From contig LBOW01000011.1 in assembly GCA_000989765.1 (NCBI GenBank), forward strand, positions 1 to 54,830: a DNA stretch of 54,830 nucleotides. The letters run 5' to 3'. The notes below the pieces were generated by a model, which was not told the DNA's origin, made no database searches, and was given only the letters and a program-made list of their open reading frames with translations. Position 1 is the stretch's first letter, and every line of letters begins with the position of its first letter. The translations under genes and the position numbers were made by a program. Source of the DNA: Candidatus Woesebacteria bacterium GW2011_GWB1_33_22 (GTDB lineage Bacteria > Patescibacteriota > Microgenomatia > UBA8517). Shown one piece after another: positions 1 to 54,830 of this stretch.

Positions 1-38
1 GGGTGTTTGATTTTACCCCACACAAATTCACTTTTCAT
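1..38 (-). CDS. 5' end of an outward-reading ORF (MKSEFVWGKIKH..), cut by the window edge; function unknown
   Basis: AGGAG, 5-nt spacer, ATG at 38..36 on the minus strand. An identical copy starts at 54792 (+). Confidence 0.3.
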   Translation of the reverse strand, partial: MKSEFVWGKIKH

Positions 39-98
39 ACTAACTCCTGTTGAAATTGACATTATTCAATGTCGAATAAGTATCTGATCCTACACAAT
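1..98. repeat. Left arm of a perfect 98-bp inverted repeat (partner 54732..54829)
   Basis: Reverse complement of 1..98 equals 54732..54829 at every base. Identity stops at 99/54731. Confidence 0.95.
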
Positions 99-116
99 AA
101 CTGATTTTGAACACGA

Positions 117-1040
117 TTAACTGACGCTTGTCCCTGTATAGATTTTAGGTTCACTCCATGATGGCGGTATATCTTGTTGTATCTCTTCTTCTGCCTCTTC
201 AGGTGTCATTGAAGAAACATTTTCACTTTGTTTTAACTGTGGTTTTAAAGTACTTAATATTTGTACTTGGTTAAACGGTTTATTTGGTATAGCTCCTTGT
301 GGAAAAGAATTTGGTTGCACCTTAGTCATTCTAAGTCCGCCTAGTTTTAATAACTCTGTAAAAGTTTCAAATGTATTAACTGATACGTCAGTACTTTGAA
401 AGTTTTTACTCTCACTCTCAATCCCTGCTAATAAATTTGTAGCAATATCAGGATCAATTATGAAACCTCCTTCTTTAATTAAACCAGCAACAATTTCTGA
501 AGTCGAACTAGCTGCTTTTGCAAAAGAAAGTACTTGTAAATCTTTATTTTCAATTTCTAACAGTTTTGTGCCTAAATGAATTATTTTAGAACCTACAAAA
601 TCTGGATATTTTAATACTGGAAAATCAGATTCATCTGTACCACCAATTAAAATTATAAAGTCAGAGCCACCTCCAGCATAACTTACTTCAATTTGATCCT
701 GGTTTGGTGATTTAAACCCTGCTTTCGGGCTAACAGTTAGCTTAAACTGTCCATTCTCAATATCATAACTTACTTTATCTACATCAACGGCATTATAATT
801 AATAAACTTAATTGTCAAATTTTTATCTCCCAAATTAGAAGTTACTTTATCTACCCCAATTAGTCTTGAAAACTCGGTAGTCATCGGAGTAGAACAAGAG
901 ATAGTTACATTTTTACCTGAACTCAAGAGAGACAGATAAAGTGAAAGTCCGGCTGCAACCTTATCCAAATTTGGCTTTTGTGTGAGAAGAATTAAAACTT
1001 CCAAAGAAGAATCAATTAATGCTTTAAATGAGTTATCCAT
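117..1040 (-). CDS. DHH/DHHA1-like (NrnA-like) protein with unrecognisable catalytic motifs
   Basis: 307 aa directly downstream of infB, where nrnA-type genes often sit. The N-terminus (LILLTQKPNLDKVAAGLSLYLSL) resembles the DHH motif I/II region, but I cannot find the DHH and GGGH signatures. Confidence 0.35.
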   Translation of the reverse strand: MDNSFKALIDSSLEVLILLTQKPNLDKVAAGLSLYLSLLSSGKNVTISCSTPMTTEFSRLIGVDKVTSNLGDKNLTIKFINYNAVDVDKVSYDIENGQFKLTVSPKAGFKSPNQDQIEVSYAGGGSDFIILIGGTDESDFPVLKYPDFVGSKIIHLGTKLLEIENKDLQVLSFAKAASSTSEIVAGLIKEGGFIIDPDIATNLLAGIESESKNFQSTDVSVNTFETFTELLKLGGLRMTKVQPNSFPQGAIPNKPFNQVQILSTLKPQLKQSENVSSMTPEEAEEEIQQDIPPSWSEPKIYTGTSVS

Positions 1041-2439
1041 TTTTGCCTACGGCAATAATAACATCTCCTATTTGAAAATCAAGTTGAGGATGAAAAAATA
1101 TTCCAAATTCTTCTCCTTGAGAAACTCCTGATACTTCTTGTTTTTGTTTTTTAATTGAAGTTGCTGTAATTTTACCCAATTCAACATCCCCTCTCATTAG
1201 TCTTAAATCTGATGTCTTTTCAATCCTGCCCATTAAAACCTTTGATCCTGCAACTCTTTTTCCATTAAAAGGAAAACTTGTAACAATTTCAGCCTTACCT
1301 AAAGTTTCCCTTAAACCACTTCTAACTATTTCATCTAATCTTTGTAATAACTCATAGATGATATCAAATCTTTCAACCTTTACTTTATCCATCTCGGCTA
1401 ATTTTTTGACACTTCCAGGTATTTTACTTTCAAACACAAAAATCAAAGCATTGTTTGCTTTAGCGTTTAAAACATCTGATTCTGTAACATCTCCCACACT
1501 ACTTTCTAAAACTGCAAATTCTTGAGGAATGGAAGCAACTAATGCTTCTAATGACCCTGCACTATTGGCTTTTAAATAAAGTGGAATCTTAGTTTTGTCA
1601 ATCTGACGTTTTGGTGTAGAATCCATTGTCTCACTTGATACTTGATACTTGATACTTGATACTTGGCCTGTAACTAAAGCCCCAACTTCAGGTAAACTTT
1701 CAAACCCTAAAACTTTAGCGGGTTCTCCAGGTAAAATCTCCTTAACGGGCTTATTTTGATAATCAAAAAGTCCTTTTACTTTCCCTTTTGCCTTTTCACT
1801 AAATATTTCATCACCAATTTTTAATTTTCCGTTTCTTACGACTAAAGACACCATATTTCCACCTTTATCTTTATTTGTCTCAATGACAAAAGCTTCAAGA
1901 TCTGCATCAGAATCTGCTTCAATATTGTTCACATCTGCAAGTAGAGATATTAAATCTAATAAATCAGTAAGTTTTTCTTTTTTCTTAGCAGATACTCCAA
2001 TGTATGGAGTTTGTCCACCACGTCCTTCAAAATAAATTCCTTCTTTTTCAAGACCAGAAAGCGTCTCATCAACTGAAGCTGCTGGTAAATCAGTTTTCGT
2101 AATAACCACTATAAATGGGGTGCCTGCAGTATTAATGTGGGCAATTGCCTCTTTTGATTGAGGCTTAACTCCGTCTGAACCATCAACAATCAACAGGGCA
2201 ATGTCAGCAAGTTTGGACCCACGAGCTCTCATGCCTGAAAAAAGGGCATGGCCGGGAGTGTCTATGAAGGTGATCCTGTGACCATCTTTTGTGTTTACAA
2301 TAGAGGCTCCTATTGATTGGGTAATACCTCCCGCCTCTCCTGAAGTTACATTGGAGTTTCTTAAAGCATCAAGAAGTGAAGTCTTACCATGATCTACATG
2401 CCCAAGAACTGTTACTATTGGTTGTCTTTTTATTTTCAT
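1033..2439 (-). CDS. infB: Translation initiation factor IF-2 (short form starting at the G domain)
   Basis: G motifs GHVDHGKT, DTPGH and TKTD, followed by the beta-barrel and C-terminal domains. Sits in nusA-infB order. Confidence 0.92.
   Translation of the reverse strand: MKIKRQPIVTVLGHVDHGKTSLLDALRNSNVTSGEAGGITQSIGASIVNTKDGHRITFIDTPGHALFSGMRARGSKLADIALLIVDGSDGVKPQSKEAIAHINTAGTPFIVVITKTDLPAASVDETLSGLEKEGIYFEGRGGQTPYIGVSAKKKEKLTDLLDLISLLADVNNIEADSDADLEAFVIETNKDKGGNMVSLVVRNGKLKIGDEIFSEKAKGKVKGLFDYQNKPVKEILPGEPAKVLGFESLPEVGALVTGQVSSIKYQVSSETMDSTPKRQIDKTKIPLYLKANSAGSLEALVASIPQEFAVLESSVGDVTESDVLNAKANNALIFVFESKIPGSVKKLAEMDKVKVERFDIIYELLQRLDEIVRSGLRETLGKAEIVTSFPFNGKRVAGSKVLMGRIEKTSDLRLMRGDVELGKITATSIKKQKQEVSGVSQGEEFGIFFHPQLDFQIGDVIIAVGKNG
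1634..1666. repeat. Perfect heptamer array (CTTGATA) x4.7 inside infB
   Basis: cttgata repeated at 1634, 1641, 1648 and 1655, then cttgg. Encodes QVSSIKYQVSS on the minus strand. Confidence 0.95.
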
Positions 2440-2445
2440 AATTTC

Positions 2446-3438
2446 TCATGCTTGTGAATCTTCAATTATTTGTTCACTATTCCCAATAATTTCTATTTTA
2501 TACCCAGTTAATTTGCTAGCAAGCCTTACGTTTTGACCATCCTTACCAATTGCTAATGATAATTGGTCTTCAGGAGCTTTAACTTCAGCGGTTAATTCTT
2601 TTTTATTTAATTTAACTTCCAAGTTTTCTGCAGGAGCAAGAGCCAACTTAATCAACTCTGCATAATCTTCACCAAATGGAATAACATCTACTCTTTCTCC
2701 ACCAAGTTCGTTTGTAACTGCCTGAACTCGAACTCCTTTTTGGCCCACACAACTTCCTACAGGATCAACTCCACGACTTTCAGAATAAACTGCAATCTTG
2801 GTCCTGACTCCAGCTTCACGAGAGATTAACTTAATTTGAACTGATTTAGCTCCAATTTCGGGAACTTCACGAGCAAAAAGTTTAACTACAAAATCAGGAT
2901 CACTTCTGGAAAGAATTAATTCTTTTCCTTTAATTGTTTCTCTAATGTCTTTTAAGAGGAATGTTAATCTTTGTCCTTGAGATAATCTTTCGGTTGGAAT
3001 TCTTTCCTCCGCGGGCATGAATCCTTCTGTTCTACCCATGTCCACTCTAACATTAGAACCATCAAAGCGTAAAACTATACCTGAAACTAGTGACCCAACT
3101 TTTCCGCTAAACTCATCCATAATAACTCCCCTTTCAGCTTCCCTAATTTTTTGATGAATAACTTGTTTTGCAGTTTGAGCTGCAATTCTTCCAAAACCTG
3201 GGGGTGTTACATCTTTGCCATCTATTGATACTTTGGCTCCACCATCAAGGGAATTAATCTCAGCATCAAGAATAACTTCCTCACCATATTCAATACCAGC
3301 CTCTTTTTGATCACGCCTGAAAGCTGCAATTATTGCCTGCTTAATGGCATCAATTATTGTATTAGCATCAAGGCCTCTTTCTTGAACTATAGCCTTTAAA
3401 GCTTGACTAAATTCTGTTCTTGGTTGATTATTACTCAT
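2446..3438 (-). CDS. nusA: Transcription termination/antitermination factor NusA
   Basis: N-terminal domain, S1 domain (GSLVSGIVLRFDGSNVRVDMG) and two KH domains (VGSCVGQKGVRVQAV; LAIGKDGQNVRLASKLTG). Confidence 0.92.
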   Translation of the reverse strand: MSNNQPRTEFSQALKAIVQERGLDANTIIDAIKQAIIAAFRRDQKEAGIEYGEEVILDAEINSLDGGAKVSIDGKDVTPPGFGRIAAQTAKQVIHQKIREAERGVIMDEFSGKVGSLVSGIVLRFDGSNVRVDMGRTEGFMPAEERIPTERLSQGQRLTFLLKDIRETIKGKELILSRSDPDFVVKLFAREVPEIGAKSVQIKLISREAGVRTKIAVYSESRGVDPVGSCVGQKGVRVQAVTNELGGERVDVIPFGEDYAELIKLALAPAENLEVKLNKKELTAEVKAPEDQLSLAIGKDGQNVRLASKLTGYKIEIIGNSEQIIEDSQA

Positions 3439-3440
3439 AT

Positions 3441-3474
3441 TTTTAAAAAAATAGTGGGCCTTAAAATCCCACTA
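3441..3474 (-). terminator. Intrinsic-terminator-like hairpin plus U7 in the nusA leader
   Basis: Minus strand reads TAGTGGG-attttaagg-CCCACTA followed by TTTTTTT. The T-run ends 6 nt before the nusA ATG. Confidence 0.55.
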
Positions 3475-3481
3475 GTAATGA

Positions 3482-3510
3482 AGTTTACATTTATCTGAAG
3501 TTAAAATCAA
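3482..3510 (-). promoter_or_regulatory. Candidate sigma70-type promoter for the nusA leader
   Basis: Minus strand TTGATT-17 nt-TAAACT. The predicted start falls at the foot of the hairpin. Confidence 0.4.
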
Positions 3511-3519
3511 GGACAACCC

Positions 3520-3837
3520 TTATTTATTACTTGAGTCCAAAATCAGTTTAGTATTTCTTGTATCATTGGCTATTTGAAAAAATATTGCTGAAACTGGTTC
3601 TCCGTTATTTTTTTCTGAAAGTTTTAAGGCTACTGCCTCTTGAAAATCAGCTTTAACATCCAATCTCATTCTCGAAACATTTGCATCGTAATATAAGCCT
3701 AACAGATCTTTAACTGATTCTGCTTTTTCTAGCTTGTTACCTAATTCATGCCCAAAACTAAGAGCACTTTTTGATTCTTCTTTGTATCTAAATTCTACTA
3801 AATCTGGCTCTCCACCAATGTTTACCATATTATACAA
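3520..3837 (-). CDS. Hypothetical protein (about 102-105 aa)
   Basis: ORF only. The track start is a TTG; the first ATG is at 3828. No motif recognised, and it does not look like RimP. Confidence 0.4.
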   Translation of the reverse strand: MYNMVNIGGEPDLVEFRYKEESKSALSFGHELGNKLEKAESVKDLLGLYYDANVSRMRLDVKADFQEAVALKLSEKNNGEPVSAIFFQIANDTRNTKLILDSSNK

Positions 3838-3886
3838 GAGTATCCTCTCTCTCTCTGCCTGTCAAGAGGAATTATCAAAAATAAAT

Positions 3887-4150
3887 TTAAGCTGTTTGAA
3901 GTTTTTCCGTAAGCCAAATACGGGAGAGAGTGGAGACTGTTACACCTTTTTGCTTTGCAATTTTATTTAATTTCCTTTTTAAATCTTTTTGGATACGAAG
4001 GATTAAAGATTCAGTTTTTGGTTTATTTAAATTAACAACCAAATCTATATCTTTGAACTGATCCCAATAATCAGCCAAACTGTGGTTATCCCAAAAATTT
4101 ACCTCTTCTTCATAATTTTTAAAATTTGGTATTTTTTTTATTTTTGTCAT
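3887..4150 (-). CDS. brnA: BrnA/CopG-type antitoxin
   Basis: FWDNHSLADYWD motif plus a C-terminal ribbon-helix-helix-like LRIQKDLKRKLNKIAKQKGVTVSTL. Overlaps the upstream brnT by 4 nt. Confidence 0.7.
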   Translation of the reverse strand: MTKIKKIPNFKNYEEEVNFWDNHSLADYWDQFKDIDLVVNLNKPKTESLILRIQKDLKRKLNKIAKQKGVTVSTLSRIWLTEKLQTA

Positions 4151-4410
4151 ATCGTTAGTTTTCTTTCTTTTCTATCTGCTGACCTTGCAGTAACTATATA
4201 ATATTTCCCTTCAGTTTTTCTGTCTACAACTATTGAAATAAAATTACCTTTAAACTCGCAAATCAAAACAATTCTTGCTCTATAACCATATCTAAATGCT
4301 TTTATATTTAAAATTGCATTCTCAATAATCCTTTTTGTTAGTCCATGTTTTTTAACATGTTCAACATTCCAATCATTCCAAACTAAATTGTTAATTTCAA
4401 TTCTTGTCAT
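4147..4410 (-). CDS. brnT: BrnT (DUF497) ribonuclease toxin
   Basis: WNDWNVEHVKKHGL N-terminus typical of DUF497; 87 aa; paired with the antitoxin downstream. Confidence 0.7.
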   Translation of the reverse strand: MTRIEINNLVWNDWNVEHVKKHGLTKRIIENAILNIKAFRYGYRARIVLICEFKGNFISIVVDRKTEGKYYIVTARSADRKERKLTI

Positions 4411-4441
4411 ATTGTATTACAAATGTATTACAAAAGTCAAA

Positions 4442-5332
4442 TTATAATCCTTCTTCTTTCAAATCATCAATTATTCTTTTTTGTGTTCTTGTCATTTTTT
4501 CTGGGACTAAAATATTTAATTTCACATACTGATCTCCCTTTTGTCTATGATGTGGGTTTGGAGCACCTTTGCCTTTAAGTCTAATCATTGTTCCCGATCC
4601 CGTCCCTTCTCTTATTTTAATTTTAATTTCATCATCAATTGTTGGAACTTTAATTGTTCCACCCATTACTGCCATGGAATAAGGAATTGTGACATTTATA
4701 TAAATATCATCTCCATCTCTTTCAAAAAATTCATGTGGGGCGACATTAACTGACAAGGTAAAATCTCCAAAATTAATTTTTGTTCCTTCATCAACACCTG
4801 GAGGGATTTTAATTTTTCTGCGCGTACCTTCTATATCAAATTCTTTTTCAACCCCATTTACAGCTTCCATAAATTCCAAGCGTACAGAATATCTGGGAAT
4901 TTGCCTTTGTTGTCTAAATGGCGACCCGCCTCCGAAAAAGCTTTCAAAAATATCAAACGGATCTCCAAAATCTGCGTTTCCAAAAGGTGAACTGCTACCC
5001 GATGACCAAGTGTAAGTAAATGGTGCACCCTGAGCGGAGCCGAAGGGCCCTCCACCAGCAAACGGATTTCCTCCACCTCGAGATCCCATTCCACCAGGGG
5101 AAAATGCATCATGACCATAATTATCATATGCGCTCTTTTTAGAAGAGTCAGATAAAACTTGATAAGCTTCATTTATCTCCTTAAATTTTCTTTCAGCCTC
5201 TTCTTTATCAGTTCCTTGGTGTCTGTCAGGATGCCACTCAAGCGCTTTTTTGCGATAAGCATTTTTAATTTCTTGACCACTTGAGGTTTTTGTCACCCCC
5301 AGCAAATCATAATAATCGTTTTTAGTAGACAT
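4442..5332 (-). CDS. dnaJ: DnaJ-family co-chaperone without zinc-finger domain (class II / CbpA-like)
   Basis: J domain with HPD (EWHPDRH), a G/F-rich linker and C-terminal substrate-binding domains. No CxxCxGxG repeats. Confidence 0.85.
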   Translation of the reverse strand: MSTKNDYYDLLGVTKTSSGQEIKNAYRKKALEWHPDRHQGTDKEEAERKFKEINEAYQVLSDSSKKSAYDNYGHDAFSPGGMGSRGGGNPFAGGGPFGSAQGAPFTYTWSSGSSSPFGNADFGDPFDIFESFFGGGSPFRQQRQIPRYSVRLEFMEAVNGVEKEFDIEGTRRKIKIPPGVDEGTKINFGDFTLSVNVAPHEFFERDGDDIYINVTIPYSMAVMGGTIKVPTIDDEIKIKIREGTGSGTMIRLKGKGAPNPHHRQKGDQYVKLNILVPEKMTRTQKRIIDDLKEEGL

Positions 5333-5350
5333 TGGGTTATTTTACTCTAG

Positions 5351-5548
5351 CTAAAATAAATTTGGAAGCAACTTGTGTAACATATATCTTGTTTTATCCT
5401 CTATTGTATATCTTGGATAAGTTTCCATAAGCTTCTCATGGGTAATCGATCTATCTACTGCCCAATTTTTAATATTTTCTTGCCATAATTTTTGTGAAGG
5501 ATCTTCATTTACAATTATAAGTTTTTGGGGTGTCTGCTCTGTTGTCAT
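5351..5548 (-). CDS. Small hypothetical protein between dnaK and dnaJ
   Basis: 65 aa. Its ATG overlaps the dnaK TGA (ATGA). No motif recognised. Confidence 0.4.
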
Positions 5549-7485
5549 TCAACAACCTCCCCTTCTTCGACCCCTTCGGCTGGCTCAGGGCGAGCTTTTG
5601 CATCTGATTTTTTGTCTTTTGTTTCATTTGTCTTTTCCTCAGGCTTAGCTTCTGCTTCATTTTCATTTTTGACATTTGAATTTTGATTTTGGTTTCCATA
5701 CATTGCCTGTCCTACTTCAGACAAAGTTTCTGAAAGTTCTTTAGTTTTTGCCTCTAAATCTTCTTTTGAACCACTTTCAAGTATATCTTTTAAGGCTTTA
5801 ACTTTTTCTTCTACTTTTGCTTTTACATCTGCAGGAGCCTTATCGCCTGCGTCTTTCAAAGCTTTCTCTGCGGTTACAATCATTGCATCAGCATTGTTTT
5901 TAGATTTAATTATTTCTGCTTTCTTTTCGTCTTCTGCTTTATTCTTCTCCGCATCTTCCTGCGCCTTTTTAACTTCCTCATCTGTTAAGCCAACAGAACC
6001 TGTAATTTTAATGTTTTGAGTTTTTCCAGTTGCTTTGTCTTTTGCAGTAACGGTTAAAATGCCATTGGCATCCAAATCAAACATGACTTCAATTTGGGGA
6101 ACACCTCTTGGGGCAGGAGGAATGCCATCCAATACAAATCTTCCAAGAGCTTTATTGTCATTACTTAAAGGCCTTTCGCCTTGAGTAATATGAATTTCAA
6201 CTTGTGTCTGATTATCGGCAGCAGTTGAAAACACTTCTGTCTTACTTGTAGGTACTGTTGTATTTCTTGGAATCATTGGTGTAGCTACCCCTCCCATTGT
6301 TTCAATTGCCAAGGTCAGAGGTGTTACATCCAAAAGTAAAATATCTTTAACATCTCCCGCCAAAACTCCTGCTTGAATAGCAGCACCTACTGCAACAACC
6401 TCGTCAGGATTTACAGACTTATTTGGTTCTTTGCCAAAAAATTTCTTAACCTCTTCAACAACTTTTGGCATTCTGGTCATGCCACCAACCATAATAACCT
6501 CGTTAATGTCCCCAGCTTTTAATCCTGCATCTTTAAGACAAGCTTCCACCGGTTTAATTGTCTTTTGAATAAGTTCATCTACAATTGACTCTAATTTTGC
6601 TCTTGTTATCTTCATCGTCAAGTGAATCGGTTGGCCGTCTTTTTGAGTTATATAAGGTTGGTTTATTTCAACTTCATCTGCTGCTGATAATTCTATCTTT
6701 GCTTTTTCTGCAGCATCACGAACGCGCTGTAATGCCTGTTTATCAAGCCTTAAATCCATTGAATTTTCTTTTTTGAATTCTTCTGCTATAAAATCAACTA
6801 TCTTTTCGTCAAAATCATCTCCTCCAAGGTGTGTATCTCCGTTTGTTGCCTTGACTTCAAATACCCCGTCTCCTAATTCCAAAATCGAAATATCAAATGT
6901 TCCACCACCTAGGTCATAAACAGCAATTTTCTCAGCTTTTTTCTTGTCTAATCCATAAGCCAAAGCTGCGGCGGTTGGTTCATTAATTATTCTTTCAACC
7001 TTTAGCCCTGCAATTTCTCCTGCTTGCTTGGTTGCCTGTCTTTGAGAATCATCAAAATAGGCAGGGACTGTAATAACTGCTCTATCTACAGATTCTCCCA
7101 AATACTTTTCCGCATCTTTTTTAAGTTTCATTAAAACGCGAGCGCTAATTTCTTGAGGGGTATAAGTTTTACCATCAATTTCAACATCAGCCATTCCCGA
7201 CTTTCCTGAAACAATCTTGTAGGAAACCATTTTTTGAGTTCTAGTTACTTCTTTATCTTCAAACCTTCTACCCATTAACCTTTTAACTGAAGATATTGTA
7301 TTTACTGCATTTAAAATCATCTGTCTTTTAGCCACATCTCCAACAAGGTTTTTGGCAAGTTCTACAACCGATGGGGTTGTATTTTTACCAGTATCAGAGG
7401 CACTAATAACCTTGGGGCTTCCGCCTTCCATTACTGCTACACAGCTATTTGTTGTTCCTAAATCAATACCGATTATTTTTGACAT
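5545..7485 (-). CDS. dnaK: Molecular chaperone DnaK (Hsp70)
   Basis: [22 protein letters not shown] and the rest of the Hsp70 architecture are present across the full length. Confidence 0.98.
5566..5594. repeat. GC-rich mini-element related to the 20-mer at 34500/50582
   Basis: ttcgaccccttcggctggctcagggcgag shares TTCGAC and GCTCAGGGCRAG with the 20-mer. Encodes ARPEPAEGV in the DnaK tail. Confidence 0.6.
5658..5692. repeat. Degenerate period-7 array in the dnaK 3' tail
   Basis: cattttc atttttg acatttg aattttg attttgg. Encodes [12 protein letters not shown]. Confidence 0.6.
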
Positions 7486-7486
7486 A

Positions 7487-7939
7487 TTATTTTGTTTTCG
7501 CTACTTTCACTCTTGCATGTCTTACTACTGTTCCATCAGAATATTTCCATCCTGGCATAACTACTTCTGAAACATTATTATTATCTTTTTCTTCTAAAGT
7601 TTCAATGGTCTCTATAACTTCACTTGTTGCTTCATCAAATTTATCCCCTACATTAATTTTTATTTCTTCAAATCCTTCCTCATGGGCCAATGTTTCAAGT
7701 TGCCCAATAATCATTGCTATCCCAGAATCTTTAATATGATTCTGTGCACTTTTTAAATTATCAATAATTGGTAATATCTTTGACATGAATGAAACACTTG
7801 CGAGTTTAAACATTTCAACTCTTTCCTCATCAGTTCTTTTTTGTAAATTTGCATAATCAGCCATTGCTCTTGCTAATTGTTCTTTCAGAACAATTTGGCC
7901 GTTAGCTATTGGCTGTTGGCTATTAGCTTTCTTTTTCAT
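7487..7939 (-). CDS. grpE: Nucleotide exchange factor GrpE (short, 150 aa)
   Basis: Lies between hrcA and dnaK. Coiled-coil N-terminal half and a GrpE-like C-terminus ([20 protein letters not shown]). Confidence 0.85.
7901..7928. repeat. Degenerate heptamer array in grpE (same family as 32291..32325)
   Basis: gttagct attggct gttggct attagct. Encodes ANSQQPIAN. Confidence 0.85.
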
Positions 7940-8658
7940 AGCATTATTTCCTCTAACATGTTCCTATAATACCTAATTGTTGGGACAAGGCTTGAATAAG
8001 ACTGTCTAACTGGTCCAATTACACCCAGTGCTCCGTTTTTGTCTTTTACTTTAAAGTGTGCAGCAACAATGCCTACAGGCATATTTCTAAAACCCATATC
8101 TTCTGTAAATAATACATCAAATGGAGTTTCTATTGGGAAACGATTGAAAAATAGGTCAATTAATTGCTCATCCTCATCCATAAAATCAAAAAGTAATGCG
8201 CAAGCCCTGATGTCCCCGAATTCGGGATATGAAAATATATTAGCATGTCCTGCCTGCCAAACAGACCCGTCGTTAGTCATTGTAATCGCCATTCCGCCAG
8301 TTTGGTCAGCTAAAGAATGGGTCATCTCATTTACAAACTTATCAAAGTTACCCCTGTCATCCCAGACTTCTTCCTTGGCTTTAACTTCATCAGCCAAACT
8401 CATTTGTTTTTCTTCCATAAGTTGATCTACATAAAATTTCATTGCTCCTGAGGTTGGAACTCTTCCTGCTGAAGTATGAGGTTGTTTTAAAAATCCACTC
8501 TTTGTCAAATTAGCCATTTCATTTCTAATAGTTGCGGGGGATACACCAAGATTATATTTTTTCTCTAAAGCATCGGAGCCTACAGGTTCTGCTGTTTCAA
8601 TATACTCATCAATTAATGCCTTTAAAATTTGTGTCTGTCTCGATGTTAGTGCGTTCAT
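7936..8658 (-). CDS. hrcA: Heat-inducible repressor HrcA (short, 240 aa)
   Basis: N-terminal wHTH (LTSRQTQILKALIDEYIETAEPVGSDAL ... HTSAGRVPT). First gene of the operon, with a CIRCE element upstream. Confidence 0.85.
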   Translation of the reverse strand: MNALTSRQTQILKALIDEYIETAEPVGSDALEKKYNLGVSPATIRNEMANLTKSGFLKQPHTSAGRVPTSGAMKFYVDQLMEEKQMSLADEVKAKEEVWDDRGNFDKFVNEMTHSLADQTGGMAITMTNDGSVWQAGHANIFSYPEFGDIRACALLFDFMDEDEQLIDLFFNRFPIETPFDVLFTEDMGFRNMPVGIVAAHFKVKDKNGALGVIGPVRQSYSSLVPTIRYYRNMLEEIML

Positions 8659-8685
8659 CTGGCACTATCATAATATGAGTGCTAA
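8659..8685 (-). promoter_or_regulatory. CIRCE operator
   Basis: Minus strand TTAGCACTC-atattatga-TAGTGCCAG. The left arm is perfect and the right arm matches 6/9 of TTAGCACTC-N9-GAGTGCTAA. It abuts the hrcA ATG. Confidence 0.8.
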
Positions 8686-8695
8686 GCGTTGTCAA
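8667..8695 (-). promoter_or_regulatory. hrcA operon promoter overlapping CIRCE
   Basis: Minus strand TTGACA-17 nt-TATGAT, with the -10 box 8 nt from the ATG. Confidence 0.6.
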
Positions 8696-8698
8696 GGT

Positions 8699-9097
8699 CT
8701 ATTTTGAATATAATTTAATTTCTGGAATCCTAGAAAAGTGTTTAATATTTTTTGTCATTAATACCAAATTGTTTACGATTGCGGTTGCACCAATAATTAG
8801 ATCAAAATCTTCAAGTCTTGATCCTTTTTTCTCTAATTCTATTTTTAAATCAATAAATTTGCCTGCGATTTTTAAATCAATCTCTAGTATTTTTATATTT
8901 AAGTCAATAATAAAATTAGTAAATTGTTTTGTTGCCTTAATCGAATTTTTTAATTTTCTTATCCCATAAATTATTTCAGACCAATTAATAATACTTATAA
9001 ATAAATCTTCTTTTGATTTACTTATAATTGTAGAAAGATAATCATCTTTATTATTTAAATGATTAATGATTACATCACTATCTAAAAGTAATCCCAT
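8699..9097 (-). CDS. vapC: PIN-domain toxin (VapC-like)
   Basis: 132 aa with an LLLDSDVIINHL N-terminus. Lies immediately downstream of a small antitoxin gene. Confidence 0.7.
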   Translation of the reverse strand: MGLLLDSDVIINHLNNKDDYLSTIISKSKEDLFISIINWSEIIYGIRKLKNSIKATKQFTNFIIDLNIKILEIDLKIAGKFIDLKIELEKKGSRLEDFDLIIGATAIVNNLVLMTKNIKHFSRIPEIKLYSK

Positions 9098-9098
9098 T

Positions 9099-9371
9099 TT
9101 AGTTTATTATTTTAAAATTTTTTCTAAAAGATTTAGTTGATTTTACAATTTCTTTGCTGATATCAACATTCCAAACACCCGCATATTTATCCATTATTTC
9201 AGACCTAGATAGTGTTTTTTTTATTGGATTTGTTATTTTGATCATTTTTATCATAGGTTTACCCATTTTTTCCACAACTATTTCATAATTATTGTAATAA
9301 GTTAAATTAATAAGTTCACTAAAGTTCTTTCTAGCCTCAAATACAGACATTGTTTTTAACATTTTTAACAT
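9099..9371 (-). CDS. Phd/YefM-type antitoxin (start uncertain: 9371, 9362 or 9350)
   Basis: MSVFEARKNFSELI is a Phd/YefM-like N-terminus. The longer track ORF (to 9398) would translate the TGTACA operator repeats. Confidence 0.6.
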   Translation of the reverse strand: MLKMLKTMSVFEARKNFSELINLTYYNNYEIVVEKMGKPMIKMIKITNPIKKTLSRSEIMDKYAGVWNVDISKEIVKSTKSFRKNFKIIN

Positions 9372-9372
9372 A

Positions 9373-9409
9373 CTGTACAGATTGTACAGCCTGTACATGT
9401 CGGTGTCAA
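9373..9409 (-). promoter_or_regulatory. TA promoter with three TGTACA palindromes
   Basis: Minus strand TTGACA-17 nt-TACAAT. TGTACA occurs at 9374, 9383 and 9392 (9-bp phasing). Confidence 0.6.
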
Positions 9410-9419
9410 GAGAGAGATT

Positions 9420-12101
9420 TTACCAACACCACCAAAGGAAACAATGTTCTCGCCCCGCGGAGCCTTGGCGAAGTGGGGTTGGGGAAGGAATAAATGTAGG
9501 CAATGGTGTTACTAATGCTCCAAGAACAGGAGAAGGTGTGGAAATAATTGGCTTAGTAATTTTTAAATTGAACTCTGGTAATTCTGTATAGTCATTGTTT
9601 TTATTGGTGGCAAAAATGTTTACATTGTATGTCCCCACCGATAACTTGTCTGTAAAACTAACTTTAAATCTTGATGTAGAATCAACTGTAGCTTCCTTAG
9701 AAACAAGGGTTATGTTGTTTTGAGAAAGTTGTACTGTTACTTTAGAACCTACTGTTGAAATTCCTGTAAATGTTGGTATTTGGTTAACTACTTTCTTGGT
9801 TAAAAGAACCAAAGGAAACCACTCACCTGAGAAGTTGGCTGTGTGGGTGTTGATTCTTAAAATTTTAGGATCAGAATCAGTACTGTTTCCATTTTGATCA
9901 AAAGCGCGAACCTTCCATTTGTATGCTCCACCTGCAAGTTTATCTATCTCCCTCTTGGCATACACTGATATTTCATTGCCTGAATAACTTACAAACCTTT
10001 CTGTTTGATCAAGTGTTGTTCCACTAACACCTTCTACGATGCTTGTTATGTATGGATAATAATCTTTACCCTCAGGTTTAATAAATATCTCATATGAAGA
10101 TATGCCAGCTGTAGCATCAGAAGACTTTGAAAAAGTAAAAGCAGGTAAACTATCAGTTGTAAATATATTATCCCCCCCACTACTATTAGACTTGGCAGGA
10201 TTAATAATATCTGACCTTGTGGCATCATACTCAAATATCTTAATATCGTCTATGTACCAACCATCCCTACGATTATTAGTATTTGCATATGGGTAAAGAG
10301 AACTTAGTAAAAACCTTAATTTTATATGTTGGGTTGCGTAGACACTTAGATCGATTTCCTCTTTTGTCCAATTTACCAATTTTCCGCTATAAACAGGACT
10401 TGTTCCATATAGATAAGCCTCACCGCCATTTGTATAATTGCCAGGAAGAGAAGTCCAATTAGAACCGTTATCGATTGAGATTTGAATTTCAGCAATATCA
10501 AAATAACTGTAAAGGTCATATTTTGTCCAAAAAGAAAGTTTTGGATTTGTGTAACCAGAAAGACTGATATTGTTCGTTGTGGTCAGAGACGAGTTAAGCG
10601 GATGGTCATAGTCGCCCAAAATACTATCCGTACATGAACTGGATGATGAATGGTAGGCAGAAGTTGTTGTCTGCCAAACAATTGAGGTAACCGATGAAGT
10701 TGTCCAGTTACTCAAATTGTCGCAGGAGTCTGAAAATATTATTTCAGGTGTAGCCACATAGTAAGTAATGCTTTTGGTTGAGAGTGTTGAGTCTCCTGAT
10801 TTAATTGTTAAAGTAAAGTCCATTTGTGTACCAAGTGGAGCCGTTTCAGATACAGTAAATGAGAAAGAGTCGTTAACTGTTTGACTGGTTTGACTATCAA
10901 GAGCACTGATTGTTTCACTACCATCATTAATGGTTACATATGAACTTGTGGTAGTTAATGTTGCAACCACAGAATCCATATTTCCTCTTCCTTTGTTTTT
11001 GGCAACAATTGACATTAATACTGTTTCTCCAGGATCCATGTATTCTTGGTTAGTTGAATATGAAGAGATGTCTGTGTAGCCCCCTGCTACAAAAGCAATA
11101 TATTTATTTGGGAAAAGATTTTCAGAAACTACAACGTCTATACGTGACTGTATTGGCCAAAAACTGGAATCAGCCCCCACTTCAGGTAGAAAAGAAAAAA
11201 TATTGCCGTTGTTGGCAATAACATCGCCATCATACATATAGTCAAGAACATCGCCCCGAATAGCGTATGTCAAGTTTTGAATAGTTAATCCTGTTACATA
11301 GTTATTCCCAGAAACCATATCGATAGCCCATTCTTCAAAAATGTTCCCATCAGAGGTTTGAGATTGCGAAGCTGTATAAGGGTAGGGCATGTCACCTCCG
11401 TAAGTATGGTAGTTAAAAGCTGTTTTGATTTGGTGGGAGGAGAGAAAATCACGTATTGCTTGTGTTTCTGGTTCAGAAAAAGGGGCTGTTCCACGGTAAT
11501 CACTCGCGCTGGTGGTTGTGCTTGATCCGCTATTATTGTAGTTCCAGTAGGCCTGTGGTCCAAAGTTGCGGTTGAGGTCTACTCCGTAAGTTCCATTACC
11601 ATTGTTTTTTCTATTCTTTCTCCAATTCCCTCCCCCTGAGGGGTTTGTTGTTTGGTTGTAGTAGTAGCCATCAGGATTAACAACAGGCAGAAAGTACATT
11701 TCTCTGTTATCAACCAAATATTTTGCAGTTGAATCGGTATTATAGTTTTCAAGAAGGTAATACATGAAGTAAATTGTTACCTCCATTCCCATTGGTTCTC
11801 TTGCGTGAGTTAGAGCGTTGTAAAATACCTCTGGCTCACTTTCATCACTTCCCGGGTTATCTGAAATCTTAACTATATAAATAGGTCTTCCTTCTACAGT
11901 TGTTCCTATCTGTTCCTTAGCTGTAATGAGGTTAGGATACTTAGTATGCATATTATCCAGCTGGTCATACACTTCACTTAATGTGTAATATCCACCCATG
12001 GAACCATATCCAAAATCTGTAGCTAGTGCAGAAGAAGGAAACAACAACAAAAAAAGAAGAAATATAGGCAGGAAAGAAAAAACTATTTTTATAATTTTCA
12101 T
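9420..12101 (-). CDS. Secreted M14 zinc carboxypeptidase with large C-terminal beta-rich domains
   Basis: Signal peptide, HAREPMG (HxxE), VVNPDGY, WRKNRK and GVDLNRNF. About 550 aa of Ser/Thr-rich beta-domain sequence follow. Confidence 0.85.
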   Translation of the reverse strand: MKIIKIVFSFLPIFLLFLLLFPSSALATDFGYGSMGGYYTLSEVYDQLDNMHTKYPNLITAKEQIGTTVEGRPIYIVKISDNPGSDESEPEVFYNALTHAREPMGMEVTIYFMYYLLENYNTDSTAKYLVDNREMYFLPVVNPDGYYYNQTTNPSGGGNWRKNRKNNGNGTYGVDLNRNFGPQAYWNYNNSGSSTTTSASDYRGTAPFSEPETQAIRDFLSSHQIKTAFNYHTYGGDMPYPYTASQSQTSDGNIFEEWAIDMVSGNNYVTGLTIQNLTYAIRGDVLDYMYDGDVIANNGNIFSFLPEVGADSSFWPIQSRIDVVVSENLFPNKYIAFVAGGYTDISSYSTNQEYMDPGETVLMSIVAKNKGRGNMDSVVATLTTTSSYVTINDGSETISALDSQTSQTVNDSFSFTVSETAPLGTQMDFTLTIKSGDSTLSTKSITYYVATPEIIFSDSCDNLSNWTTSSVTSIVWQTTTSAYHSSSSSCTDSILGDYDHPLNSSLTTTNNISLSGYTNPKLSFWTKYDLYSYFDIAEIQISIDNGSNWTSLPGNYTNGGEAYLYGTSPVYSGKLVNWTKEEIDLSVYATQHIKLRFLLSSLYPYANTNNRRDGWYIDDIKIFEYDATRSDIINPAKSNSSGGDNIFTTDSLPAFTFSKSSDATAGISSYEIFIKPEGKDYYPYITSIVEGVSGTTLDQTERFVSYSGNEISVYAKREIDKLAGGAYKWKVRAFDQNGNSTDSDPKILRINTHTANFSGEWFPLVLLTKKVVNQIPTFTGISTVGSKVTVQLSQNNITLVSKEATVDSTSRFKVSFTDKLSVGTYNVNIFATNKNNDYTELPEFNLKITKPIISTPSPVLGALVTPLPTFIPSPTPLRQGSAGREHCFLWWCW
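9452..9480. repeat. GC-rich mini-element, copy 1 (partner 37069..37098)
   Basis: gccccgcggagc-cttg-gcgaagtggggtt, compared with gccccgcgaagc-ttcat-gcgaagtggggtt. Confidence 0.85.
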
Positions 12102-13153
12102 TTCCCAATGCTTTTAATTATGTTTTTAAAAAAATCAATAATTGTATTAATAATAGTTTGTTTTTGGGTAGTTTCTTGATTAACTATTTCTGTACTTATT
12201 TTTGGTGTTTGGGCAGGAACAGGTGATGGTTCGTCAGTAGTTGTTCCTAATACGGCTTTTGGGGTAGTAGAATCAACAGAAACAAGTGTGTAATACCCAC
12301 CAAGTTTGGTAATGGCTGCTACTGTTTTGTTTTTGGTATCAATTACAGAGTTAGAAAGTATCTTCCAAATCTTGCCGTCTAAAGAATATGCAATTTTTAA
12401 ATTTTTGTAAGTTCCAGTATACGACAAACTAACAATTGATGGTTTTTTCTGTAAATCTTGAGTAATTTTAACTGGTGTGTATCCTGCTGGAGCATATGCC
12501 TTGTACCAGATTTCTTGGATACTACCTATTTTAGTATAGTTTCCATTGTAAATGATGTTACTTACTTGTGAAGAAAGAAAGGCATTAAAATTAAAAGTTT
12601 GGGGTGGAATGATTACAACCACCTTTTGTTCCCCTTGATTAGAATCTTTAGTAGGTGTTAGAACAGTTTCTGTGGTTGTTGTATTTAACACTTCTTGTTT
12701 TACTTGGTAGGTTTCAGGGGTAGTAGAACCTGTTTCTTCCCTAGTATTCATTTCAAAGGTGGAGGTTGCTCCATACAAAGTGCTGGGCATATAAAGATCA
12801 TTCTGATCATGGGTTCTGACATATACCTTCCTTCCGCTTCCTTCATCCATTGATCCAAATTCACAACTGAAAGCTTCAGAGGTGGAATCAAAACTACCAT
12901 CTGTTGGGGTACAGTCAGTCCAGCTACCGGGAACTGTGTTGCTTCCACTCCACTCAACTCCTGAAATTGAATAGTCACTGTTGGTATCTGTTGCTGTTCC
13001 TGTGAGGGTAGTACTACTTCCCGCTCCAAAGTAACTGGCTACTGAGTTTAAACTAACAGTTGGTGTTCCATGTGAGATTTCGTAGTAGTTGACAACTGGG
13101 TCACCAGTTCCACTTGAAGAGGTTCCACCTTGCAACACATTAATATTGGCCAA
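12098..13153 (-). CDS. Secreted beta-rich domain protein; probably the frameshifted C-terminal part of the FG-GAP gene
   Basis: Has only a TTG start and overlaps the upstream ORF by 106 nt in another frame. Its ATGA overlap with the M14 gene suggests one operon. Confidence 0.5.
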   Translation of the reverse strand: MANINVLQGGTSSSGTGDPVVNYYEISHGTPTVSLNSVASYFGAGSSTTLTGTATDTNSDYSISGVEWSGSNTVPGSWTDCTPTDGSFDSTSEAFSCEFGSMDEGSGRKVYVRTHDQNDLYMPSTLYGATSTFEMNTREETGSTTPETYQVKQEVLNTTTTETVLTPTKDSNQGEQKVVVIIPPQTFNFNAFLSSQVSNIIYNGNYTKIGSIQEIWYKAYAPAGYTPVKITQDLQKKPSIVSLSYTGTYKNLKIAYSLDGKIWKILSNSVIDTKNKTVAAITKLGGYYTLVSVDSTTPKAVLGTTTDEPSPVPAQTPKISTEIVNQETTQKQTIINTIIDFFKNIIKSIGK

Positions 13154-14535
13154 CCATCATAATCCCAGTCAAAAGCAGATACTGAGTTACCATATGCTGT
13201 ATTTCCTGAAGTTTTTACTTCACTAAACCACGGTGAATCCGCAAATGTCCCAGCAGTATTTTTGTAAATGAAGAATTTACCATGACGGGAACCTGAAGCT
13301 ACATTATTCTGGTAAGCTCCTACTAACAAATCCGGCTTCCCGTCATTGGTAACATCATACAAAAAAGTGGTTCTTCCAAAATTATCGTTCGAGGCCTGAC
13401 CATTTAAAATAATATCCGCTACTGTTACTGAATATGAAGAGTCAAAACTGCTTCTACCAAAAAAACAATATACACGTCCTTGATTTGTGGCTACAGTGTC
13501 ATTACTATATGCCCCAGCACAAAAATCATCTAAACCATCAGAATTGATATCGGCTGTAGAAGTTGAGCGATTTCTACCGAGAAGGTCTGTGGTTGTTTCT
13601 GCATTAAAAACGCTAGTTTGCGAAAAACCTCCCAAGTTCGACCCGTTAAACAAGAATAACTTTCCATTTTGAGAATTATCTATTGATAATAAATCATCAA
13701 CATTATCTCCATTTGAATCACCCGTTCCTATTGTCCAAAAATCCAACCCAAAAGTGTTTGTTCCTGTTGTACTCAAAGTAAAACTTGGATTATTATAGTC
13801 GAAGGTGTTATTTGTGTTTAAAAAGGTATATATCTTAGAACTAGTAGATGAAGTGGCTGTGCCCGCAACAACGATGACATCATTATTATTATCGTTATTA
13901 ACATCTAAAATTTTTACACCAATCCCGAAATTTTTATTATTGGTTAAGTTCCCTAAAGCTGAAAGGTCGGCAACCGATGCGGCCAAGTCACCAGATAAGG
14001 TTGCACTTCCATAAAAAACATAAATTTTACCCGCCAGGCTACCAGCTTCGTCGTTTCCGTATGCTCCCGCCAAAATATCGTTATATCCATCTCCATTTAT
14101 ATCACCAACCGCAAAAGAATTTCCCAAATCACCACCTGAGAACGAATCAGAATTAGTTTCACCAGTTATTGTAATATCAGCACTTGAACTAAAACCTGTC
14201 CCATTTCCAAAATATACATAAATTCTTCCCTTCGAAGACGAATATTGAGAGTTGCCAATAAGCATATCGTCATACCCATCCCCATTGATATCACTATATT
14301 GCGGGTAGAACCCAAAAAAAGTTCCGTTTGTAAGGGTTCCCTCTGCCGTCATACCAGGCGCGACAAAAGCATAAACTGAGGAATTAGGAATTAGGAAAAA
14401 AGAAATTAGGAAAAATGTAAAAACGGAAAGAATTTTTACAAAACGGTGGCGGAAACTACTCTCTCTCTCTCTCGTAAACACATTGGTTTTGTGAGTATTC
14501 TTTGCATACATTTTATTATACTTACATTTAATCAT
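13048..14535 (-). CDS. FG-GAP/VCBS-repeat (integrin-alpha-like) secreted protein
   Basis: Repeated DINGDGYDD/GDxNGDGxxD motifs followed by G-x-Y-V-F-G patterns. N-terminal hydrophobic signal. Confidence 0.75.
   Translation of the reverse strand: MIKCKYNKMYAKNTHKTNVFTRERESSFRHRFVKILSVFTFFLISFFLIPNSSVYAFVAPGMTAEGTLTNGTFFGFYPQYSDINGDGYDDMLIGNSQYSSSKGRIYVYFGNGTGFSSSADITITGETNSDSFSGGDLGNSFAVGDINGDGYNDILAGAYGNDEAGSLAGKIYVFYGSATLSGDLAASVADLSALGNLTNNKNFGIGVKILDVNNDNNNDVIVVAGTATSSTSSKIYTFLNTNNTFDYNNPSFTLSTTGTNTFGLDFWTIGTGDSNGDNVDDLLSIDNSQNGKLFLFNGSNLGGFSQTSVFNAETTTDLLGRNRSTSTADINSDGLDDFCAGAYSNDTVATNQGRVYCFFGRSSFDSSYSVTVADIILNGQASNDNFGRTTFLYDVTNDGKPDLLVGAYQNNVASGSRHGKFFIYKNTAGTFADSPWFSEVKTSGNTAYGNSVSAFDWDYDGWPILMCCKVEPLQVELVTQLSTTTKSHMEHQLLV
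14381..14416. repeat. Degenerate period-7 array in the signal-peptide region
   Basis: gaattag gaattag gaaaaaa gaaattag gaaaaat. Confidence 0.5.
14459..14473. repeat. (CT)7.5 dinucleotide tract in the 5' coding region of the FG-GAP gene
   Basis: ctctctctctctctc; encodes RERE on the minus strand. Confidence 0.9.
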
Positions 14536-14640
14536 TAATTGATTTTGAAGTCAAAAGCCTTTTGCATTGATTTCCAACTGTAAATAGTTATTCTATTTGT
14601 GTCCAAATTGTCAATCCCATTGCCAACTTGTCCTATTTAA

Positions 14641-16317
14641 TTAATCTAGCCTTTCTACCTCTGTTGTAAACTTTTGCCCTTGGAGCATTCGTTTAAATAA
14701 ATTTACAAAAGTTTCAAGTTCAGTTGATTTAAGTATTTTTAATATAAACACATAGATTAAACAGCCTATTAAACCAACTATAATCGTCAGTGCAAGTAAG
14801 TTACCAGCATATCGAGTATCTAGAACAAATTTTTCAAATGGTAGATCAACATTTGCAATGAATGAAAGCTTTTTGACCCAAACTGATTTGTCAAAAAACT
14901 TTAAAATGAAAAACATTACTCCACCCGAGACAAAACCTGAAAAAAGAGATTTTAATATTGGCAAATAAAGTAAAGTTTTTGCCCCATCGTGAATTCTTTT
15001 GGTAATAACTACAAAAAGAATTACAGATTGGATTATGGCAGATAATGAGAATGCAAAAGCAAGTCCCCATACAGGAAACTTATAAATAATTACCAAAAGA
15101 TAATCGAGGATGATGTTAAAAATCAAAATAACTACTGAAATCTTGACAGGTGTCTTAGTGTCATGCATTGCGTAAAAGGCACGAGCTAAAATTGAATTTG
15201 CCGCTTGTGAAAAAATTCCAATTGCAAAAGCAGAAATTACTAGCGAAGTTTCAACTGTTGAATCCCATGTAAAAATATCTGTTCCAAAAATAAGACGGAC
15301 AATGGGGATTCTGGCAACCATTAAAAAGGCAACAATTGGGGTCATTAAAAATACAATTTGATTTAAAGTCTCAAATAAGGTCTTTTTAAACGCAGGTAAG
15401 TCGTCTGCTTGACGAGCCAGTGTCGGAAGGGCTGCCTTAGCAATTGACGTTCCAAAAAGTCCAACAGGTAAAAGCTGTACTGTATTACCAAAGGTAAAAT
15501 ATGTATAAGCTGGAGCTGAAATTAACGAAGCTAGAGTTAATTCAACAAATTTGGCAACTTGCAAAAATGATACTTCAATTATTCTAGGAATTGAAAGTTT
15601 GGCAATTCTTCTAACTTCTGGTGTAATTTTTAAGCTTTTGGAAAACTTAAACCCCAATTTAATGGCAAGTGGCAATTGAATTAAAAAATGTAACGCTGAA
15701 CCTATTAAAACTCCTATAACTGGGGCAAATAAACCCAATTGTTTGGAAAAAATAATAGTTGTAATAATTATTCCTAAGTTATAAAAAAGAGGAGCTAAAG
15801 CAGGCACAAAAAAACGCTTGGAAGATTCTAAAACTGCAGTTAAAACATAAGAGATTACAAAAAAACCCTGTGCAATAAATAAAACTCTTGCCAAGTCAGC
15901 AATTCTAGTTTGATCTGAAAAGGTAAAACCTGGAGTAATTACTCTATAGAGAGGGTGTGCAAAAATAACAACAAGGCTTGCAAGTATTAGAAAGAATATT
16001 CCTCCCCAGTTAGCTATAATTCCTGCTGTTTGCCAGGCTTTAAATTTGGACGATTTCAAAGTTTTTGTGAAAATTGGTATAAAAGCTGAAGCAAATGTCC
16101 CAAAAACCAAAACTTCAAAAACTGTATCTGGAAGTCTAAAGGCTGCAAAAAAAAGACTTAAATCGCTTGAGACAAAATAATGAGCCAAAACCCTTTGTCG
16201 AATTAACCCCAACAATCTTGAAGCAACAATCATTATCATTATCAAACTTGCAGCAGAAAGAACAGAGTGTTGTTGGCCAGAAACAAGTGATTTGAGTTTT
16301 GCAATTGTTAATTTCAT
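14641..16317 (-). CDS. murJ: Lipid II flippase MurJ/MviN
   Basis: 558 aa polytopic protein. N-terminus ASRLLGLIRQRVLAHYF ... FRLPDTVFEVL is typical of MurJ. Confidence 0.85.
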   Translation of the reverse strand: MKLTIAKLKSLVSGQQHSVLSAASLIMIMIVASRLLGLIRQRVLAHYFVSSDLSLFFAAFRLPDTVFEVLVFGTFASAFIPIFTKTLKSSKFKAWQTAGIIANWGGIFFLILASLVVIFAHPLYRVITPGFTFSDQTRIADLARVLFIAQGFFVISYVLTAVLESSKRFFVPALAPLFYNLGIIITTIIFSKQLGLFAPVIGVLIGSALHFLIQLPLAIKLGFKFSKSLKITPEVRRIAKLSIPRIIEVSFLQVAKFVELTLASLISAPAYTYFTFGNTVQLLPVGLFGTSIAKAALPTLARQADDLPAFKKTLFETLNQIVFLMTPIVAFLMVARIPIVRLIFGTDIFTWDSTVETSLVISAFAIGIFSQAANSILARAFYAMHDTKTPVKISVVILIFNIILDYLLVIIYKFPVWGLAFAFSLSAIIQSVILFVVITKRIHDGAKTLLYLPILKSLFSGFVSGGVMFFILKFFDKSVWVKKLSFIANVDLPFEKFVLDTRYAGNLLALTIIVGLIGCLIYVFILKILKSTELETFVNLFKRMLQGQKFTTEVERLD

Positions 16318-16339
16318 TTTTTTTGATTATACTACCAGC

Positions 16340-16570
16340 ATGCCAGTAACAAAAACAGCCAAAAGAGCTCTTCGAGGGTCAGTGAAAAAGCAATCTGTTA
16401 ATAAAATTGCCCTAACAAGGCTTGAAGTTGCCATTAAGAAAGCAAAAACTACTAAATCCAAAAAGGATATTGAAAAAGCCTTTTCACTTACTGATAAAAC
16501 GGCTAAAATAAAGGCAATCCACAAAAATAAATCCGCCAGGATTAAATCTCAGTTATCAAAAATTAAATAA
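16340..16570 (+). CDS. rpsT: 30S ribosomal protein S20
   Basis: MPVTKTAKRALRGSVKKQ...; 76 aa and basic. The start at 16340 is preferred over the track start 16292, which overlaps murJ. Confidence 0.85.
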   Translation: MPVTKTAKRALRGSVKKQSVNKIALTRLEVAIKKAKTTKSKKDIEKAFSLTDKTAKIKAIHKNKSARIKSQLSKIK

Positions 16571-16609
16571 TCTTCTCTACTGCATTTTCATATGCTATGA
16601 TCTTATTGT

Positions 16610-17179
16610 ATGCCCAAATCAGCAAAGCAAAAAAACATTAACCTAATTCCTCAAGATGAGTTTGAATCCTCAACGGCTGGACGAATATTAAAATGGGCTC
16701 TTTCTTCGTTTCGTGTCATGGTTATTGCCACAGAACTTATCGTCATGTCTGCTTTTTTGTCGAGATTTTGGCTTGATGCTAAAAACTCAGACTTAAATGA
16801 GGAACTGGAGATTAACAAGGCTCAAGTTGGTGCATACATAGACATTGAGACTACCTTTAGAGAAAAACAGCAAAAATTAGGAATCGTTAAATCTCTATAT
16901 GCCGAACCAAAATTATCAGAAATGATGAACACTTTTACAAGACTAATGCCTGGAGATATTTCACTTAATTCAATATCAATTACAGAGGGTCAGCTACAAT
17001 TAAGGGCTAGTGCTTTATCTGAAAATTCAATCGCCCAATTTTTGGTTAACCTTGAAAAAGATAACACTTTTAAAGACACCAATCTTTCACAGGTATCAAC
17101 CTCCACTGAAAACAGTAACTTAACTTTGTTTACAATTACAGGTAGATCGGGTGTAATTCCCCAATCAAAGAAAAAATAA
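16610..17179 (+). CDS. PilN-like type IV pilus assembly protein
   Basis: INLIPQDEF signature followed by a single TM and a periplasmic domain. Confidence 0.5.
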   Translation: MPKSAKQKNINLIPQDEFESSTAGRILKWALSSFRVMVIATELIVMSAFLSRFWLDAKNSDLNEELEINKAQVGAYIDIETTFREKQQKLGIVKSLYAEPKLSEMMNTFTRLMPGDISLNSISITEGQLQLRASALSENSIAQFLVNLEKDNTFKDTNLSQVSTSTENSNLTLFTITGRSGVIPQSKKK

Positions 17180-17180
17180 T

Positions 17181-17843
17181 ATGGAAACTGGATGGAAAAG
17201 AAATTATTCAAGATATAAAGAATTTTTCTTAAATGTTTGGCGTTTGTATAATACCAAACCTAGTCTAAAAATTTACTTAGAACTCATTCTTTCAATTACT
17301 ACAGTTGCTATTTTTGGCGTTTTCGCACTTAAACCAACAATTTTAACTATTGTTGACTTAAATAAAGATATTACAAATAAAGAAGAGGCAATATCCAAAC
17401 TTAAACAAAAAATCAATAATCTACAGATAGCTAACGCAACGTTACAAACAGAAAGTTCAAGACTTCACATAATCGACGAGGCAGTACCAAATACTGTCTC
17501 AGCTGAAACATTAATTAAACAGATTGAAATTCTAGCAGCTCAAAATTCGGTTTCAATACTTTCATTCTCCATCTCAGATGTCAATTTGGTAGGTAAAAAA
17601 GAAGTAAAGAAAAAGTCGGGTGACCTTGTCAGTTTAGCTGAAGGCAGTAATGAACTTCAGTTCACTTTTTCAAGCCACGGATCATATCAAAATCTATTAA
17701 ACCTAATAAAAAACGTTGAAAACTTAAGACGACCTGTAAAGATTGATTCTTTTTTACTTAATGCAAATGTTTCAGAAATAGGAAAAGTTTTGACCTTAAC
17801 AGTATCGGGTAGAGTACCATTTATTATATATGAAGAAAAATAA
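17181..17843 (+). CDS. PilO-like membrane protein
   Basis: N-terminal TM, coiled coil, then an alpha/beta domain. Adjacent to the PilN-like gene. Confidence 0.4.
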   Translation: METGWKRNYSRYKEFFLNVWRLYNTKPSLKIYLELILSITTVAIFGVFALKPTILTIVDLNKDITNKEEAISKLKQKINNLQIANATLQTESSRLHIIDEAVPNTVSAETLIKQIEILAAQNSVSILSFSISDVNLVGKKEVKKKSGDLVSLAEGSNELQFTFSSHGSYQNLLNLIKNVENLRRPVKIDSFLLNANVSEIGKVLTLTVSGRVPFIIYEEK

Positions 17844-18033
17844 GTTACCAAACATTATTATACTTATGATTTTGTCGTTAATCACTGTTCTCTTTTGGAT
17901 TTCTGCTACTGTTTACTATGCTTTTACAGCCAAACCGACACCAAATGTACCAACTGAAATACTTCAAGACTTGAATCCTAGATTGGATAATGTAACCTTA
18001 GATCAAATTGAAACAAAAACATACCCACAATGA
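17830..18033 (+). CDS. Small single-pass membrane protein
   Basis: 67 aa with one TM. Start and stop overlap the neighbouring genes. Confidence 0.4.
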   Translation: MKKNKLPNIIILMILSLITVLFWISATVYYAFTAKPTPNVPTEILQDLNPRLDNVTLDQIETKTYPQ

Positions 18034-19316
18034 AAAAAAATATAAAACTACCAACAATCCTTGGAATAATTATTCTAAGTCTTGGTCTTGTGGCTGGAGT
18101 CTTTTTAATCAATTCGCGTCAAATTTTCAAACTGGGAGCCCAATCTGAAGCAAGTCCCCAAAGTGTTCGGGTTTCAAATATCACAGACACTTCAGTTACA
18201 GTTACATGGACAACAAATATTGAAACTAGCGGTTTTGTTAAATGGGGAGAAAATATATCTAAATTAAATCAAATTTCCTCAGAAGAAGCCGAGGACAAGA
18301 ATTTTATACATTCAATGGATTTAATTGATATTAAACCAGATTCAGATATTTTTTTTGTAATTGGTTCAAATAATGAAACCTATGACAACAATAGCCTAGC
18401 ATGGCAAGCTAAAACGAATACTCAACCAACCACACAAGGTAACTCCTTAATTGCTACTGGTACAATTTTACAAGCAGATGCAAAAACACCCGCAAACGCT
18501 CTTGTATATTTATCAATAAACGGAATAATTTTATCAAATATTACTTCTTATGAGGGAAGTTGGATAATTCCAATCACTAATTATATAGCCAGTATACCAG
18601 AATCAAGCGTAATAGAAATAACAGTTAGTGGTGGCCCGTTGGGAACATCTCAAGCAGTAATTTATCCTAAGGCTGTTAAATCGGTACCCACAATAGTTCT
18701 TGGTAAAACATATGACTTTAGAACCTTGGAAGCAAATAATAATAACAATTTACCTGAAAGTTCTGTTTCGGTTCCAGAGTCGGTTGACAAATCTTCGAGA
18801 TTTGAAGTAACAAAACCAAGCGAAACTAATGATGCAAATGTAAGTTTAGACTCTATTGATAATGGAGAAATAATTACAACAACAGATCCAGAGTTCTTTG
18901 GTAAAGGCCCTGCAGGTGTAACTCTTGAGGTATCAGTGGAATCTGATCCACAGTCTGGAACTACAACAACATCTTCAAATGGAAGTTGGAGTTGGAGTCC
19001 ACCATCAAATCTTGAACCTGGGGAACACACCGTAACAGTTAAATGGACCGACGCAACAGGGATAATAAGAACAATTCAAAGAAACTTTGTGGTATCAGCA
19101 TCTGAAGGTCCCGCCTTTGAGTCTACCCCTTCAGCCTCGATTTTACCAACAACTAAACCAACAAGCTCTCCTGTCTCAGTTTCAACGTCATCAAGCTCTC
19201 CTCAACCTGTTCCTGAAACTGGAAACTTGACAGCAACTTTAGGACTCTTCATAATGGGATTAGGAATACTTTTATCAAGTATTTATGTTTGGAATAAAGA
19301 ATATGCCGAAACTTAA
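18030..19316 (+). CDS. Surface protein with Fn3-like and Ig-like domains and a C-terminal PETG-TM sorting-type signal
   Basis: N-terminal TM, VRVSNITDTSVTVTWTT (Fn3-like) and GEHTVTVKWTD (Ig-like). C-terminus VPETG plus a hydrophobic stretch plus KEY. Confidence 0.55.
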   Translation: MKKNIKLPTILGIIILSLGLVAGVFLINSRQIFKLGAQSEASPQSVRVSNITDTSVTVTWTTNIETSGFVKWGENISKLNQISSEEAEDKNFIHSMDLIDIKPDSDIFFVIGSNNETYDNNSLAWQAKTNTQPTTQGNSLIATGTILQADAKTPANALVYLSINGIILSNITSYEGSWIIPITNYIASIPESSVIEITVSGGPLGTSQAVIYPKAVKSVPTIVLGKTYDFRTLEANNNNNLPESSVSVPESVDKSSRFEVTKPSETNDANVSLDSIDNGEIITTTDPEFFGKGPAGVTLEVSVESDPQSGTTTTSSNGSWSWSPPSNLEPGEHTVTVKWTDATGIIRTIQRNFVVSASEGPAFESTPSASILPTTKPTSSPVSVSTSSSSPQPVPETGNLTATLGLFIMGLGILLSSIYVWNKEYAET

Positions 19317-20295
19317 AAAGTTAAACTTCAAAAAAACTTTAACAAAAAATAAATTTTTTTCTATATTTACTTTAATTATCCTAATCTTCGCCGTCCTTGC
19401 AGGAATTCTGTTAGTTCAACAAAACCAAAATATCAAAGAGAGGGCAGGCGAAAGTTGTAGTGTAGCCGAAGCAATACTTTGTAATAACGAAGGTAAAGGT
19501 TGTAAAGATGGAAAATGTGTAGAAACCAGTGGCGGTGGAGGAGGAAGTGGCGGGAATACTAATATCAATTGTAGTGTAGCCGAAGCAATACTTTGTAATA
19601 ACGAAGGTAAAGGTTGTAAAGATGGAAAATGTAATTGTAGTGTAGCCGAAGCAATACTTTGTAATAACGAAGGTAAAGGTTGTAAAGATGGAAAATGTGT
19701 TAGTAGTGGAGGTGGAGATAACGATCCTGTTAATTCGGGTTGTTCAACAGCAGAATATTCATTATGTGTTATATCAGGAATGAATTGTAAGGATGGAAAA
19801 TGTATCACAACAGATAGTAGTGGTGGTGGAGACGGAAACGACAGTGGTTCTGGAGGAAATACTGGTGGAAGTAATGGTGCAGGTGGCGGAAATGGAGGAG
19901 CAATTGTTCAATATATTTTACAATTTTTCTTTGCTTCAATTGATATTAAAGGTGGAGTGATAGCGGGAGATAAAAAATTTACTAAGGAAGTCTGTCCAAA
20001 CACTGATTTTGTAACAGATGTTAACTTGGACGCAATAGCCAAACTTAAAAATAAAACTTTAACAGCCGTCTGGGATTGTATCGGACCAGATTTTACTTTT
20101 TATCAAAAAAGGGTTAAGTCTGGTGATTATAAAATTACTTTAGTACCCCCAGCAGGATATAGTTGTGAAAGCATAACTGTAAACAACAGGAGTACAAACG
20201 AAATAATTAAAACAGAGAATAACACTTGTTCTATAGATTTAAAACTTAAGGGAAAGACCGCCCCGATGTATATTCAGTATGAAGTTAAGAAGTAA
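19303..20295 (+). CDS. Membrane-anchored protein with four 21-aa 4-Cys modules (start 19285 or 19303)
   Basis: CSVAEAILCNNEGKGCKDGKC x3 plus one diverged copy, Gly-rich linkers and a C-terminal beta-rich domain. Confidence 0.55.
   Translation: MPKLKKLNFKKTLTKNKFFSIFTLIILIFAVLAGILLVQQNQNIKERAGESCSVAEAILCNNEGKGCKDGKCVETSGGGGGSGGNTNINCSVAEAILCNNEGKGCKDGKCNCSVAEAILCNNEGKGCKDGKCVSSGGGDNDPVNSGCSTAEYSLCVISGMNCKDGKCITTDSSGGGDGNDSGSGGNTGGSNGAGGGNGGAIVQYILQFFFASIDIKGGVIAGDKKFTKEVCPNTDFVTDVNLDAIAKLKNKTLTAVWDCIGPDFTFYQKRVKSGDYKITLVPPAGYSCESITVNNRSTNEIIKTENNTCSIDLKLKGKTAPMYIQYEVKK
19456..19698 (+). repeat. Three identical 63-bp coding repeats (19456, 19570, 19636); diverged fourth copy at 19741..19803
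   Basis: The three 63-mers are identical at every base. The spacers are 51 and 3 bp. Confidence 0.95.
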
Positions 20296-20297
20296 AG

Positions 20298-21353
20298 TTA
20301 TTTGAAATAATTTCTGTAAGCAAAATTTACCTGTTCTAAAAAAAGTCTTTTAACATGAAATAAACTTCCTTGTTCGTAAAATAAAATTAACGCCTTTTTA
20401 TATTCATCTATATCAATACTTCTGTATGAAAGCGGGTAATTATCATAGGCAAGTAAAATTGCATTTACAAGCATTCTACTTGTTCTTTTGTTGCCATCTG
20501 AATATGGCTGAATATACGGAATCATTACAGTAGCAATAAAAGCTTTTTCCAAATTACTTTTATCATTATTTACCAATTCTAAGGTTTCATTCATTGCATC
20601 CTCAATTTGAAATTTATTATCAATAGGAATATAAACTGTTCCTGTAATACCTACCGCTTCACTTCTTATTCCTGTATTTATGTTTAAATCCTTGACAATA
20701 ATATTATGCAGTTGATTTATCTTTGAAATTGATAAATCTTTGAAATTTTCTCTATCTTTTAAAATTTCTTCAAATGCACTTTTATGATTTAAAATCATTG
20801 TTACCTCGTTTTTTGAATGTCCTTCTGCAAAAATACCTTTTTTAATTAGTTCTTCCGTCTCCAACAAAGAATATGTGTTACCTTCAATCTTAGATGATTT
20901 CCATGAAAGCTCGATTACAAATCTCTCTAATTCTTTTTTATATATGTCAAAACTCAAATTTGAAATCCTGCTTGAAAAACTTTGACTTACATTTTGAACT
21001 TCTTTTAACTCTAAATCAGAAAAAAGATTTTTCAAGTGTTTCAAAACACCAAAATCAAATGATTTTTTAGTGCCAACTCTTTGGTCAGGATCTAATTTAA
21101 AATATGATTCTAAATCAAAATACCTTAAGAGTGGATTTTTTTCTATTGTATAATATTTTGTACTTGAAGCTTTCCCTTCAATTTTTATCAATTTGCTATT
21201 TAACAAAATATTCAGATCTCGAATTAGTGTTGGTCTTGAAACAGACTCGATTTCTTCAAGGAGATTTCTGATATCTTCGCGGGAAATCCCGTCGGATTGA
21301 CTGATTATATTTAAAACTAATTTTTGTCTATTTGATAAGATCGTCTCATTCAT
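20298..21353 (-). CDS. Fic-family protein with N-terminal wHTH; active-site His replaced by Gln
   Basis: Inhibitory-helix motif SSKIEGN (S/TxxxEG/N). The Fic motif reads QPYSDGNKRTSR instead of HxFxxGNxRxxR. Confidence 0.8.
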   Translation of the reverse strand: MNETILSNRQKLVLNIISQSDGISREDIRNLLEEIESVSRPTLIRDLNILLNSKLIKIEGKASSTKYYTIEKNPLLRYFDLESYFKLDPDQRVGTKKSFDFGVLKHLKNLFSDLELKEVQNVSQSFSSRISNLSFDIYKKELERFVIELSWKSSKIEGNTYSLLETEELIKKGIFAEGHSKNEVTMILNHKSAFEEILKDRENFKDLSISKINQLHNIIVKDLNINTGIRSEAVGITGTVYIPIDNKFQIEDAMNETLELVNNDKSNLEKAFIATVMIPYIQPYSDGNKRTSRMLVNAILLAYDNYPLSYRSIDIDEYKKALILFYEQGSLFHVKRLFLEQVNFAYRNYFK

Positions 21354-21382
21354 ACATCAACATCGTCTCATTTTGAGACGAT
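21340..21382. promoter_or_regulatory. Repeated ATCGTCTCATT motif and 8-bp palindrome at the fic 5' end
   Basis: atcgtctcatt at 21340 and 21362. atcgtctc-atttt-gagacgat spans 21362..21382. Confidence 0.45.
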
Positions 21383-21613
21383 CGTGTCAATATTATAACA
21401 ATATTTTCTTGTTGTGGTGGCAGTAGTTGTAAGTTTACTTGAAATATAAAGCCTTATTTTAGTGATGAAATAATTAAACTGCATGAAAAGGTCGATAAAC
21501 AAATTAAATCAGACAATAAAATTGCAAAAACTTTAATCAAAATTAGAAAAATTCGATTAGAACTAAATAAAAAATATAGTAAAAAGGATCAATTAGAGGT
21601 AAAATACGCATAC

Positions 21614-21642
21614 TTGACACACTCTAATAGAATCTTCATAAT
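21614..21642 (+). promoter_or_regulatory. Candidate promoter for the 21660 operon
   Basis: TTGACA-17 nt-CATAAT, 17 nt upstream of the ATG. Confidence 0.5.
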
Positions 21643-21659
21643 GAAATGAAGTAGACAAT

Positions 21660-22523
21660 ATGCCCAATAACGACGATAACAATCAAACACAAAAAACCAG
21701 CAATCCAATAATTGTAGATGAGGGAATACTTCCACCCATGCCTCAAGCTGGTGATCAGTCAACAGTGATCAGTGAACAGTTAGACACAACTCCTGCAACT
21801 GTGGCAGTAAATGGTTCAGCAGCTCCAAGTAACGATATTGTTATGCCAGAAATTGTTGGTACTACCCCACCAAAAAAGAAATTTGCGGGTGGAAAAGTGA
21901 TTGCAACAATTTTGGGTTTGTTTTTCTTAATTGGAGGTGTTGGCGCAGGGGTATATTTAACAGGACAAGATCAAAATGTAAACGAGAAAGCAGATGAGAT
22001 TGGGTATCGACTCGAACAAAAATGTACTAAACAGGGATATGATCCAAGATGGTGCTGGGAATCCTCTGATACCATTTGTGGAACAGATCCTGGTCATCCT
22101 ATAGAATGCACCAAGGTGCAAGCAGACTGGGAAGCTGAGGGGTGGGAATGTAACTCAGTCACCGAACCGTGTGGTGGTCAAGGTGGAGGTGGAGGAAATG
22201 TTAATCCTCAATGTGTAGGGCCAGCTGAGGCATATGATACAAGCTGGAACAAATTAAGTAATACCCAGCTTTCTCAAATTAAAGTTGGAGATAAAATCAG
22301 ATTTACCATATCTGACAGAATGGGTGCAACAGGTAGTACTTTGACAGGAAAAGCAAAAAAGGCACGATTTACGATCAACGGAGTATTAAGACCAGAGGTT
22401 ACTACTAAAGATCCTAGTGATAACAAATTTTATGATGAATATACGGTTACGACCACCGATCTTGGTTTAACAATATTTACAGTTAAGGCTGAAGTAGGGG
22501 TATTAAATAACTGGGCAGATTAA
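21660..22523 (+). CDS. Membrane-anchored Cys-rich extracellular protein
   Basis: One TM (VIATILGLFFLIGGVGAGVYL), a Cys/Trp-rich module, a G-rich linker and a C-terminal beta domain. Confidence 0.45.
   Translation: MPNNDDNNQTQKTSNPIIVDEGILPPMPQAGDQSTVISEQLDTTPATVAVNGSAAPSNDIVMPEIVGTTPPKKKFAGGKVIATILGLFFLIGGVGAGVYLTGQDQNVNEKADEIGYRLEQKCTKQGYDPRWCWESSDTICGTDPGHPIECTKVQADWEAEGWECNSVTEPCGGQGGGGGNVNPQCVGPAEAYDTSWNKLSNTQLSQIKVGDKIRFTISDRMGATGSTLTGKAKKARFTINGVLRPEVTTKDPSDNKFYDEYTVTTTDLGLTIFTVKAEVGVLNNWAD
21751..21785. repeat. Degenerate heptamer array (GTGAWCA type)
   Basis: gtgatca gtcaaca gtgatca gtgaaca gttagac. Encodes GDQSTVISEQLD. Confidence 0.8.
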
Positions 22524-22533
22524 TTAATAAATT

Positions 22534-23076
22534 ATGAAAAATAAATATACAATTATTGGAATAATAGCAACAACAATAGTATTAGCGGGGGTTGCAATTT
22601 ATACTGCAATTAGACTTTATCAAACAAGACAAACTGCAGTTGCCCCAAATGTTCCATCCAGTCAACCTCGGGCTGCAAACCCAGCTTGCTCAATGTCCTT
22701 TACACTAAGCGAAGGAAGTTCTACACCAACAGCAACAAGTACTGCAACAGCTACAGCGACAGGAACAGCAACTGCTACATCAACATCTACTGCAACAGCT
22801 ACAGCGACAGCTACATCAAATCCGCAATGTAACAACAACTGTTCTGAAAATACAGATTGTCCAAATGGTTTAATGTGTTACAAAACAAGTGGGGCAACTA
22901 CTGGATCTTGTAGAAACACAAGTTGTTTAACTGAAACAGATTGTCTTTGCCCAGTCCCAACGTCAACTGCAACTTCACAACCAGAACTACCTTCAGTTGG
23001 TACAACATGGCCAACTATAGTTGGAACAGGTTTTGGAATACTTGTAATATTGGGCTCATTACTACTCGCCTTTTAA
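22534..23076 (+). CDS. Small anchored protein: N-terminal TM, Thr/Ala/Ser tract, 8-Cys module, LPSVG-TM C-terminus
   Basis: TATSTATATATGTATATSTSTATATATATS, then CNNNCSENTDCPNGLMCY..C..C..C.C, ending in ELPSVG plus a hydrophobic tail. Confidence 0.5.
   Translation: MKNKYTIIGIIATTIVLAGVAIYTAIRLYQTRQTAVAPNVPSSQPRAANPACSMSFTLSEGSSTPTATSTATATATGTATATSTSTATATATATSNPQCNNNCSENTDCPNGLMCYKTSGATTGSCRNTSCLTETDCLCPVPTSTATSQPELPSVGTTWPTIVGTGFGILVILGSLLLAF
22723..22819 (+). repeat. Low-complexity ACAGCW tract with a 22-bp direct repeat (22741, 22789)
   Basis: actgcaacagctacagcgacag occurs twice. Confidence 0.85.
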
Positions 23077-23085
23077 ACAAGATTG

Positions 23086-23150
23086 TCAGTGGACTCAGTA
23101 CACTCAGCAAATCAGCAACTTCAGTGAATCGGTAAAACAAAACTGATAAT
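23086..23150. repeat. Left flanking array of TCAG-containing 7-9-mers
   Basis: gtcagtg gactcag tacactcag caaatcag caacttcag tgaatcgg ... aactgataat. Confidence 0.75.
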
Positions 23151-23157
23151 ATAAATA

Positions 23158-23520
23158 ATGATCAAAAGTATTAATGATTTGGAAGTTTATAAAGAATCAC
23201 TTAACTTACTTGAACTACTTTACTCTGTTTTTCAAAAAATTCCTAAATCTGAATATGACGTGTCGCACAACTGTAAACGTGCTGCAAAATCTATTCCTTC
23301 AAATTTAACAGAAGGATTTGCAAAGAGATCATCTGGACCTACTTTTAAAAATCACTTGAAAATTTGTATTGGCTCAAGCGATGAGGTGGTTGCTCACCTA
23401 CAAACTTTGTCGATTACTGTTCCTTATTTAAAACCAAAATTTAAAGATTTGTCCGAAAGTTATATTGTGTTGTCAAAAAGATTAAACTCTCTTTACAAAA
23501 ACTGGAAATATAATAATTGA
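23158..23520 (+). CDS. Four-helix-bundle protein (TIGR02436 / 23S rRNA IVS protein / Avd-like family)
   Basis: 120 aa. DLEVYKESLNLLELLYSVFQKIPKSEY ... RAAKSIPSNLTEGFAKRS ... IGSSDEVVAHLQ matches the family pattern as I know it. Confidence 0.75.
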   Translation: MIKSINDLEVYKESLNLLELLYSVFQKIPKSEYDVSHNCKRAAKSIPSNLTEGFAKRSSGPTFKNHLKICIGSSDEVVAHLQTLSITVPYLKPKFKDLSESYIVLSKRLNSLYKNWKYNN

Positions 23521-23580
23521 CAGGTTGAATCACTGATAAACTGACCCACTGAGTTCACTGAGTACACCGATTATCTGAAG
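23521..23580. repeat. Right flanking array carrying inverted copies of the left-flank motifs
   Basis: cactgagttcactgagt is the inverse of actcagtacactcag (left flank). accgattatctgaag is the inverse of cttcagtgaatcggt (left flank). Confidence 0.75.
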
Positions 23581-25977
23581 TTATCTCCAGCTTGAAAACC
23601 AATAATAACTTTCATCTAATTTTAATGGTATTCTTAATCCTATCCAGTGAGGGTAAAAGTAAATAAACAATAAGAAACTAGAAACTAGAATATAGAATCT
23701 AGCTTTTGGAAAGCGACGAAGTATATACCCTGCTGCAATTGCCAAAAATGGAATTGAGGGGAGGTAATGATACAAAAACATAATACGGGGGCTTGCAATC
23801 CAGGGTAAAAAGAAAATAAGATATGAAAAAATAACAAACCCAAGTTTTTTAACCTTCTCTTTTGCAGAAATTAAAACTGATAATATAATTGAGTAAAGTC
23901 CAAACCAAAAAATAATTGGATTACCAAAAGCATAAATTCGGGCTACTTGTCCATTAACATCTCCCCCATCATACAAATAAATTGGTCTTAAAAGTAATGG
24001 CCAACTCCAAGCCTGTGATGTGTATGGGTGTTCCGCTACTAGATTAGTATGATACCACCACATTTGTTTTTGAACCTCTACAAATTGATCCCAGGTGTGA
24101 CCTGTGGCAAACATAACTCCGTAACTTGCTATGTAAATAATAACTGGAAAAATTAAAAATGAAAGATAACTTAACTTTATTTTCTTTCTAAAAACAAAGT
24201 GAGATACAAACAGAATTGGCAAACTATAAATTGCTGACCACTTAGAAGAAATGGCAAGTCCAAACGCTATACTTGAAAGTAAGTTTTTGTCTCTAACAAA
24301 AAGATAAATAGATAATAAAGAGAAGAATAATAAATATGAATCATTCATTCCAATTCTACTCATAACCAGCGCTAAACCGTCTAGAGAAAATACAATTGCA
24401 GAAAGAAGACCTATTAATTTATCGTTGAATATGGTTCTAGCTAACAAATAAACTAAAAATACTGAAGCTGTACCTAGAATTGCTTGAACGATTCTCCATC
24501 CAAAAGCATTTTCACCAAAAGCAAGCATTCCAATTACCATTCCAAGTTTAGCAACAGGAGGATGTGTCCACTCATAGGCAAAACCTTCAGGATGTGGATT
24601 CCACCATTCCCAAGCTTTAGGATCATTATGTAAAACTAGTCCTGCAGTAAAGGCATGATATACCTCGTCAAAATATTTTTCTTTTGGTAAATTAAGCTGA
24701 TATATCCTAGTTACTAAACTAAAAAGTAAAACCGTTGCAAGAAAAATTTTATTTAATTTATTAGATATATCTTTGCTAGCAAAATAATTTTTTTGTGATA
24801 AATAATTTAATTTAATTCTTAAGTTAAGCTTAATTTTCTTAAAAATCGAAAAAATAGATAGACCTAAAAATGAAAGGTTGGCAATAATCAAAATTTTAAT
24901 TAAAATTGGATTAAATATTTCTTTAAAGTTATCTGTTATCCAATAATATGCATACGACAAGTTAGCAGTATAAGTTAAAGATAATCCTACGTAAGTAATT
25001 ATCAAAACTGGGTTCGTTGCTGTTGCAATAAGAAGAGGCGCTAATACTGGCAACAGATGTCTTTCATGCATTCTAGTTAAGAAAAGAAAAGTAATAAACA
25101 ACGAGAAAGCAGAAATTAGATATTCTCCATTTATAATTTTCTTTTTGTAAATAATTAAAGTAATTAGTGTAATTAGAATAATTGATATACCAAGACCAAT
25201 CCAAATCGTAACATCATCTGGTTTCCAAAAACCAAAAAGACCCCAAAAGGAAAAGGCATTAACAGAACCATACGGATATTGGTTGGCAGAAACAGAAAGC
25301 CTATTCAAGATAAATTGCCATAAGTTATTTGAATTATTGAAAGGAATAAAACCAACAATAAAAACAAGTAACCCACTAATACTGTAAATCAGTAATTCAA
25401 AAAATTTCTTTTTATTTTTTATGAATAAATATAATATCGCAGGTAAAATAAAGGCTGCTTGAGGTTTAATAAGAGTACCTAATGCTAAGCTGATAGCGGA
25501 TAGCTGATAGCTTATAGGGAAAATAAAAACAGAGAATAGGGAAAACAAAGCGGTCAAGCTGTCTACCTGACCCCAAAGGGAAGAGTTTGCAAAAACTGCA
25601 GCATTAAATAAATATATTAATGAAAAAAATATACCCTTTTTTTTACCAACTATTTTATATATAAGATAACCAGTTGCCAAATCGGCTAAAATTGCAGGTA
25701 GTTTAAATAAAATTACTTGCAGGTTCGGAACCAGCAAATTTATTTTTCCCAAAAACCATAATACATATAAATATCCTGGTAAATAATCTGACCAGTTGTT
25801 ATAGAATATCTTAAAACCACTCACCGCCAATGAATTCCCCCAAGCAATAAAGGTTCCTTGATCAAGCTGTAATGTTCCAAAGTTGGCTAAAAATAATCTA
25901 AACAAAAAGGCAACAATCAAAACATATATAATATCAGGTATGTTTGGTAAAAATAAAAATCTTCTTATTCTATTCAT
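23581..25977 (-). CDS. Double GT-C membrane glycosyltransferase (N-terminal GT-C-like module fused to a GT39/PMT-type module)
   Basis: 798 aa with more than 20 TM segments. The second half has YFDEVYHAFTA ... THPPVAKL, typical of PMT/GT39. Confidence 0.7.
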   Translation of the reverse strand: MNRIRRFLFLPNIPDIIYVLIVAFLFRLFLANFGTLQLDQGTFIAWGNSLAVSGFKIFYNNWSDYLPGYLYVLWFLGKINLLVPNLQVILFKLPAILADLATGYLIYKIVGKKKGIFFSLIYLFNAAVFANSSLWGQVDSLTALFSLFSVFIFPISYQLSAISLALGTLIKPQAAFILPAILYLFIKNKKKFFELLIYSISGLLVFIVGFIPFNNSNNLWQFILNRLSVSANQYPYGSVNAFSFWGLFGFWKPDDVTIWIGLGISIILITLITLIIYKKKIINGEYLISAFSLFITFLFLTRMHERHLLPVLAPLLIATATNPVLIITYVGLSLTYTANLSYAYYWITDNFKEIFNPILIKILIIANLSFLGLSIFSIFKKIKLNLRIKLNYLSQKNYFASKDISNKLNKIFLATVLLFSLVTRIYQLNLPKEKYFDEVYHAFTAGLVLHNDPKAWEWWNPHPEGFAYEWTHPPVAKLGMVIGMLAFGENAFGWRIVQAILGTASVFLVYLLARTIFNDKLIGLLSAIVFSLDGLALVMSRIGMNDSYLLFFSLLSIYLFVRDKNLLSSIAFGLAISSKWSAIYSLPILFVSHFVFRKKIKLSYLSFLIFPVIIYIASYGVMFATGHTWDQFVEVQKQMWWYHTNLVAEHPYTSQAWSWPLLLRPIYLYDGGDVNGQVARIYAFGNPIIFWFGLYSIILSVLISAKEKVKKLGFVIFSYLIFFLPWIASPRIMFLYHYLPSIPFLAIAAGYILRRFPKARFYILVSSFLLFIYFYPHWIGLRIPLKLDESYYWFSSWR
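23674..23701. repeat. Degenerate heptamer array (CTAG type) in the GT39 3' region
   Basis: gaaacta gaaacta gaatata gaatcta. Encodes ARFYILVSSF. Confidence 0.8.
25484..25518. repeat. Degenerate heptamer array (ATAGC type)
   Basis: gctaagc tgatagc ggatagc tgatagc ttatagg. Encodes PISYQLSAISLA. Confidence 0.85.
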
Positions 25978-27103
25978 ACTCGTGTCGCTAGTATACTTTC
26001 TATCCTCAAATGGTACAACGCCCTTTGATTATTTTACTAGACTTGCAGAAGCTTTTATACACGGAGGACTATATATCACAAATCCCCCCTCCTGGCTTAC
26101 AGAGCTGATTCCTATTCAAAATAATAGTTTCTTTGTAGTATACCCACCAATGCCTGCAATTTTATTAGTACCCATACAATTGTTATGGAAGAATTTTCCA
26201 CAGCAGTACTTGGCCCATATTCTTGGGGCATTAATAGCCATTATTTTTACCAAAATCGCTAAAAAATTTAATTCCAACAAAAGTTTTATTATATGGATAT
26301 TCCTGTTTGTAAGTTTAGGAAATATTATTTGGTACATGGCTTCAACCGGATCAGTTTGGTATTTAGGTCAGATCACAGCATCTTTTTTTATGTCTTTGGC
26401 AATTTATGAATCTGTCTCTAAAAAGAGACCTTGGCATATCGGAGTTTTTTTGGGTGCAATGTATTTATCAAGAATTAATACAATTGTGGCATTACCGTTT
26501 TTTTTGCATGTTCTGTACAACAAGAATTGGTTCAAAAATTATATAAAACTAGGGTTTGGACTTTTACCTTTTATTTTGTTTAATTTTATGTATAACTACT
26601 TAAGATTTGGAACAATCTTTGATACGGCTTACTTTTTATTACCTAAGATACTGAGTGAAGAAACAAAACCTTGGTTTGCAAATGGTGTTGCTAATATTGT
26701 TTACATACCAAATAACCTAAAGGCTATGTTTTGGACCTTTCCGAAAATTTTGTCTCATTTTCCATATATTCAGCCATCATGGGCTGGACTTGCTATATGG
26801 ATTACAACACCTGCTTTTATTTATGCATTTTTTGCTAAGTTTAAGGAAAAAGTTAATAGATTTATCTGGATATCTATATTGTTAGTTTTTCTAATAGTTG
26901 CTTCTCATGGTGGAACAGGTTGGTCTCAATTTGGATATCGTTTTGCTGTAGATTTTTATCCGCTATTATTCCTTTTGACAATTAAGGGTATTGTTAATAT
27001 GAATGGGCCAAAATGGCATCACTGGATGTTGCTCTTTTTTTCTATTATAGTTAATCTTTGGGGAGTTTTATGGATAAATAAATTTGGCTGGGTCAGTTTT
27101 TAA
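25940..27103 (+). CDS. GT-C-fold membrane glycosyltransferase (ArnT/PMT-like)
   Basis: Polytopic protein. The ATG at 25940 gives a clean N-terminal TM; the track start 25883 lies deeper inside the divergent gene. Confidence 0.5.
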   Translation: MFGKNKNLLILFILVSLVYFLSSNGTTPFDYFTRLAEAFIHGGLYITNPPSWLTELIPIQNNSFFVVYPPMPAILLVPIQLLWKNFPQQYLAHILGALIAIIFTKIAKKFNSNKSFIIWIFLFVSLGNIIWYMASTGSVWYLGQITASFFMSLAIYESVSKKRPWHIGVFLGAMYLSRINTIVALPFFLHVLYNKNWFKNYIKLGFGLLPFILFNFMYNYLRFGTIFDTAYFLLPKILSEETKPWFANGVANIVYIPNNLKAMFWTFPKILSHFPYIQPSWAGLAIWITTPAFIYAFFAKFKEKVNRFIWISILLVFLIVASHGGTGWSQFGYRFAVDFYPLLFLLTIKGIVNMNGPKWHHWMLLFFSIIVNLWGVLWINKFGWVSF

Positions 27104-29058
27104 ATAACTTTGAAAAGCAAGATATTTTTGTTGTCATATACTTTTATTAAAGTCTTAGACTTTTTAAGTAATTCACAAGAATTGGAAAATTCTCGTCTTT
27201 CTTCATTTCCACAATAAATATAATCAACTTTATATTTATTTAAAACATCTTGGTACATGTCATGATTATCTCCATTTTTATAAACATTTCTTATATCGTC
27301 TAATCGAGTAAAAACATTATCAACTCCCACATTATAACCATGAGAGTGGGGCCAATTTATATATGACAAAACCCTAAGTCTCCCGCCGATTTCAGATATT
27401 GGAGAATGTAAATTAGCAAGATCAATAAACACGGATTTTTGCTTAGTATTTTCTCTTATCCAATATCCTACATCTAAATCGCTTTGTGTGTAGGCCATAG
27501 TCTTATTTAAATAACTATTTGCAAGATTTGTTAATGAAGTAGGAACGGTTAAAAGTAATAAAAATACTGATACCACAACGGCAACAATTTTATTTTTAAT
27601 TAATTTATATATAAACCAAAAACTAATTATACTTACAAATATTTCAACGAAATAATAAAACTTCAACATATCATATTTCATAATTGTGAATCTAAAGACT
27701 AATGGTATTACAGCAAGTATTGATCCAATTAAATACATGGGGGCTATTCTTGCCCACTCTTTTTTTGATATTCTCTTTTTTATAAATAATATAGGGATTG
27801 ATATAACAAATAAAACTATCGGCAATCCCAGGTTAGATATCAAAAAAGACAAATACCAAATTAATGATTTATTCTCTTCCCATGGCACAAGTTTAAAATT
27901 ATTTAAAACTACATTTATTAGCGAACTATTGTTTATTGTTGAAGTTGAAGTAAATAATAAAACAAAACAAATCGGAGCAATTAAAAATAATAAACTTGTT
28001 TTTACTAGTTTTTTAATTCCATAAATTTTTAATTTCATAATCGACAAAATAATAAATATAAAAATTGATATTAGAAACGCAAAGAATTGAAACTTTACAA
28101 GCATTGCAGTTATTACGCCAGAAAGAAATATAAATTTATAATCTTTTTTTTCTAAAGCATAACGTACTAGTACAAAGACAACTATTACTGCCGGTAATCC
28201 AACCATCATTGGTCTGTTTTGTAAAAAATAATCAGCCATTGGACTAATTTGAAAAAACTTTCCAAATTCTATGGCATAACTATTGTTGGTTAGTAATTCT
28301 GATGCTCTTGTAAATATGTTTGCATTATTTGATTTGATAAAATCTTTAATAAAATTTATATACATAAAACTTCCATAAAACGTTGATGTGAGGGCTGAAA
28401 ATATTGCTATGATTTTTCTCCTGGTAATCTCAAATGTCAGCAAATATACAGATAGGAAAAAAAGGGTGACAAATAAAGGATTGTCGTACACAATTACTCT
28501 GGGAAAAAAATGACCATACAATGTTTCAATTATTGAAGAGTGAAAATCGGTGAAGTAGTAATAATTAAGTGGAACTCCTGAAAAATATGGAGCTTGGGGT
28601 GGAAAATTTCCTTGACTAATTGTTTCGATTATTCCAGCATGCATTGCTGTATCTTGCCAATTAGATGATGACATTACTATAAAACCATTGTGTAAAGTAA
28701 AAATTCCAGGATAAAGCGAAACTAGATAAATTAAATATACTAAAATTGAGAATATAAAAGCATATTTATGAATCTTAATAGTTTTAAATAACTCTTTAAT
28801 AGTTTTTGTAAAGTTAATGAAAATCCAGGGAATAAAAAAACTAAACAAGACAATTATTGAGTATCGAGAAAACCCTATAAATAAACTTACAAAATAAACC
28901 AAATATGCAGAGATCATTACACTTAAAATAAAATAAAGGGGCAACTTAAAACGTTTGGGTATTTGGGGAAAAAATGTTTCAACTATATATAACCCTGGTA
29001 TCAAAAATGTAAATAGAAATCCAATTACAAGTAGTATTGGATCTACAATTTCAGTCAT
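27100..29058 (-). CDS. Large polytopic membrane protein, GT-C-like (YYY-motif / DUF2298-like)
   Basis: SQGNFPPQAPYFSGVPLNYYYF loop motif. 652 aa with a C-terminal soluble domain. Confidence 0.45.
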   Translation of the reverse strand: MTEIVDPILLVIGFLFTFLIPGLYIVETFFPQIPKRFKLPLYFILSVMISAYLVYFVSLFIGFSRYSIIVLFSFFIPWIFINFTKTIKELFKTIKIHKYAFIFSILVYLIYLVSLYPGIFTLHNGFIVMSSSNWQDTAMHAGIIETISQGNFPPQAPYFSGVPLNYYYFTDFHSSIIETLYGHFFPRVIVYDNPLFVTLFFLSVYLLTFEITRRKIIAIFSALTSTFYGSFMYINFIKDFIKSNNANIFTRASELLTNNSYAIEFGKFFQISPMADYFLQNRPMMVGLPAVIVVFVLVRYALEKKDYKFIFLSGVITAMLVKFQFFAFLISIFIFIILSIMKLKIYGIKKLVKTSLLFLIAPICFVLLFTSTSTINNSSLINVVLNNFKLVPWEENKSLIWYLSFLISNLGLPIVLFVISIPILFIKKRISKKEWARIAPMYLIGSILAVIPLVFRFTIMKYDMLKFYYFVEIFVSIISFWFIYKLIKNKIVAVVVSVFLLLLTVPTSLTNLANSYLNKTMAYTQSDLDVGYWIRENTKQKSVFIDLANLHSPISEIGGRLRVLSYINWPHSHGYNVGVDNVFTRLDDIRNVYKNGDNHDMYQDVLNKYKVDYIYCGNEERREFSNSCELLKKSKTLIKVYDNKNILLFKVI

Positions 29059-29060
29059 CG

Positions 29061-29978
29061 TTAAATATTAGATTTAAACCACTCTTGAAATTTTTCCCAG
29101 GTACCGGTTTCTGGCAAAAAAACATATTGGAAATCTTGATTTTTATCGTTTTGAGAGATCTTTATAAATTCATCAGGAATTGATAAAAAACTAATGTTAT
29201 TTCTTGCTTTAAAAATAAGCCTTGCTACTTTTATAAATGTTTTACCATCAATATTTGTTTCTAAATGGGATATTGTAATATCATATAGATTCTTTAGAAC
29301 TTTTGGATTTGACAAAACATCGGATGACAGAAGTTTTGTTTTTAAAGCTTCAATCACTTTTTGTTGCCTTGCTTCTCTAGCTATATCTGTCCCCTCATCG
29401 TTAGTAGCATTTCTGCTTCTTACAAACTTTAAGGCAGTTTCTCCATCCATATTTTGTTTACCTTGAGCGAAACGAAGGGTTTCATATCTACATTTGTATA
29501 ATTTATCTCCATCACACAAATCATTTTCCCTGCCCTCTATCGGATATTTTTCATCAGTAAATGAATTGCCAACATCAACATTAATTCCTCCAACAGTATC
29601 AACTAAATCTTTAAACAAAGAAAAATCAACAACTACATAATAATTGGGTGTTATACCAGTAACACTAGATACACTGGATGAGGCAAGATCAAAACGTCCG
29701 TAATGATAGGCGGTGTTTAATTTAGCACGAATAGCTGGAATCCAGATGTCTCGAGGTAAAGAAAGAATACTAATTTTACTAACATTTGGATTTAAATTAA
29801 CTAGCATTATCGTATCTGTTAAATCTGGAGCAATATGACCCTCACCGCCTTTACCGAGAACCAAAATTGATACCTCAGTATCAATTTTAGGGAATAGCGT
29901 ACAGGTTATAGCGATTAGAAAAATAGACAAAACAACTAAACCGCCAAAAAACAACAAAACAATTTTAATTACTCGCAT
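29061..29978 (-). CDS. LytR-CpsA-Psr (LCP) family glycopolymer ligase
   Basis: N-terminal TM, then LVLGKGGEGHIAPDLTDTIMLVNL, SLPRDIW and YYVVVDFSLFKDLVDTVGGINV. Confidence 0.8.
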   Translation of the reverse strand: MRVIKIVLLFFGGLVVLSIFLIAITCTLFPKIDTEVSILVLGKGGEGHIAPDLTDTIMLVNLNPNVSKISILSLPRDIWIPAIRAKLNTAYHYGRFDLASSSVSSVTGITPNYYVVVDFSLFKDLVDTVGGINVDVGNSFTDEKYPIEGRENDLCDGDKLYKCRYETLRFAQGKQNMDGETALKFVRSRNATNDEGTDIAREARQQKVIEALKTKLLSSDVLSNPKVLKNLYDITISHLETNIDGKTFIKVARLIFKARNNISFLSIPDEFIKISQNDKNQDFQYVFLPETGTWEKFQEWFKSNI

Positions 29979-29996
29979 GCTACTATTGTAAATAAT

Positions 29997-31737
29997 ATGG
30001 ACGATCTTAACAAGGAACAGCAAGAAGCTGTAACCTACACAAATGGACCACTTTTGGTTTTAGCAGGCGCAGGATCAGGAAAAACAAAAGTATTAACTCA
30101 AAGAGTAGCTCATTTTATTAAAAGTGGTTCTGTAGAAGCAGAAAACTGTTTAGTCCTCACTTTTACCAACAAGGCTGCAAATGAGATGAAACAAAGGATT
30201 GGCAATAGTAACATTGGTTTTGCTGGAACTTTCCATGGATTTTGTGTAAGAGTTTTAAGAATAGATGGGCAAAAAACAGGAATTGATAAAAACTTTTTAA
30301 TCTATGATGAAAATGATCAAAAAGATTTAATTAAAGACATAATCTTGGAAATTGGTATCAAAGATACGATAAAACCCCAAAAATCAAATGCTAGAGCCAA
30401 CAGATCAAACTATTTCTACAATTTATAAAGCGTACGAGAGAAAATTAAAAGAAATTAATGCTTTAGACTTTGATGATCTTCTAATTAAAACTGTTTTACT
30501 TTTTGAAATACCAAAGGTTGTTTCAAAATGGAGAGAAAAAATTAAACAAATATTTATTGATGAGTGGCAGGACACAAATAAAATACAGTATAAATTAATA
30601 AGACTAATAGACGGAAATAGAGGTGTAATTACAGCTGTAGGAGATGCCAGTCAGTCAATTTACTCCTGGAGAGGGGCAGACTATAGAAATATAAACTATC
30701 TAATTGCCGATTACCCAAAAATAAAAGTTATTAATCTGGAACAAAATTACAGAAGTACACAAAATATTTTAGAAGCAGCTAATGCTGTAATTTCTAAAAA
30801 TACGACTCACCCTATTTTAAAATTGTGGACAGAAAAAGATGGCGGAGAAAAGATAACAATTTATCAAGCTAGAAACGGGTTTGATGAAGCTGATTTCGTA
30901 GTAAATAAAATCAAATCGTTAGGTAATTTTAATAATATTGCAATTCTATATAGAACTAATGCCCAGTCTCGTGTACTCGAAGAGGCACTGCTTCATGCAG
31001 GAATACCTTATTCATTAATTGGAGGGACTAGATTTTATGATAGAAAAGAAATAAAAGACATACTTTCATACTTAAGGCTTTTAGTTAATCGCAAAGATTC
31101 AGTCTCCAAAAAAAGAGTGTTAGCCTTAGGCAAGAGAAGGTATGAGAAATTTGAGGAACTAATTATAGATATTGAAAAATTTAGAACTCTAGAAATAATG
31201 GATGCAGTTCTGTCAAAAACTGAGTATTTAACAAAATTTAAAGAGGGCGATCCAGAAGATGCAGAGCGGCTTGAAAACATTAAAGAACTTCATTCTGTTG
31301 CAATAGAATTTCCAAATTTAATAGAATTTTTGGAACAAGTCTCTTTAGTTGAGGCGGGGCCAATTCACGAAACAAAGAATACAATTACACTCATGACACT
31401 TCACGCAGCCAAGGGACTGGAATTCTCAGTTGTTTTTATTGTTGGAATGGAAGAAGGAATATTTCCTCACTCAAGATCTCTCTGGGAAAAAGAGCAACTG
31501 GAAGAAGAAAGAAGGCTTATGTACGTAGGAATAACAAGGGCCAAAGAAATATTGATTTTATGTTACGCAAGTAAACGTCTCTTCTATGGAGAGAAGTCAA
31601 GTAATGCACCCTCAAGATTTTTGTCAGATATCCCTGAAAATTTACTAAATGGAATCGTTGAAAAAATATTTGAAGATACGCAAATTAATGATGACGACTT
31701 AAACTTTGACAATATATTGGATAAATACTTAAAATAA
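29997..31737 (+). pseudogene. UvrD/PcrA-type helicase split into two ORFs (29997..30428, 30388..31737) by a 1-nt frame change
   Basis: AGAGSGKT and TFTNKAA lie in ORF 1. DFDDLL, DEWQDTN, QNYRS and VGITRAK lie in ORF 2. The frames meet at the aaaaccccaaaaa tract (30371..30383). Confidence 0.75.
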
Positions 31738-31740
31738 ATC

Positions 31741-32673
31741 ATGACACATCCACTACAAACAAAAGAATGGGCTGAATTTAGAAAAGAGTGGGGAAATGAA
31801 GTTGAATTTATAGATAATAACTTAATTATTTTCTCTAAAATACCCTATACTAATTTTACAATCGGTACTTGTTTAAAAGGAAATGATATTGCAAGGTCAG
31901 ACCTTACAATAGCTCGAAAAATAGGGCAAAACAAAAATGCTATATTTATAAAATATGAGCCAAACACTCAAAAAAGTGATATACACGCATGCGCGTCAAT
32001 AATTCAGTCATACATTAAATCAGGATTGGTCAAGGGAAAAACTTTATTTACGCCAACAACTTTCTGGATTGACCTTACAAAATCTGAGGAAGGACTCCTA
32101 AAATCTTTTTCAAGTAAAACAAGATATAACATAAGATTGGCCCTGAAACATGGGGTTAAAGTAAAAATAGACAATTCAGATGAAGCCTTTGAAAAGTATT
32201 TAGAATTAACTTTTGAAACAGCTAAGAGGCAGGGATTCTATGCACACACAGAAAAGTATCACAGATTGATGTGGAGACACTTGAATCAAAAGCTAATAGC
32301 TAATAGTCAACAGCCAATTGCCACTTTGCTGACAGCTACATACAAAGGCGAAATTATTTCTACCTGGATACTCTTTGCTCACGACGGATTTTTATATTAT
32401 CCATACGGAGCATCAACTGATAAATACAAGGGGGTAATGGCCAATAACTTAATGATGTGGGAGGCAATTAAATTTGGTAAAAAGTTAGGTCTAGCAACTT
32501 TTGATCTTTGGGGGAGAGAAGAGGGTAAAGGATTTACAAAGTTTAAGGAAGGCTATAATCCTAAAGTTGTTGAGTTTATAGGAAGTTGGGATTTAATTAT
32601 CAATAAACCCCTGTATTACTCATATAAGATTGCAGAGAAAATCAGATGGTTTATACTTCGTCTTATAAAATGA
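31741..32673 (+). CDS. FemAB-family peptidyltransferase (FemX-like)
   Basis: 310 aa. LQTKEWAEFRKEWG N-terminus and a GNAT-like C-terminal half typical of FemAB proteins. Confidence 0.65.
   Translation: MTHPLQTKEWAEFRKEWGNEVEFIDNNLIIFSKIPYTNFTIGTCLKGNDIARSDLTIARKIGQNKNAIFIKYEPNTQKSDIHACASIIQSYIKSGLVKGKTLFTPTTFWIDLTKSEEGLLKSFSSKTRYNIRLALKHGVKVKIDNSDEAFEKYLELTFETAKRQGFYAHTEKYHRLMWRHLNQKLIANSQQPIATLLTATYKGEIISTWILFAHDGFLYYPYGASTDKYKGVMANNLMMWEAIKFGKKLGLATFDLWGREEGKGFTKFKEGYNPKVVEFIGSWDLIINKPLYYSYKIAEKIRWFILRLIK
32291..32325. repeat. Degenerate heptamer array (same family as the grpE array)
   Basis: agctaat agctaat agtcaac agccaat tgccact. Encodes [10 protein letters not shown]. Confidence 0.85.
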
Positions 32674-33509
32674 CTGACATTCGGCAATCATTAAATTATG
32701 CTAAATATTTGAAATCCCAGGGCTGGATAGTTGAAAGAATCAAAAACACTAACTATTTTATTAAAAAATTGCCATTTTTAGGCTCAGTGTTAAAAATTCA
32801 GAGGCCAAGACAACTAGACATTTATACAACTAGACAACTCGAAAAAAAATATAAAGTTTTTCAAACAATTATTGAACCCGATTTAGCCTCCGTCGTCAAT
32901 TCCTTTTCTTACGTACATAATAAAATGTTAGCATATGGTTTTAAATTGTCAAAGAGTCCGTATTTGCCGTCAAAAACTCTGCATCTTGACCTTACTAAAC
33001 CTATTATTTTTAATAAAGAAACAAGAAGATGCATAAAAATAGGGAAGCGAGCAAAAATTACCGAGTATTCTACCCCAAAAGAAATAGAAAAATTTCATAA
33101 TGTTTGGAAAAAATCTGTAAATTTTCATCGCTTTGTACCAAGCCTTCAAAGTTTAATAAACTTGAAAAAAAGCTTCCCGAACAATAACTCAATTTTCCTT
33201 GCGTCGCACAATAAATTTAGCAATATTATAGGGGGAGCGATTTTCACGCGCAGTTCACACGATTTCGGGTATTACTGGTATGGATTTACCAACAAAGAAG
33301 GTCGCACTTCCCTCTCCCAATACTCTCTCCTCTGTTCTGGAATACTATGGGCTAAAAAGCAGGGATGTAAAATTTTTGACTTTGAAGGCATATATGATGA
33401 AAGGGTTCCAAATAAAAGCTGGCTTGGCTTTACCCATTTTAAAAAATCCTTTGGTGGCCGTGAAGTCCTCTACCCAGGATGCTACACAAAATTACGATTA
33501 CCTATTTAA
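32670..33509 (+). CDS. Second FemAB/GNAT-like protein
   Basis: ATGA overlap with the upstream gene. Similar size and C-terminal pattern (FDFEGIYDERVP..W.GFTHFKKSFGG). Confidence 0.5.
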   Translation: MTDIRQSLNYAKYLKSQGWIVERIKNTNYFIKKLPFLGSVLKIQRPRQLDIYTTRQLEKKYKVFQTIIEPDLASVVNSFSYVHNKMLAYGFKLSKSPYLPSKTLHLDLTKPIIFNKETRRCIKIGKRAKITEYSTPKEIEKFHNVWKKSVNFHRFVPSLQSLINLKKSFPNNNSIFLASHNKFSNIIGGAIFTRSSHDFGYYWYGFTNKEGRTSLSQYSLLCSGILWAKKQGCKIFDFEGIYDERVPNKSWLGFTHFKKSFGGREVLYPGCYTKLRLPI

Positions 33510-34295
33510 ATAATATTTTCCACCACTTTCGGTAACAAATCCTTTGATACCCATTATTGATAGAGTTGACCCGATTTCAACAACACTCTCACCAATTTTA
33601 ACTGCAATTTCATCAATCTCCATCGGTTCTGTTTCGAGAGCTTTAAATATTTTGTTTTCCATATTATTCATGTTTTGTGGAATTTGTATTTCCCTATCCG
33701 CTTTTACCTGTACCCTATTACCTAGAATGTCCTTGACATTCAATGCCATAATTGCATCCCCCGATTTTATTAGTTCATTACAGCCTACCGATACTTTGGA
33801 ATTAATTGGCCCCGGAACTGCATAAACTTTTTTATCCATTTTCTTGGCTAATTTAGCTGTTATTAATGATCCACTATTTTCTCCTGCCTCAATAACTAAA
33901 ACTCCAAGTGAAGAAAGTCCTGCAACTATTTTATTTCTTTGAGGAAACTTCCAAAGATGGGGTTTTGCCGAGTCTTCATATTCTGACACAATTGATCCAC
34001 CTGACTCAATAATTTGATCATAAATTTTTGTGTTTTCAGGAGGATAGATTACATCTAGACCACAACCAAAGACTGCGATGTGGCAACCTCCATACTCAAT
34101 AGTCTTTTCTGCAACTTCTGTATCCACTCCATACATAAAACCTGAGATTGTAGTTATTCCGTTGGCAACAAAGTCACTCACAAATTTATCAACTACTTCC
34201 CTACCATATCTAGTCATCTGTCGGCTACCAACAATAGCAATAGATTTTTTATTTATTTTGTAGGGATCAACCCCCCTAAAATGTAAGGTTTTCAT
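33498..34295 (-). CDS. dprA: DNA processing protein DprA
   Basis: IAIVGSRQMTRYG, SGFMYGVD, VFGCGLDVIYPPEN, FPQRNKIVAGLS and VIEAGENSGSLITA. Confidence 0.9.
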   Translation of the reverse strand: MKTLHFRGVDPYKINKKSIAIVGSRQMTRYGREVVDKFVSDFVANGITTISGFMYGVDTEVAEKTIEYGGCHIAVFGCGLDVIYPPENTKIYDQIIESGGSIVSEYEDSAKPHLWKFPQRNKIVAGLSSLGVLVIEAGENSGSLITAKLAKKMDKKVYAVPGPINSKVSVGCNELIKSGDAIMALNVKDILGNRVQVKADREIQIPQNMNNMENKIFKALETEPMEIDEIAVKIGESVVEIGSTLSIMGIKGFVTESGGKYYLNR

Positions 34296-34653
34296 AATGT
34301 GTTATTCTTCCTGTTACTTCAACTATACACACAGCATCTATTCTGTAACTTTCAAACTTTTCTGCAATATCAGGATTATTTAATAAATACATTTCTGCAG
34401 TTTTTCTAACTTGCGCTAATTTATTTTTCCCTATCATTTCCTCTGGAGTTCCATAGTCCTCAGTTGTTTTTAATTTTACTTCTACAAATACCAAAATGGC
34501 TTGCCCTGAGCTTGTCGAATGGGTTACAATTAAATCTAACTCTCCCCATTTGGTTGAATTGTTTTGATCCAGTATCTGATAGCCTTTATTTCTAAGTAAT
34601 TCAGCAGCCATCTCCTCCCCCTGTTTTCCAATTAGCCTATTTAATTGCTTCAT
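34276..34653 (-). CDS. yraN: YraN-family (UPF0102) endonuclease-like protein
   Basis: GKQGEEMAAELLRNKGYQIL ... GELDLIV ... VFVEVK. Confidence 0.75.
   Translation of the reverse strand: MKQLNRLIGKQGEEMAAELLRNKGYQILDQNNSTKWGELDLIVTHSTSSGQAILVFVEVKLKTTEDYGTPEEMIGKNKLAQVRKTAEMYLLNNPDIAEKFESYRIDAVCIVEVTGRITHYENLTF
34500..34519. repeat. GC-rich 20-mer, copy 1 (inverted partner 50582..50601)
   Basis: cttgccctgagcttgtcgaa is the exact reverse complement of 50582..50601. Confidence 0.95.
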
Positions 34654-34657
34654 AAAA

Positions 34658-35317
34658 TCAATAATTTATTACTGTTTTAATTCTATCTACATAAACTAGA
34701 GTATTGGAATTGTTAAATTCTTTCATCTCATCAAAGGATGCAAAAATATTTTTTAATTTTTTTATTTGTTGTTTATTTAACCAAATATTTTCCCCATATT
34801 TAGTCTTTTTTCTAAAACCTCCTTTTATATTGTCCACTTTGTAAACCCAAAAATATTCATCTTCTAACGATGTTTTTTCTTTATCTAATCGAATATAGTG
34901 AGCAATCCCTTTTAATGTAAAATCTCCGTCTAAACCAGTCTCTTTTTTCAAAACTCTCTCTGATGTTTTAATTGGGTTTTCGCCAAACAATACTTTACCA
35001 GAGATAGAACCATACCAGTTTTTAAACGGCTCTTTTCCTCGTCGATGGATCAAGTATTCTTTCTTGCCATTTTTAGTACGAATACAATGTATAGCAACTC
35101 CTATCTTCGCCTGTTTTTCCGCCCTATTTATAAATTCTTTTCCCTTGCTAGTAAGTGAATATTTTAAGTCATCTTTTGAAATGAATTTATTTGTAACCAA
35201 CCTTTTTAAATGAAAATTAAAGCGATCACTTGTTATGTTGTAAATATTTAACTCACTAAAACTTGCGCGTGTTTTAAACTGAAGTGACTTAAGAATAAAA
35301 GATTGAGTTCTGTGCAT
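34658..35317 (-). CDS. NUDIX-domain protein with N-terminal wHTH
   Basis: Nudix-box-like GKVLFGENPIKTSERVLKKETGL. N-terminal HTH-like region of about 70 aa. Confidence 0.6.
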   Translation of the reverse strand: MHRTQSFILKSLQFKTRASFSELNIYNITSDRFNFHLKRLVTNKFISKDDLKYSLTSKGKEFINRAEKQAKIGVAIHCIRTKNGKKEYLIHRRGKEPFKNWYGSISGKVLFGENPIKTSERVLKKETGLDGDFTLKGIAHYIRLDKEKTSLEDEYFWVYKVDNIKGGFRKKTKYGENIWLNKQQIKKLKNIFASFDEMKEFNNSNTLVYVDRIKTVINY

Positions 35318-35409
35318 ATTTGGCTAATTATATACTAGTATTGCGTTCATGCGTATTTAGTTAATTCGACTTCACTAGATTTAATTAGAATCTTAACTCA
35401 CTATAAATT

Positions 35410-36111
35410 ATGGTTGTAAACATATTGGTTGACAAAATCAGTTCTACTTTTGGCATAAACCGAATTGTTTGCTTTCTATATTTCGGATCAAACGCATTTA
35501 AATTAAATGTTAATAATCGTTCAGACTACGATTTTTTATTACTTTTAGACAAATACAATAAAAATGACTTGAGTAAATTAAGGCGAATAGTATCAACTAA
35601 AATGTTTGGTAAAACAGACTTGAATTTAAATATTCTTTATCAAAGAGATATCTTAAAAAGAGGGCTTAATGATTTTCAACTTCGTTCATTGCGTCCCGAT
35701 TTTTATAGTTATCTAGAAACAACCATATGCTTAATTGGAAATAATTTTTTCGAAAGATATCCCTTAATTATCTCAAACAAAAAACTCTGTGAATATGTAG
35801 ATTTTAAAATTCAAGAATATTATGGTCGCTGTGACAAATTATTTTTATTAGAAAAAAGTTCCAAAACCTTAATTGCAAAGATTAAAAAATATACTAACGA
35901 AATGTTAAGAATGTTTTTGGTACGTGAGGGTAAATTAACAATAAGCCAAATCAAAAATACCCTGTACACAGATATTTACAATCAGGCTGTAATTCATAAA
36001 ATTGTATCTAATAATTTTCAATCTCTGATTAGTTCAACTAAATTAGAAAAAATTGAAAGAGCCAGAAGGATTATTTATCAAAAATACTTAGAGAAGTTTA
36101 ATCAAAGTTGA
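35410..36111 (+). CDS. Pol-beta-superfamily nucleotidyltransferase-domain protein
   Basis: YFGSNAFKLNVNNRSDYDFLLL fits hG[GS]-x(9-13)-DhD. The C-terminal half is helical. Confidence 0.5.
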   Translation: MVVNILVDKISSTFGINRIVCFLYFGSNAFKLNVNNRSDYDFLLLLDKYNKNDLSKLRRIVSTKMFGKTDLNLNILYQRDILKRGLNDFQLRSLRPDFYSYLETTICLIGNNFFERYPLIISNKKLCEYVDFKIQEYYGRCDKLFLLEKSSKTLIAKIKKYTNEMLRMFLVREGKLTISQIKNTLYTDIYNQAVIHKIVSNNFQSLISSTKLEKIERARRIIYQKYLEKFNQS

Positions 36112-36159
36112 TTCCACTATTTAATTGCTTCATATTGACAAGTTTAGTATAATATACAT

Positions 36160-36234
36160 TAGTAAACCGAGGACTAAGCGGAACCCATGCGTAAAAGCAG
36201 ATAGTGATGTCGATAACACTCGGTTTCTTTTTTT
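36160..36234 (+). ncRNA. Candidate small structured RNA or long 3' terminator structure
   Basis: TTGCTT-17 nt-TATAAT at 36125..36153. AAACCGAG (36164) pairs with CTCGGTTT (36219), enclosing about 47 nt with an inner hairpin, and is followed by T7. Confidence 0.3.
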
Positions 36235-36568
36235 ATAGTCTCCATAGTTTTAATATATCTTCGCAAGTAATCACTACGGCTTTATTTTTTAGCTTCTTTC
36301 TATGTATACTCCAGCATAACTTATGAGCAGCTGACAATTTACCAATTCTAGTAAAACTGATTTCTGGTTTATTTTTAATATTAGAGGTTGCAAACAGCTT
36401 ACTTATGGTTTCTTTTATAAATTTATCTTTGTTTGAATATTCTTCATCAATATCAACTTTAGATAAGTTTTTACCGAATTTAATGAGTAATATAAAAATC
36501 AAGGTAGAAAAAACAACAAGAACCAAATCTGACCGAGAAACTATACTTTTTCTTAAAAATTTAACCAA
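36233..36568 (-). CDS. Hypothetical single-pass membrane protein
   Basis: ORF only, 111 aa, one TM. Confidence 0.35.
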   Translation of the reverse strand: MVKFLRKSIVSRSDLVLVVFSTLIFILLIKFGKNLSKVDIDEEYSNKDKFIKETISKLFATSNIKNKPEISFTRIGKLSAAHKLCWSIHRKKLKNKAVVITCEDILKLWRL

Positions 36569-36756
36569 TTTAATCTTTTCAGAAACAGATACATAAACTG
36601 ATCCAGATAAATGATTACCTCAAATTAGGGAAGCTATACAGAAACATCATGACTTTTATTTAAACTTAAAACCTGAAGAAATTAAAGAAGGTGATAAGGC
36701 TCATGTCGCATTGGCCAAACAAAGAGAAGCCGACGGTGACGTTAATCCCTTAGAAT

Positions 36757-38307
36757 CTAGTCCCCAGTCCTAACTCTATACTGTAAAGCCTCGGCAACGT
36801 GATTGGGAAGAATTTTTTTAGATTCTGATAAATCGGCAATCGTTTGACTTACTTTTATAAGTCTAAAATAAGTTCTGGCTGATAAATTGTAGGTATTGAC
36901 CGCTTGTTTTAATAACAATAAAGCCTCAGGAGTTATGTCCACAAACTCTTTAATATGTTTATTTTTCATATTTGCATTTGTATAAACCGATAAATTTTTA
37001 AATCTTTTATTTTGTATTTCTCTTGCTTTTATAACCTGCTCTCTAATTTTTTTAGAATTCGCGACAGTGCCCCGCGAAGCTTCATGCGAAGTGGGGTTCG
37101 CCATCAACTTATTAATATCAACAGCTGGTACATTTATATGTAAGTCAATTCTATCCATCAAAGGCCCTGATAATTTACTTTGATATTTCATAATCATTCT
37201 TGGGCTGCATTTGCAATCTTTTTTAGGATCTCCCAAATATCCACAAGGGCAAGGATTGGCAGCCGCTATTAACATAAAACTTGCGGGGAAATTAACCGAT
37301 CCTGCAATTCTGGTTATTGACACCTCCCCATCCTCCATTGGTTGCCTTAAAGCTTCAAGTGTGCTTCTTGAAAACTCGGGGAATTCGTCCAAAAATAATA
37401 CTCCGTTATGGGCAAGGGAAATTTCTCCTGGGTGAGGATTTGTTCCTCCGCCAATCAAGCCAATTCTACTGGTTGTGTGGTGCGCAGTTCTAAAGGGCCT
37501 TATACTAATCAGTCCTTCTCCGGCTGGAATTAAACCGGCAAGAGAATAAATTTTAGTAACTTCCAAGGCCTCTTCCTCATTTAATGGCGGTAGGATTCCG
37601 GCTGATGCGCGAGCCAACATTGTCTTTCCTGCACCTGGCGAACCCATCATAAAAATGTTGTGACCTCCGGCTGCAGCGATAGTCATGGCTCTTTTTGCAG
37701 ATTCCTGTCCAATAATTTCAGCAAAATCAAATTCAATATTTTCGTGAACAGAGGACTGTGAACTGTGTACCGTGTGTTTTAACTGATCAATTTTTTTAAC
37801 CCCATTTAAATGACCAACAAGTTCGAGTAAAGATTTAACAGGATAGACATTAATTCCAGCTAAAACAGCAGCCTCATTGGCAGAGTCAAACGGTACAAAC
37901 AAATTCTTGATCTTTAATGCTTTTGCTGCAAGACCTAAAAGAAAAACACCTTTGGTGTGGCGAAGTCCACCATCAAGTGAAAGTTCACCGTAAAAAAAAG
38001 ATTTTTCTTGCGGAAGTTTTACCTCACCTAACGATGCAAGTATCCCAATTGCTATCGGCAAATCATAAAGGGAGCCTTCTTTGGGGATATCGGCAGGAGC
38101 CAAGTTAACTACAATTTTTATATTGGGAAGTTCTATATTAGAATTAATTAAAGCTGTTTTAACCCTTTCCTTTGCTTCTTCAATTGATTTATTGGGAAGG
38201 CCTATGATATTAAAACCCGGAAAGCCTTTTTTAAAAACATTAACCTCAACCTCAATAAGGTTTGGCTCCAAACCAAAATGACTGGCAGAAAGTATTTTAG
38301 TAAGCAC
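36757..38307 (-). CDS. comM: YifB/ComM-family Mg-chelatase-like AAA+ ATPase
   Basis: Lon-like N-terminal domain, Walker A GSPGAGKT, VLFLDEFPEF, and a CPCGY...C.C cysteine cluster. Confidence 0.9.
   Translation of the reverse strand: MLTKILSASHFGLEPNLIEVEVNVFKKGFPGFNIIGLPNKSIEEAKERVKTALINSNIELPNIKIVVNLAPADIPKEGSLYDLPIAIGILASLGEVKLPQEKSFFYGELSLDGGLRHTKGVFLLGLAAKALKIKNLFVPFDSANEAAVLAGINVYPVKSLLELVGHLNGVKKIDQLKHTVHSSQSSVHENIEFDFAEIIGQESAKRAMTIAAAGGHNIFMMGSPGAGKTMLARASAGILPPLNEEEALEVTKIYSLAGLIPAGEGLISIRPFRTAHHTTSRIGLIGGGTNPHPGEISLAHNGVLFLDEFPEFSRSTLEALRQPMEDGEVSITRIAGSVNFPASFMLIAAANPCPCGYLGDPKKDCKCSPRMIMKYQSKLSGPLMDRIDLHINVPAVDINKLMANPTSHEASRGTVANSKKIREQVIKAREIQNKRFKNLSVYTNANMKNKHIKEFVDITPEALLLLKQAVNTYNLSARTYFRLIKVSQTIADLSESKKILPNHVAEALQYRVRTGD
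37069..37098. repeat. GC-rich mini-element, copy 2 (partner 9452..9480)
   Basis: gccccgcgaagcttcatgcgaagtggggtt. Encodes NPTSHEASRG inside ComM. Confidence 0.85.
37744..37778. repeat. Degenerate heptamer array (GTGAACW type) in comM
   Basis: gtgaaca gaggact gtgaact gtgtacc gtgtgtt. Encodes HTVHSSQSSVH. Confidence 0.8.
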
Positions 38308-38319
38308 TAATAAATGATA

Positions 38320-38718
38320 TCAGATTATTTTGGGTTCTAGACGATTAATATTTGATATACAATCTAATCCTTGATCATAAGAATATATACCTTTATATTT
38401 CCCATGTAATTTTAGCGCCCCAAAGTATGAATCTATCCAACTAACATTTTTGTCAAAATAAATATCCAACGCTTTTAATATTAAATCTTTGTTACACTTC
38501 ACTGATGGAAGTGAAATAATTATTTTTATTTTATCAATTATCATTTCCTTATCAAGTTTATATACTGATTTTAATACCCAAATTGTTTCTGATATTAAAA
38601 CATCAGACAAATAAACTGATGGTGTTGCCGATTTTAATAATTTATAAACCGCTGAAGATTTTTTAGCATCATCATTTGTCAAAAATCTAATTAGTAAATT
38701 TGTGTCTAATAGATACAT
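38320..38718 (-). CDS. vapC: PIN-domain toxin (VapC-like)
   Basis: MYLLDTNLLIRFL N-terminus; 132 aa; follows an AbrB-type antitoxin gene. Confidence 0.75.
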   Translation of the reverse strand: MYLLDTNLLIRFLTNDDAKKSSAVYKLLKSATPSVYLSDVLISETIWVLKSVYKLDKEMIIDKIKIIISLPSVKCNKDLILKALDIYFDKNVSWIDSYFGALKLHGKYKGIYSYDQGLDCISNINRLEPKII

Positions 38719-38719
38719 T

Positions 38720-38992
38720 TTACTGATTCATATTTATTACTCGCTCTAAATATTCTAAGACGGCTTGTTTCTCAGCTGTATCAGACTCTAACTTAATTAA
38801 TTTTTGCAATGGAATATTCTTATTTTGTTTAACTGAGCCTCTAAGTGAAATTAAATCGGAAACTGGTTTTAATTTTAGATAGTCACCATCAGAAAAAAAG
38901 GCAATTTTTGTGCCTATGGCGAGCTGATGTCGAATCCTAGCTTCAATTGGGATTGTTACCTGTCCCTTGGTAGTCAATGTCATTAATTGCAT
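38720..38992 (-). CDS. vapB: AbrB/MazE/SpoVT-type antitoxin (VapB-like)
   Basis: TLTTKGQVTIPIEARIRHQL is a swapped-hairpin motif. Confidence 0.7.
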   Translation of the reverse strand: MQLMTLTTKGQVTIPIEARIRHQLAIGTKIAFFSDGDYLKLKPVSDLISLRGSVKQNKNIPLQKLIKLESDTAEKQAVLEYLERVINMNQ

Positions 38993-38993
38993 A

Positions 38994-39040
38994 GTAATAC
39001 TACTATAGTGTAAGTAATACCTACTGTCAAGTGGTATTAC
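38994..39040 (-). promoter_or_regulatory. TA promoter with three GTAATAC/GTATTAC boxes
   Basis: Minus strand TTGACA-17 nt-TATAGT, 9 nt from the ATG. Boxes at 38994, 39014 and 39034. Confidence 0.55.
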
Positions 39041-39073
39041 CGTCTATAAAACTTCAAGATGTATAATTACTGT

Positions 39074-39352
39074 ATGACAAGAATCGAAAAGAAAACATGG
39101 CCTGAGTTATTTAATAAAATTCTTTCTGGAGAAAAAACATTTGATGTTAGAATTGCCGATTTTAAAATTAAAGTGAAAGATGTTTTAGTTCTACGCGAAT
39201 ATGATCCAGTCAAGAAAAGCTACACAGGGAGAAAAATCGAGAAAAAAATTACTTTCGTTTTAAATTCAAAAGATCAAAAATTTTGGCCCAAAAAAGATAT
39301 TAATAAATTTGGATTAGCAATCATGGGATTTAAGTCACTTCAAAAAATTTGA
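39074..39352 (+). CDS. DUF3850/ASCH-like small protein
   Basis: KTWPELFNKILSGEKTFDVRIAD ... VLVLREYDP ... YTGR pattern. The alternative start is 39059. Confidence 0.55.
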   Translation: MTRIEKKTWPELFNKILSGEKTFDVRIADFKIKVKDVLVLREYDPVKKSYTGRKIEKKITFVLNSKDQKFWPKKDINKFGLAIMGFKSLQKI

Positions 39353-42166
39353 CTATTGAGTAGTAGTAGGATGGCAAAACATTGAGTATTCGCATTTTCC
39401 CTGACAGAAGAAGTTGTTATTACATTTGAAATCACTTTCTTCAATTTCTTTTTTAATTTCAAATATTTCTTTTTTAACGCTGTCAAGCGCTTTTCTTGTT
39501 CGTTTGGTTGTTATTTTTTCCTGAGTATCTAAATAGTAAAGTGATAGTTTAATGTCTTCAGGTTTTACTTTGTATAAATTTGAAATGGCCAGGCAATAAA
39601 AAGAAAGTTGCATATCTTTATCAACTTCTTTTTGTGTTGGGATATTAGCTCCTGTTTTGTAGTCAATTATTTCTAATCTTCCGTTTCCAAGATCATCTAG
39701 CCTATCGATAACTCCCCCAATCTTTAAAGTCTTATCGACTGGGATCGTAAACTTTTGTTCAAGAGATACAGTTTTTATTTTTGGGTCGTAAGCATTTTTC
39801 AAAAAACCCAATAAATAACTTTCTCCTTTTTTATAAAATTCCAGTTTATGCTTTTTATTAATATATCCCTCAGCAATAAAATTATTCTTGTATATCTCAA
39901 ATATATCTTTCTTCGTCTCGAAATAATCTTTTAAAGTATTATGAATTGACACTCCAAAGGAGATAGAGGCAGACGGTGGGGTAGGAAGTTTATAAATATA
40001 TTTTAATTTATAGTGCATTGGACAAGTTTTGAATGTTTCGATTTGAGAAACTGACAAATAGTCAATTTTTAGTGATTGGTGATTAGTGACTGGTGACTCG
40101 TGTTTTGGAATTTGTAAATTAAAAATTGATTGAAAATTGTTAATTGGTAATTGCAAATTAGGAAGCTTTTCTAAAGCTTCTAACACAAACGTTGATATTT
40201 TCTTTTTTCTCTTTCCATCTCCGTAAAAATCAGCTGCAGTAAAATAAAGTCTTTCTTTTGCTCTGGTCATGCCAACATAGAAAAGTCTTCTTTCTTCCTG
40301 TAAATGAAAATCTCCTGTTGGTAGTGTTTCTTTAATCAGGTCGTCAGGTATTGGAATCTGTTCGCGCCGTTCTCGTGATGGAAATCTTTCACTTACTAAA
40401 TTGACCAAGAATACAACTGGAAATTCTAAACCTTTGGAGCTATGAACTGTTAAAATATTAATGGTATTATTTTCCTGCCAATCGCCATCAGTAACATTTG
40501 GCGACTCGCCTACTTCTGTTAGTAGATCTATATAGTCTACCAATGCAAAAACGCTTAAATCTTTATTTGATTCTTCAAAAGATTTTATCTTTTCAAAAAA
40601 TTTGGCAATATTTTTTGCTTTGACATCTTCACTATTTTCCAAGATTTTTTGATAAATTCCCACTTCACTTATATAGTCGTATAAAATTTGTCCCGCCGTT
40701 TCTTTGTTTATTAACTTAAAGTGTCTGTCGATTATTTTTAGTAATTTAACAACTTTCTTGTCGTCACTTTCCATAATTACCTCAAAAATAGATGAACTGC
40801 TTCTTTTTGCTTTAGTCGCAATTTTTATAAGTTCTAGGCTCGAGATATTAAATATACTTGATGACAATAACCTATACAAACTAGCCGAATCTTCTGGATT
40901 ATATAATACTTTCAGATAACAAATTAGATCAATTATTTCTTCTTTTTCAAAAAGTTTTGATGGGCCTAAAAACTGATGCGGAATACCTTGTCTTTCAAAT
41001 TCCCTTATAAAAGCGTCAGTATGGTTGTTGGCTCTTACCAATATCGCAATATCACTATAATTATATTTGTCTTTACTGATTAATTGGGTTACTAAATTAC
41101 AGATTTTTTCTGCTTCCTCTTGTCCTGATTTTGTATGTATAAACTTGATATCTGTTAACTGTTTACTATTTACCGCCTTAAGTTTTTTAGATATTCCCAA
41201 CCGGTACTCTAAAGTATCTGGGTCATTATGTTTAATTAACTTATAAGCGCCATCAAGAATTGTTTGAGTTGATCTGTAGTTTTGATTCAAGGTAATAATT
41301 TTAACTTTAGGATACGTCTTTTTGAATTGGATAATATTACTTATGGCAGCTCCCCTAAATTTATAGATTGATTGGTTATCGTCCCCTACAACTGAGATAT
41401 TTCCATATTTTCGAGCAAGTAAGTTAATCAATTCGTTTTGTCCATAGTTGGTGTCTTGAAATTCATCGACAAGAATATATTTAAACTTTTGCTCATAAAT
41501 TTTTAAAATATTGGGGCGTTTATTAAATAATTCTAAAGTCTTTGTTATCAAATCTCCAAAATCAAATTTGCCTTCTTTTATTTTTAAGTAATCATATGTT
41601 TTATAAGCACTTGCCAGTTCTTTAATTTTTGTTATCTCTAGTGTTTCTTCATTTGTATATTTTTTTGCATATTTCAAATATTCTTCTGGTCTTACTACCT
41701 CATCCTGAAGTCTACTAAAATGCTGTAACATTCCCTCAATAAACTTATTAGGGTTTCCAAGTGGTCTAAAATAATCAAGCTTAAAATCAAACAGGTTTTT
41801 CTTTATTAGGTCAATACTTTCAGCAGTTGTCATTAATTTAAAGTTGGAAGGCAAACCAATATGGATTGCATTATCACGAAGCACGCGATCGCAAAAGGCA
41901 TGAAAGGTAGAAATCCACATTTCACCATAACCTAAGGGCATTGCCATATCCACCCTCTCCTCCATTTCGGCTGCCGCCTTTTCAGTAAAAGTTAAAGCTA
42001 AAATTTCTTCAGGTAAAACTCGCTCTTTTGTTATTAAATATTTAATTCTTTCAGTTATTACAGTAGTTTTTCCTGTCCCCGCCCCGGCGATTATTAAAAG
42101 CGGGCCTTTGTCGTGTTTTACGGCCTGCAACTGTTCCTTGTTTAGTTTTTTTGGAGTACCTTTCAC
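39353..42166 (-). CDS. UvrD-type helicase fused to a Cas4/AddB-like PD-(D/E)XK nuclease with a Cys cluster
   Basis: AGAGTGKT, DEFQDTN, QNYRS and VGMTRAK, then CPMHYKLKY ... IDRLD ... IIDYKTG ... C-x5-C-x3-C-x6-C at the C-terminus. Confidence 0.85.
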   Translation of the reverse strand: MKGTPKKLNKEQLQAVKHDKGPLLIIAGAGTGKTTVITERIKYLITKERVLPEEILALTFTEKAAAEMEERVDMAMPLGYGEMWISTFHAFCDRVLRDNAIHIGLPSNFKLMTTAESIDLIKKNLFDFKLDYFRPLGNPNKFIEGMLQHFSRLQDEVVRPEEYLKYAKKYTNEETLEITKIKELASAYKTYDYLKIKEGKFDFGDLITKTLELFNKRPNILKIYEQKFKYILVDEFQDTNYGQNELINLLARKYGNISVVGDDNQSIYKFRGAAISNIIQFKKTYPKVKIITLNQNYRSTQTILDGAYKLIKHNDPDTLEYRLGISKKLKAVNSKQLTDIKFIHTKSGQEEAEKICNLVTQLISKDKYNYSDIAILVRANNHTDAFIREFERQGIPHQFLGPSKLFEKEEIIDLICYLKVLYNPEDSASLYRLLSSSIFNISSLELIKIATKAKRSSSSIFEVIMESDDKKVVKLLKIIDRHFKLINKETAGQILYDYISEVGIYQKILENSEDVKAKNIAKFFEKIKSFEESNKDLSVFALVDYIDLLTEVGESPNVTDGDWQENNTINILTVHSSKGLEFPVVFLVNLVSERFPSRERREQIPIPDDLIKETLPTGDFHLQEERRLFYVGMTRAKERLYFTAADFYGDGKRKKKISTFVLEALEKLPNLQLPINNFQSIFNLQIPKHESPVTNHQSLKIDYLSVSQIETFKTCPMHYKLKYIYKLPTPPSASISFGVSIHNTLKDYFETKKDIFEIYKNNFIAEGYINKKHKLEFYKKGESYLLGFLKNAYDPKIKTVSLEQKFTIPVDKTLKIGGVIDRLDDLGNGRLEIIDYKTGANIPTQKEVDKDMQLSFYCLAISNLYKVKPEDIKLSLYYLDTQEKITTKRTRKALDSVKKEIFEIKKEIEESDFKCNNNFFCQGKCEYSMFCHPTTTQ
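40071..40160. repeat. Long composite period-7 array (GTGAYT type, then CAATTW type)
   Basis: agtgatt ggtgatt agtgact ggtgact cgtgttt ... taattgg taattgc aaattag. Encodes LQLPINNFQSIFNLQIPKHESPVTNHQSL. Confidence 0.8.
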
Positions 42167-42179
42167 ATTTCAGATTGTA

Positions 42180-42476
42180 TCACGAAGCAAAAGCAAATTT
42201 ATTCTTTTTGTCAGCTTCTAAAGCTCCACTTATATAAATCTTAAGAAGTGATTGGTATGGCACATCTATTTTGTTGGCTTGTATTTTTACATCATCCAAC
42301 ATCCCCGCTGGTACACGTAAGGAAATTGTTTCCGTTGAAAACTTCAGATTTGGAAACTTAACATGTCTAGCTTTGGACCAATCAAAATATAACGAGGTGT
42401 CTGCTGTATCCCAAAAGGCTCTTTCTGCATCCTCGTTTTTAAATTTAGGAATTGGTAATATTTTTTTGTTTTTCAT
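42180..42476 (-). CDS. brnA: BrnA/CopG-type antitoxin
   Basis: ERAFWDTADTSLYFDW motif and a C-terminal RHH-like ISLRVPAGMLDDVKIQANKIDVPYQSLLK. Confidence 0.7.
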   Translation of the reverse strand: MKNKKILPIPKFKNEDAERAFWDTADTSLYFDWSKARHVKFPNLKFSTETISLRVPAGMLDDVKIQANKIDVPYQSLLKIYISGALEADKKNKFAFAS

Positions 42477-42765
42477 TTTCGTATTTAATTCTTTCTTTTT
42501 TATTCATTAACCTTGCCGAAATTATTCGTATTTTTGTTTTTCTTATTGTAAATGTAATCGATAATTTGTTGTTTACTTTGCTTGCACCTAGTATCTGGTA
42601 TCTTTTCTCAACTTGAGAATGCTTCACATCCTCAAAAATAGATGAATAATCATCATCAAATACTTCTTCTGATTCTTTATAAATTATATTATGTTTAAGC
42701 CAACTCTTCTCTTTGTTCCATTTATCCCATTCAAAACCATCAACATTCTTAAATAAATCATCCAT
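42445..42765 (-). CDS. brnT: BrnT (DUF497) toxin
   Basis: FEWDKWNKEKSWLKHNI ... ISARLMNKKERIKY is typical of DUF497. Confidence 0.75.
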   Translation of the reverse strand: MDDLFKNVDGFEWDKWNKEKSWLKHNIIYKESEEVFDDDYSSIFEDVKHSQVEKRYQILGASKVNNKLSITFTIRKTKIRIISARLMNKKERIKYENEKQKNITNS

Positions 42766-42792
42766 TCCATTTGTATATCTCTATAATATACA

Positions 42793-43527
42793 TTATTTCT
42801 TTTTTGTCAAGTACTGTTTTCGTAAATTGGGCTCAAATCTCTCAATTGCATATCTTAAAGCCGTTCTCGGCATAGTAGATGCGTGTATATCAAGAAATTT
42901 AATTTCATCTTTGATAGATACTCTTTTACCTACCTCACGAAGTGCCCAGCCAACAGCTTTATGGATTAAATCGTAAGGATCATTAACCAAAATTTCTGCA
43001 ATTTGCAAAGTTTCTCTCGATAATCCTTTATCGATAAAGGCAAATGTAGAAATCGTGGCAATTCTTCTTTCCCAAAGATTTTTTGATTTTACTAAATGCG
43101 TTAAGAGGGTCGGAACCTCTGATATCTTCTCTTTCAGGTTCCGACCCTGTAAGAATAGATAATCGCCCACTATTTTATGTGCAGATAAATCCACCAAATC
43201 CCAGTTATTTATATGTTTTGTGTTTTTTAAGTAAAACTTAAAAATATTTTCTTTTGTGTTTATATCTCCTTTTTGATACTGATAAACTAAAATCAAAAGA
43301 GCAATTAATCTTTCTTCATGAACTTTAGATTTAATTAATTTTTGTACTTCAAGAAGAGTTAAATCTTTATATTTCTTCGTTAGTTGATGACAAACAGGAA
43401 CTGTTAATCCGTAAAATTTATCCCCCTCACCATATTCTCCTTTTCCAGTCTTAAAAAACCTCTGCAAGTTTTTTGCTCGCTCTGTATTTCTTAATTTCCT
43501 AGTTTCCCTCTGAAGCTCTTCAATCAT
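42793..43527 (-). CDS. DNA alkylation repair protein (AlkD-like HEAT-repeat family)
   Basis: RAKNLQRFFKTGKGEYGEGDKFYGL ... HEERL ... NNWDLVD. Confidence 0.7.
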   Translation of the reverse strand: MIEELQRETRKLRNTERAKNLQRFFKTGKGEYGEGDKFYGLTVPVCHQLTKKYKDLTLLEVQKLIKSKVHEERLIALLILVYQYQKGDINTKENIFKFYLKNTKHINNWDLVDLSAHKIVGDYLFLQGRNLKEKISEVPTLLTHLVKSKNLWERRIATISTFAFIDKGLSRETLQIAEILVNDPYDLIHKAVGWALREVGKRVSIKDEIKFLDIHASTMPRTALRYAIERFEPNLRKQYLTKKK

Positions 43528-44099
43528 TTTTCTACTCTAAACATTTTCCCATGACCAGGAATTATAAAGTCTGCAATTTTTAAAACCTCTTTTCTAGTTT
43601 CTACCAAGGTTTTCATATCAGAAGCGAAATCGTCATTTTTTTCAACATCAATTTCTTGTTCTTCATTTTCTTTCCACCAAAAAATATCAGCCCCAACTAA
43701 CACCCTTCCTTTTTTAGTTTCAACTAATAAAGATGAGTGATCTGGAGAATGACCTGGAGTTTTAATGATTTTAATATCAGTTTCGGGAATTTCATTACCC
43801 ATATCTCCACCAATTGGCCCCTTTTGATATTGGATAGAGTCCATAACAACTGCGTTTTCAAAAACCCCCATTAATAAACAATGGTCTGGATGATAGTGGG
43901 TAATAAAAACAACATCTATATCACCAGTTGTAAGTTTTTCATTTAAAAGAGAATTTAGAAGAAGTTTTCTGTTACAACCAGGGTCTACAATTATTTTTTT
44001 AGAACCAGTATCAATTAGTGTTATTGACGAACTCGCGTCCCATGTACCATCAGCATTTACTTTTGCATATCCCTCAACTAAAACTTTCACCTTATTCAT
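43524..44099 (-). CDS. MBL-fold metallo-hydrolase
   Basis: THYHPDH (HxHxDH); 191 aa. Confidence 0.75.
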   Translation of the reverse strand: MNKVKVLVEGYAKVNADGTWDASSSITLIDTGSKKIIVDPGCNRKLLLNSLLNEKLTTGDIDVVFITHYHPDHCLLMGVFENAVVMDSIQYQKGPIGGDMGNEIPETDIKIIKTPGHSPDHSSLLVETKKGRVLVGADIFWWKENEEQEIDVEKNDDFASDMKTLVETRKEVLKIADFIIPGHGKMFRVEK

Positions 44100-44437
44100 T
44101 TTTCCTCCCCCATTTCAATTTCCACTTTTATCCAATCAAAATAGGCTTTGTTAACTTTATAAGTTGGAATGGCAATAATACACGGAACTTCATATGGATG
44201 AATTTTATAAATTTCTTTTTCTAAATCTTCAAACTTTGACTTTAAGGTTTTAATAATCATTACAACTTCCTTCGATTCGTCGATAATGTTTTGTTTTGGT
44301 GGCCACCAAAACAATGGATAGAGTTGAGGTAAAACATTCACGCAAGCACATGTTCTTGTTTTAAGTAATTTTCTACCAGCCTCTTTTGCTTGTTTTGCAT
44401 TTTCCCAAGTTGTGTAAACCAAAATTAATTCATCCAT
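44096..44437 (-). CDS. cutA: CutA-family divalent-cation tolerance protein
   Basis: 113 aa. VYTTWENAKQAKEAGRKLL ... CACVNVLP ... FWW pattern. Confidence 0.7.
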   Translation of the reverse strand: MDELILVYTTWENAKQAKEAGRKLLKTRTCACVNVLPQLYPLFWWPPKQNIIDESKEVVMIIKTLKSKFEDLEKEIYKIHPYEVPCIIAIPTYKVNKAYFDWIKVEIEMGEEK

Positions 44438-44693
44438 AAATTTTTATCTTTGGAGATAAATTCCAAAATTTGTTTTTGTTTTGGAGTGAGTAGGTTTTGC
44501 CCCATACTAAGTATTCTATCATTCTTGCCCTATTAGGGTCTAATTCACTTTTTAAAAATTCCCAATTATCTTTAATCTCGACTAATTTTAGCCTTTTACC
44601 GTTTAGGCCATAATTAATTTTTTGGGATAACTCCCAAATATTTTTAGAGAGTCTTGTTTTAAATTGTGTAGTATCAGTATTCCAGTTTTTCAT
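44430..44693 (-). CDS. Hypothetical protein (87 aa)
   Basis: ORF only; overlaps cutA by 8 nt. Confidence 0.35.
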   Translation of the reverse strand: MKNWNTDTTQFKTRLSKNIWELSQKINYGLNGKRLKLVEIKDNWEFLKSELDPNRARMIEYLVWGKTYSLQNKNKFWNLSPKIKIYG

Positions 44694-44721
44694 ATCTAAT
44701 TATAACACGAAGTGTTGAATC

Positions 44722-45702
44722 TCATACCAGTTTTTTGTCTTCTTTGATGTCTAAATTTTGAGTATTATCAATTTTATTCCCCAAGTTGGTAAATGAAGAA
44801 AAAACATTGCTCATCATGTTTGTAGCATTAACTAAATGTTTTTGGAGTGTGGAGAGGTTTTCCTCAACTTTTCCATAATCTTTTTTAATTGCTCGAAGAG
44901 ATGAAAGTATAACTTGAGCCTGTTTTTCAATTTTTTGACCTTCAAAACTCATTAAAATTGCTTTGATGTAAGCATAAAAAGTAGTTGGAGAAACCGGAAG
45001 TATTCTCTTGCTCTGAGCGAAGTCGAAGAGTGTTTGATTGTTAACTATTTCATAGTAAACCGCTTCAGACGGAATATACATTAATGCATAATCCAATGTT
45101 CCCTCATCGGTTAATATGTATTTTCTTGATATATCGTCTATGTGTTTTCGCACATCTGATTCAAAAACCTTTTTATAAACTGGGTCTGTTTGCATTTTTC
45201 TAAAGTTTTCTAATGGGAACTTTGAATCAACCGGAATTATCCCAGCTGAGGTCATAATAGCCGCGTCAACCTTTTCCCCTGATTTAAAGGTGTACTGAAG
45301 GTTAAATGATTCATTTGGTAAAAATTGCTTTAAGAGTTCCTTTAAAACTTGCTCCCCTATGTTTCCTCTAAGTTTTGGGGAGGCTAGAAATTGATTAAAC
45401 TCTGCAATGTTTTTTTGTAGATCGGAAACTACTCTTGAAGCATTATCTAATCTATCACCAATTGCACTATTTTGACTATCAATCCTAGTATTTGTGGTTT
45501 TTAAATATTCTAAAAGCTCAGGGGAAGATCTTTGACTTTTTAAAATAAGCATTCCAACCAAAAAAATTAGAACTATAATTAGAGTAATGACAACAAAGTC
45601 CATGCAAAGACATAATATCATATTGAGGCGTAAGAATTTTCTACCTTCTTTAATTGTAATTACTCTTTTATGGTCAACTTTGGGATTTTTGGTATATTTC
45701 AC
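44722..45702 (-). CDS. rmuC: DNA recombination protein RmuC (true start possibly 45603)
   Basis: N-terminal TM, coiled coil, and RGNIGEQVLKELL ... DAAI ... PVDSKFPLENF. Confidence 0.8.
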   Translation of the reverse strand: MKYTKNPKVDHKRVITIKEGRKFLRLNMILCLCMDFVVITLIIVLIFLVGMLILKSQRSSPELLEYLKTTNTRIDSQNSAIGDRLDNASRVVSDLQKNIAEFNQFLASPKLRGNIGEQVLKELLKQFLPNESFNLQYTFKSGEKVDAAIMTSAGIIPVDSKFPLENFRKMQTDPVYKKVFESDVRKHIDDISRKYILTDEGTLDYALMYIPSEAVYYEIVNNQTLFDFAQSKRILPVSPTTFYAYIKAILMSFEGQKIEKQAQVILSSLRAIKKDYGKVEENLSTLQKHLVNATNMMSNVFSSFTNLGNKIDNTQNLDIKEDKKLV

Positions 45703-45940
45703 GGATCCACAAAATCAGTTATTTGTTGTTTTATTTTTCATTATTTTATTTATTGCACTTTTCCTTACATCTGCACTTGTTTTAGGAAATTCCAGAAGAG
45801 GGCTTATTGTTTCGATAATTTTAACTTTGTTTACCTTGTTTAGACTCTTTGGAATTGGTAACATCTTAAACTTCCTACTTCTTGTAGGGTTAGGAGTAAT
45901 AATAGAAAGTTATGCAAAGTTTACAAAAAGAAATAGTTAA
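45602..45940 (+). CDS. Small polytopic membrane protein
   Basis: Three to four TM segments. The ATG at 45602 is back to back (CATG) with the internal rmuC Met at 45603. Confidence 0.4.
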   Translation: MQRHNIILRRKNFLPSLIVITLLWSTLGFLVYFTDPQNQLFVVLFFIILFIALFLTSALVLGNSRRGLIVSIILTLFTLFRLFGIGNILNFLLLVGLGVIIESYAKFTKRNS

Positions 45941-46235
45941 AACATTTTTTCAAACTCTTGAAGATATTAAAACAAAAAGAGATTTTGAAATATTTTTTAG
46001 TGACTTTTTAACCCCAAAAGAGCTTGAAATTTTTTCAAAAAGACTAGCGGTTGCCTACTGGCTGAAGAAGGGCCGAAATTATGAAAACATCAAAAATAAT
46101 TTAAAGGTATCAACTAGGACAATTTCTGAGGTTAAAAAACTAATGGATACTCCTGGAATTAAATTAGCTTTAAAAAAAATGGAAGCTGAAGAATGGGCCA
46201 ATGTCTGGAGCGAGAAGATCAAAAAACTAGTATAA
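45912..46235 (+). CDS. TrpR-like / YerC-YecD family DNA-binding protein
   Basis: FLTPKELEIFSKRLAVAYWLKKGRNYENIKNNLKVSTRTISEV. Confidence 0.55.
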   Translation: MQSLQKEIVKTFFQTLEDIKTKRDFEIFFSDFLTPKELEIFSKRLAVAYWLKKGRNYENIKNNLKVSTRTISEVKKLMDTPGIKLALKKMEAEEWANVWSEKIKKLV

Positions 46236-46242
46236 TAGCTTC

Positions 46243-47604
46243 ATGGGTAGAAAATTTTATATAACTTGTGCTATTCCCTATGTTAATGCTAAACCTCATG
46301 TTGGGCATGCATTGGAATTTGTACAAGGTGATGTTATTGCCAGATATCACAAATTATTGGGTGAGGATGTAATTTTGCTTTCTGGTGGAGATGAGAATGC
46401 GCTAAAAAATGTACAGGCTGCAGAAAAAGCAAATGAGCCAATTCAGGAATTTGTTGATAAAAACAATAAGTTATTTGTCGAACTTACAAAAAACTTAAAC
46501 TGTGAGTTTGATATTTGGCAAAAAGGCAGTGATAAAGAGAAACATTTCAAATCCTCACAGAAACTTTGGGAACTTTGTAAAGATGATATCTATCAAAAAG
46601 AATACGAAGGCTTGTACTGTGTTGGTTGTGAAGCTTTTTATTCTCCAGAAGATTTAAACGAAAACGGAGAATGTTTTGAACATCCAGGCAAAAAACTAGA
46701 ATCAGTAAAGGAAAAAAATTATTTCTTTAAATTATCAAAATATCAAAAGGATTTAATAGATTTAATAAGTAAAGACAAATTAAAAATCTACCCCATTGAG
46801 CGACGGTCTAATGAAAGAGCTAAAAACTGGGGTGTGCCTGTCCCCAATGATGACTCACAAAAGATTTATGTTTGGTTTGATGCTTTAAACATCTATCAAT
46901 CAGGTATTGGTTTTGGCTGGGATGAGGAAAAATATAGAAAATATTGGCCCGCAGACCTTCATATAATTGGTAAAGGGATAACTCGATTCCATGCAGTTTA
47001 CTGGCCTGCATTTTTACTTTCAGCTGGACTTAAAATACCTAAGGCTTTGTTTGTTCATGGATATTTTACCGTAAACGGACAAAAAATGAGTAAAACTTTA
47101 GGAAATGTCATTGATCCAAATGAAATAATTGAAAAGTATGGAGCAGATGCATTGAGATACTATTTTTTAGCAAAATTTCAACCTTTTACAGACGGAGACT
47201 TCTCAGAAAGTAAATTAAAAGATGTCTATAATGCAGATCTTGCAAACGGTTTGGGTAATCTTGTTTCCCGTGTTGCAAAACTTTGCGAAAACTCAAAATT
47301 TGAATTTAAACTTTCCAGTCCTGAAATTTACCAACAAGTTTCAAACTCAATAAAAGAGTTTCGATTTGACAATGCCCTCAAATTTATTTGGGAAAAAATT
47401 ACTTTAGTAGACAAAGCGGTTAATAAATCAGAGCCATGGAAATTAAGTGGCGAGATTTTAAAAGAGACGTTGCAAAAATATTTATGTGAAATTAGAACAA
47501 TTGCTTTAAACCTAAAGCCTTTTTTACCTAATACTTCTGAAAAAATATTGGCAAATATAGGAAGTAACAGACCAATTTCTGAAGTCTTATTTCCTAGATT
47601 ATGA
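46243..47604 (+). CDS. metG: Methionyl-tRNA synthetase (compact, 453 aa)
   Basis: HVGH (HIGH), CVGCE...C.EHPG knuckle, YVWFDAL and KMSKT. Confidence 0.88.
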   Translation: MGRKFYITCAIPYVNAKPHVGHALEFVQGDVIARYHKLLGEDVILLSGGDENALKNVQAAEKANEPIQEFVDKNNKLFVELTKNLNCEFDIWQKGSDKEKHFKSSQKLWELCKDDIYQKEYEGLYCVGCEAFYSPEDLNENGECFEHPGKKLESVKEKNYFFKLSKYQKDLIDLISKDKLKIYPIERRSNERAKNWGVPVPNDDSQKIYVWFDALNIYQSGIGFGWDEEKYRKYWPADLHIIGKGITRFHAVYWPAFLLSAGLKIPKALFVHGYFTVNGQKMSKTLGNVIDPNEIIEKYGADALRYYFLAKFQPFTDGDFSESKLKDVYNADLANGLGNLVSRVAKLCENSKFEFKLSSPEIYQQVSNSIKEFRFDNALKFIWEKITLVDKAVNKSEPWKLSGEILKETLQKYLCEIRTIALNLKPFLPNTSEKILANIGSNRPISEVLFPRL

Positions 47605-49014
47605 GGAAGTTTATTATTAGACATGAAAAACAGGTCTTAAGGGCTTTTGAAATTTTACCTGGTTTTTTTTCTTGGAATATGATCTTGTTTCCCTACTGGG
47701 GAATATTTGTGTTTCCTAATTTTATTGCCTACTTTATCCTTCTTTTTAATGTTTACTGGTTTTATCAATCTTTTTTAGTTGCTATTACTTCAATTGTTTC
47801 TCATCTTAAAATACAAGCAGCTATTAATTACGACTGGATGGCTGACTTAAAGACTTTTAAAGATTTTAAAGATGTTAATCACTTAATAATTATTCCCACT
47901 TTTAAAGAACCATTACATATTTTAGAAAGAACCATTAACTCTTTAGTTGGTCAAACCTTTCCAACTAAACAAATTGCAGTTATTTTAGCAATGGAAGAAA
48001 AAGAATTGCCTGAGGACAGAAATTCTAAATTTGAAATTTTAAATTCTAAATTTGAGACACGCTGCAGTGTGGTTTAAAAGAAACTTCATTGAAAAGGACC
48101 AGTATGACATTAACTATTTGACTGTCACAAGTTGTGATGCTGATCATAAATATCATCCCAACCACTTTGCAAATTTAGCTTTTAAATTCTTGGATAACCC
48201 CAAAAGATATCGTACTTTCTGGCAACCGGCAGTTATGTTTTACAACAATATTTGGGAAATACCGGCAATTACAAGAGTTCCAAACACCTTAGGTTCAATC
48301 TGGAATTTATCGCAACTCCCTCGTAAAGATAGGCTTATAAACGCTCAAAATTATTCACTTTCTTTTAAGCTCTTAGACGAAGTTGATTATTGGGATGCAG
48401 ATAAAATTCCTGAAGATTGGGGAATATTTTTCAAAGCCTATTACAAAGTTAACGGTGGTCTTGAGGTAGAACCAGTTTACCTTCCACTGCATGCTGACGC
48501 GGCTCAGTCTTCTTCATTTTGGAAAACATTAAAAAATCAGTATGAACAATACAGAAGATGGGCTTGGGGTGCATCTGATGATTCTTGGATCATTAGAAAT
48601 TATTTATTGGACACTAAAATCCCCTTCTGGGACAAGACCACAAGATTAACCCATGTACTTTGGTCTCATTTTATGTGGCCAGTTAATTGGTTTTTAATTA
48701 CAATAGGATTAACCCTTCCTACACTCTTAAACCCTGCTTTTGGAAGGACAACGTTAGGGTTCATGGTTCCTAAACTTTCTTCCTACATCTTGACAGCTTC
48801 ACTTGTATTTCTATTATCACTCGTTTTTATAGACAATATTTATAAACCCAAAAGACCTGAAAATGTTTCTGTTTGGAAATCAATCCTTTTTCCCTTTGAA
48901 TTTATCTTAATGCCAATTGCTGGTTTTTTCTTTGCAGCGCTCCCAGGATTGGATGCACACACCCGCCTGATGCTTGGGAAATATATCCAATATAAAGTAA
49001 CGGAGAAAGTGTAG
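47601..49014 (+). pseudogene. Membrane GT2 processive-type glycosyltransferase split into two ORFs (47601..48077, 48052..49014)
   Basis: N-terminal TMs plus IIIPTFKEP in ORF 1. CDADH, EDWG and QYRRWAWG (QxxRW) plus C-terminal TMs in ORF 2. The frames change inside a period-7 array. Confidence 0.7.
48021..48055. repeat. Five heptamers (35 bp) at the GT2 frame break
   Basis: aattcta aatttga aatttta aattcta aatttga. Confidence 0.9.
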
Positions 49015-49055
49015 CTAGAAACTAGAATCTAGTAACTAGTATCTAGCTTCTATAA
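49014..49055. repeat. CTAG-type heptamer array between and overlapping two convergent stop codons
   Basis: gctagaa actagaa tctagta actagta tctagct tctataa. The outer units can pair (GCTAGA/TCTAGC). Confidence 0.85.
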
Positions 49056-49981
49056 AAATCAATTGTTCTCATAAGGCCGTCTGTAAGTTTTACTTTTGGT
49101 TCCCAATTAAGAAAGTCTCTAGCTTTTGAGATATCAGGGCATCGTTGCATTGGATCATCTGGTCTAAAAGTTCCTGAGTATATTACTTGTGATTTAGAAT
49201 TTGTTAAATCAACAATCTTTGTAGCAAGATCTGAAATTTTGTATTCTTCGGGATTTCCTAAATTAAATACTTCGCCTTTAGTACTTTCAACAAACATTGC
49301 TTTTTTGATTCCTTCAACCAGGTCAGTAACATAACAAAACGACCTGGTTTGACTTCCGTCTCCATCAATTTTTATTGTCTCTCCATGAAGAGCCCAATTT
49401 ATGAAGTTACTAACCACCCTTCCATCGTCTTTCTGCATATTAGGTCCATAAGTATTGAAAATTCTAATTATTCTGGCATCTATCCCATATTTGTTCAAAA
49501 AAACATAGGTCGTAGCTTCTGCAAATCTTTTGCTCTCGTCGTAGCAGGACCTGGGGCCAAAACTATTGGCATTTCCCCAATAGGTTTCTTTTTGTGGATG
49601 CTTTTCTGGATCCCCATATATTTCAGAGGTTGAAGCAATTAAAACTTTTGCCTTAGTATTTTTGGCTAAATTTAAAATATTAACTGTTCCTTGGGAATTT
49701 ACTAAAAGTGTTTCCTCAGGAAGATTTTGATAATCAATTGGGGAAGCTGGAGAAGCTAGATGAAACACATAGCGTATAGCGTCTAGCGAATAGCGTATAG
49801 GTTGAACAATGTCGGCTTCAATAAACTCGAAATTAGAATTACTTAATAAACCTTCGATATTTTGTTTATTTCCTGTGATTAGGTTATCAAGACAAATAAT
49901 TTTATATCCATCATCAAGGAGCGATTTGCACAGATGTGATCCAATGAATCCTGCGCCCCCTGTAACCAAACAGTTTTGCAT
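49043..49981 (-). CDS. UDP-glucuronate decarboxylase (UDP-xylose synthase)-type SDR
   Basis: VTGGAGFIGSH, SPASP, YDESKR and NTYGP, with overall UXS-like spacing. Confidence 0.8.
   Translation of the reverse strand: MQNCLVTGGAGFIGSHLCKSLLDDGYKIICLDNLITGNKQNIEGLLSNSNFEFIEADIVQPIRYSLDAIRYVFHLASPASPIDYQNLPEETLLVNSQGTVNILNLAKNTKAKVLIASTSEIYGDPEKHPQKETYWGNANSFGPRSCYDESKRFAEATTYVFLNKYGIDARIIRIFNTYGPNMQKDDGRVVSNFINWALHGETIKIDGDGSQTRSFCYVTDLVEGIKKAMFVESTKGEVFNLGNPEEYKISDLATKIVDLTNSKSQVIYSGTFRPDDPMQRCPDISKARDFLNWEPKVKLTDGLMRTIDFYRS
49768..49802. repeat. Degenerate heptamer array (TAGCG type) in the UXS gene
   Basis: catagcg tatagcg tctagcg aatagcg tataggt. Encodes PIRYSLDAIRYV. Confidence 0.85.
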
Positions 49982-50000
49982 ATGCTAGAATTATATCAGA

Positions 50001-51491
50001 ATGAAATCATTCTGGCATAAACTAATCTCCATTATTGATACACCACTTTGGTTAGAAATATTTTTTGCAGTATTACTTCTTCTTCGTATACCTTCGTTTT
50101 TTGAACCATATTACTATGGAGATGAAATGATTTATTTAGCTCTAGGTGAAGGCGTCAGACAAGGCATTCCCTTATATTCAGGATTACATGACAACAAGCC
50201 TCCTCTACTATACCTAACTGCAGCTATTGCTGGTAACTTGTTTTGGTTTAAAGTAATTTTAGCTTTTTGGAGTTTAATAACAGTTTATGGATTTTGGAAA
50301 TTAATTAACCATCTTTATCCAAAAAAAGAAAGCCTTCATAAAATATCTACAATAATTTTTGGCCTACTCACAACACTTCCTCTTCTTGAAGGTAATACTG
50401 TAAATGCAGAATTATTTATGATTGGACCTGTAATCTTTGCCTTCTGGATTATTCTTTCGAAAGTAAATAATTTTAAAAATTTGACTATTGCGGGTTCTTT
50501 ATTTTCTATTGCTGCACTTTTTAAAATCCCAGCAGCTTTTGATATTTTGGGAATAGTTATTTTTTGGTTGATTTATACCCGTTCGACAAGCTCAGGGCAA
50601 GTTTTTGAATTTATCAAAAAAAGTTTTTACTTGTTTTTAGGTTTTATTATCCCAATTGGCTTAACTTTTTTTTGGTATTATTTTGCAGGTAGTTTTAAAG
50701 AATATTTAATTGCAGCTTATTTACAAAACTTCGGTTATGTTAGTAGCTGGCAGAGAAGCGGTGTTAAGACTTCATTTTTGGTTAAAAACGGTCCACTCCT
50801 AATTAGAGCTGGAATAATGTTTATCGGCTTTTTGATTTTGTGGTTCTCTAGAAAAAAATTATCTAAAAATTTTATATTTGTGAGCACTTGGCTCTTGGCA
50901 ACACTTTTTGCAGTGACATTATCTGAAAGGCCATACCCGCACTACCTAGTGCAATCTGTAGGACCAATTTCAATACTATTAGGAATTATAATAACCAACA
51001 AAACCATTGAACAAAGCCTAACTGTAATACCCCTGGCTCTTGCCTTTTTTGTACCTTTCTATTACAAATTTTGGTATTATCCAACATCTACCTATTATCA
51101 AAGGTTCATAAATTTCTCCCTGGGAAAGATAGACAAACAAGCCTACTTTAATGGATTTTCACCAAACATTAATACAAATTATAAAATAGCAGATTTTTTA
51201 CATAAATCTGCCCAAAAAAATGAAAGTGTTTTTGTTTGGGGTAACGATTCAGCTGCAATTTATTCGCTATCCAAGAGACTACCCCCAATAAAATATGTTG
51301 CTGATTATCACATCAATGATTTTACCTCTAAAGAAGAAATTGGTAAGATTCTCGGAGAACAAAAACCCAAGTTCGTTGTTGTAACTTCAAATTCTCATTC
51401 ATTTCCAGAACTTTACAGGTTCTTGAATCAAAAATATTATATAATATCTGAGATTGACTCTTCCCAAATATGGCTTTACCTAAACAAATAA
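50001..51491 (+). CDS. GT-C membrane glycosyltransferase (ArnT/PMT_2-like)
   Basis: YYGDEMIYLALGEG ... HDNKPPLLYL loop, about 12 TMs and a C-terminal soluble domain. Confidence 0.65.
   Translation: MKSFWHKLISIIDTPLWLEIFFAVLLLLRIPSFFEPYYYGDEMIYLALGEGVRQGIPLYSGLHDNKPPLLYLTAAIAGNLFWFKVILAFWSLITVYGFWKLINHLYPKKESLHKISTIIFGLLTTLPLLEGNTVNAELFMIGPVIFAFWIILSKVNNFKNLTIAGSLFSIAALFKIPAAFDILGIVIFWLIYTRSTSSGQVFEFIKKSFYLFLGFIIPIGLTFFWYYFAGSFKEYLIAAYLQNFGYVSSWQRSGVKTSFLVKNGPLLIRAGIMFIGFLILWFSRKKLSKNFIFVSTWLLATLFAVTLSERPYPHYLVQSVGPISILLGIIITNKTIEQSLTVIPLALAFFVPFYYKFWYYPTSTYYQRFINFSLGKIDKQAYFNGFSPNINTNYKIADFLHKSAQKNESVFVWGNDSAAIYSLSKRLPPIKYVADYHINDFTSKEEIGKILGEQKPKFVVVTSNSHSFPELYRFLNQKYYIISEIDSSQIWLYLNK
50582..50601. 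repeat. GC-rich 20-mer, copy 2
   Basis: ttcgacaagctcagggcaag; encodes STSSGQ, as does its partner. Confidence 0.95.
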
Positions 51492-51832
51492 TAGATCCCC
51501 GATTTGAACGTTTGCCTTTGTTCAAATTAATAATTGTCACTATTGTCACAAATATCGTGGTTATTCTGCTTGGTATTTTGTCAAAAATTATCCTCCCCCC
51601 ACAAATTCCAATTTTCTTTGGGTTACCACAAACAGAAGAGCAACTTGCCCCAGCTTTATTTATCACCATTCCTCCGATTATATCTTTGATATTTGTTCTA
51701 ATTAATTCAATTATGGCTATAAATTTAGAAAGTAGTTATGTTAAAAAGTCTCTTGCTTTTGCATCACTTGCTGTAACACTACTTTCAACAATTGCCGTTT
51801 TTAAAATAATATTTTTAGTCGGCTCGATATAA
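51470..51832 (+). CDS. Small polytopic membrane protein
   Basis: 120 aa with three TMs; overlaps the upstream stop. Confidence 0.4.
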   Translation: MALPKQIIDPRFERLPLFKLIIVTIVTNIVVILLGILSKIILPPQIPIFFGLPQTEEQLAPALFITIPPIISLIFVLINSIMAINLESSYVKKSLAFASLAVTLLSTIAVFKIIFLVGSI

Positions 51833-51837
51833 ATAAA

Positions 51838-52863
51838 ATGGAAAGATTATTAAGCCTACTTATATACCCATTGGTAATTTCATCGTCAATTTCTTTCTTC
51901 CTAACTCCAGTAGTTATTAAATTCGCCAAGAGACTAAAAATAATTGATGATCCTAAAAAAAGCAACCACCCTAAAGTAATTCACACTAAACCTACCCCTA
52001 GGGGAGGTGGCATACCTATTTTTTTTGCAATCTTAACCACTACACTTTTGTTCATTCCTATAGATAAACATTTAATTGCAATACTAATGGGCGCTTTTGT
52101 TATTTTTGTCATGGGATTTTTAGATGATAGATACAACTTAAACCCATATTTACGGCTTTTCCTTGGACTTTTGGGGGCTTTAATACCAATTCTTTCGGGA
52201 ATTGGTATTTCTTTTTTAACAAACCCATTGGGAGGAATTATTGATCTTTCAAACCCTATTATTTCAGACATCTTTGCCCTTGTTTGGATAGTCTTCATGA
52301 TGAATATGCTAAATATGGGTGCAAAGGGTATTGATGGTCAATTATCAGGAGTAACAATTATATCAGCAATTACTATTACAGCCCTTTCTTTTACATATTC
52401 TGCAGATATTACCCAATGGTCAGTTATTATATTAACTTCAACGGTTGCGGGGGCATTTTTAGGTTTTTTCCCTTGGCACAAATACCCACAAAAAATTATG
52501 CCTGGCTATGGTGGAGCAACACTTGCGGGCTATATGCTTGCTATTGCTTCGATTCTTTCAACTACTAAGGTTGGTACTTTAATTGTTGTTTTAGGTATCC
52601 CTTTAATTGATACAAGTTATACGGTTTTGCGAAGAATTATTTCTGGCAAATCTCCAGTTTGGGGAGATAGAAGTCATCTTCATCACAAACTATTAGATTC
52701 TGGTTTCTCAAAAAAACAGGTTTCCCAAGTTTATTGGTCATTAACTTCAATCCTTGGAGTTCTTGCCCTAAATTTGAATAGTACATATAAGTTATATACA
52801 ATCATAGGTGTAGCCTTTGTACTAGGGGGTGTGATACTATGGTTAACTTACCGTTCCAAATAA
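51838..52863 (+). CDS. WecA/MraY-family polyprenyl-phosphate sugar-1-phosphate transferase
   Basis: KPTPRGGGI, GFLDDRYNL and the overall 10-11 TM topology. Confidence 0.8.
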   Translation: MERLLSLLIYPLVISSSISFFLTPVVIKFAKRLKIIDDPKKSNHPKVIHTKPTPRGGGIPIFFAILTTTLLFIPIDKHLIAILMGAFVIFVMGFLDDRYNLNPYLRLFLGLLGALIPILSGIGISFLTNPLGGIIDLSNPIISDIFALVWIVFMMNMLNMGAKGIDGQLSGVTIISAITITALSFTYSADITQWSVIILTSTVAGAFLGFFPWHKYPQKIMPGYGGATLAGYMLAIASILSTTKVGTLIVVLGIPLIDTSYTVLRRIISGKSPVWGDRSHLHHKLLDSGFSKKQVSQVYWSLTSILGVLALNLNSTYKLYTIIGVAFVLGGVILWLTYRSK

Positions 52864-53771
52864 TTTACGTTGCAAGACCAATTCATTGGGTTAAAAATTT
52901 TGCCCTCTTTGGCGCGCTTCTATTAACAGGGACTTTATTTGAAAAAGGATTATTTAAAGATGTCTTATTAGCTTTTATATCTTTTTCTTTCGCAACATCA
53001 GCCACTTATATTTTTAATGATATTATGGATGCAAAAGCCGATATCCTCCATCCAGTCAAGAAAAATAGACCAGTTTCTTCAGGAAAGTTGCCAGTAATTA
53101 TTGCAATTTTAGAACTATTATCTTTTCTTTTCCTATCATTATTAATTGCATTCGCCTTAAATGATCTTCTTTTTACATTGATTCTTTTTTACTTTGGACT
53201 TCAAGCTCTTTATAGTATTGGGCTTAAAAATATCCACGTTGTAGATATCTTAATAATTGCAACAGGTTTTGTATTAAGAGTCTATGCTGGAGCTTTTGTA
53301 ATTAATGCACATCTTTCTGTATGGTTTTTGCTTTGTGTTGTCTCAGCTTCACTATTTCTAGCTGCTGGAAAAAGAAGGGCAGAAATTAATCTTTTGGAGG
53401 CTGAGGAAACAAGAAAAAGTCTTTCTAAATATTCCAAAGAGCTTCTGAATAGCTATGTAACAATGTTTGGTAATGCTACTTGGATGAGTTGGAGCCTTTA
53501 TACTTTCTTTGAAAGTCCAAAAGCAGCACTTCCATTCTGGCTAGCACTTGCAGAACTATCAAGAGCAACAACCATAGACAAATTAATGATGTTAACAATT
53601 CCTGTTGTCATTTTTGGAATCATGAGATATGAAGCTTTAATTTTTGAAGGCAAATCAGAAGCACCTGAAAAACTACTTCTAACAGACAAGGCCCTATTGA
53701 TAGCAGTTGGCTTATGGTTAACGCTAGTTTACTGGATTCTTTATTCTGGTGTGTCTGTGAGTGGAATTTGA
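52839..53771 (+). CDS. UbiA-family prenyl-phosphate phosphoribosyltransferase (DPPR-synthase-like)
   Basis: RPIHWVKNF ... NDIMDAKADILHPVKKNRPVSSG, polytopic. Confidence 0.7.
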   Translation: MVNLPFQIIYVARPIHWVKNFALFGALLLTGTLFEKGLFKDVLLAFISFSFATSATYIFNDIMDAKADILHPVKKNRPVSSGKLPVIIAILELLSFLFLSLLIAFALNDLLFTLILFYFGLQALYSIGLKNIHVVDILIIATGFVLRVYAGAFVINAHLSVWFLLCVVSASLFLAAGKRRAEINLLEAEETRKSLSKYSKELLNSYVTMFGNATWMSWSLYTFFESPKAALPFWLALAELSRATTIDKLMMLTIPVVIFGIMRYEALIFEGKSEAPEKLLLTDKALLIAVGLWLTLVYWILYSGVSVSGI

Positions 53772-54589
53772 GACACAAATTCGCTAGATACCCACCCTTC
53801 ATTCTCACCAAATTGAATCTTGTACCATTTGTTGTTTTCTCCTGTATCAATTACATCATATTCTTCACCAGGTTTAACTTGTCCCACTTCTGGAAAACCT
53901 ATGCTAGAACCACTTCTAACTCTTAAGAATCCTACATCAGTTTTGTTAATTCTAACTCTAAACTTTATCTCATTTGATTCTGAAGCATCTGATGTGGTTT
54001 CAGGAACTGGTTCATTTGATTTTGCTAGTTTAATAGCTGCAGTTAACTTATGACCTTTATAAACCCTTATTGGAAGCTGTTTATCAAGATACCCTGTTGC
54101 AGAAACCAAAAGTGTATGGTCGCCAGCAGGAACACTAATTCTAATTGGTGTAAATCCATAGACTTTACCGTCGATTGAAACTTCTGCATTGTCTGGAATT
54201 GAAACTGTTGTGACAAATGATTCATAACTACTTGTTTTTTCAAATGAAACAATTGCACCACTTGAAAAATCATCATTTTCTCTAAAGTTTCTCTTTATTA
54301 TTGTTCTAATACCTGAAATTAAATTAATTTGTGTCTCATAATCATCAAGAATTATTCCTGTATTTGAAACAGGTTTGATTCTAACAGAAATTTCTCCTGG
54401 TTTTAGGTTAGCCTCATATGGAGTTGCCCCTACTTCTTTATTATCTATATATACAATTGAGGCAGGGTCGGATTCGATAAGAATTCCAGCATCCTCTGGT
54501 TTAAAAAAACCAACAAATAAAAGGATTGAAAAGCCCATCATAATAATTCCTAAAATTGTTAATCCTGTTGCAATAATCTTTTTCTTCAT
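53741..54589 (-). CDS. Membrane-anchored PEGA-domain protein with C-terminal SH3-like domain
   Basis: N-terminal TM and two PEGA-like modules (VYIDNKEVGATPY; VSIDGKVYGFTPI). C-terminus GEEYDVIDTGENNKWYKIQFGENEGWV. Confidence 0.65.
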   Translation of the reverse strand: MKKKIIATGLTILGIIMMGFSILLFVGFFKPEDAGILIESDPASIVYIDNKEVGATPYEANLKPGEISVRIKPVSNTGIILDDYETQINLISGIRTIIKRNFRENDDFSSGAIVSFEKTSSYESFVTTVSIPDNAEVSIDGKVYGFTPIRISVPAGDHTLLVSATGYLDKQLPIRVYKGHKLTAAIKLAKSNEPVPETTSDASESNEIKFRVRINKTDVGFLRVRSGSSIGFPEVGQVKPGEEYDVIDTGENNKWYKIQFGENEGWVSSEFVSQIPLTDTPE

Positions 54590-54638
54590 ATCGGCATAGA
54601 TAGTTTATCAGATTTTAAAATGGTACAATTAGGCTTAC

Positions 54639-54709
54639 GATCCGGTGTGAGAGAGGCTATCAGACGGTCTGCAAAACCGTTTACATGGGTTCGAATCCCA
54701 TCCGGATCT
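54639..54709 (+). tRNA. tRNA-Cys (anticodon GCA)
   Basis: Acceptor GATCCGG/CCGGATC. Anticodon stem ACGGT/ACCGT with loop CTGCAAA. T arm ATGGG-TTCGAAT-CCCAT. Short D stem with a G.A pair. CCA is not encoded. Confidence 0.85.
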
Positions 54710-54731
54710 CAGCTAAAAAAATTACCCAATA

Positions 54732-54829
54732 ATTGTGTAGGATCAGATACTTATTCGACATTGAATAATGTCAATTTCAACAGGAGTTAGTATGAAAAGT
54801 GAATTTGTGTGGGGTAAAATCAAACACCC
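54732..54829. repeat. Right arm of the 98-bp inverted repeat
   Basis: Exact reverse complement of 1..98. Confidence 0.95.
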
Positions 54830-54830
54830 A
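54792..54830 (+). CDS. 5' end of an outward-reading ORF (MKSEFVWGKIKHP..), cut by the window edge
   Basis: AGGAG at 54782, 5-nt spacer, ATG at 54792, and 13 codons to the window edge. Confidence 0.3.
   Translation, partial: MKSEFVWGKIKHP

Follow-up and report, generated by a model that had tools for sequence, protein, structure and literature searches.

The STRR units of Calothrix and Nostoc, reportedly described by Mazel et al. in 1990, are CCCCAGT, TTGGTCA and CAACAGT. The Rickettsia palindromic elements (RPEs), which Ogata et al. in 2000 are said to have found in frame within genes, are dispersed elements of 100-150 nt whose sequence is conserved over the full length. Among other tandem heptamers, GGGGAYT / GGGAATC repeats occur in Nostoc and Xanthomonas (PMC4692102), and TAACTGA direct repeats are found in marine Beggiatoaceae, cyanobacteria and a few Bacteroidetes; read in reverse, the latter encode LSVISYQ in peripheral parts of proteins, MurG being one example (MacGregor 2015, PMC4679880). 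As far as PMC4679880 and PMC4692102 relate, no class of long SSR is commoner than heptanucleotides in many prokaryotes, polymerase slippage has been put forward as their origin, the heptanucleotide LSSR of Mrázek, Guo & Shah 2007 are likewise attributed to it, and Patescibacteria/CPR do not figure in such surveys. Heptameric repeats have also been studied in Haemophilus influenzae phase variation, as PMC12721329 indicates.

The window considered here (the whole stretch of DNA analysed, 54,830 nt) comes from a CPR genome, a Candidatus Woesebacteria from the Rifle aquifer with a G+C content of 33%. It carries short heptamer arrays that look like a coding-region version of the known bacterial heptanucleotide-repeat mutational bias, and not like a new kind of genetic element. 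A sequence-only reading of this DNA had correctly assigned it to a CPR-like genome and had aptly likened the arrays to the heptamer repeats of cyanobacteria. It knew of no description of such in-frame arrays in housekeeping genes of a CPR-like genome, and a literature search found no paper describing them in CPR. In-frame heptamer arrays in housekeeping proteins do have a precedent, however, in the MurG case (MacGregor 2015, PMC4679880).

Detection and composition of the arrays

Tandem Repeats Finder (TRF), run on the window for period-7 arrays, called 1633, 5659, 7895, 14379, 21751, 23673, 25488, 32291, 40072, 48019, 49011 and 49769. A lag-match scan, which filters out low-complexity sequence and requires that 16 or more of 21 positions match at lag p, gave 14 regions at p = 7 across the whole window, compared with 0.18 in composition-preserving shuffles, and only 0-1 regions at each of the periods 4, 5, 8, 10, 11 and 13. 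At a stricter cut-off of 17/21 there were 9 period-7 regions, against 0.01 in dinucleotide shuffles. Shuffling at the same composition, set beforehand as the comparison that could overturn the arrays, therefore yields 0.01-0.2 of them where 9-14 are observed, and the heptamer arrays of the window are real and far above chance. Successive units fall in different reading frames, so that codon or amino-acid selection cannot produce a 7-nt period.

Twelve of the 15 loci originally listed hold (1634, 7901, 14381, 21751, 23674, 25484, 32291, 37744, 40071, 48021, 49014 and 49768), and 5658 is weak. The remaining two, 23086 and 23521, were rejected as heptamer arrays, their TCAGT/ACTGA motifs being spaced 8-9 nt apart; they make up an imperfect inverted repeat, with one arm on each side of ORF 23158-23520. 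The weaker candidates found no support: 90-140 contains just two TAACTGA copies 20 nt apart, 24801 is TAATT x3 with period 5, and at 36581 no repeat was found. The TAACTGA pair sits at the inner edge of the contig's terminal inverted repeat. Two arrays can be added, 40126-40160 and, weakly, 41143-41170. The weak members overall are 5658, the tail of 14381, and 41143.

Each array has 4-6 units (never 13, the upper end of the range first given), and at least five unit families coexist in the window. Fourteen of the 15 arrays, instead of the eleven counted earlier, lie inside ORFs, in proportion to the window's coding density of 95.5%; they are read through, and the peptides and the hosts IF-2, DnaK and GrpE had been named correctly. 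As to the description of a kept core with 2-3 variable positions, column concentration is only modestly above that of a perfect array decaying at random, with 284 invariant columns observed and 264.7 expected under the same detection rule (63 arrays, z=4.8). Palindromic tetramers (AATT, AGCT, CTAG) are strongly enriched in the units; most arrays fold no better than shuffles, and the predicted hairpins are weak. For 12 of the 14 arrays in genes, the frame in use is open, and stops occur in the coding strand's other frames. Exact two-copy duplications of a heptamer show no excess (84, against 78.6 in shuffles).

Arrays in their host genes and in related genomes

The hosts include genes for IF-2, DnaK, GrpE, ComM, a UvrD-nuclease, PMT, FemAB, GT2 and a UXS-like epimerase, about half of all hosts being cell-envelope or glycan genes, and the arrays are located in linkers, in tails, in loops and, in two cases, in a membrane segment. 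Set against a sister genome of ~80% nucleotide identity to the window, and against further relatives, they fall into three evolutionary classes: inserted, conserved and replaced. The earlier claim that they are lineage-specific insertions is thus borne out for FemAB (+24 nt), 49011 (+29 nt) and the IF-2 linker (5-6 aa longer); it fails for 21751, 25484, 40071, 40126, 41143 and 48021, all present at the sister's orthologous sites, and for the GT2 and PMT peptides, which align gap-free to homologues.

The IF-2 array (1633..1667, minus strand) is perfect, ACTTGAT on the plus strand and ATCAAGT x4.7 on the coding strand, and is unique to this genome. It encodes GQVSSIKYQVSS in the linker joining the G3/EF-G_D2 domain to the IF-2 C1 domain, the linker being longer than in ~25 relatives, and other heptamer arrays stand at the same spot in several of these (L084, L086, L087, L096). 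In the FemAB-family gene (32289..32323, plus strand) the units AGCTAAT (twice), AGTCAAC and AGCCAAT encode a 12-aa peptide and form a clean insertion of eight codons. The intergenic array (49011..49048), CTAGNNN x5, lies between the convergent GT2 and epimerase genes, which overlap by 4 nt in the sister. This CTAG array has stops in all six frames, and both genes terminate at stop codons that it provides; it can also form a hairpin (ssDNA fold of -8.2 kcal/mol, z = -3.0).

Among the conserved arrays, that of 21751..21784 (plus strand; GTGATCA, GTCAACA, GTGATCA, GTGAACA) has a period-14 higher order and encodes GDQSTVISEQLD near the N-terminus of ORF 21660-22523, which has no Pfam domain; it is kept in the sister (L001 3389-3417, 26/28 nt) amid poorly conserved surroundings. 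The array at 25484..25518 (minus strand, coding strand CTATNNG) encodes PISYQLSAISLA in a membrane segment of the PMT-family protein and shows no length change relative to orthologues; the 7-nt periodicity recurs in L003, which is 83% identical, and at 20939-20966 of the sister L114; its peptide ISYQLSAIS is the one that aligns to the orthologues' membrane segment. Two arrays share the linker between the UvrD_C and PD-(D/E)XK domains of the UvrD-nuclease. The first (40069..40103, minus strand; AGTGATT, GGTGATT, AGTGACT, GGTGACT, of period-14 order) encodes SPVTNHQSLK and is conserved in the sister; the second (40126..40160, minus strand, ATTGNNA) encodes PNLQLPINNFQSI and corresponds there to a diverged ATTG/TTGG array of period 7-8. 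A weak CTGTTAA-like periodicity within the UvrD_C domain (41143..41170, minus strand), nearly identical in the sister, is possibly a chance occurrence. In the GT2 glycosyltransferase gene (48019..48055, plus strand) AATTCTA, AATTTGA and AATTTTA are repeated x1.7 with an exact period of 21 and encode NSKFEILNSKF; the sister matches the array at 100%, and the peptide is kept in 496-aa homologues down to ~75% identity. The gene is broken right after the array by a 77-nt deletion.

In five places, the IF-2 linker, epimerase, GrpE, PMT C-terminus and ComM, the corresponding position in relatives is taken by another short tandem array. The GrpE array (7894..7928, minus strand, coding strand AGCTAAT/AGCCAAY) encodes a 12-aa peptide in the N-terminal tail, ahead of the Pfam GrpE domain, and the sister, 21 nt longer here, has a T-rich array of period ~8. 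At 23674..23703 (minus strand), GAAACTA units with the core CTAG encode ARFYILVSSF in the membrane region at the C-terminus of the PMT-family glycosyltransferase, and the sister has ACCAATA/ACCAATT with a period of ~7.5. The ComM/YifB array (37744..37776, minus strand; degenerate, coding strand NGTTCAC/AGTCCTC) encodes HTVHSSQSSVH in the linker from the N-terminal ChlI domain to the AAA+ domain; this linker is hypervariable across homologues of 70-91% identity, some of which carry related heptad peptides (HTAHRSQITDH, LTNHQSQITNH), and in the sister its sequence is unrelated. The epimerase array (49768..49801, minus strand; ATAGCGT on the plus strand, coding strand ACGCTAT) encodes PIRYSLDAIRYV in an epimerase that resembles UDP-glucuronate decarboxylase, in a loop that precedes the conserved hLASPA strand and is 3 aa longer than in human UXS1; at exactly this site the sister has a different, AGAATTA-type heptamer array of 38 nt.

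Two further arrays complete the set. The DnaK array (5658..5692, minus strand) is weak and degenerate (coding strand CAAAATN; 74% matches in TRF, under the lag-match threshold) and lies in the disordered C-terminal tail; a homologous 7-periodic stretch exists in the DnaK tail of L007 and is absent from the closer relatives L001-L004. In an FG-GAP repeat protein (14379..14412, minus strand) AGGAATT decays into A-rich sequence in an N-terminal hydrophobic segment, the gene belonging to a 6-kb segment that the sister genome is missing.

Length differences from the sister at array sites are +24, -21, -3, ~-6, +15 to +18 and +29 nt, mostly not multiples of 7. Across 24 assemblies, possibly of one clonal population, copy-number variation was not found: IF-2 is identical, and GrpE and DnaK are unchanged in length. 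The same peptides were not encountered in distant phyla, which had been named as grounds against insertion, although they are shared well beyond the species. Within the sample, the period-7 excess is restricted to CPR loci, where Woesebacteria-like sequence (1.08 Mb) yields 38 arrays and other CPR sequence (0.27 Mb) yields 10, as against 1 in the non-CPR loci (0.35 Mb). In related loci 28 of 49 arrays fall within long open frames, which cover 94% of the sequence, and the excess in related CPR loci is mostly intergenic; the density of coding arrays in this genome is roughly ten times that of its relatives.

Origin of the arrays

On balance, the arrays are probably the product of a lineage-enhanced bias towards heptanucleotide tandem duplication, of the type described by Mrázek and resembling STRR, filtered by frame, stops and protein tolerance. 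A mutational bias with no sequence-specific function would then lie behind them: short tandem duplication in a 7-nt register would build and remodel heptamer arrays in this Woesebacteria lineage, with units of a 4-nt palindrome plus 3 nt preferred. Within genes, selection would leave only frame-keeping arrays; the ban on stops in the frame that is read would fix their orientation and force some unit variants, and they would be tolerated in an interdomain linker, protein terminus, surface loop or generic membrane helix. Once fixed, an array could either decay by point mutation under ordinary protein-level constraint, as may have happened at the conserved 21751, 25484, 40071 and 48021, or, at unconstrained sites (IF-2, ComM, GrpE, epimerase), be overwritten by arrays of new units. 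The generating step may be slippage or template switching, and the register is presumably set by some feature of the replisome or the repair machinery.

Period specificity, restriction to CPR and placement in tolerant segments all count for such a bias. The FemAB and 49011 insertions and the unique, perfect IF-2 array point to recent gains, unrelated units at the same permissive sites (IF-2, epimerase, ComM) to recurrent birth, and the out-of-frame stops to a stop filter; the intergenic enrichment in relatives fits selection purging most coding arrays, and heptanucleotide repeats elsewhere, with slippage proposed, provide precedent. On the other side stand the constant copy number in the 24 assemblies, indels that are mostly not multiples of 7, palindromic-core enrichment alongside weak predicted hairpins, and the roughly tenfold coding-array density. 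Moreover, with no excess of two-copy proto-arrays, simple stepwise slippage fails to explain a gain of ~3 units in one go in an essential gene.

This absence of proto-arrays, and the recurrence of units and peptides at unrelated loci and in other genomes, could instead indicate templated copying. Arrays would then not grow locally; existing arrays of the same family would serve as the source for new ones at permissive sites, whether through ectopic gene conversion, through template switching among dispersed arrays or through some unknown element. We regard this as a possible but clearly less probable origin. It would account for unit recurrence within and between genomes: the GrpE and FemAB arrays, both differing from the sister, match at 21/23 nt, including a change unneeded for stop avoidance; 23674 and 49011, both window-specific, have CTAGAAACTAGAAT in common; and AGTCACC/SHQSPVT recurs in different genes of different genomes (the UvrD linker, SecA and a methyltransferase of L021, IF-2 linkers and the ComM linker). 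The FemAB insert, too, is without an obvious local seed in the sister sequence. However, neither the window nor the syntenic loci showed conserved flanks, target-site duplications, a donor locus, a reverse transcriptase or a transposase, and with few favoured units it is not very improbable that 2 of 15 arrays share one. The substitutions shared by GrpE and FemAB are all C-to-T save where a stop would result, so that AT-biased mutation plus a stop filter could yield the likeness convergently.

That several arrays are kept between species, 21751 as a conserved island in a divergent gene, might alternatively reflect selection for functional cis-elements, i.e. binding sites or structures in DNA or RNA, with a heptamer-binding OB-fold/cold-shock protein, regulators like those of cyanobacteria or Beggiatoa, and terminator hairpins as candidates. 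The strong enrichment of palindromic cores is what sites of dimeric proteins would show, 49011 folds well between convergent genes, and heptamer repeats of other organisms have been suggested to act in regulation (PMC4679880; bioRxiv 10.1101/2022.06.06.494920). We nevertheless consider such a function improbable. The many unrelated units within one genome (the at least five families argue against a single sequence-specific binding factor), the dictation of orientation by stop avoidance, the wholesale replacement of arrays between sister species at five sites and the poor folding of most arrays all speak against it, and protein-level constraint explains the retained ones, the GT2 and PMT peptides being conserved.

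The envelope hosts (GT2, PMT, FemAB, epimerase, FG-GAP), about half of the total, and the break directly after the GT2 array recall contingency loci, in which gain or loss of units shifts the frame and switches genes (phase variation). This is very unlikely here, as the GT2 break is a deletion and not a unit change (dropping one unit leaves the frame unrestored), slippage is suppressed by the shortness and the interruptions of most arrays, the hosts include essential genes, and no length variants occur in the assemblies. Finally, an artefact of composition in an AT-rich, low-complexity genome, or of assembly, in favour of which the G+C content and the few weak loci might be cited, is refuted by the shuffles, the empty neighbouring periods, the CPR versus non-CPR counts, and the identity of arrays in independent assemblies and their conservation in other genomes.

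Comparison with known systems

Like the RPEs, the arrays of the window would be selfish or neutral DNA borne in frame at structurally permissive positions of housekeeping genes, but nothing is conserved in them beyond the 7-nt unit. With the STRR and G-rich repeats they share tandem heptamers with a conserved core of 4-5 nt and variable remaining positions, and some units seem to lie within one mismatch of STRR units (CAACAGT in 21751; ACTGGTG versus ACTGGGG at 40085). The STRR and G-rich repeats differ in that they lie between genes, can often be long, reaching 26 units, and are dominated by genome-specific units, whereas those of the window are AT-rich with palindromic cores and no G-quadruplex potential. 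Most sets in Xanthomonas also have about four units (PMC4692102).

The TAACTGA repeats are similar in that stop codons set their orientation in ORFs and the 7-aa repeat lies at the beginning or end of proteins or between modules (PMC4679880); the unit behind ISYQLSAIS is one mismatch from that of Beggiatoa (TAGCTGA versus TAACTGA). In Beggiatoa, however, one unit dominates, mostly upstream of start codons (PMC4679880), whereas the window has many units, almost all coding, and TAACTGA only as 14 scattered single copies. The SSR contingency loci of host-adapted bacteria, as far as the sources describe them, are similarly short repeats in or near envelope genes that can shift frame or expression, but are long, perfect and polymorphic arrays, unlike the short, interrupted arrays seen here, which do not vary among 24 assemblies and occur in essential genes too.

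The LSSR class, in the accounts available, shares head-to-tail 7-nt units in runs far longer than composition would give, a preference for period 7 over its neighbours, a sporadic phylogenetic distribution, slippage as the proposed origin and, with related CPR loci, a mostly intergenic location, as in other bacteria. What sets the window apart is that its arrays have 4-6 units, are mostly degenerate, belong to several unit families with no length polymorphism seen, and lie, in 14 of 15 cases, in genes, essential ones included, whereas coding DNA normally excludes SSRs of non-triplet period.

Detection of period-7 arrays in the window

Tandem Repeats Finder (TRF) placed period-7 arrays at 12 of the positions that the sequence-only reading had listed, and 12 of its loci were likewise confirmed as heptameric when read one by one. 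A lag-match scan, in which low-complexity stretches were removed and a uniform threshold of 16 or more matches in 21 at lag p was applied, detected 14 regions at p = 7, against 0.18 in composition-preserving (block) shuffles, and a stricter 17/21 cut-off returned nine regions against 0.01 in dinucleotide-preserving shuffles. Control periods of 4, 5, 8, 10, 11 and 13 gave zero to one region each, and beyond period 7 enrichment was seen only at 14, which is twice 7, and at multiples of 3, the pattern expected of coding DNA. Together, the shuffles and the neighbouring periods show that the period-7 excess is real and period-specific, so that the proposal of heptamer arrays withstood the shuffled-sequence control that had been set beforehand to refute it.

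Some details of the proposal did not hold. The array at 5658 is only a weak one, the three weaker candidates (about 90..140, 24801..24847 and 36581..36620) failed, and the number of units, put at 4-13, was measured as 4-6 across the 12-14 arrays recovered by TRF and the lag-7 scan. The loci at 23086 and 23521 are not heptameric and belong to the arms (23080-23133 and 23527-23582) of an imperfect inverted repeat, 79% complementary over 28 nt with some shorter pairs, in which TCAGT/ACTGA motifs recur at 8-9-nt spacing. These arms flank an ORF (23158-23520) whose 120-aa product falls in the PF05635 '23S rRNA intervening-sequence protein' family (E = 1.7e-17), here outside an rRNA gene. Two arrays in the UvrD-like gene, at 40126-40160 and, more weakly, at 41143-41170, are additional to the original list.

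Repeats of other kinds are also present in the window. ORF 19285-20295, whose Gly/Ser-rich product looks secreted, contains a perfect 66-nt tandem duplication (19567-19698; 2.0 copies, 100% identity) that doubles a Cys-rich module (NCSVAEAILCNNEGKGCKDGKC); the protein has similar modules at two further places. In ORF 22534-23076, which specifies a small Cys-rich protein with a membrane anchor, a Thr/Ala/Ser-rich stretch is encoded by an (ACAGCA)n array of period 6/12 (22723-22819; 16 copies, 68-73% matches). Positions 1-98 are the exact reverse complement of 54732-54830 (about 98 nt, with a 1-nt offset between the ends). A tRNA-Cys gene (54639-54710) lies just inside this terminal inverted repeat of the contig, which is probably an assembly artefact.

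Host genes and position within the encoded proteins

According to Pfam, the arrays are hosted by IF-2, DnaK, GrpE, an FG-GAP protein, a PMT-family glycosyltransferase (two arrays), FemAB, ComM/YifB, a UvrD-PD-(D/E)XK helicase-nuclease (two to three arrays), a GT2 glycosyltransferase and a UXS-like epimerase; the first three bear out the statement that essential genes are among the hosts. By its DnaK and IF-2, the window belongs to Candidatus Woesebacteria (Microgenomates, CPR). The IF-2 is identical to proteins of Rifle-aquifer Woesebacteria assemblies and is present on 24 contigs. With 14/15 arrays in ORFs and a coding density of 95.5%, arrays are neither excluded from genes nor enriched there.

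Within the proteins, the IF-2 array (aa 258-269) lies between EF-G_D2, which ends at 254, and the IF-2 domain, which starts at 269, and aligns with the charged G3-C1 linker of Thermus IF2. The DnaK array is C-terminal of the HSP70 domain and the GrpE array N-terminal of the GrpE domain. Both strong arrays of the UvrD-nuclease are found between UvrD_C and PDDEXK_1, and that of ComM between the ChlI and AAA+ domains, at a position where the solved ComM structure 8rxd has a 4-residue gap. The epimerase array occupies the loop preceding the hLASPA strand (three residues more than in human UXS1), and the two arrays of the PMT protein lie in membrane segments.

Comparison with the sister genome and other relatives

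The arrays were compared with a sister genome at about 80% nucleotide identity, covered by three loci (L001, L107 and L114), and with further relatives taken from DnaK and IF-2 scans. Three classes were distinguished. In the first, the array was gained in the lineage of the window: the FemAB array (32289) is a clean 24-nt insertion; at 49011, the CTAGNNN array has inserted 29 nt between two convergent genes whose counterparts in the sister have a 4-nt overlap; and through its perfect array (1633), IF-2 has a linker that exceeds that of about 25 relatives by 5-6 residues. No shared flanks were seen at these three recent insertions, and the arrays have at most a unit family in common.

In the second class the array is conserved. 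The 21751 array matches the sister at 26/28 nt within poorly conserved surroundings, the 48021 array is 100% identical, and the arrays at 40071 and 41143 are conserved, with that at 40126 present in diverged form. The 25484 array is also 7-periodic in the relative L003 and in L114, all orthologues being of unchanged length, and the GT2 peptide NSKFEILNSKF is retained by 496-aa homologues down to about 75% identity. In the third class a different array occupies the same site. Specifically, the IF-2 linker has AAATTTA, CAATAAT, ACAAATT and GGTGATA arrays in four relatives (L096, L087, L084 and L086, respectively), the epimerase loop has an array of AGAATTA-type heptamers in the sister (38 nt) and of ATAGCGT in the window (35 nt), and different tandem arrays, with periods of about 7.5 and 8, are found in the sister at the PMT C-terminus and the GrpE N-terminus. 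Among homologues of 70-91% identity the ComM linker is hypervariable, with other heptad peptides such as LTNHQSQITNH and NGQQLIANNS.

Between species, arrays are thus gained, lost or replaced. The earlier description of the arrays as lineage-specific insertions applies to the first class only (FemAB, 49011 and IF-2) and not to the other two, and orthologue alignments rule out clean insertion for at least six arrays. A separate difference from the sister locus L001 is a segment of about 6 kb (8708-14650), missing from its syntenic region, with genes for an M14 carboxypeptidase with MAM-like and Ig-like domains, an unknown 351-aa protein and the FG-GAP repeat protein.

Unit anatomy and the stop filter

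On the + strand, the units fall into TAGC/AGCT (7894, 25484, 32289 and 49768), CTAG (23674 and 49011), GTGA/CAGT (21751, 37744 and 40069/40071), AATT (5658, 14379, 40126 and 48019/48021) and TTGA (1633) families. Several arrays score higher in TRF at period 14 or 21, which shows that multi-unit blocks were duplicated. In 12/14 coding arrays both unused frames of the coding strand contain stops and the used frame is open, and the CTAG array with stops in all six frames is the intergenic one; array orientation and some of the unit variation are therefore imposed by the stop filter. Variation is concentrated in columns only modestly (z = 4.8, about +0.3 invariant columns per array, conditioned on the detection rule), and is explained by higher-order (14-/21-nt) duplication and the stop filter. 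A 'conserved core with variable positions' was accordingly set aside as a special signature, the effect being small after this conditioning.

Self-complementary tetramers are a different matter. Among 61-62 non-redundant arrays, 42/62 contain one, against 32.9 expected under unit permutation (p = 0.003), the three most enriched being AATT (22 vs 9.0), AGCT (7 vs 1.3) and CTAG (5 vs 1.2), which are enriched against natural genomic 10-mers as well; nothing similar was seen at periods 6, 8 and 9. Hairpin-stabilised slippage was considered and rejected, since predicted ssDNA folding energies are no better than those of shuffles, except for the intergenic 49011 array (predicted fold -8.2 kcal/mol, z = -3.0).

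Copy number and array dynamics

No variation in unit number was found among members of the 90% cluster or among the 24 contigs with identical IF-2, which may represent one clone, and a metagenome scan for close variants gave nothing nearer than 80%. An apparent IF-2 allele shorter by seven residues (P0122) was discarded: the 2-kb Logan contig that carries it (L113, SRR2090173_84523) is 100% identical to the window until just before the IF-2 array and matches the sister (L001) at 100% beyond it. It most likely arose during assembly as a chimera of two Woesebacteria that occur together, a real recombination junction being less likely. Three of five near-identical IF-2 proteins from other assemblies (P0242-P0244) have a frameshift or a truncation in the A-rich KKQKQEV region near the C-terminus (about aa 430-450 of the window IF-2, window about 1090-1150), which points to homopolymer-type errors or variation there, with the heptamer array invariant.

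The GT2 gene (47601-49014) is a pseudogene or a split gene: it consists of two overlapping ORFs, and directly after the array it lacks 77 nt (about 25 codons plus 2 nt) that the sister and 496-aa homologues have. Unit slippage does not explain the frameshift, as a one-unit deletion leaves a stop and the actual lesion is the 77-nt deletion; that 77 equals 11 x 7 may be a coincidence. A homologue (P0004) is 95% identical to the upstream ORF (47601-48077; alignment A1), and a look-up of its contig found none.

Exact two-copy heptamer duplications, i.e. proto-arrays, are not in excess, and where an array site differs in length from its counterpart in the sister, the difference is in most cases not a multiple of 7. 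Units recur: AGTCACC, translated as SHQSPVT, is found in at least five proteins of several genomes at unrelated loci, and the GrpE and FemAB arrays are identical at 21/23 nt. In two unrelated genes of another Woesebacterium, L021, GGTGACT-family arrays encode APVTSHQPPIT at the SecA C-terminus (14575-14617) and TSHQSPVTRH in a methyltransferase-like ORF (17751-17788), with unit and peptide as in the window UvrD-nuclease linker.

Distribution among other genomes

Under the same lag-scan criterion, the window (54.8 kb) holds 14 period-7 arrays, or 2.55 per 10 kb. Woesebacteria-like loci hold 38 in 1.08 Mb (0.35 per 10 kb), other CPR loci 10 in 0.27 Mb (0.38 per 10 kb) and non-CPR loci one in 0.35 Mb (0.03 per 10 kb). 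In the relatives, 28/49 arrays lie within the long open frames that cover 94% of the sequence and 21/49 in the remaining 6% or so, a strong intergenic enrichment, as in other bacteria. What sets the window apart is how often arrays occur in coding DNA: about 2.5 times per 10 kb, nearly as often as in intergenic DNA, whereas the figure for relatives is about 0.2.

In 20 kb of a relative with 81% identity in DnaK (L042) there are six arrays of period 8 (52-87, 456-484, 7159-7185, 11717-11750, 13247-13280 and 13308-13341) and none of period 7; those at 13247 (AGAGTAGA) and 13308 (CTTCCACT) are near-inverse complements. As these arrays are mostly intergenic and partly inverted pairs, they may be something different, and were not accepted as the sign of a lineage-specific 'ruler'.

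Possible origin of the arrays

The most economical explanation, and on balance a probable one, is a mutational bias to heptanucleotide tandem duplication, an LSSR phenomenon, on whose products selection would then act through reading frame, the avoidance of in-frame stops and structural tolerance. A 7-nt DNA period cannot be produced by codon or peptide selection, and a mutational bias is favoured because the period is common to coding and intergenic arrays and restricted to CPR in the sample. This explanation leaves the one-step gain of about three units in an essential gene and the palindromic-core preference unaccounted for.

The main rival, templated copying between arrays, would account for the recurrence of units and for the absent proto-arrays; we consider it unlikely. 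Just as tentative is a heritable, dedicated 'ruler' of Woesebacteria, perhaps of the wider CPR, that would add one-step blocks of at least about three heptamers, preferably of a 4-nt palindrome plus 3 nt and possibly templated, and that in this lineage would act on coding DNA at a near-intergenic rate. If true, sequence novelty in essential proteins, at their linkers, loops and termini, would come mainly from this process, a natural rewriting of in-frame cassettes and not ordinary slippage. That the arrays function as cis-elements is improbable given the diversity of units and their wholesale replacement between sister species, although the predicted hairpin of 49011 may have been co-opted as a terminator-like structure between convergent genes. 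Phase variation is very improbable, with no length variants and the GT2 break being a 77-nt deletion, and chance or composition is ruled out almost completely by the shuffles and neighbouring periods.

Since 2007 it has been asked why scattered bacterial lineages favour heptanucleotides as their long SSR. This genome is an unusually clean natural experiment: a dozen arrays stand under a strict frame filter, sister genomes show at defined sites how arrays were gained, kept or replaced, and the preference for palindromic cores is reproducible. Should the bias be mutational, linkers and termini can evolve mainly through a neutral process at the DNA level, even in essential proteins such as IF-2, DnaK, GrpE and ComM of small-genome CPR bacteria, and alignment-based inferences of 'CPR-specific inserts' should allow for it. 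(CTAGNNN)n and (AGCTNNN)n are concrete substrates for biochemical slippage assays.

Relation to known repeat systems

A literature search for heptamer arrays in CPR bacteria found no description of them. SSR contingency loci have a long perfect tract whose variable unit number switches the frame; here the only perfect array is in IF-2, an essential gene, and length variants were not found. MITE/RPE-like elements are conserved over their full length, with terminal inverted repeats and/or target-site duplications, features not seen in the arrays. Targets of diversity-generating retroelements have a reverse transcriptase nearby and a template/variable repeat pair with A-specific changes; no reverse transcriptase occurs among the Pfam-annotated genes of the window and syntenic loci, and the PF05635 gene at 23158-23520 is Avd-like.

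Cyanobacterial STRR have specific unit sequences (STRR1-3), none of which is the consensus of a window array, near matches being confined to 21751 and 40071; a literature search for these units brought up unrelated papers only. They are intergenic and often long, and their hosts are (heterocystous) cyanobacteria, whereas the window arrays have 4-6 units, are almost all coding and belong to a Candidatus Woesebacteria genome. The TAACTGA system of Beggiatoaceae and cyanobacteria forms direct tandem sets, mostly upstream of start codons and in forward orientation; the window has 14 single TAACTGA/TCAGTTA copies, none in tandem, and no array in a 5′ leader, its sole intergenic array sitting between convergent gene ends. 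With another host, other units and arrays that are not intergenic, the window arrays therefore fall outside both families. They do behave like the reverse-orientation, in-ORF TAACTGA repeats at the protein periphery, translated LSVISYQ, described by MacGregor 2015 (PMC4679880), and the window peptide ISYQLSAIS comes from a unit one mismatch away.

The closest likeness is to heptanucleotide LSSR of the Mrázek type; their proposed origin, as summarised in PMC4679880 and PMC4692102, is slippage of the polymerase in a register of roughly 7 nt. LSSR consist of head-to-tail units of 5-11 nt and exceed the length expected from composition, and the window arrays, with units of 7 nt, do both. LSSR unit number is unstable between strains; the 24 assemblies show no variation but may be one clone, and between species the arrays do change. 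LSSR with non-triplet units are mostly non-coding. Related CPR loci show the corresponding intergenic enrichment, but in the window 14/15 arrays are in ORFs. The arrays thus carry the defining features of LSSR except for their usual non-coding confinement.

Follow-up and report, generated by a model that had tools for sequence, protein, structure and literature searches.

Identical peptide in GrpE and a FemX-like protein of a Woesebacteria genome is a probable by-product of 7-base tandem repeats

The peptide ANSQQPIA, which is encoded both in the grpE gene and in a FemX-like gene of a 54,830-nucleotide stretch of Candidatus Woesebacteria DNA (the whole of which is referred to here as the window), is a by-product of 7-base tandem repeats rather than one inserted element or a functional motif. 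We consider it probable that the two arrays have independent origins and belong to a class of 7-nt SSRs, of ~4-5 units each, that is spread through the lineage and arises and turns over locally within genes. The abundance of these arrays, their many different units, their recurrence at permissive sites with different units, and the mostly 7-aa steps in length at the FemX loop were all observed directly. The original prediction, which read the shared peptide as evidence for insertion or selection in a translatable orientation rather than independent slippage, is partly supported. The window organism is a CPR bacterium of groundwater-type samples.

The grpE array (7894-7928, minus strand) encodes part of the N-terminal tail and reads AGCTAAT AGCCAAC AGCCAAT AGCTAAC plus a decayed fifth unit, GGCCAAA; the four units are the reverse complement of window positions 7901-7928 and occupy codons 5-13, right after the start codon. 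Its host gene (7487-7939, minus strand) encodes a 150-aa GrpE (Pfam GrpE, E = 4.6e-24) in an hrcA-grpE-dnaK operon context, with the Pfam domain beginning at residue 18, preceded by the array tail. The second array (32284-32325, plus strand) corresponds to a surface loop and reads (AATCAAA) AGCTAAT AGCTAAT AGTCAAC AGCCAAT (TGCCACT), with the four units at 32291-32318; the end originally placed at 32325 takes in the fifth, decayed unit TGCCACT, although the four units stop at 32318. The host is a FemAB-family peptidyltransferase gene (31741-32673, plus strand; 310 aa; Pfam FemAB, E = 1.7e-25). The sequence confirmed that both arrays are of the AGYYAAY type on the sense strand and that each encodes ANSQQPIA, in stretches of 24 nt at 7904-7927 (grpE) and 32299-32322 (FemX gene) that show 3 differences, all at synonymous third positions. 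The arrays use the same consensus unit and are alike at 23/28 nt in the peptide register, and their best DNA alignment is shifted by one unit relative to the peptide alignment. Over the whole window, a degenerate 21-nt motif gave 7 overlapping matches, all at these two arrays, against 0.09 expected, and the 24-nt coding pattern gave 2 exact matches against 0 expected. ANSQQPIA is the sole 8-mer common to two different proteins of the window, while 3% of residue-shuffled proteomes contain any shared 8-mer. Directly 3′ of the FemAB-family gene and overlapping its end lies an ORF (32646-33509) that had no Pfam match at the default threshold, and we suspect a divergent Fem-like paralogue.

Because 7 and 3 share no factor, the units of a sense-strand heptamer array pass through all codon phases and encode a cyclic 7-residue peptide that does not depend on frame. 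The three frames of (AGCCAAC)n give SQQPTAN, ANSQQPT, and PTANSQQ, which are one cyclic peptide, and AGYCAAY units give (A/V)NSQQ(P/S)(I/T). ANSQQPIA is found in both proteins because the two arrays happen to use the same common unit. The frame shared by the two arrays, which had been offered as evidence, is uninformative since all sense frames give the same cyclic peptide; taken literally the statement is also weak, as codon position 3 is where the first grpE unit begins, whereas the first FemX unit begins at position 2 and the second at 3. That unit position 4 switches between T and C follows from the coding as well, because AGC-TAA would stop and the phase that reads YAA must therefore be CAA. 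The predicted translatable (sense) orientation of both arrays is borne out, and selection for translatability is evident across 88 in-gene arrays: when the consensus units are read cyclically, 19% contain a stop in the sense direction and 55% in the antisense direction, compared to 51% of random heptamers. Sense strands of the arrays are 41% A, 22% C, and 11% G, and their peptides are rich in S, K, N, P, Q, and T, where the antisense would give L, F, W, and C plus stops. Since the depletion of stops is restricted to the sense strand, orientation is explained by selection on an orientation-blind process.

To place the two arrays in context, period-7 arrays were counted with a lag-match window requiring at least 16 of 21 lag matches; Tandem Repeats Finder likewise reported many period-7 arrays besides these two. 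The window holds 15-17 of them (17 in the lag-match census at this threshold) compared to 0.2 in dinucleotide-preserving shuffles, an excess of ~80-fold. Periods 6, 9, and 12, which are those expected in coding DNA, yielded 4, 5, and 10 arrays, respectively, and periods 5, 8, 10, and 11 yielded 0-1. The same census found 0 period-7 arrays in each of the 50-kb controls from phage T4, pXO1, and E. coli, the first two having a GC content of 0.33-0.34, like the window. The arrays are head-to-tail 7-nt copies, more frequent than composition predicts, as in heptanucleotide SSRs. All but one lie inside ORFs, with units that differ among sites, and by Pfam boundaries they fall in N- or C-terminal tails and inter-domain linkers.

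A perfect AGTATCA x4.7 array (1627-1671, minus strand) lies in an inter-domain linker of IF-2, where it encodes QVSSIKYQVSS; in the loci analysed, 13 orthologue matches were obtained, and each lacks 3-6 aa over this stretch. The C-terminal tail of DnaK has a weak period-7 tract (5668-5695, minus strand). Near protein N-termini are a CCTAATT array in an FG-GAP repeat protein (14375-14409, minus strand) and an AGTGATC / AGTCAAC / AGTGAAC array in a hypothetical protein (21751-21783, plus strand; DQSTVISEQ). One PMT-family glycosyltransferase gene holds both an AGNTTCT array (23661-23705, minus strand) and an AGCTATC array (25485-25521, minus strand; ISYQLSAISL). An AGTTCAC-type array (37748-37775, minus strand) lies in an inter-domain linker of a ComM/Mg-chelatase-like ATPase, and an AddA-like helicase-nuclease has two adjacent arrays, ARTCACY and CAATTNN (40068-40159, minus strand), in the linker from UvrD_C to PD-(D/E)XK and an AGTWAAC array at 41145-41174 (minus strand; VNSKQLTD). 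A GAAATTY array (48018-48057, plus strand) encodes NSKFEILNSKFE at the C-terminus of a hypothetical protein, and an ACGCTAT array (49766-49801, minus strand) lies in the gene of an NAD-dependent epimerase/dehydratase. The intergenic array, CTAGNNN at 49011-49052 (no strand assigned), overlaps the stop codons of both convergent genes. CTAG-based arrays (CTAGNNN x4-6) were seen at gene ends over stop codons at this site and also at positions 17565-17589 of related locus L015 and 10017-10041 of L082; since CTAG has TAG on both strands and the period is 7 nt, such an array stops translation in all frames and both directions.

Repeats of other kinds also occur in the window. A perfect 66-nt tandem duplication (19567-19698; 2 copies, 100%) lies in an ORF at 19285-20295, and a hexamer tract of ~16 ACAGCA/ACAGCT units (22723-22819) lies in an ORF at 22534-23076; neither ORF had a Pfam match. 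A UvrD/PcrA-like helicase gene (29997-31737) is split into two overlapping ORFs (29997-30428; 30388-31737). Comparison with orthologues shows that the gene has lost a net 29 nt near 30384, and with them the conserved ASILYAISEA segment, and that its reading frame is changed; the split gene is either a pseudogene or an assembly error. A single-unit slip as the cause of the split was rejected, the 29-nt deletion being unrelated to repeats.

The same class of repeats extends across the lineage. Homologues of GrpE and the FemX-like protein came from sources named Candidatus Woesebacteria, Microgenomates, and Patescibacteria, and 80 related genome loci (1.48 Mb; L-numbers below) contained 86 period-7 arrays compared to 3 after shuffling. 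Period 7 ranked top among periods 4-15 in these loci, where periods 6, 9, and 12 gave 33, 16, and 42 arrays, respectively. Counting the 80 loci and the window together, 88 of 95 arrays (93%) lie inside ORFs, at a coding fraction of 0.95. A tail of perfect runs was seen for period 7 alone; it extends to ~4.8 copies, and five full perfect copies were never reached. Other pairs with the same peptide exist: IKYQVSS occurs in the window IF-2 and in an L077 gene, and two genes of L041, a Woesebacteria genome (9547-9580 and 14427-14457), both give ATSYKLP from GCTACMA arrays. Arrays of the AGYCAAC type were found elsewhere in L007 (12890), L016 (7402), L021 (6229), and the grpE gene of L086.

The 4.3-kb contig L023 has six heptamer arrays, by far the densest seen, at 14 per 10 kb. 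In loci L014-L075, at ~14-16 kb on the minus strand, arrays of differing units (including TTCCAAA, TAAAATT, TTCGAAA, and AAACTCA) occupy what is apparently one orthologous site, and all its peptides resemble W-V-N-S-K-F-x-I-x-N-S-K-L-S; it looks like a second site with persisting arrays and changing units, like the FemX loop. Distant GrpE loci (33-38% identity to the window GrpE) have AT-rich, AATTAAW-like period-7 arrays immediately 3′ of grpE (L116 10423, L132 5518, L144 10429, L115 2317, L124 445, and L129 2980).

The original prediction had proposed to examine whether orthologues lack the insert, and close orthologues of both GrpE and FemX do lack the peptide. GrpE is hypervariable ahead of the conserved core, from the start codon onwards. 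Many relatives at 80-84% identity (aligned core, tail excluded) begin without the tail (MKKKNEDMKNQL), and other tails read VNSQPSTVNS or IVNSQQSTAKA, the product of (AGTCAAC)n. At the same site, the L086 GrpE (72% identical) has AGCCAAT CGTCAAC AGTCAAC AGTCAAC AGCTAAG. Most FemX orthologues read WKHL-KDK-IAHLL or L-KKAG-IAHLL, and a scattered subset is longer at exactly this loop. Because the GrpE array is common to relatives at 72-77% identity, whereas the FemX proteins nearest to that of the window (83% and 78% identity) have no array, the two arrays appear, from sequence comparison, to differ in age.

The longer FemX loops are built from unrelated units: AGTCAAA x4 in L007, CACCAAT x5 in L011, CACCGAW x4 in L019, AAAACTC x4 in L036, L003, and L030, AACAAAG x4 in L035, GAACCAY x4 in L064, and AAGCCAT x4 in L032. 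The units of the sisters L011 and L019 differ by one substitution that is repeated in every unit, which marks homogenisation within arrays. Relative to an array-bearing orthologue, loop lengths cluster at 0 (~21 sequences), -7 aa (28), and -8 aa (13). A 7-aa step equals 21 nt, or three units; in the window's own clade the step is 8 aa. We dropped "+7 aa" as a general rule, the clean step being confined to the FemX loop and swamped at other sites by generally length-variable linkers. Long and short loops are interspersed on the FemX tree, with the window sister to the short-loop L001 and L003 sister to L004; this tree was made rapidly by neighbour joining after masking of the loop and has no support values, which leaves the number of independent gains and losses uncertain.

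AlphaFold modelling of the FemX-like protein (mean pLDDT 87) places residues 183-193 in a coil between a helix (171-182) and a strand (194-201), and mean pLDDT is 67 for residues 181-190, between neighbours of 96 (171-180) and 93 (191-200). Staphylococcal FemX (6snr) and FemA (1lrz) have ~70 extra residues at exactly the point of the FemX array, the structure alignment pairing query 178 with chain residue 217 and query 193 with 291. The N-terminal segment of E. coli GrpE is unstructured. The tails, linkers, and surface loops in which arrays are found are thus predicted to be permissive sites.

A common source would have supplied both genes with the same preformed AGYYAAY array, through a tiny mobile element or ectopic gene conversion, with the copy kept only where it could be translated. 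This proposal draws on the shared consensus unit and the 23/28 identity, on the recurrence of AGYCAAC-type arrays in other genes and genomes, and on the TGA present in the antisense of AGTCAAC-type units, by which only sense insertions could survive. However, comparison of the flanks over 80 nt either side gave 20/80 and 18/80 identical positions (25% and 22%), which is the random level, and neither terminal repeats nor target duplications were found at the two arrays. The ~15 arrays of the window use many unrelated units, and orthologous sites such as the FemX loop have different units across genomes. Among 137 in-gene arrays, units were identical in 0.9% of same-genome pairs and in 0.5% of different-genome pairs with non-homologous hosts, and unit distance was <=1 in 4.6% of pairs within genomes and 3.7% between genomes; for the 90 pairs in the window this predicts 0.45-0.8 identical-unit pairs, and 1 was seen. 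We therefore found neither the defined ends or flank similarity nor the greater within-genome likeness that mark a mobile element or cassette; the ~1.8 Mb sampled already lean towards there being no surplus of identical arrays within a genome and no conserved array boundaries. A genome-specific template or ectopic conversion was rejected, unit sharing being equal within and between genomes. Together with the apparent difference in age of the two arrays, these results contradict the part of the original prediction that favoured insertion over independent slippage, and a common source seems improbable. We are still less inclined to accept a selected functional peptide, according to which ANSQQPI-like segments were kept in both proteins for a role as linker, binding motif, or modification site. 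The segments are hydrophilic, disorder-prone, and exposed, and similar 7-aa periodic peptides, such as WVNSKFxIxNSKLS, do recur at orthologous sites. Yet close orthologues of GrpE and FemX dispense with the segment entirely, the solved Fem structures lack it at this point, and it is not a conserved motif of GrpE or Fem transferases; a conserved functional peptide in both families was an outcome that the original prediction had named as speaking against its own interpretation. The 3 synonymous differences in 24 nt are too few sites to show constraint. Because the sequence is replaced wholesale between genomes while the 7-nt periodicity of the DNA stays, a DNA-level process is indicated rather than peptide conservation, and a selected peptide is very unlikely.

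In-gene non-triplet units, often near the N-terminus, are also the classic signature of phase-variable contingency loci (background in PMC4692102), in which single-unit frameshifts would switch genes on and off. The hosts here are housekeeping genes (grpE, infB, dnaK, and helicases), and every array in the ~1.8 Mb sampled is in frame within an intact ORF. The sole frameshifted gene of the window was broken by the 29-nt deletion away from repeats. No copy-number or length variants were found at arrays in assembled contigs of four source-sample runs (window 1-20000), which is a weak test; contigs break off at the perfect IF-2 array, which is what a 33-nt repeat should cause when 31-mers are used. 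Phase variation is accordingly a highly doubtful account of these arrays. Pure coincidence between two low-complexity stretches, with no underlying process, could appeal to the shared 8-mers found in 3% of residue-shuffled proteomes, but both stretches are clear 7-nt arrays and belong to a class with 17 members in the window against 0.2 in shuffles that is absent from all three controls. An explanation by coincidence alone is scarcely credible.

Local amplification of heptamers within genes remains the preferred reading. Under this model, amplification in a 7-nt register, by a mechanism such as the polymerase slippage or reiterative copying put forward for bacterial heptamer repeats, would add or remove units, and the only changes to survive in genes would be those that preserve the frame by coming in threes, introduce no stop in any phase, and yield hydrophilic peptides that a dispensable loop can tolerate. 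The preference for ~four units could then represent one native unit and three added ones. Some points stand against the model in its simplest form. Classical slippage of one unit at a time would shift the frame of essential genes such as grpE and infB, so that gain of three units in one step, or rare multi-unit events, must be assumed, and ordinary slippage would not expand a unit present in just one native copy. A bolder version, which we regard as rather unlikely, invokes a dedicated or unusually active 7-nt-register process in Woesebacteria, and perhaps in CPR, that would write ~three extra copies of a local heptamer per step and, by acting again and again at the same permissive loops, would generate and refresh short disordered linkers in otherwise minimal, highly conserved proteins. 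If this were true, the 7-nt register together with the four-unit preference of Xanthomonas and Nostoc would point to a shared enzymatic cause.

These results bear on the annotation of CPR genomes. When unrelated CPR proteins have a short peptide in common, it need not mean shared domains, horizontal transfer, or motifs, as heptamer arrays can be its source, and many length differences at loops and tails of CPR orthologues may stem from heptamer arrays. Arrays in the essential genes of a streamlined genome are also a place where selection leaves a readable record in the form of frame-preserving sets, stop-free orientations, hydrophilic peptides, and repeatedly hit sites. The mutational process and its role in new protein linkers are testable by population sequencing of groundwater CPR. 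The ANSQQPIA coincidence is ordinary given this background; pervasive in-frame arrays turning over at permissive loops of essential CPR proteins are apparently undescribed, a literature search having brought up no paper on such heptamers in the genes of CPR bacteria.

Tandem repeats with partly similar properties are known from other bacteria and from Borgs. Cyanobacterial STRRs are mainly intergenic and longer and come from a different phylum. Their unit, which we take to be CAACAGT, is a rotation of the AGTCAAC found in the FemX array, the GrpE-orthologue array, and the array at 21751, a match that may be coincidental. The existence of such heptanucleotide repeats in Calothrix PCC 7601 is cited in PMC4692102. 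The TAACTGA repeats found in marine Beggiatoaceae, in cyanobacteria, and in Bacteroidetes (MacGregor 2015, PMC4679880) follow the same coding logic as here and are the exact precedent for one peptide in unrelated ORFs: the orientation with stops in all frames is kept out of genes, and the other one, TCAGTTA, encodes LSVISYQ in each of 11 otherwise unrelated ORFs, usually near the edges of the proteins. The window units AGCTATC and AGTATCA are close to AGTTATC, a rotation in that system. However, the TAACTGA system has one favoured unit, mostly just 5′ of start codons, with suggested regulator binding (PMC4679880), whereas the present arrays have many units, nearly all in genes, with no favoured position relative to starts. 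With units that differ and 93% of arrays inside ORFs, they do not belong to the TAACTGA repeats.

The tandem repeats of Borgs (Schoelmerich et al. 2023, PMC9879509) are likewise fast-evolving, lie in ORFs, add hydrophilic disordered segments, occupy the same places in homologues, are A-rich, and have partial repeats at their flanks. Their in-gene units are always divisible by three and produce perfect amino-acid repeats, in contrast to the 7-nt unit described here, for which frame is kept only through sets of three units, and which separates these arrays from the Borg type. In Xanthomonas and Nostoc, GGGNATC arrays (Rehm et al. 2015, PMC4692102) are similarly dispersed and show a marked preference for ~four units, which was reported in intergenic arrays too; they are G-rich, quadruplex-capable, intergenic, and under-represented in coding DNA, whereas the arrays of this lineage are intragenic with 11% G on the sense strand.

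A close match is with bacterial heptanucleotide SSRs in general. As summarised in PMC4679880 and PMC4692102, Mrazek et al. (2007) found that heptanucleotide repeats outnumber every other class of long SSR in most bacterial genomes and proposed polymerase slippage, which according to the summary in PMC4679880 would be favoured by a polymerase contact of ~7 nt. As far as these summaries of Mrazek, Guo & Shah 2007 go, both sets consist of direct 7-nt tandems with many units per genome beyond chance, period 7 is prominent among non-triplet periods, and a slippage-type origin has been proposed. The repeats summarised there come mainly from large, often GC-rich genomes (Burkholderia, Xanthomonas, cyanobacteria, and actinobacteria), with non-triplet units mostly outside genes, whereas here the genome is a small CPR genome of 33% GC and 93% of arrays lie in genes and in frame. 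The arrays of the window are a coding-region variant of bacterial heptanucleotide SSRs.
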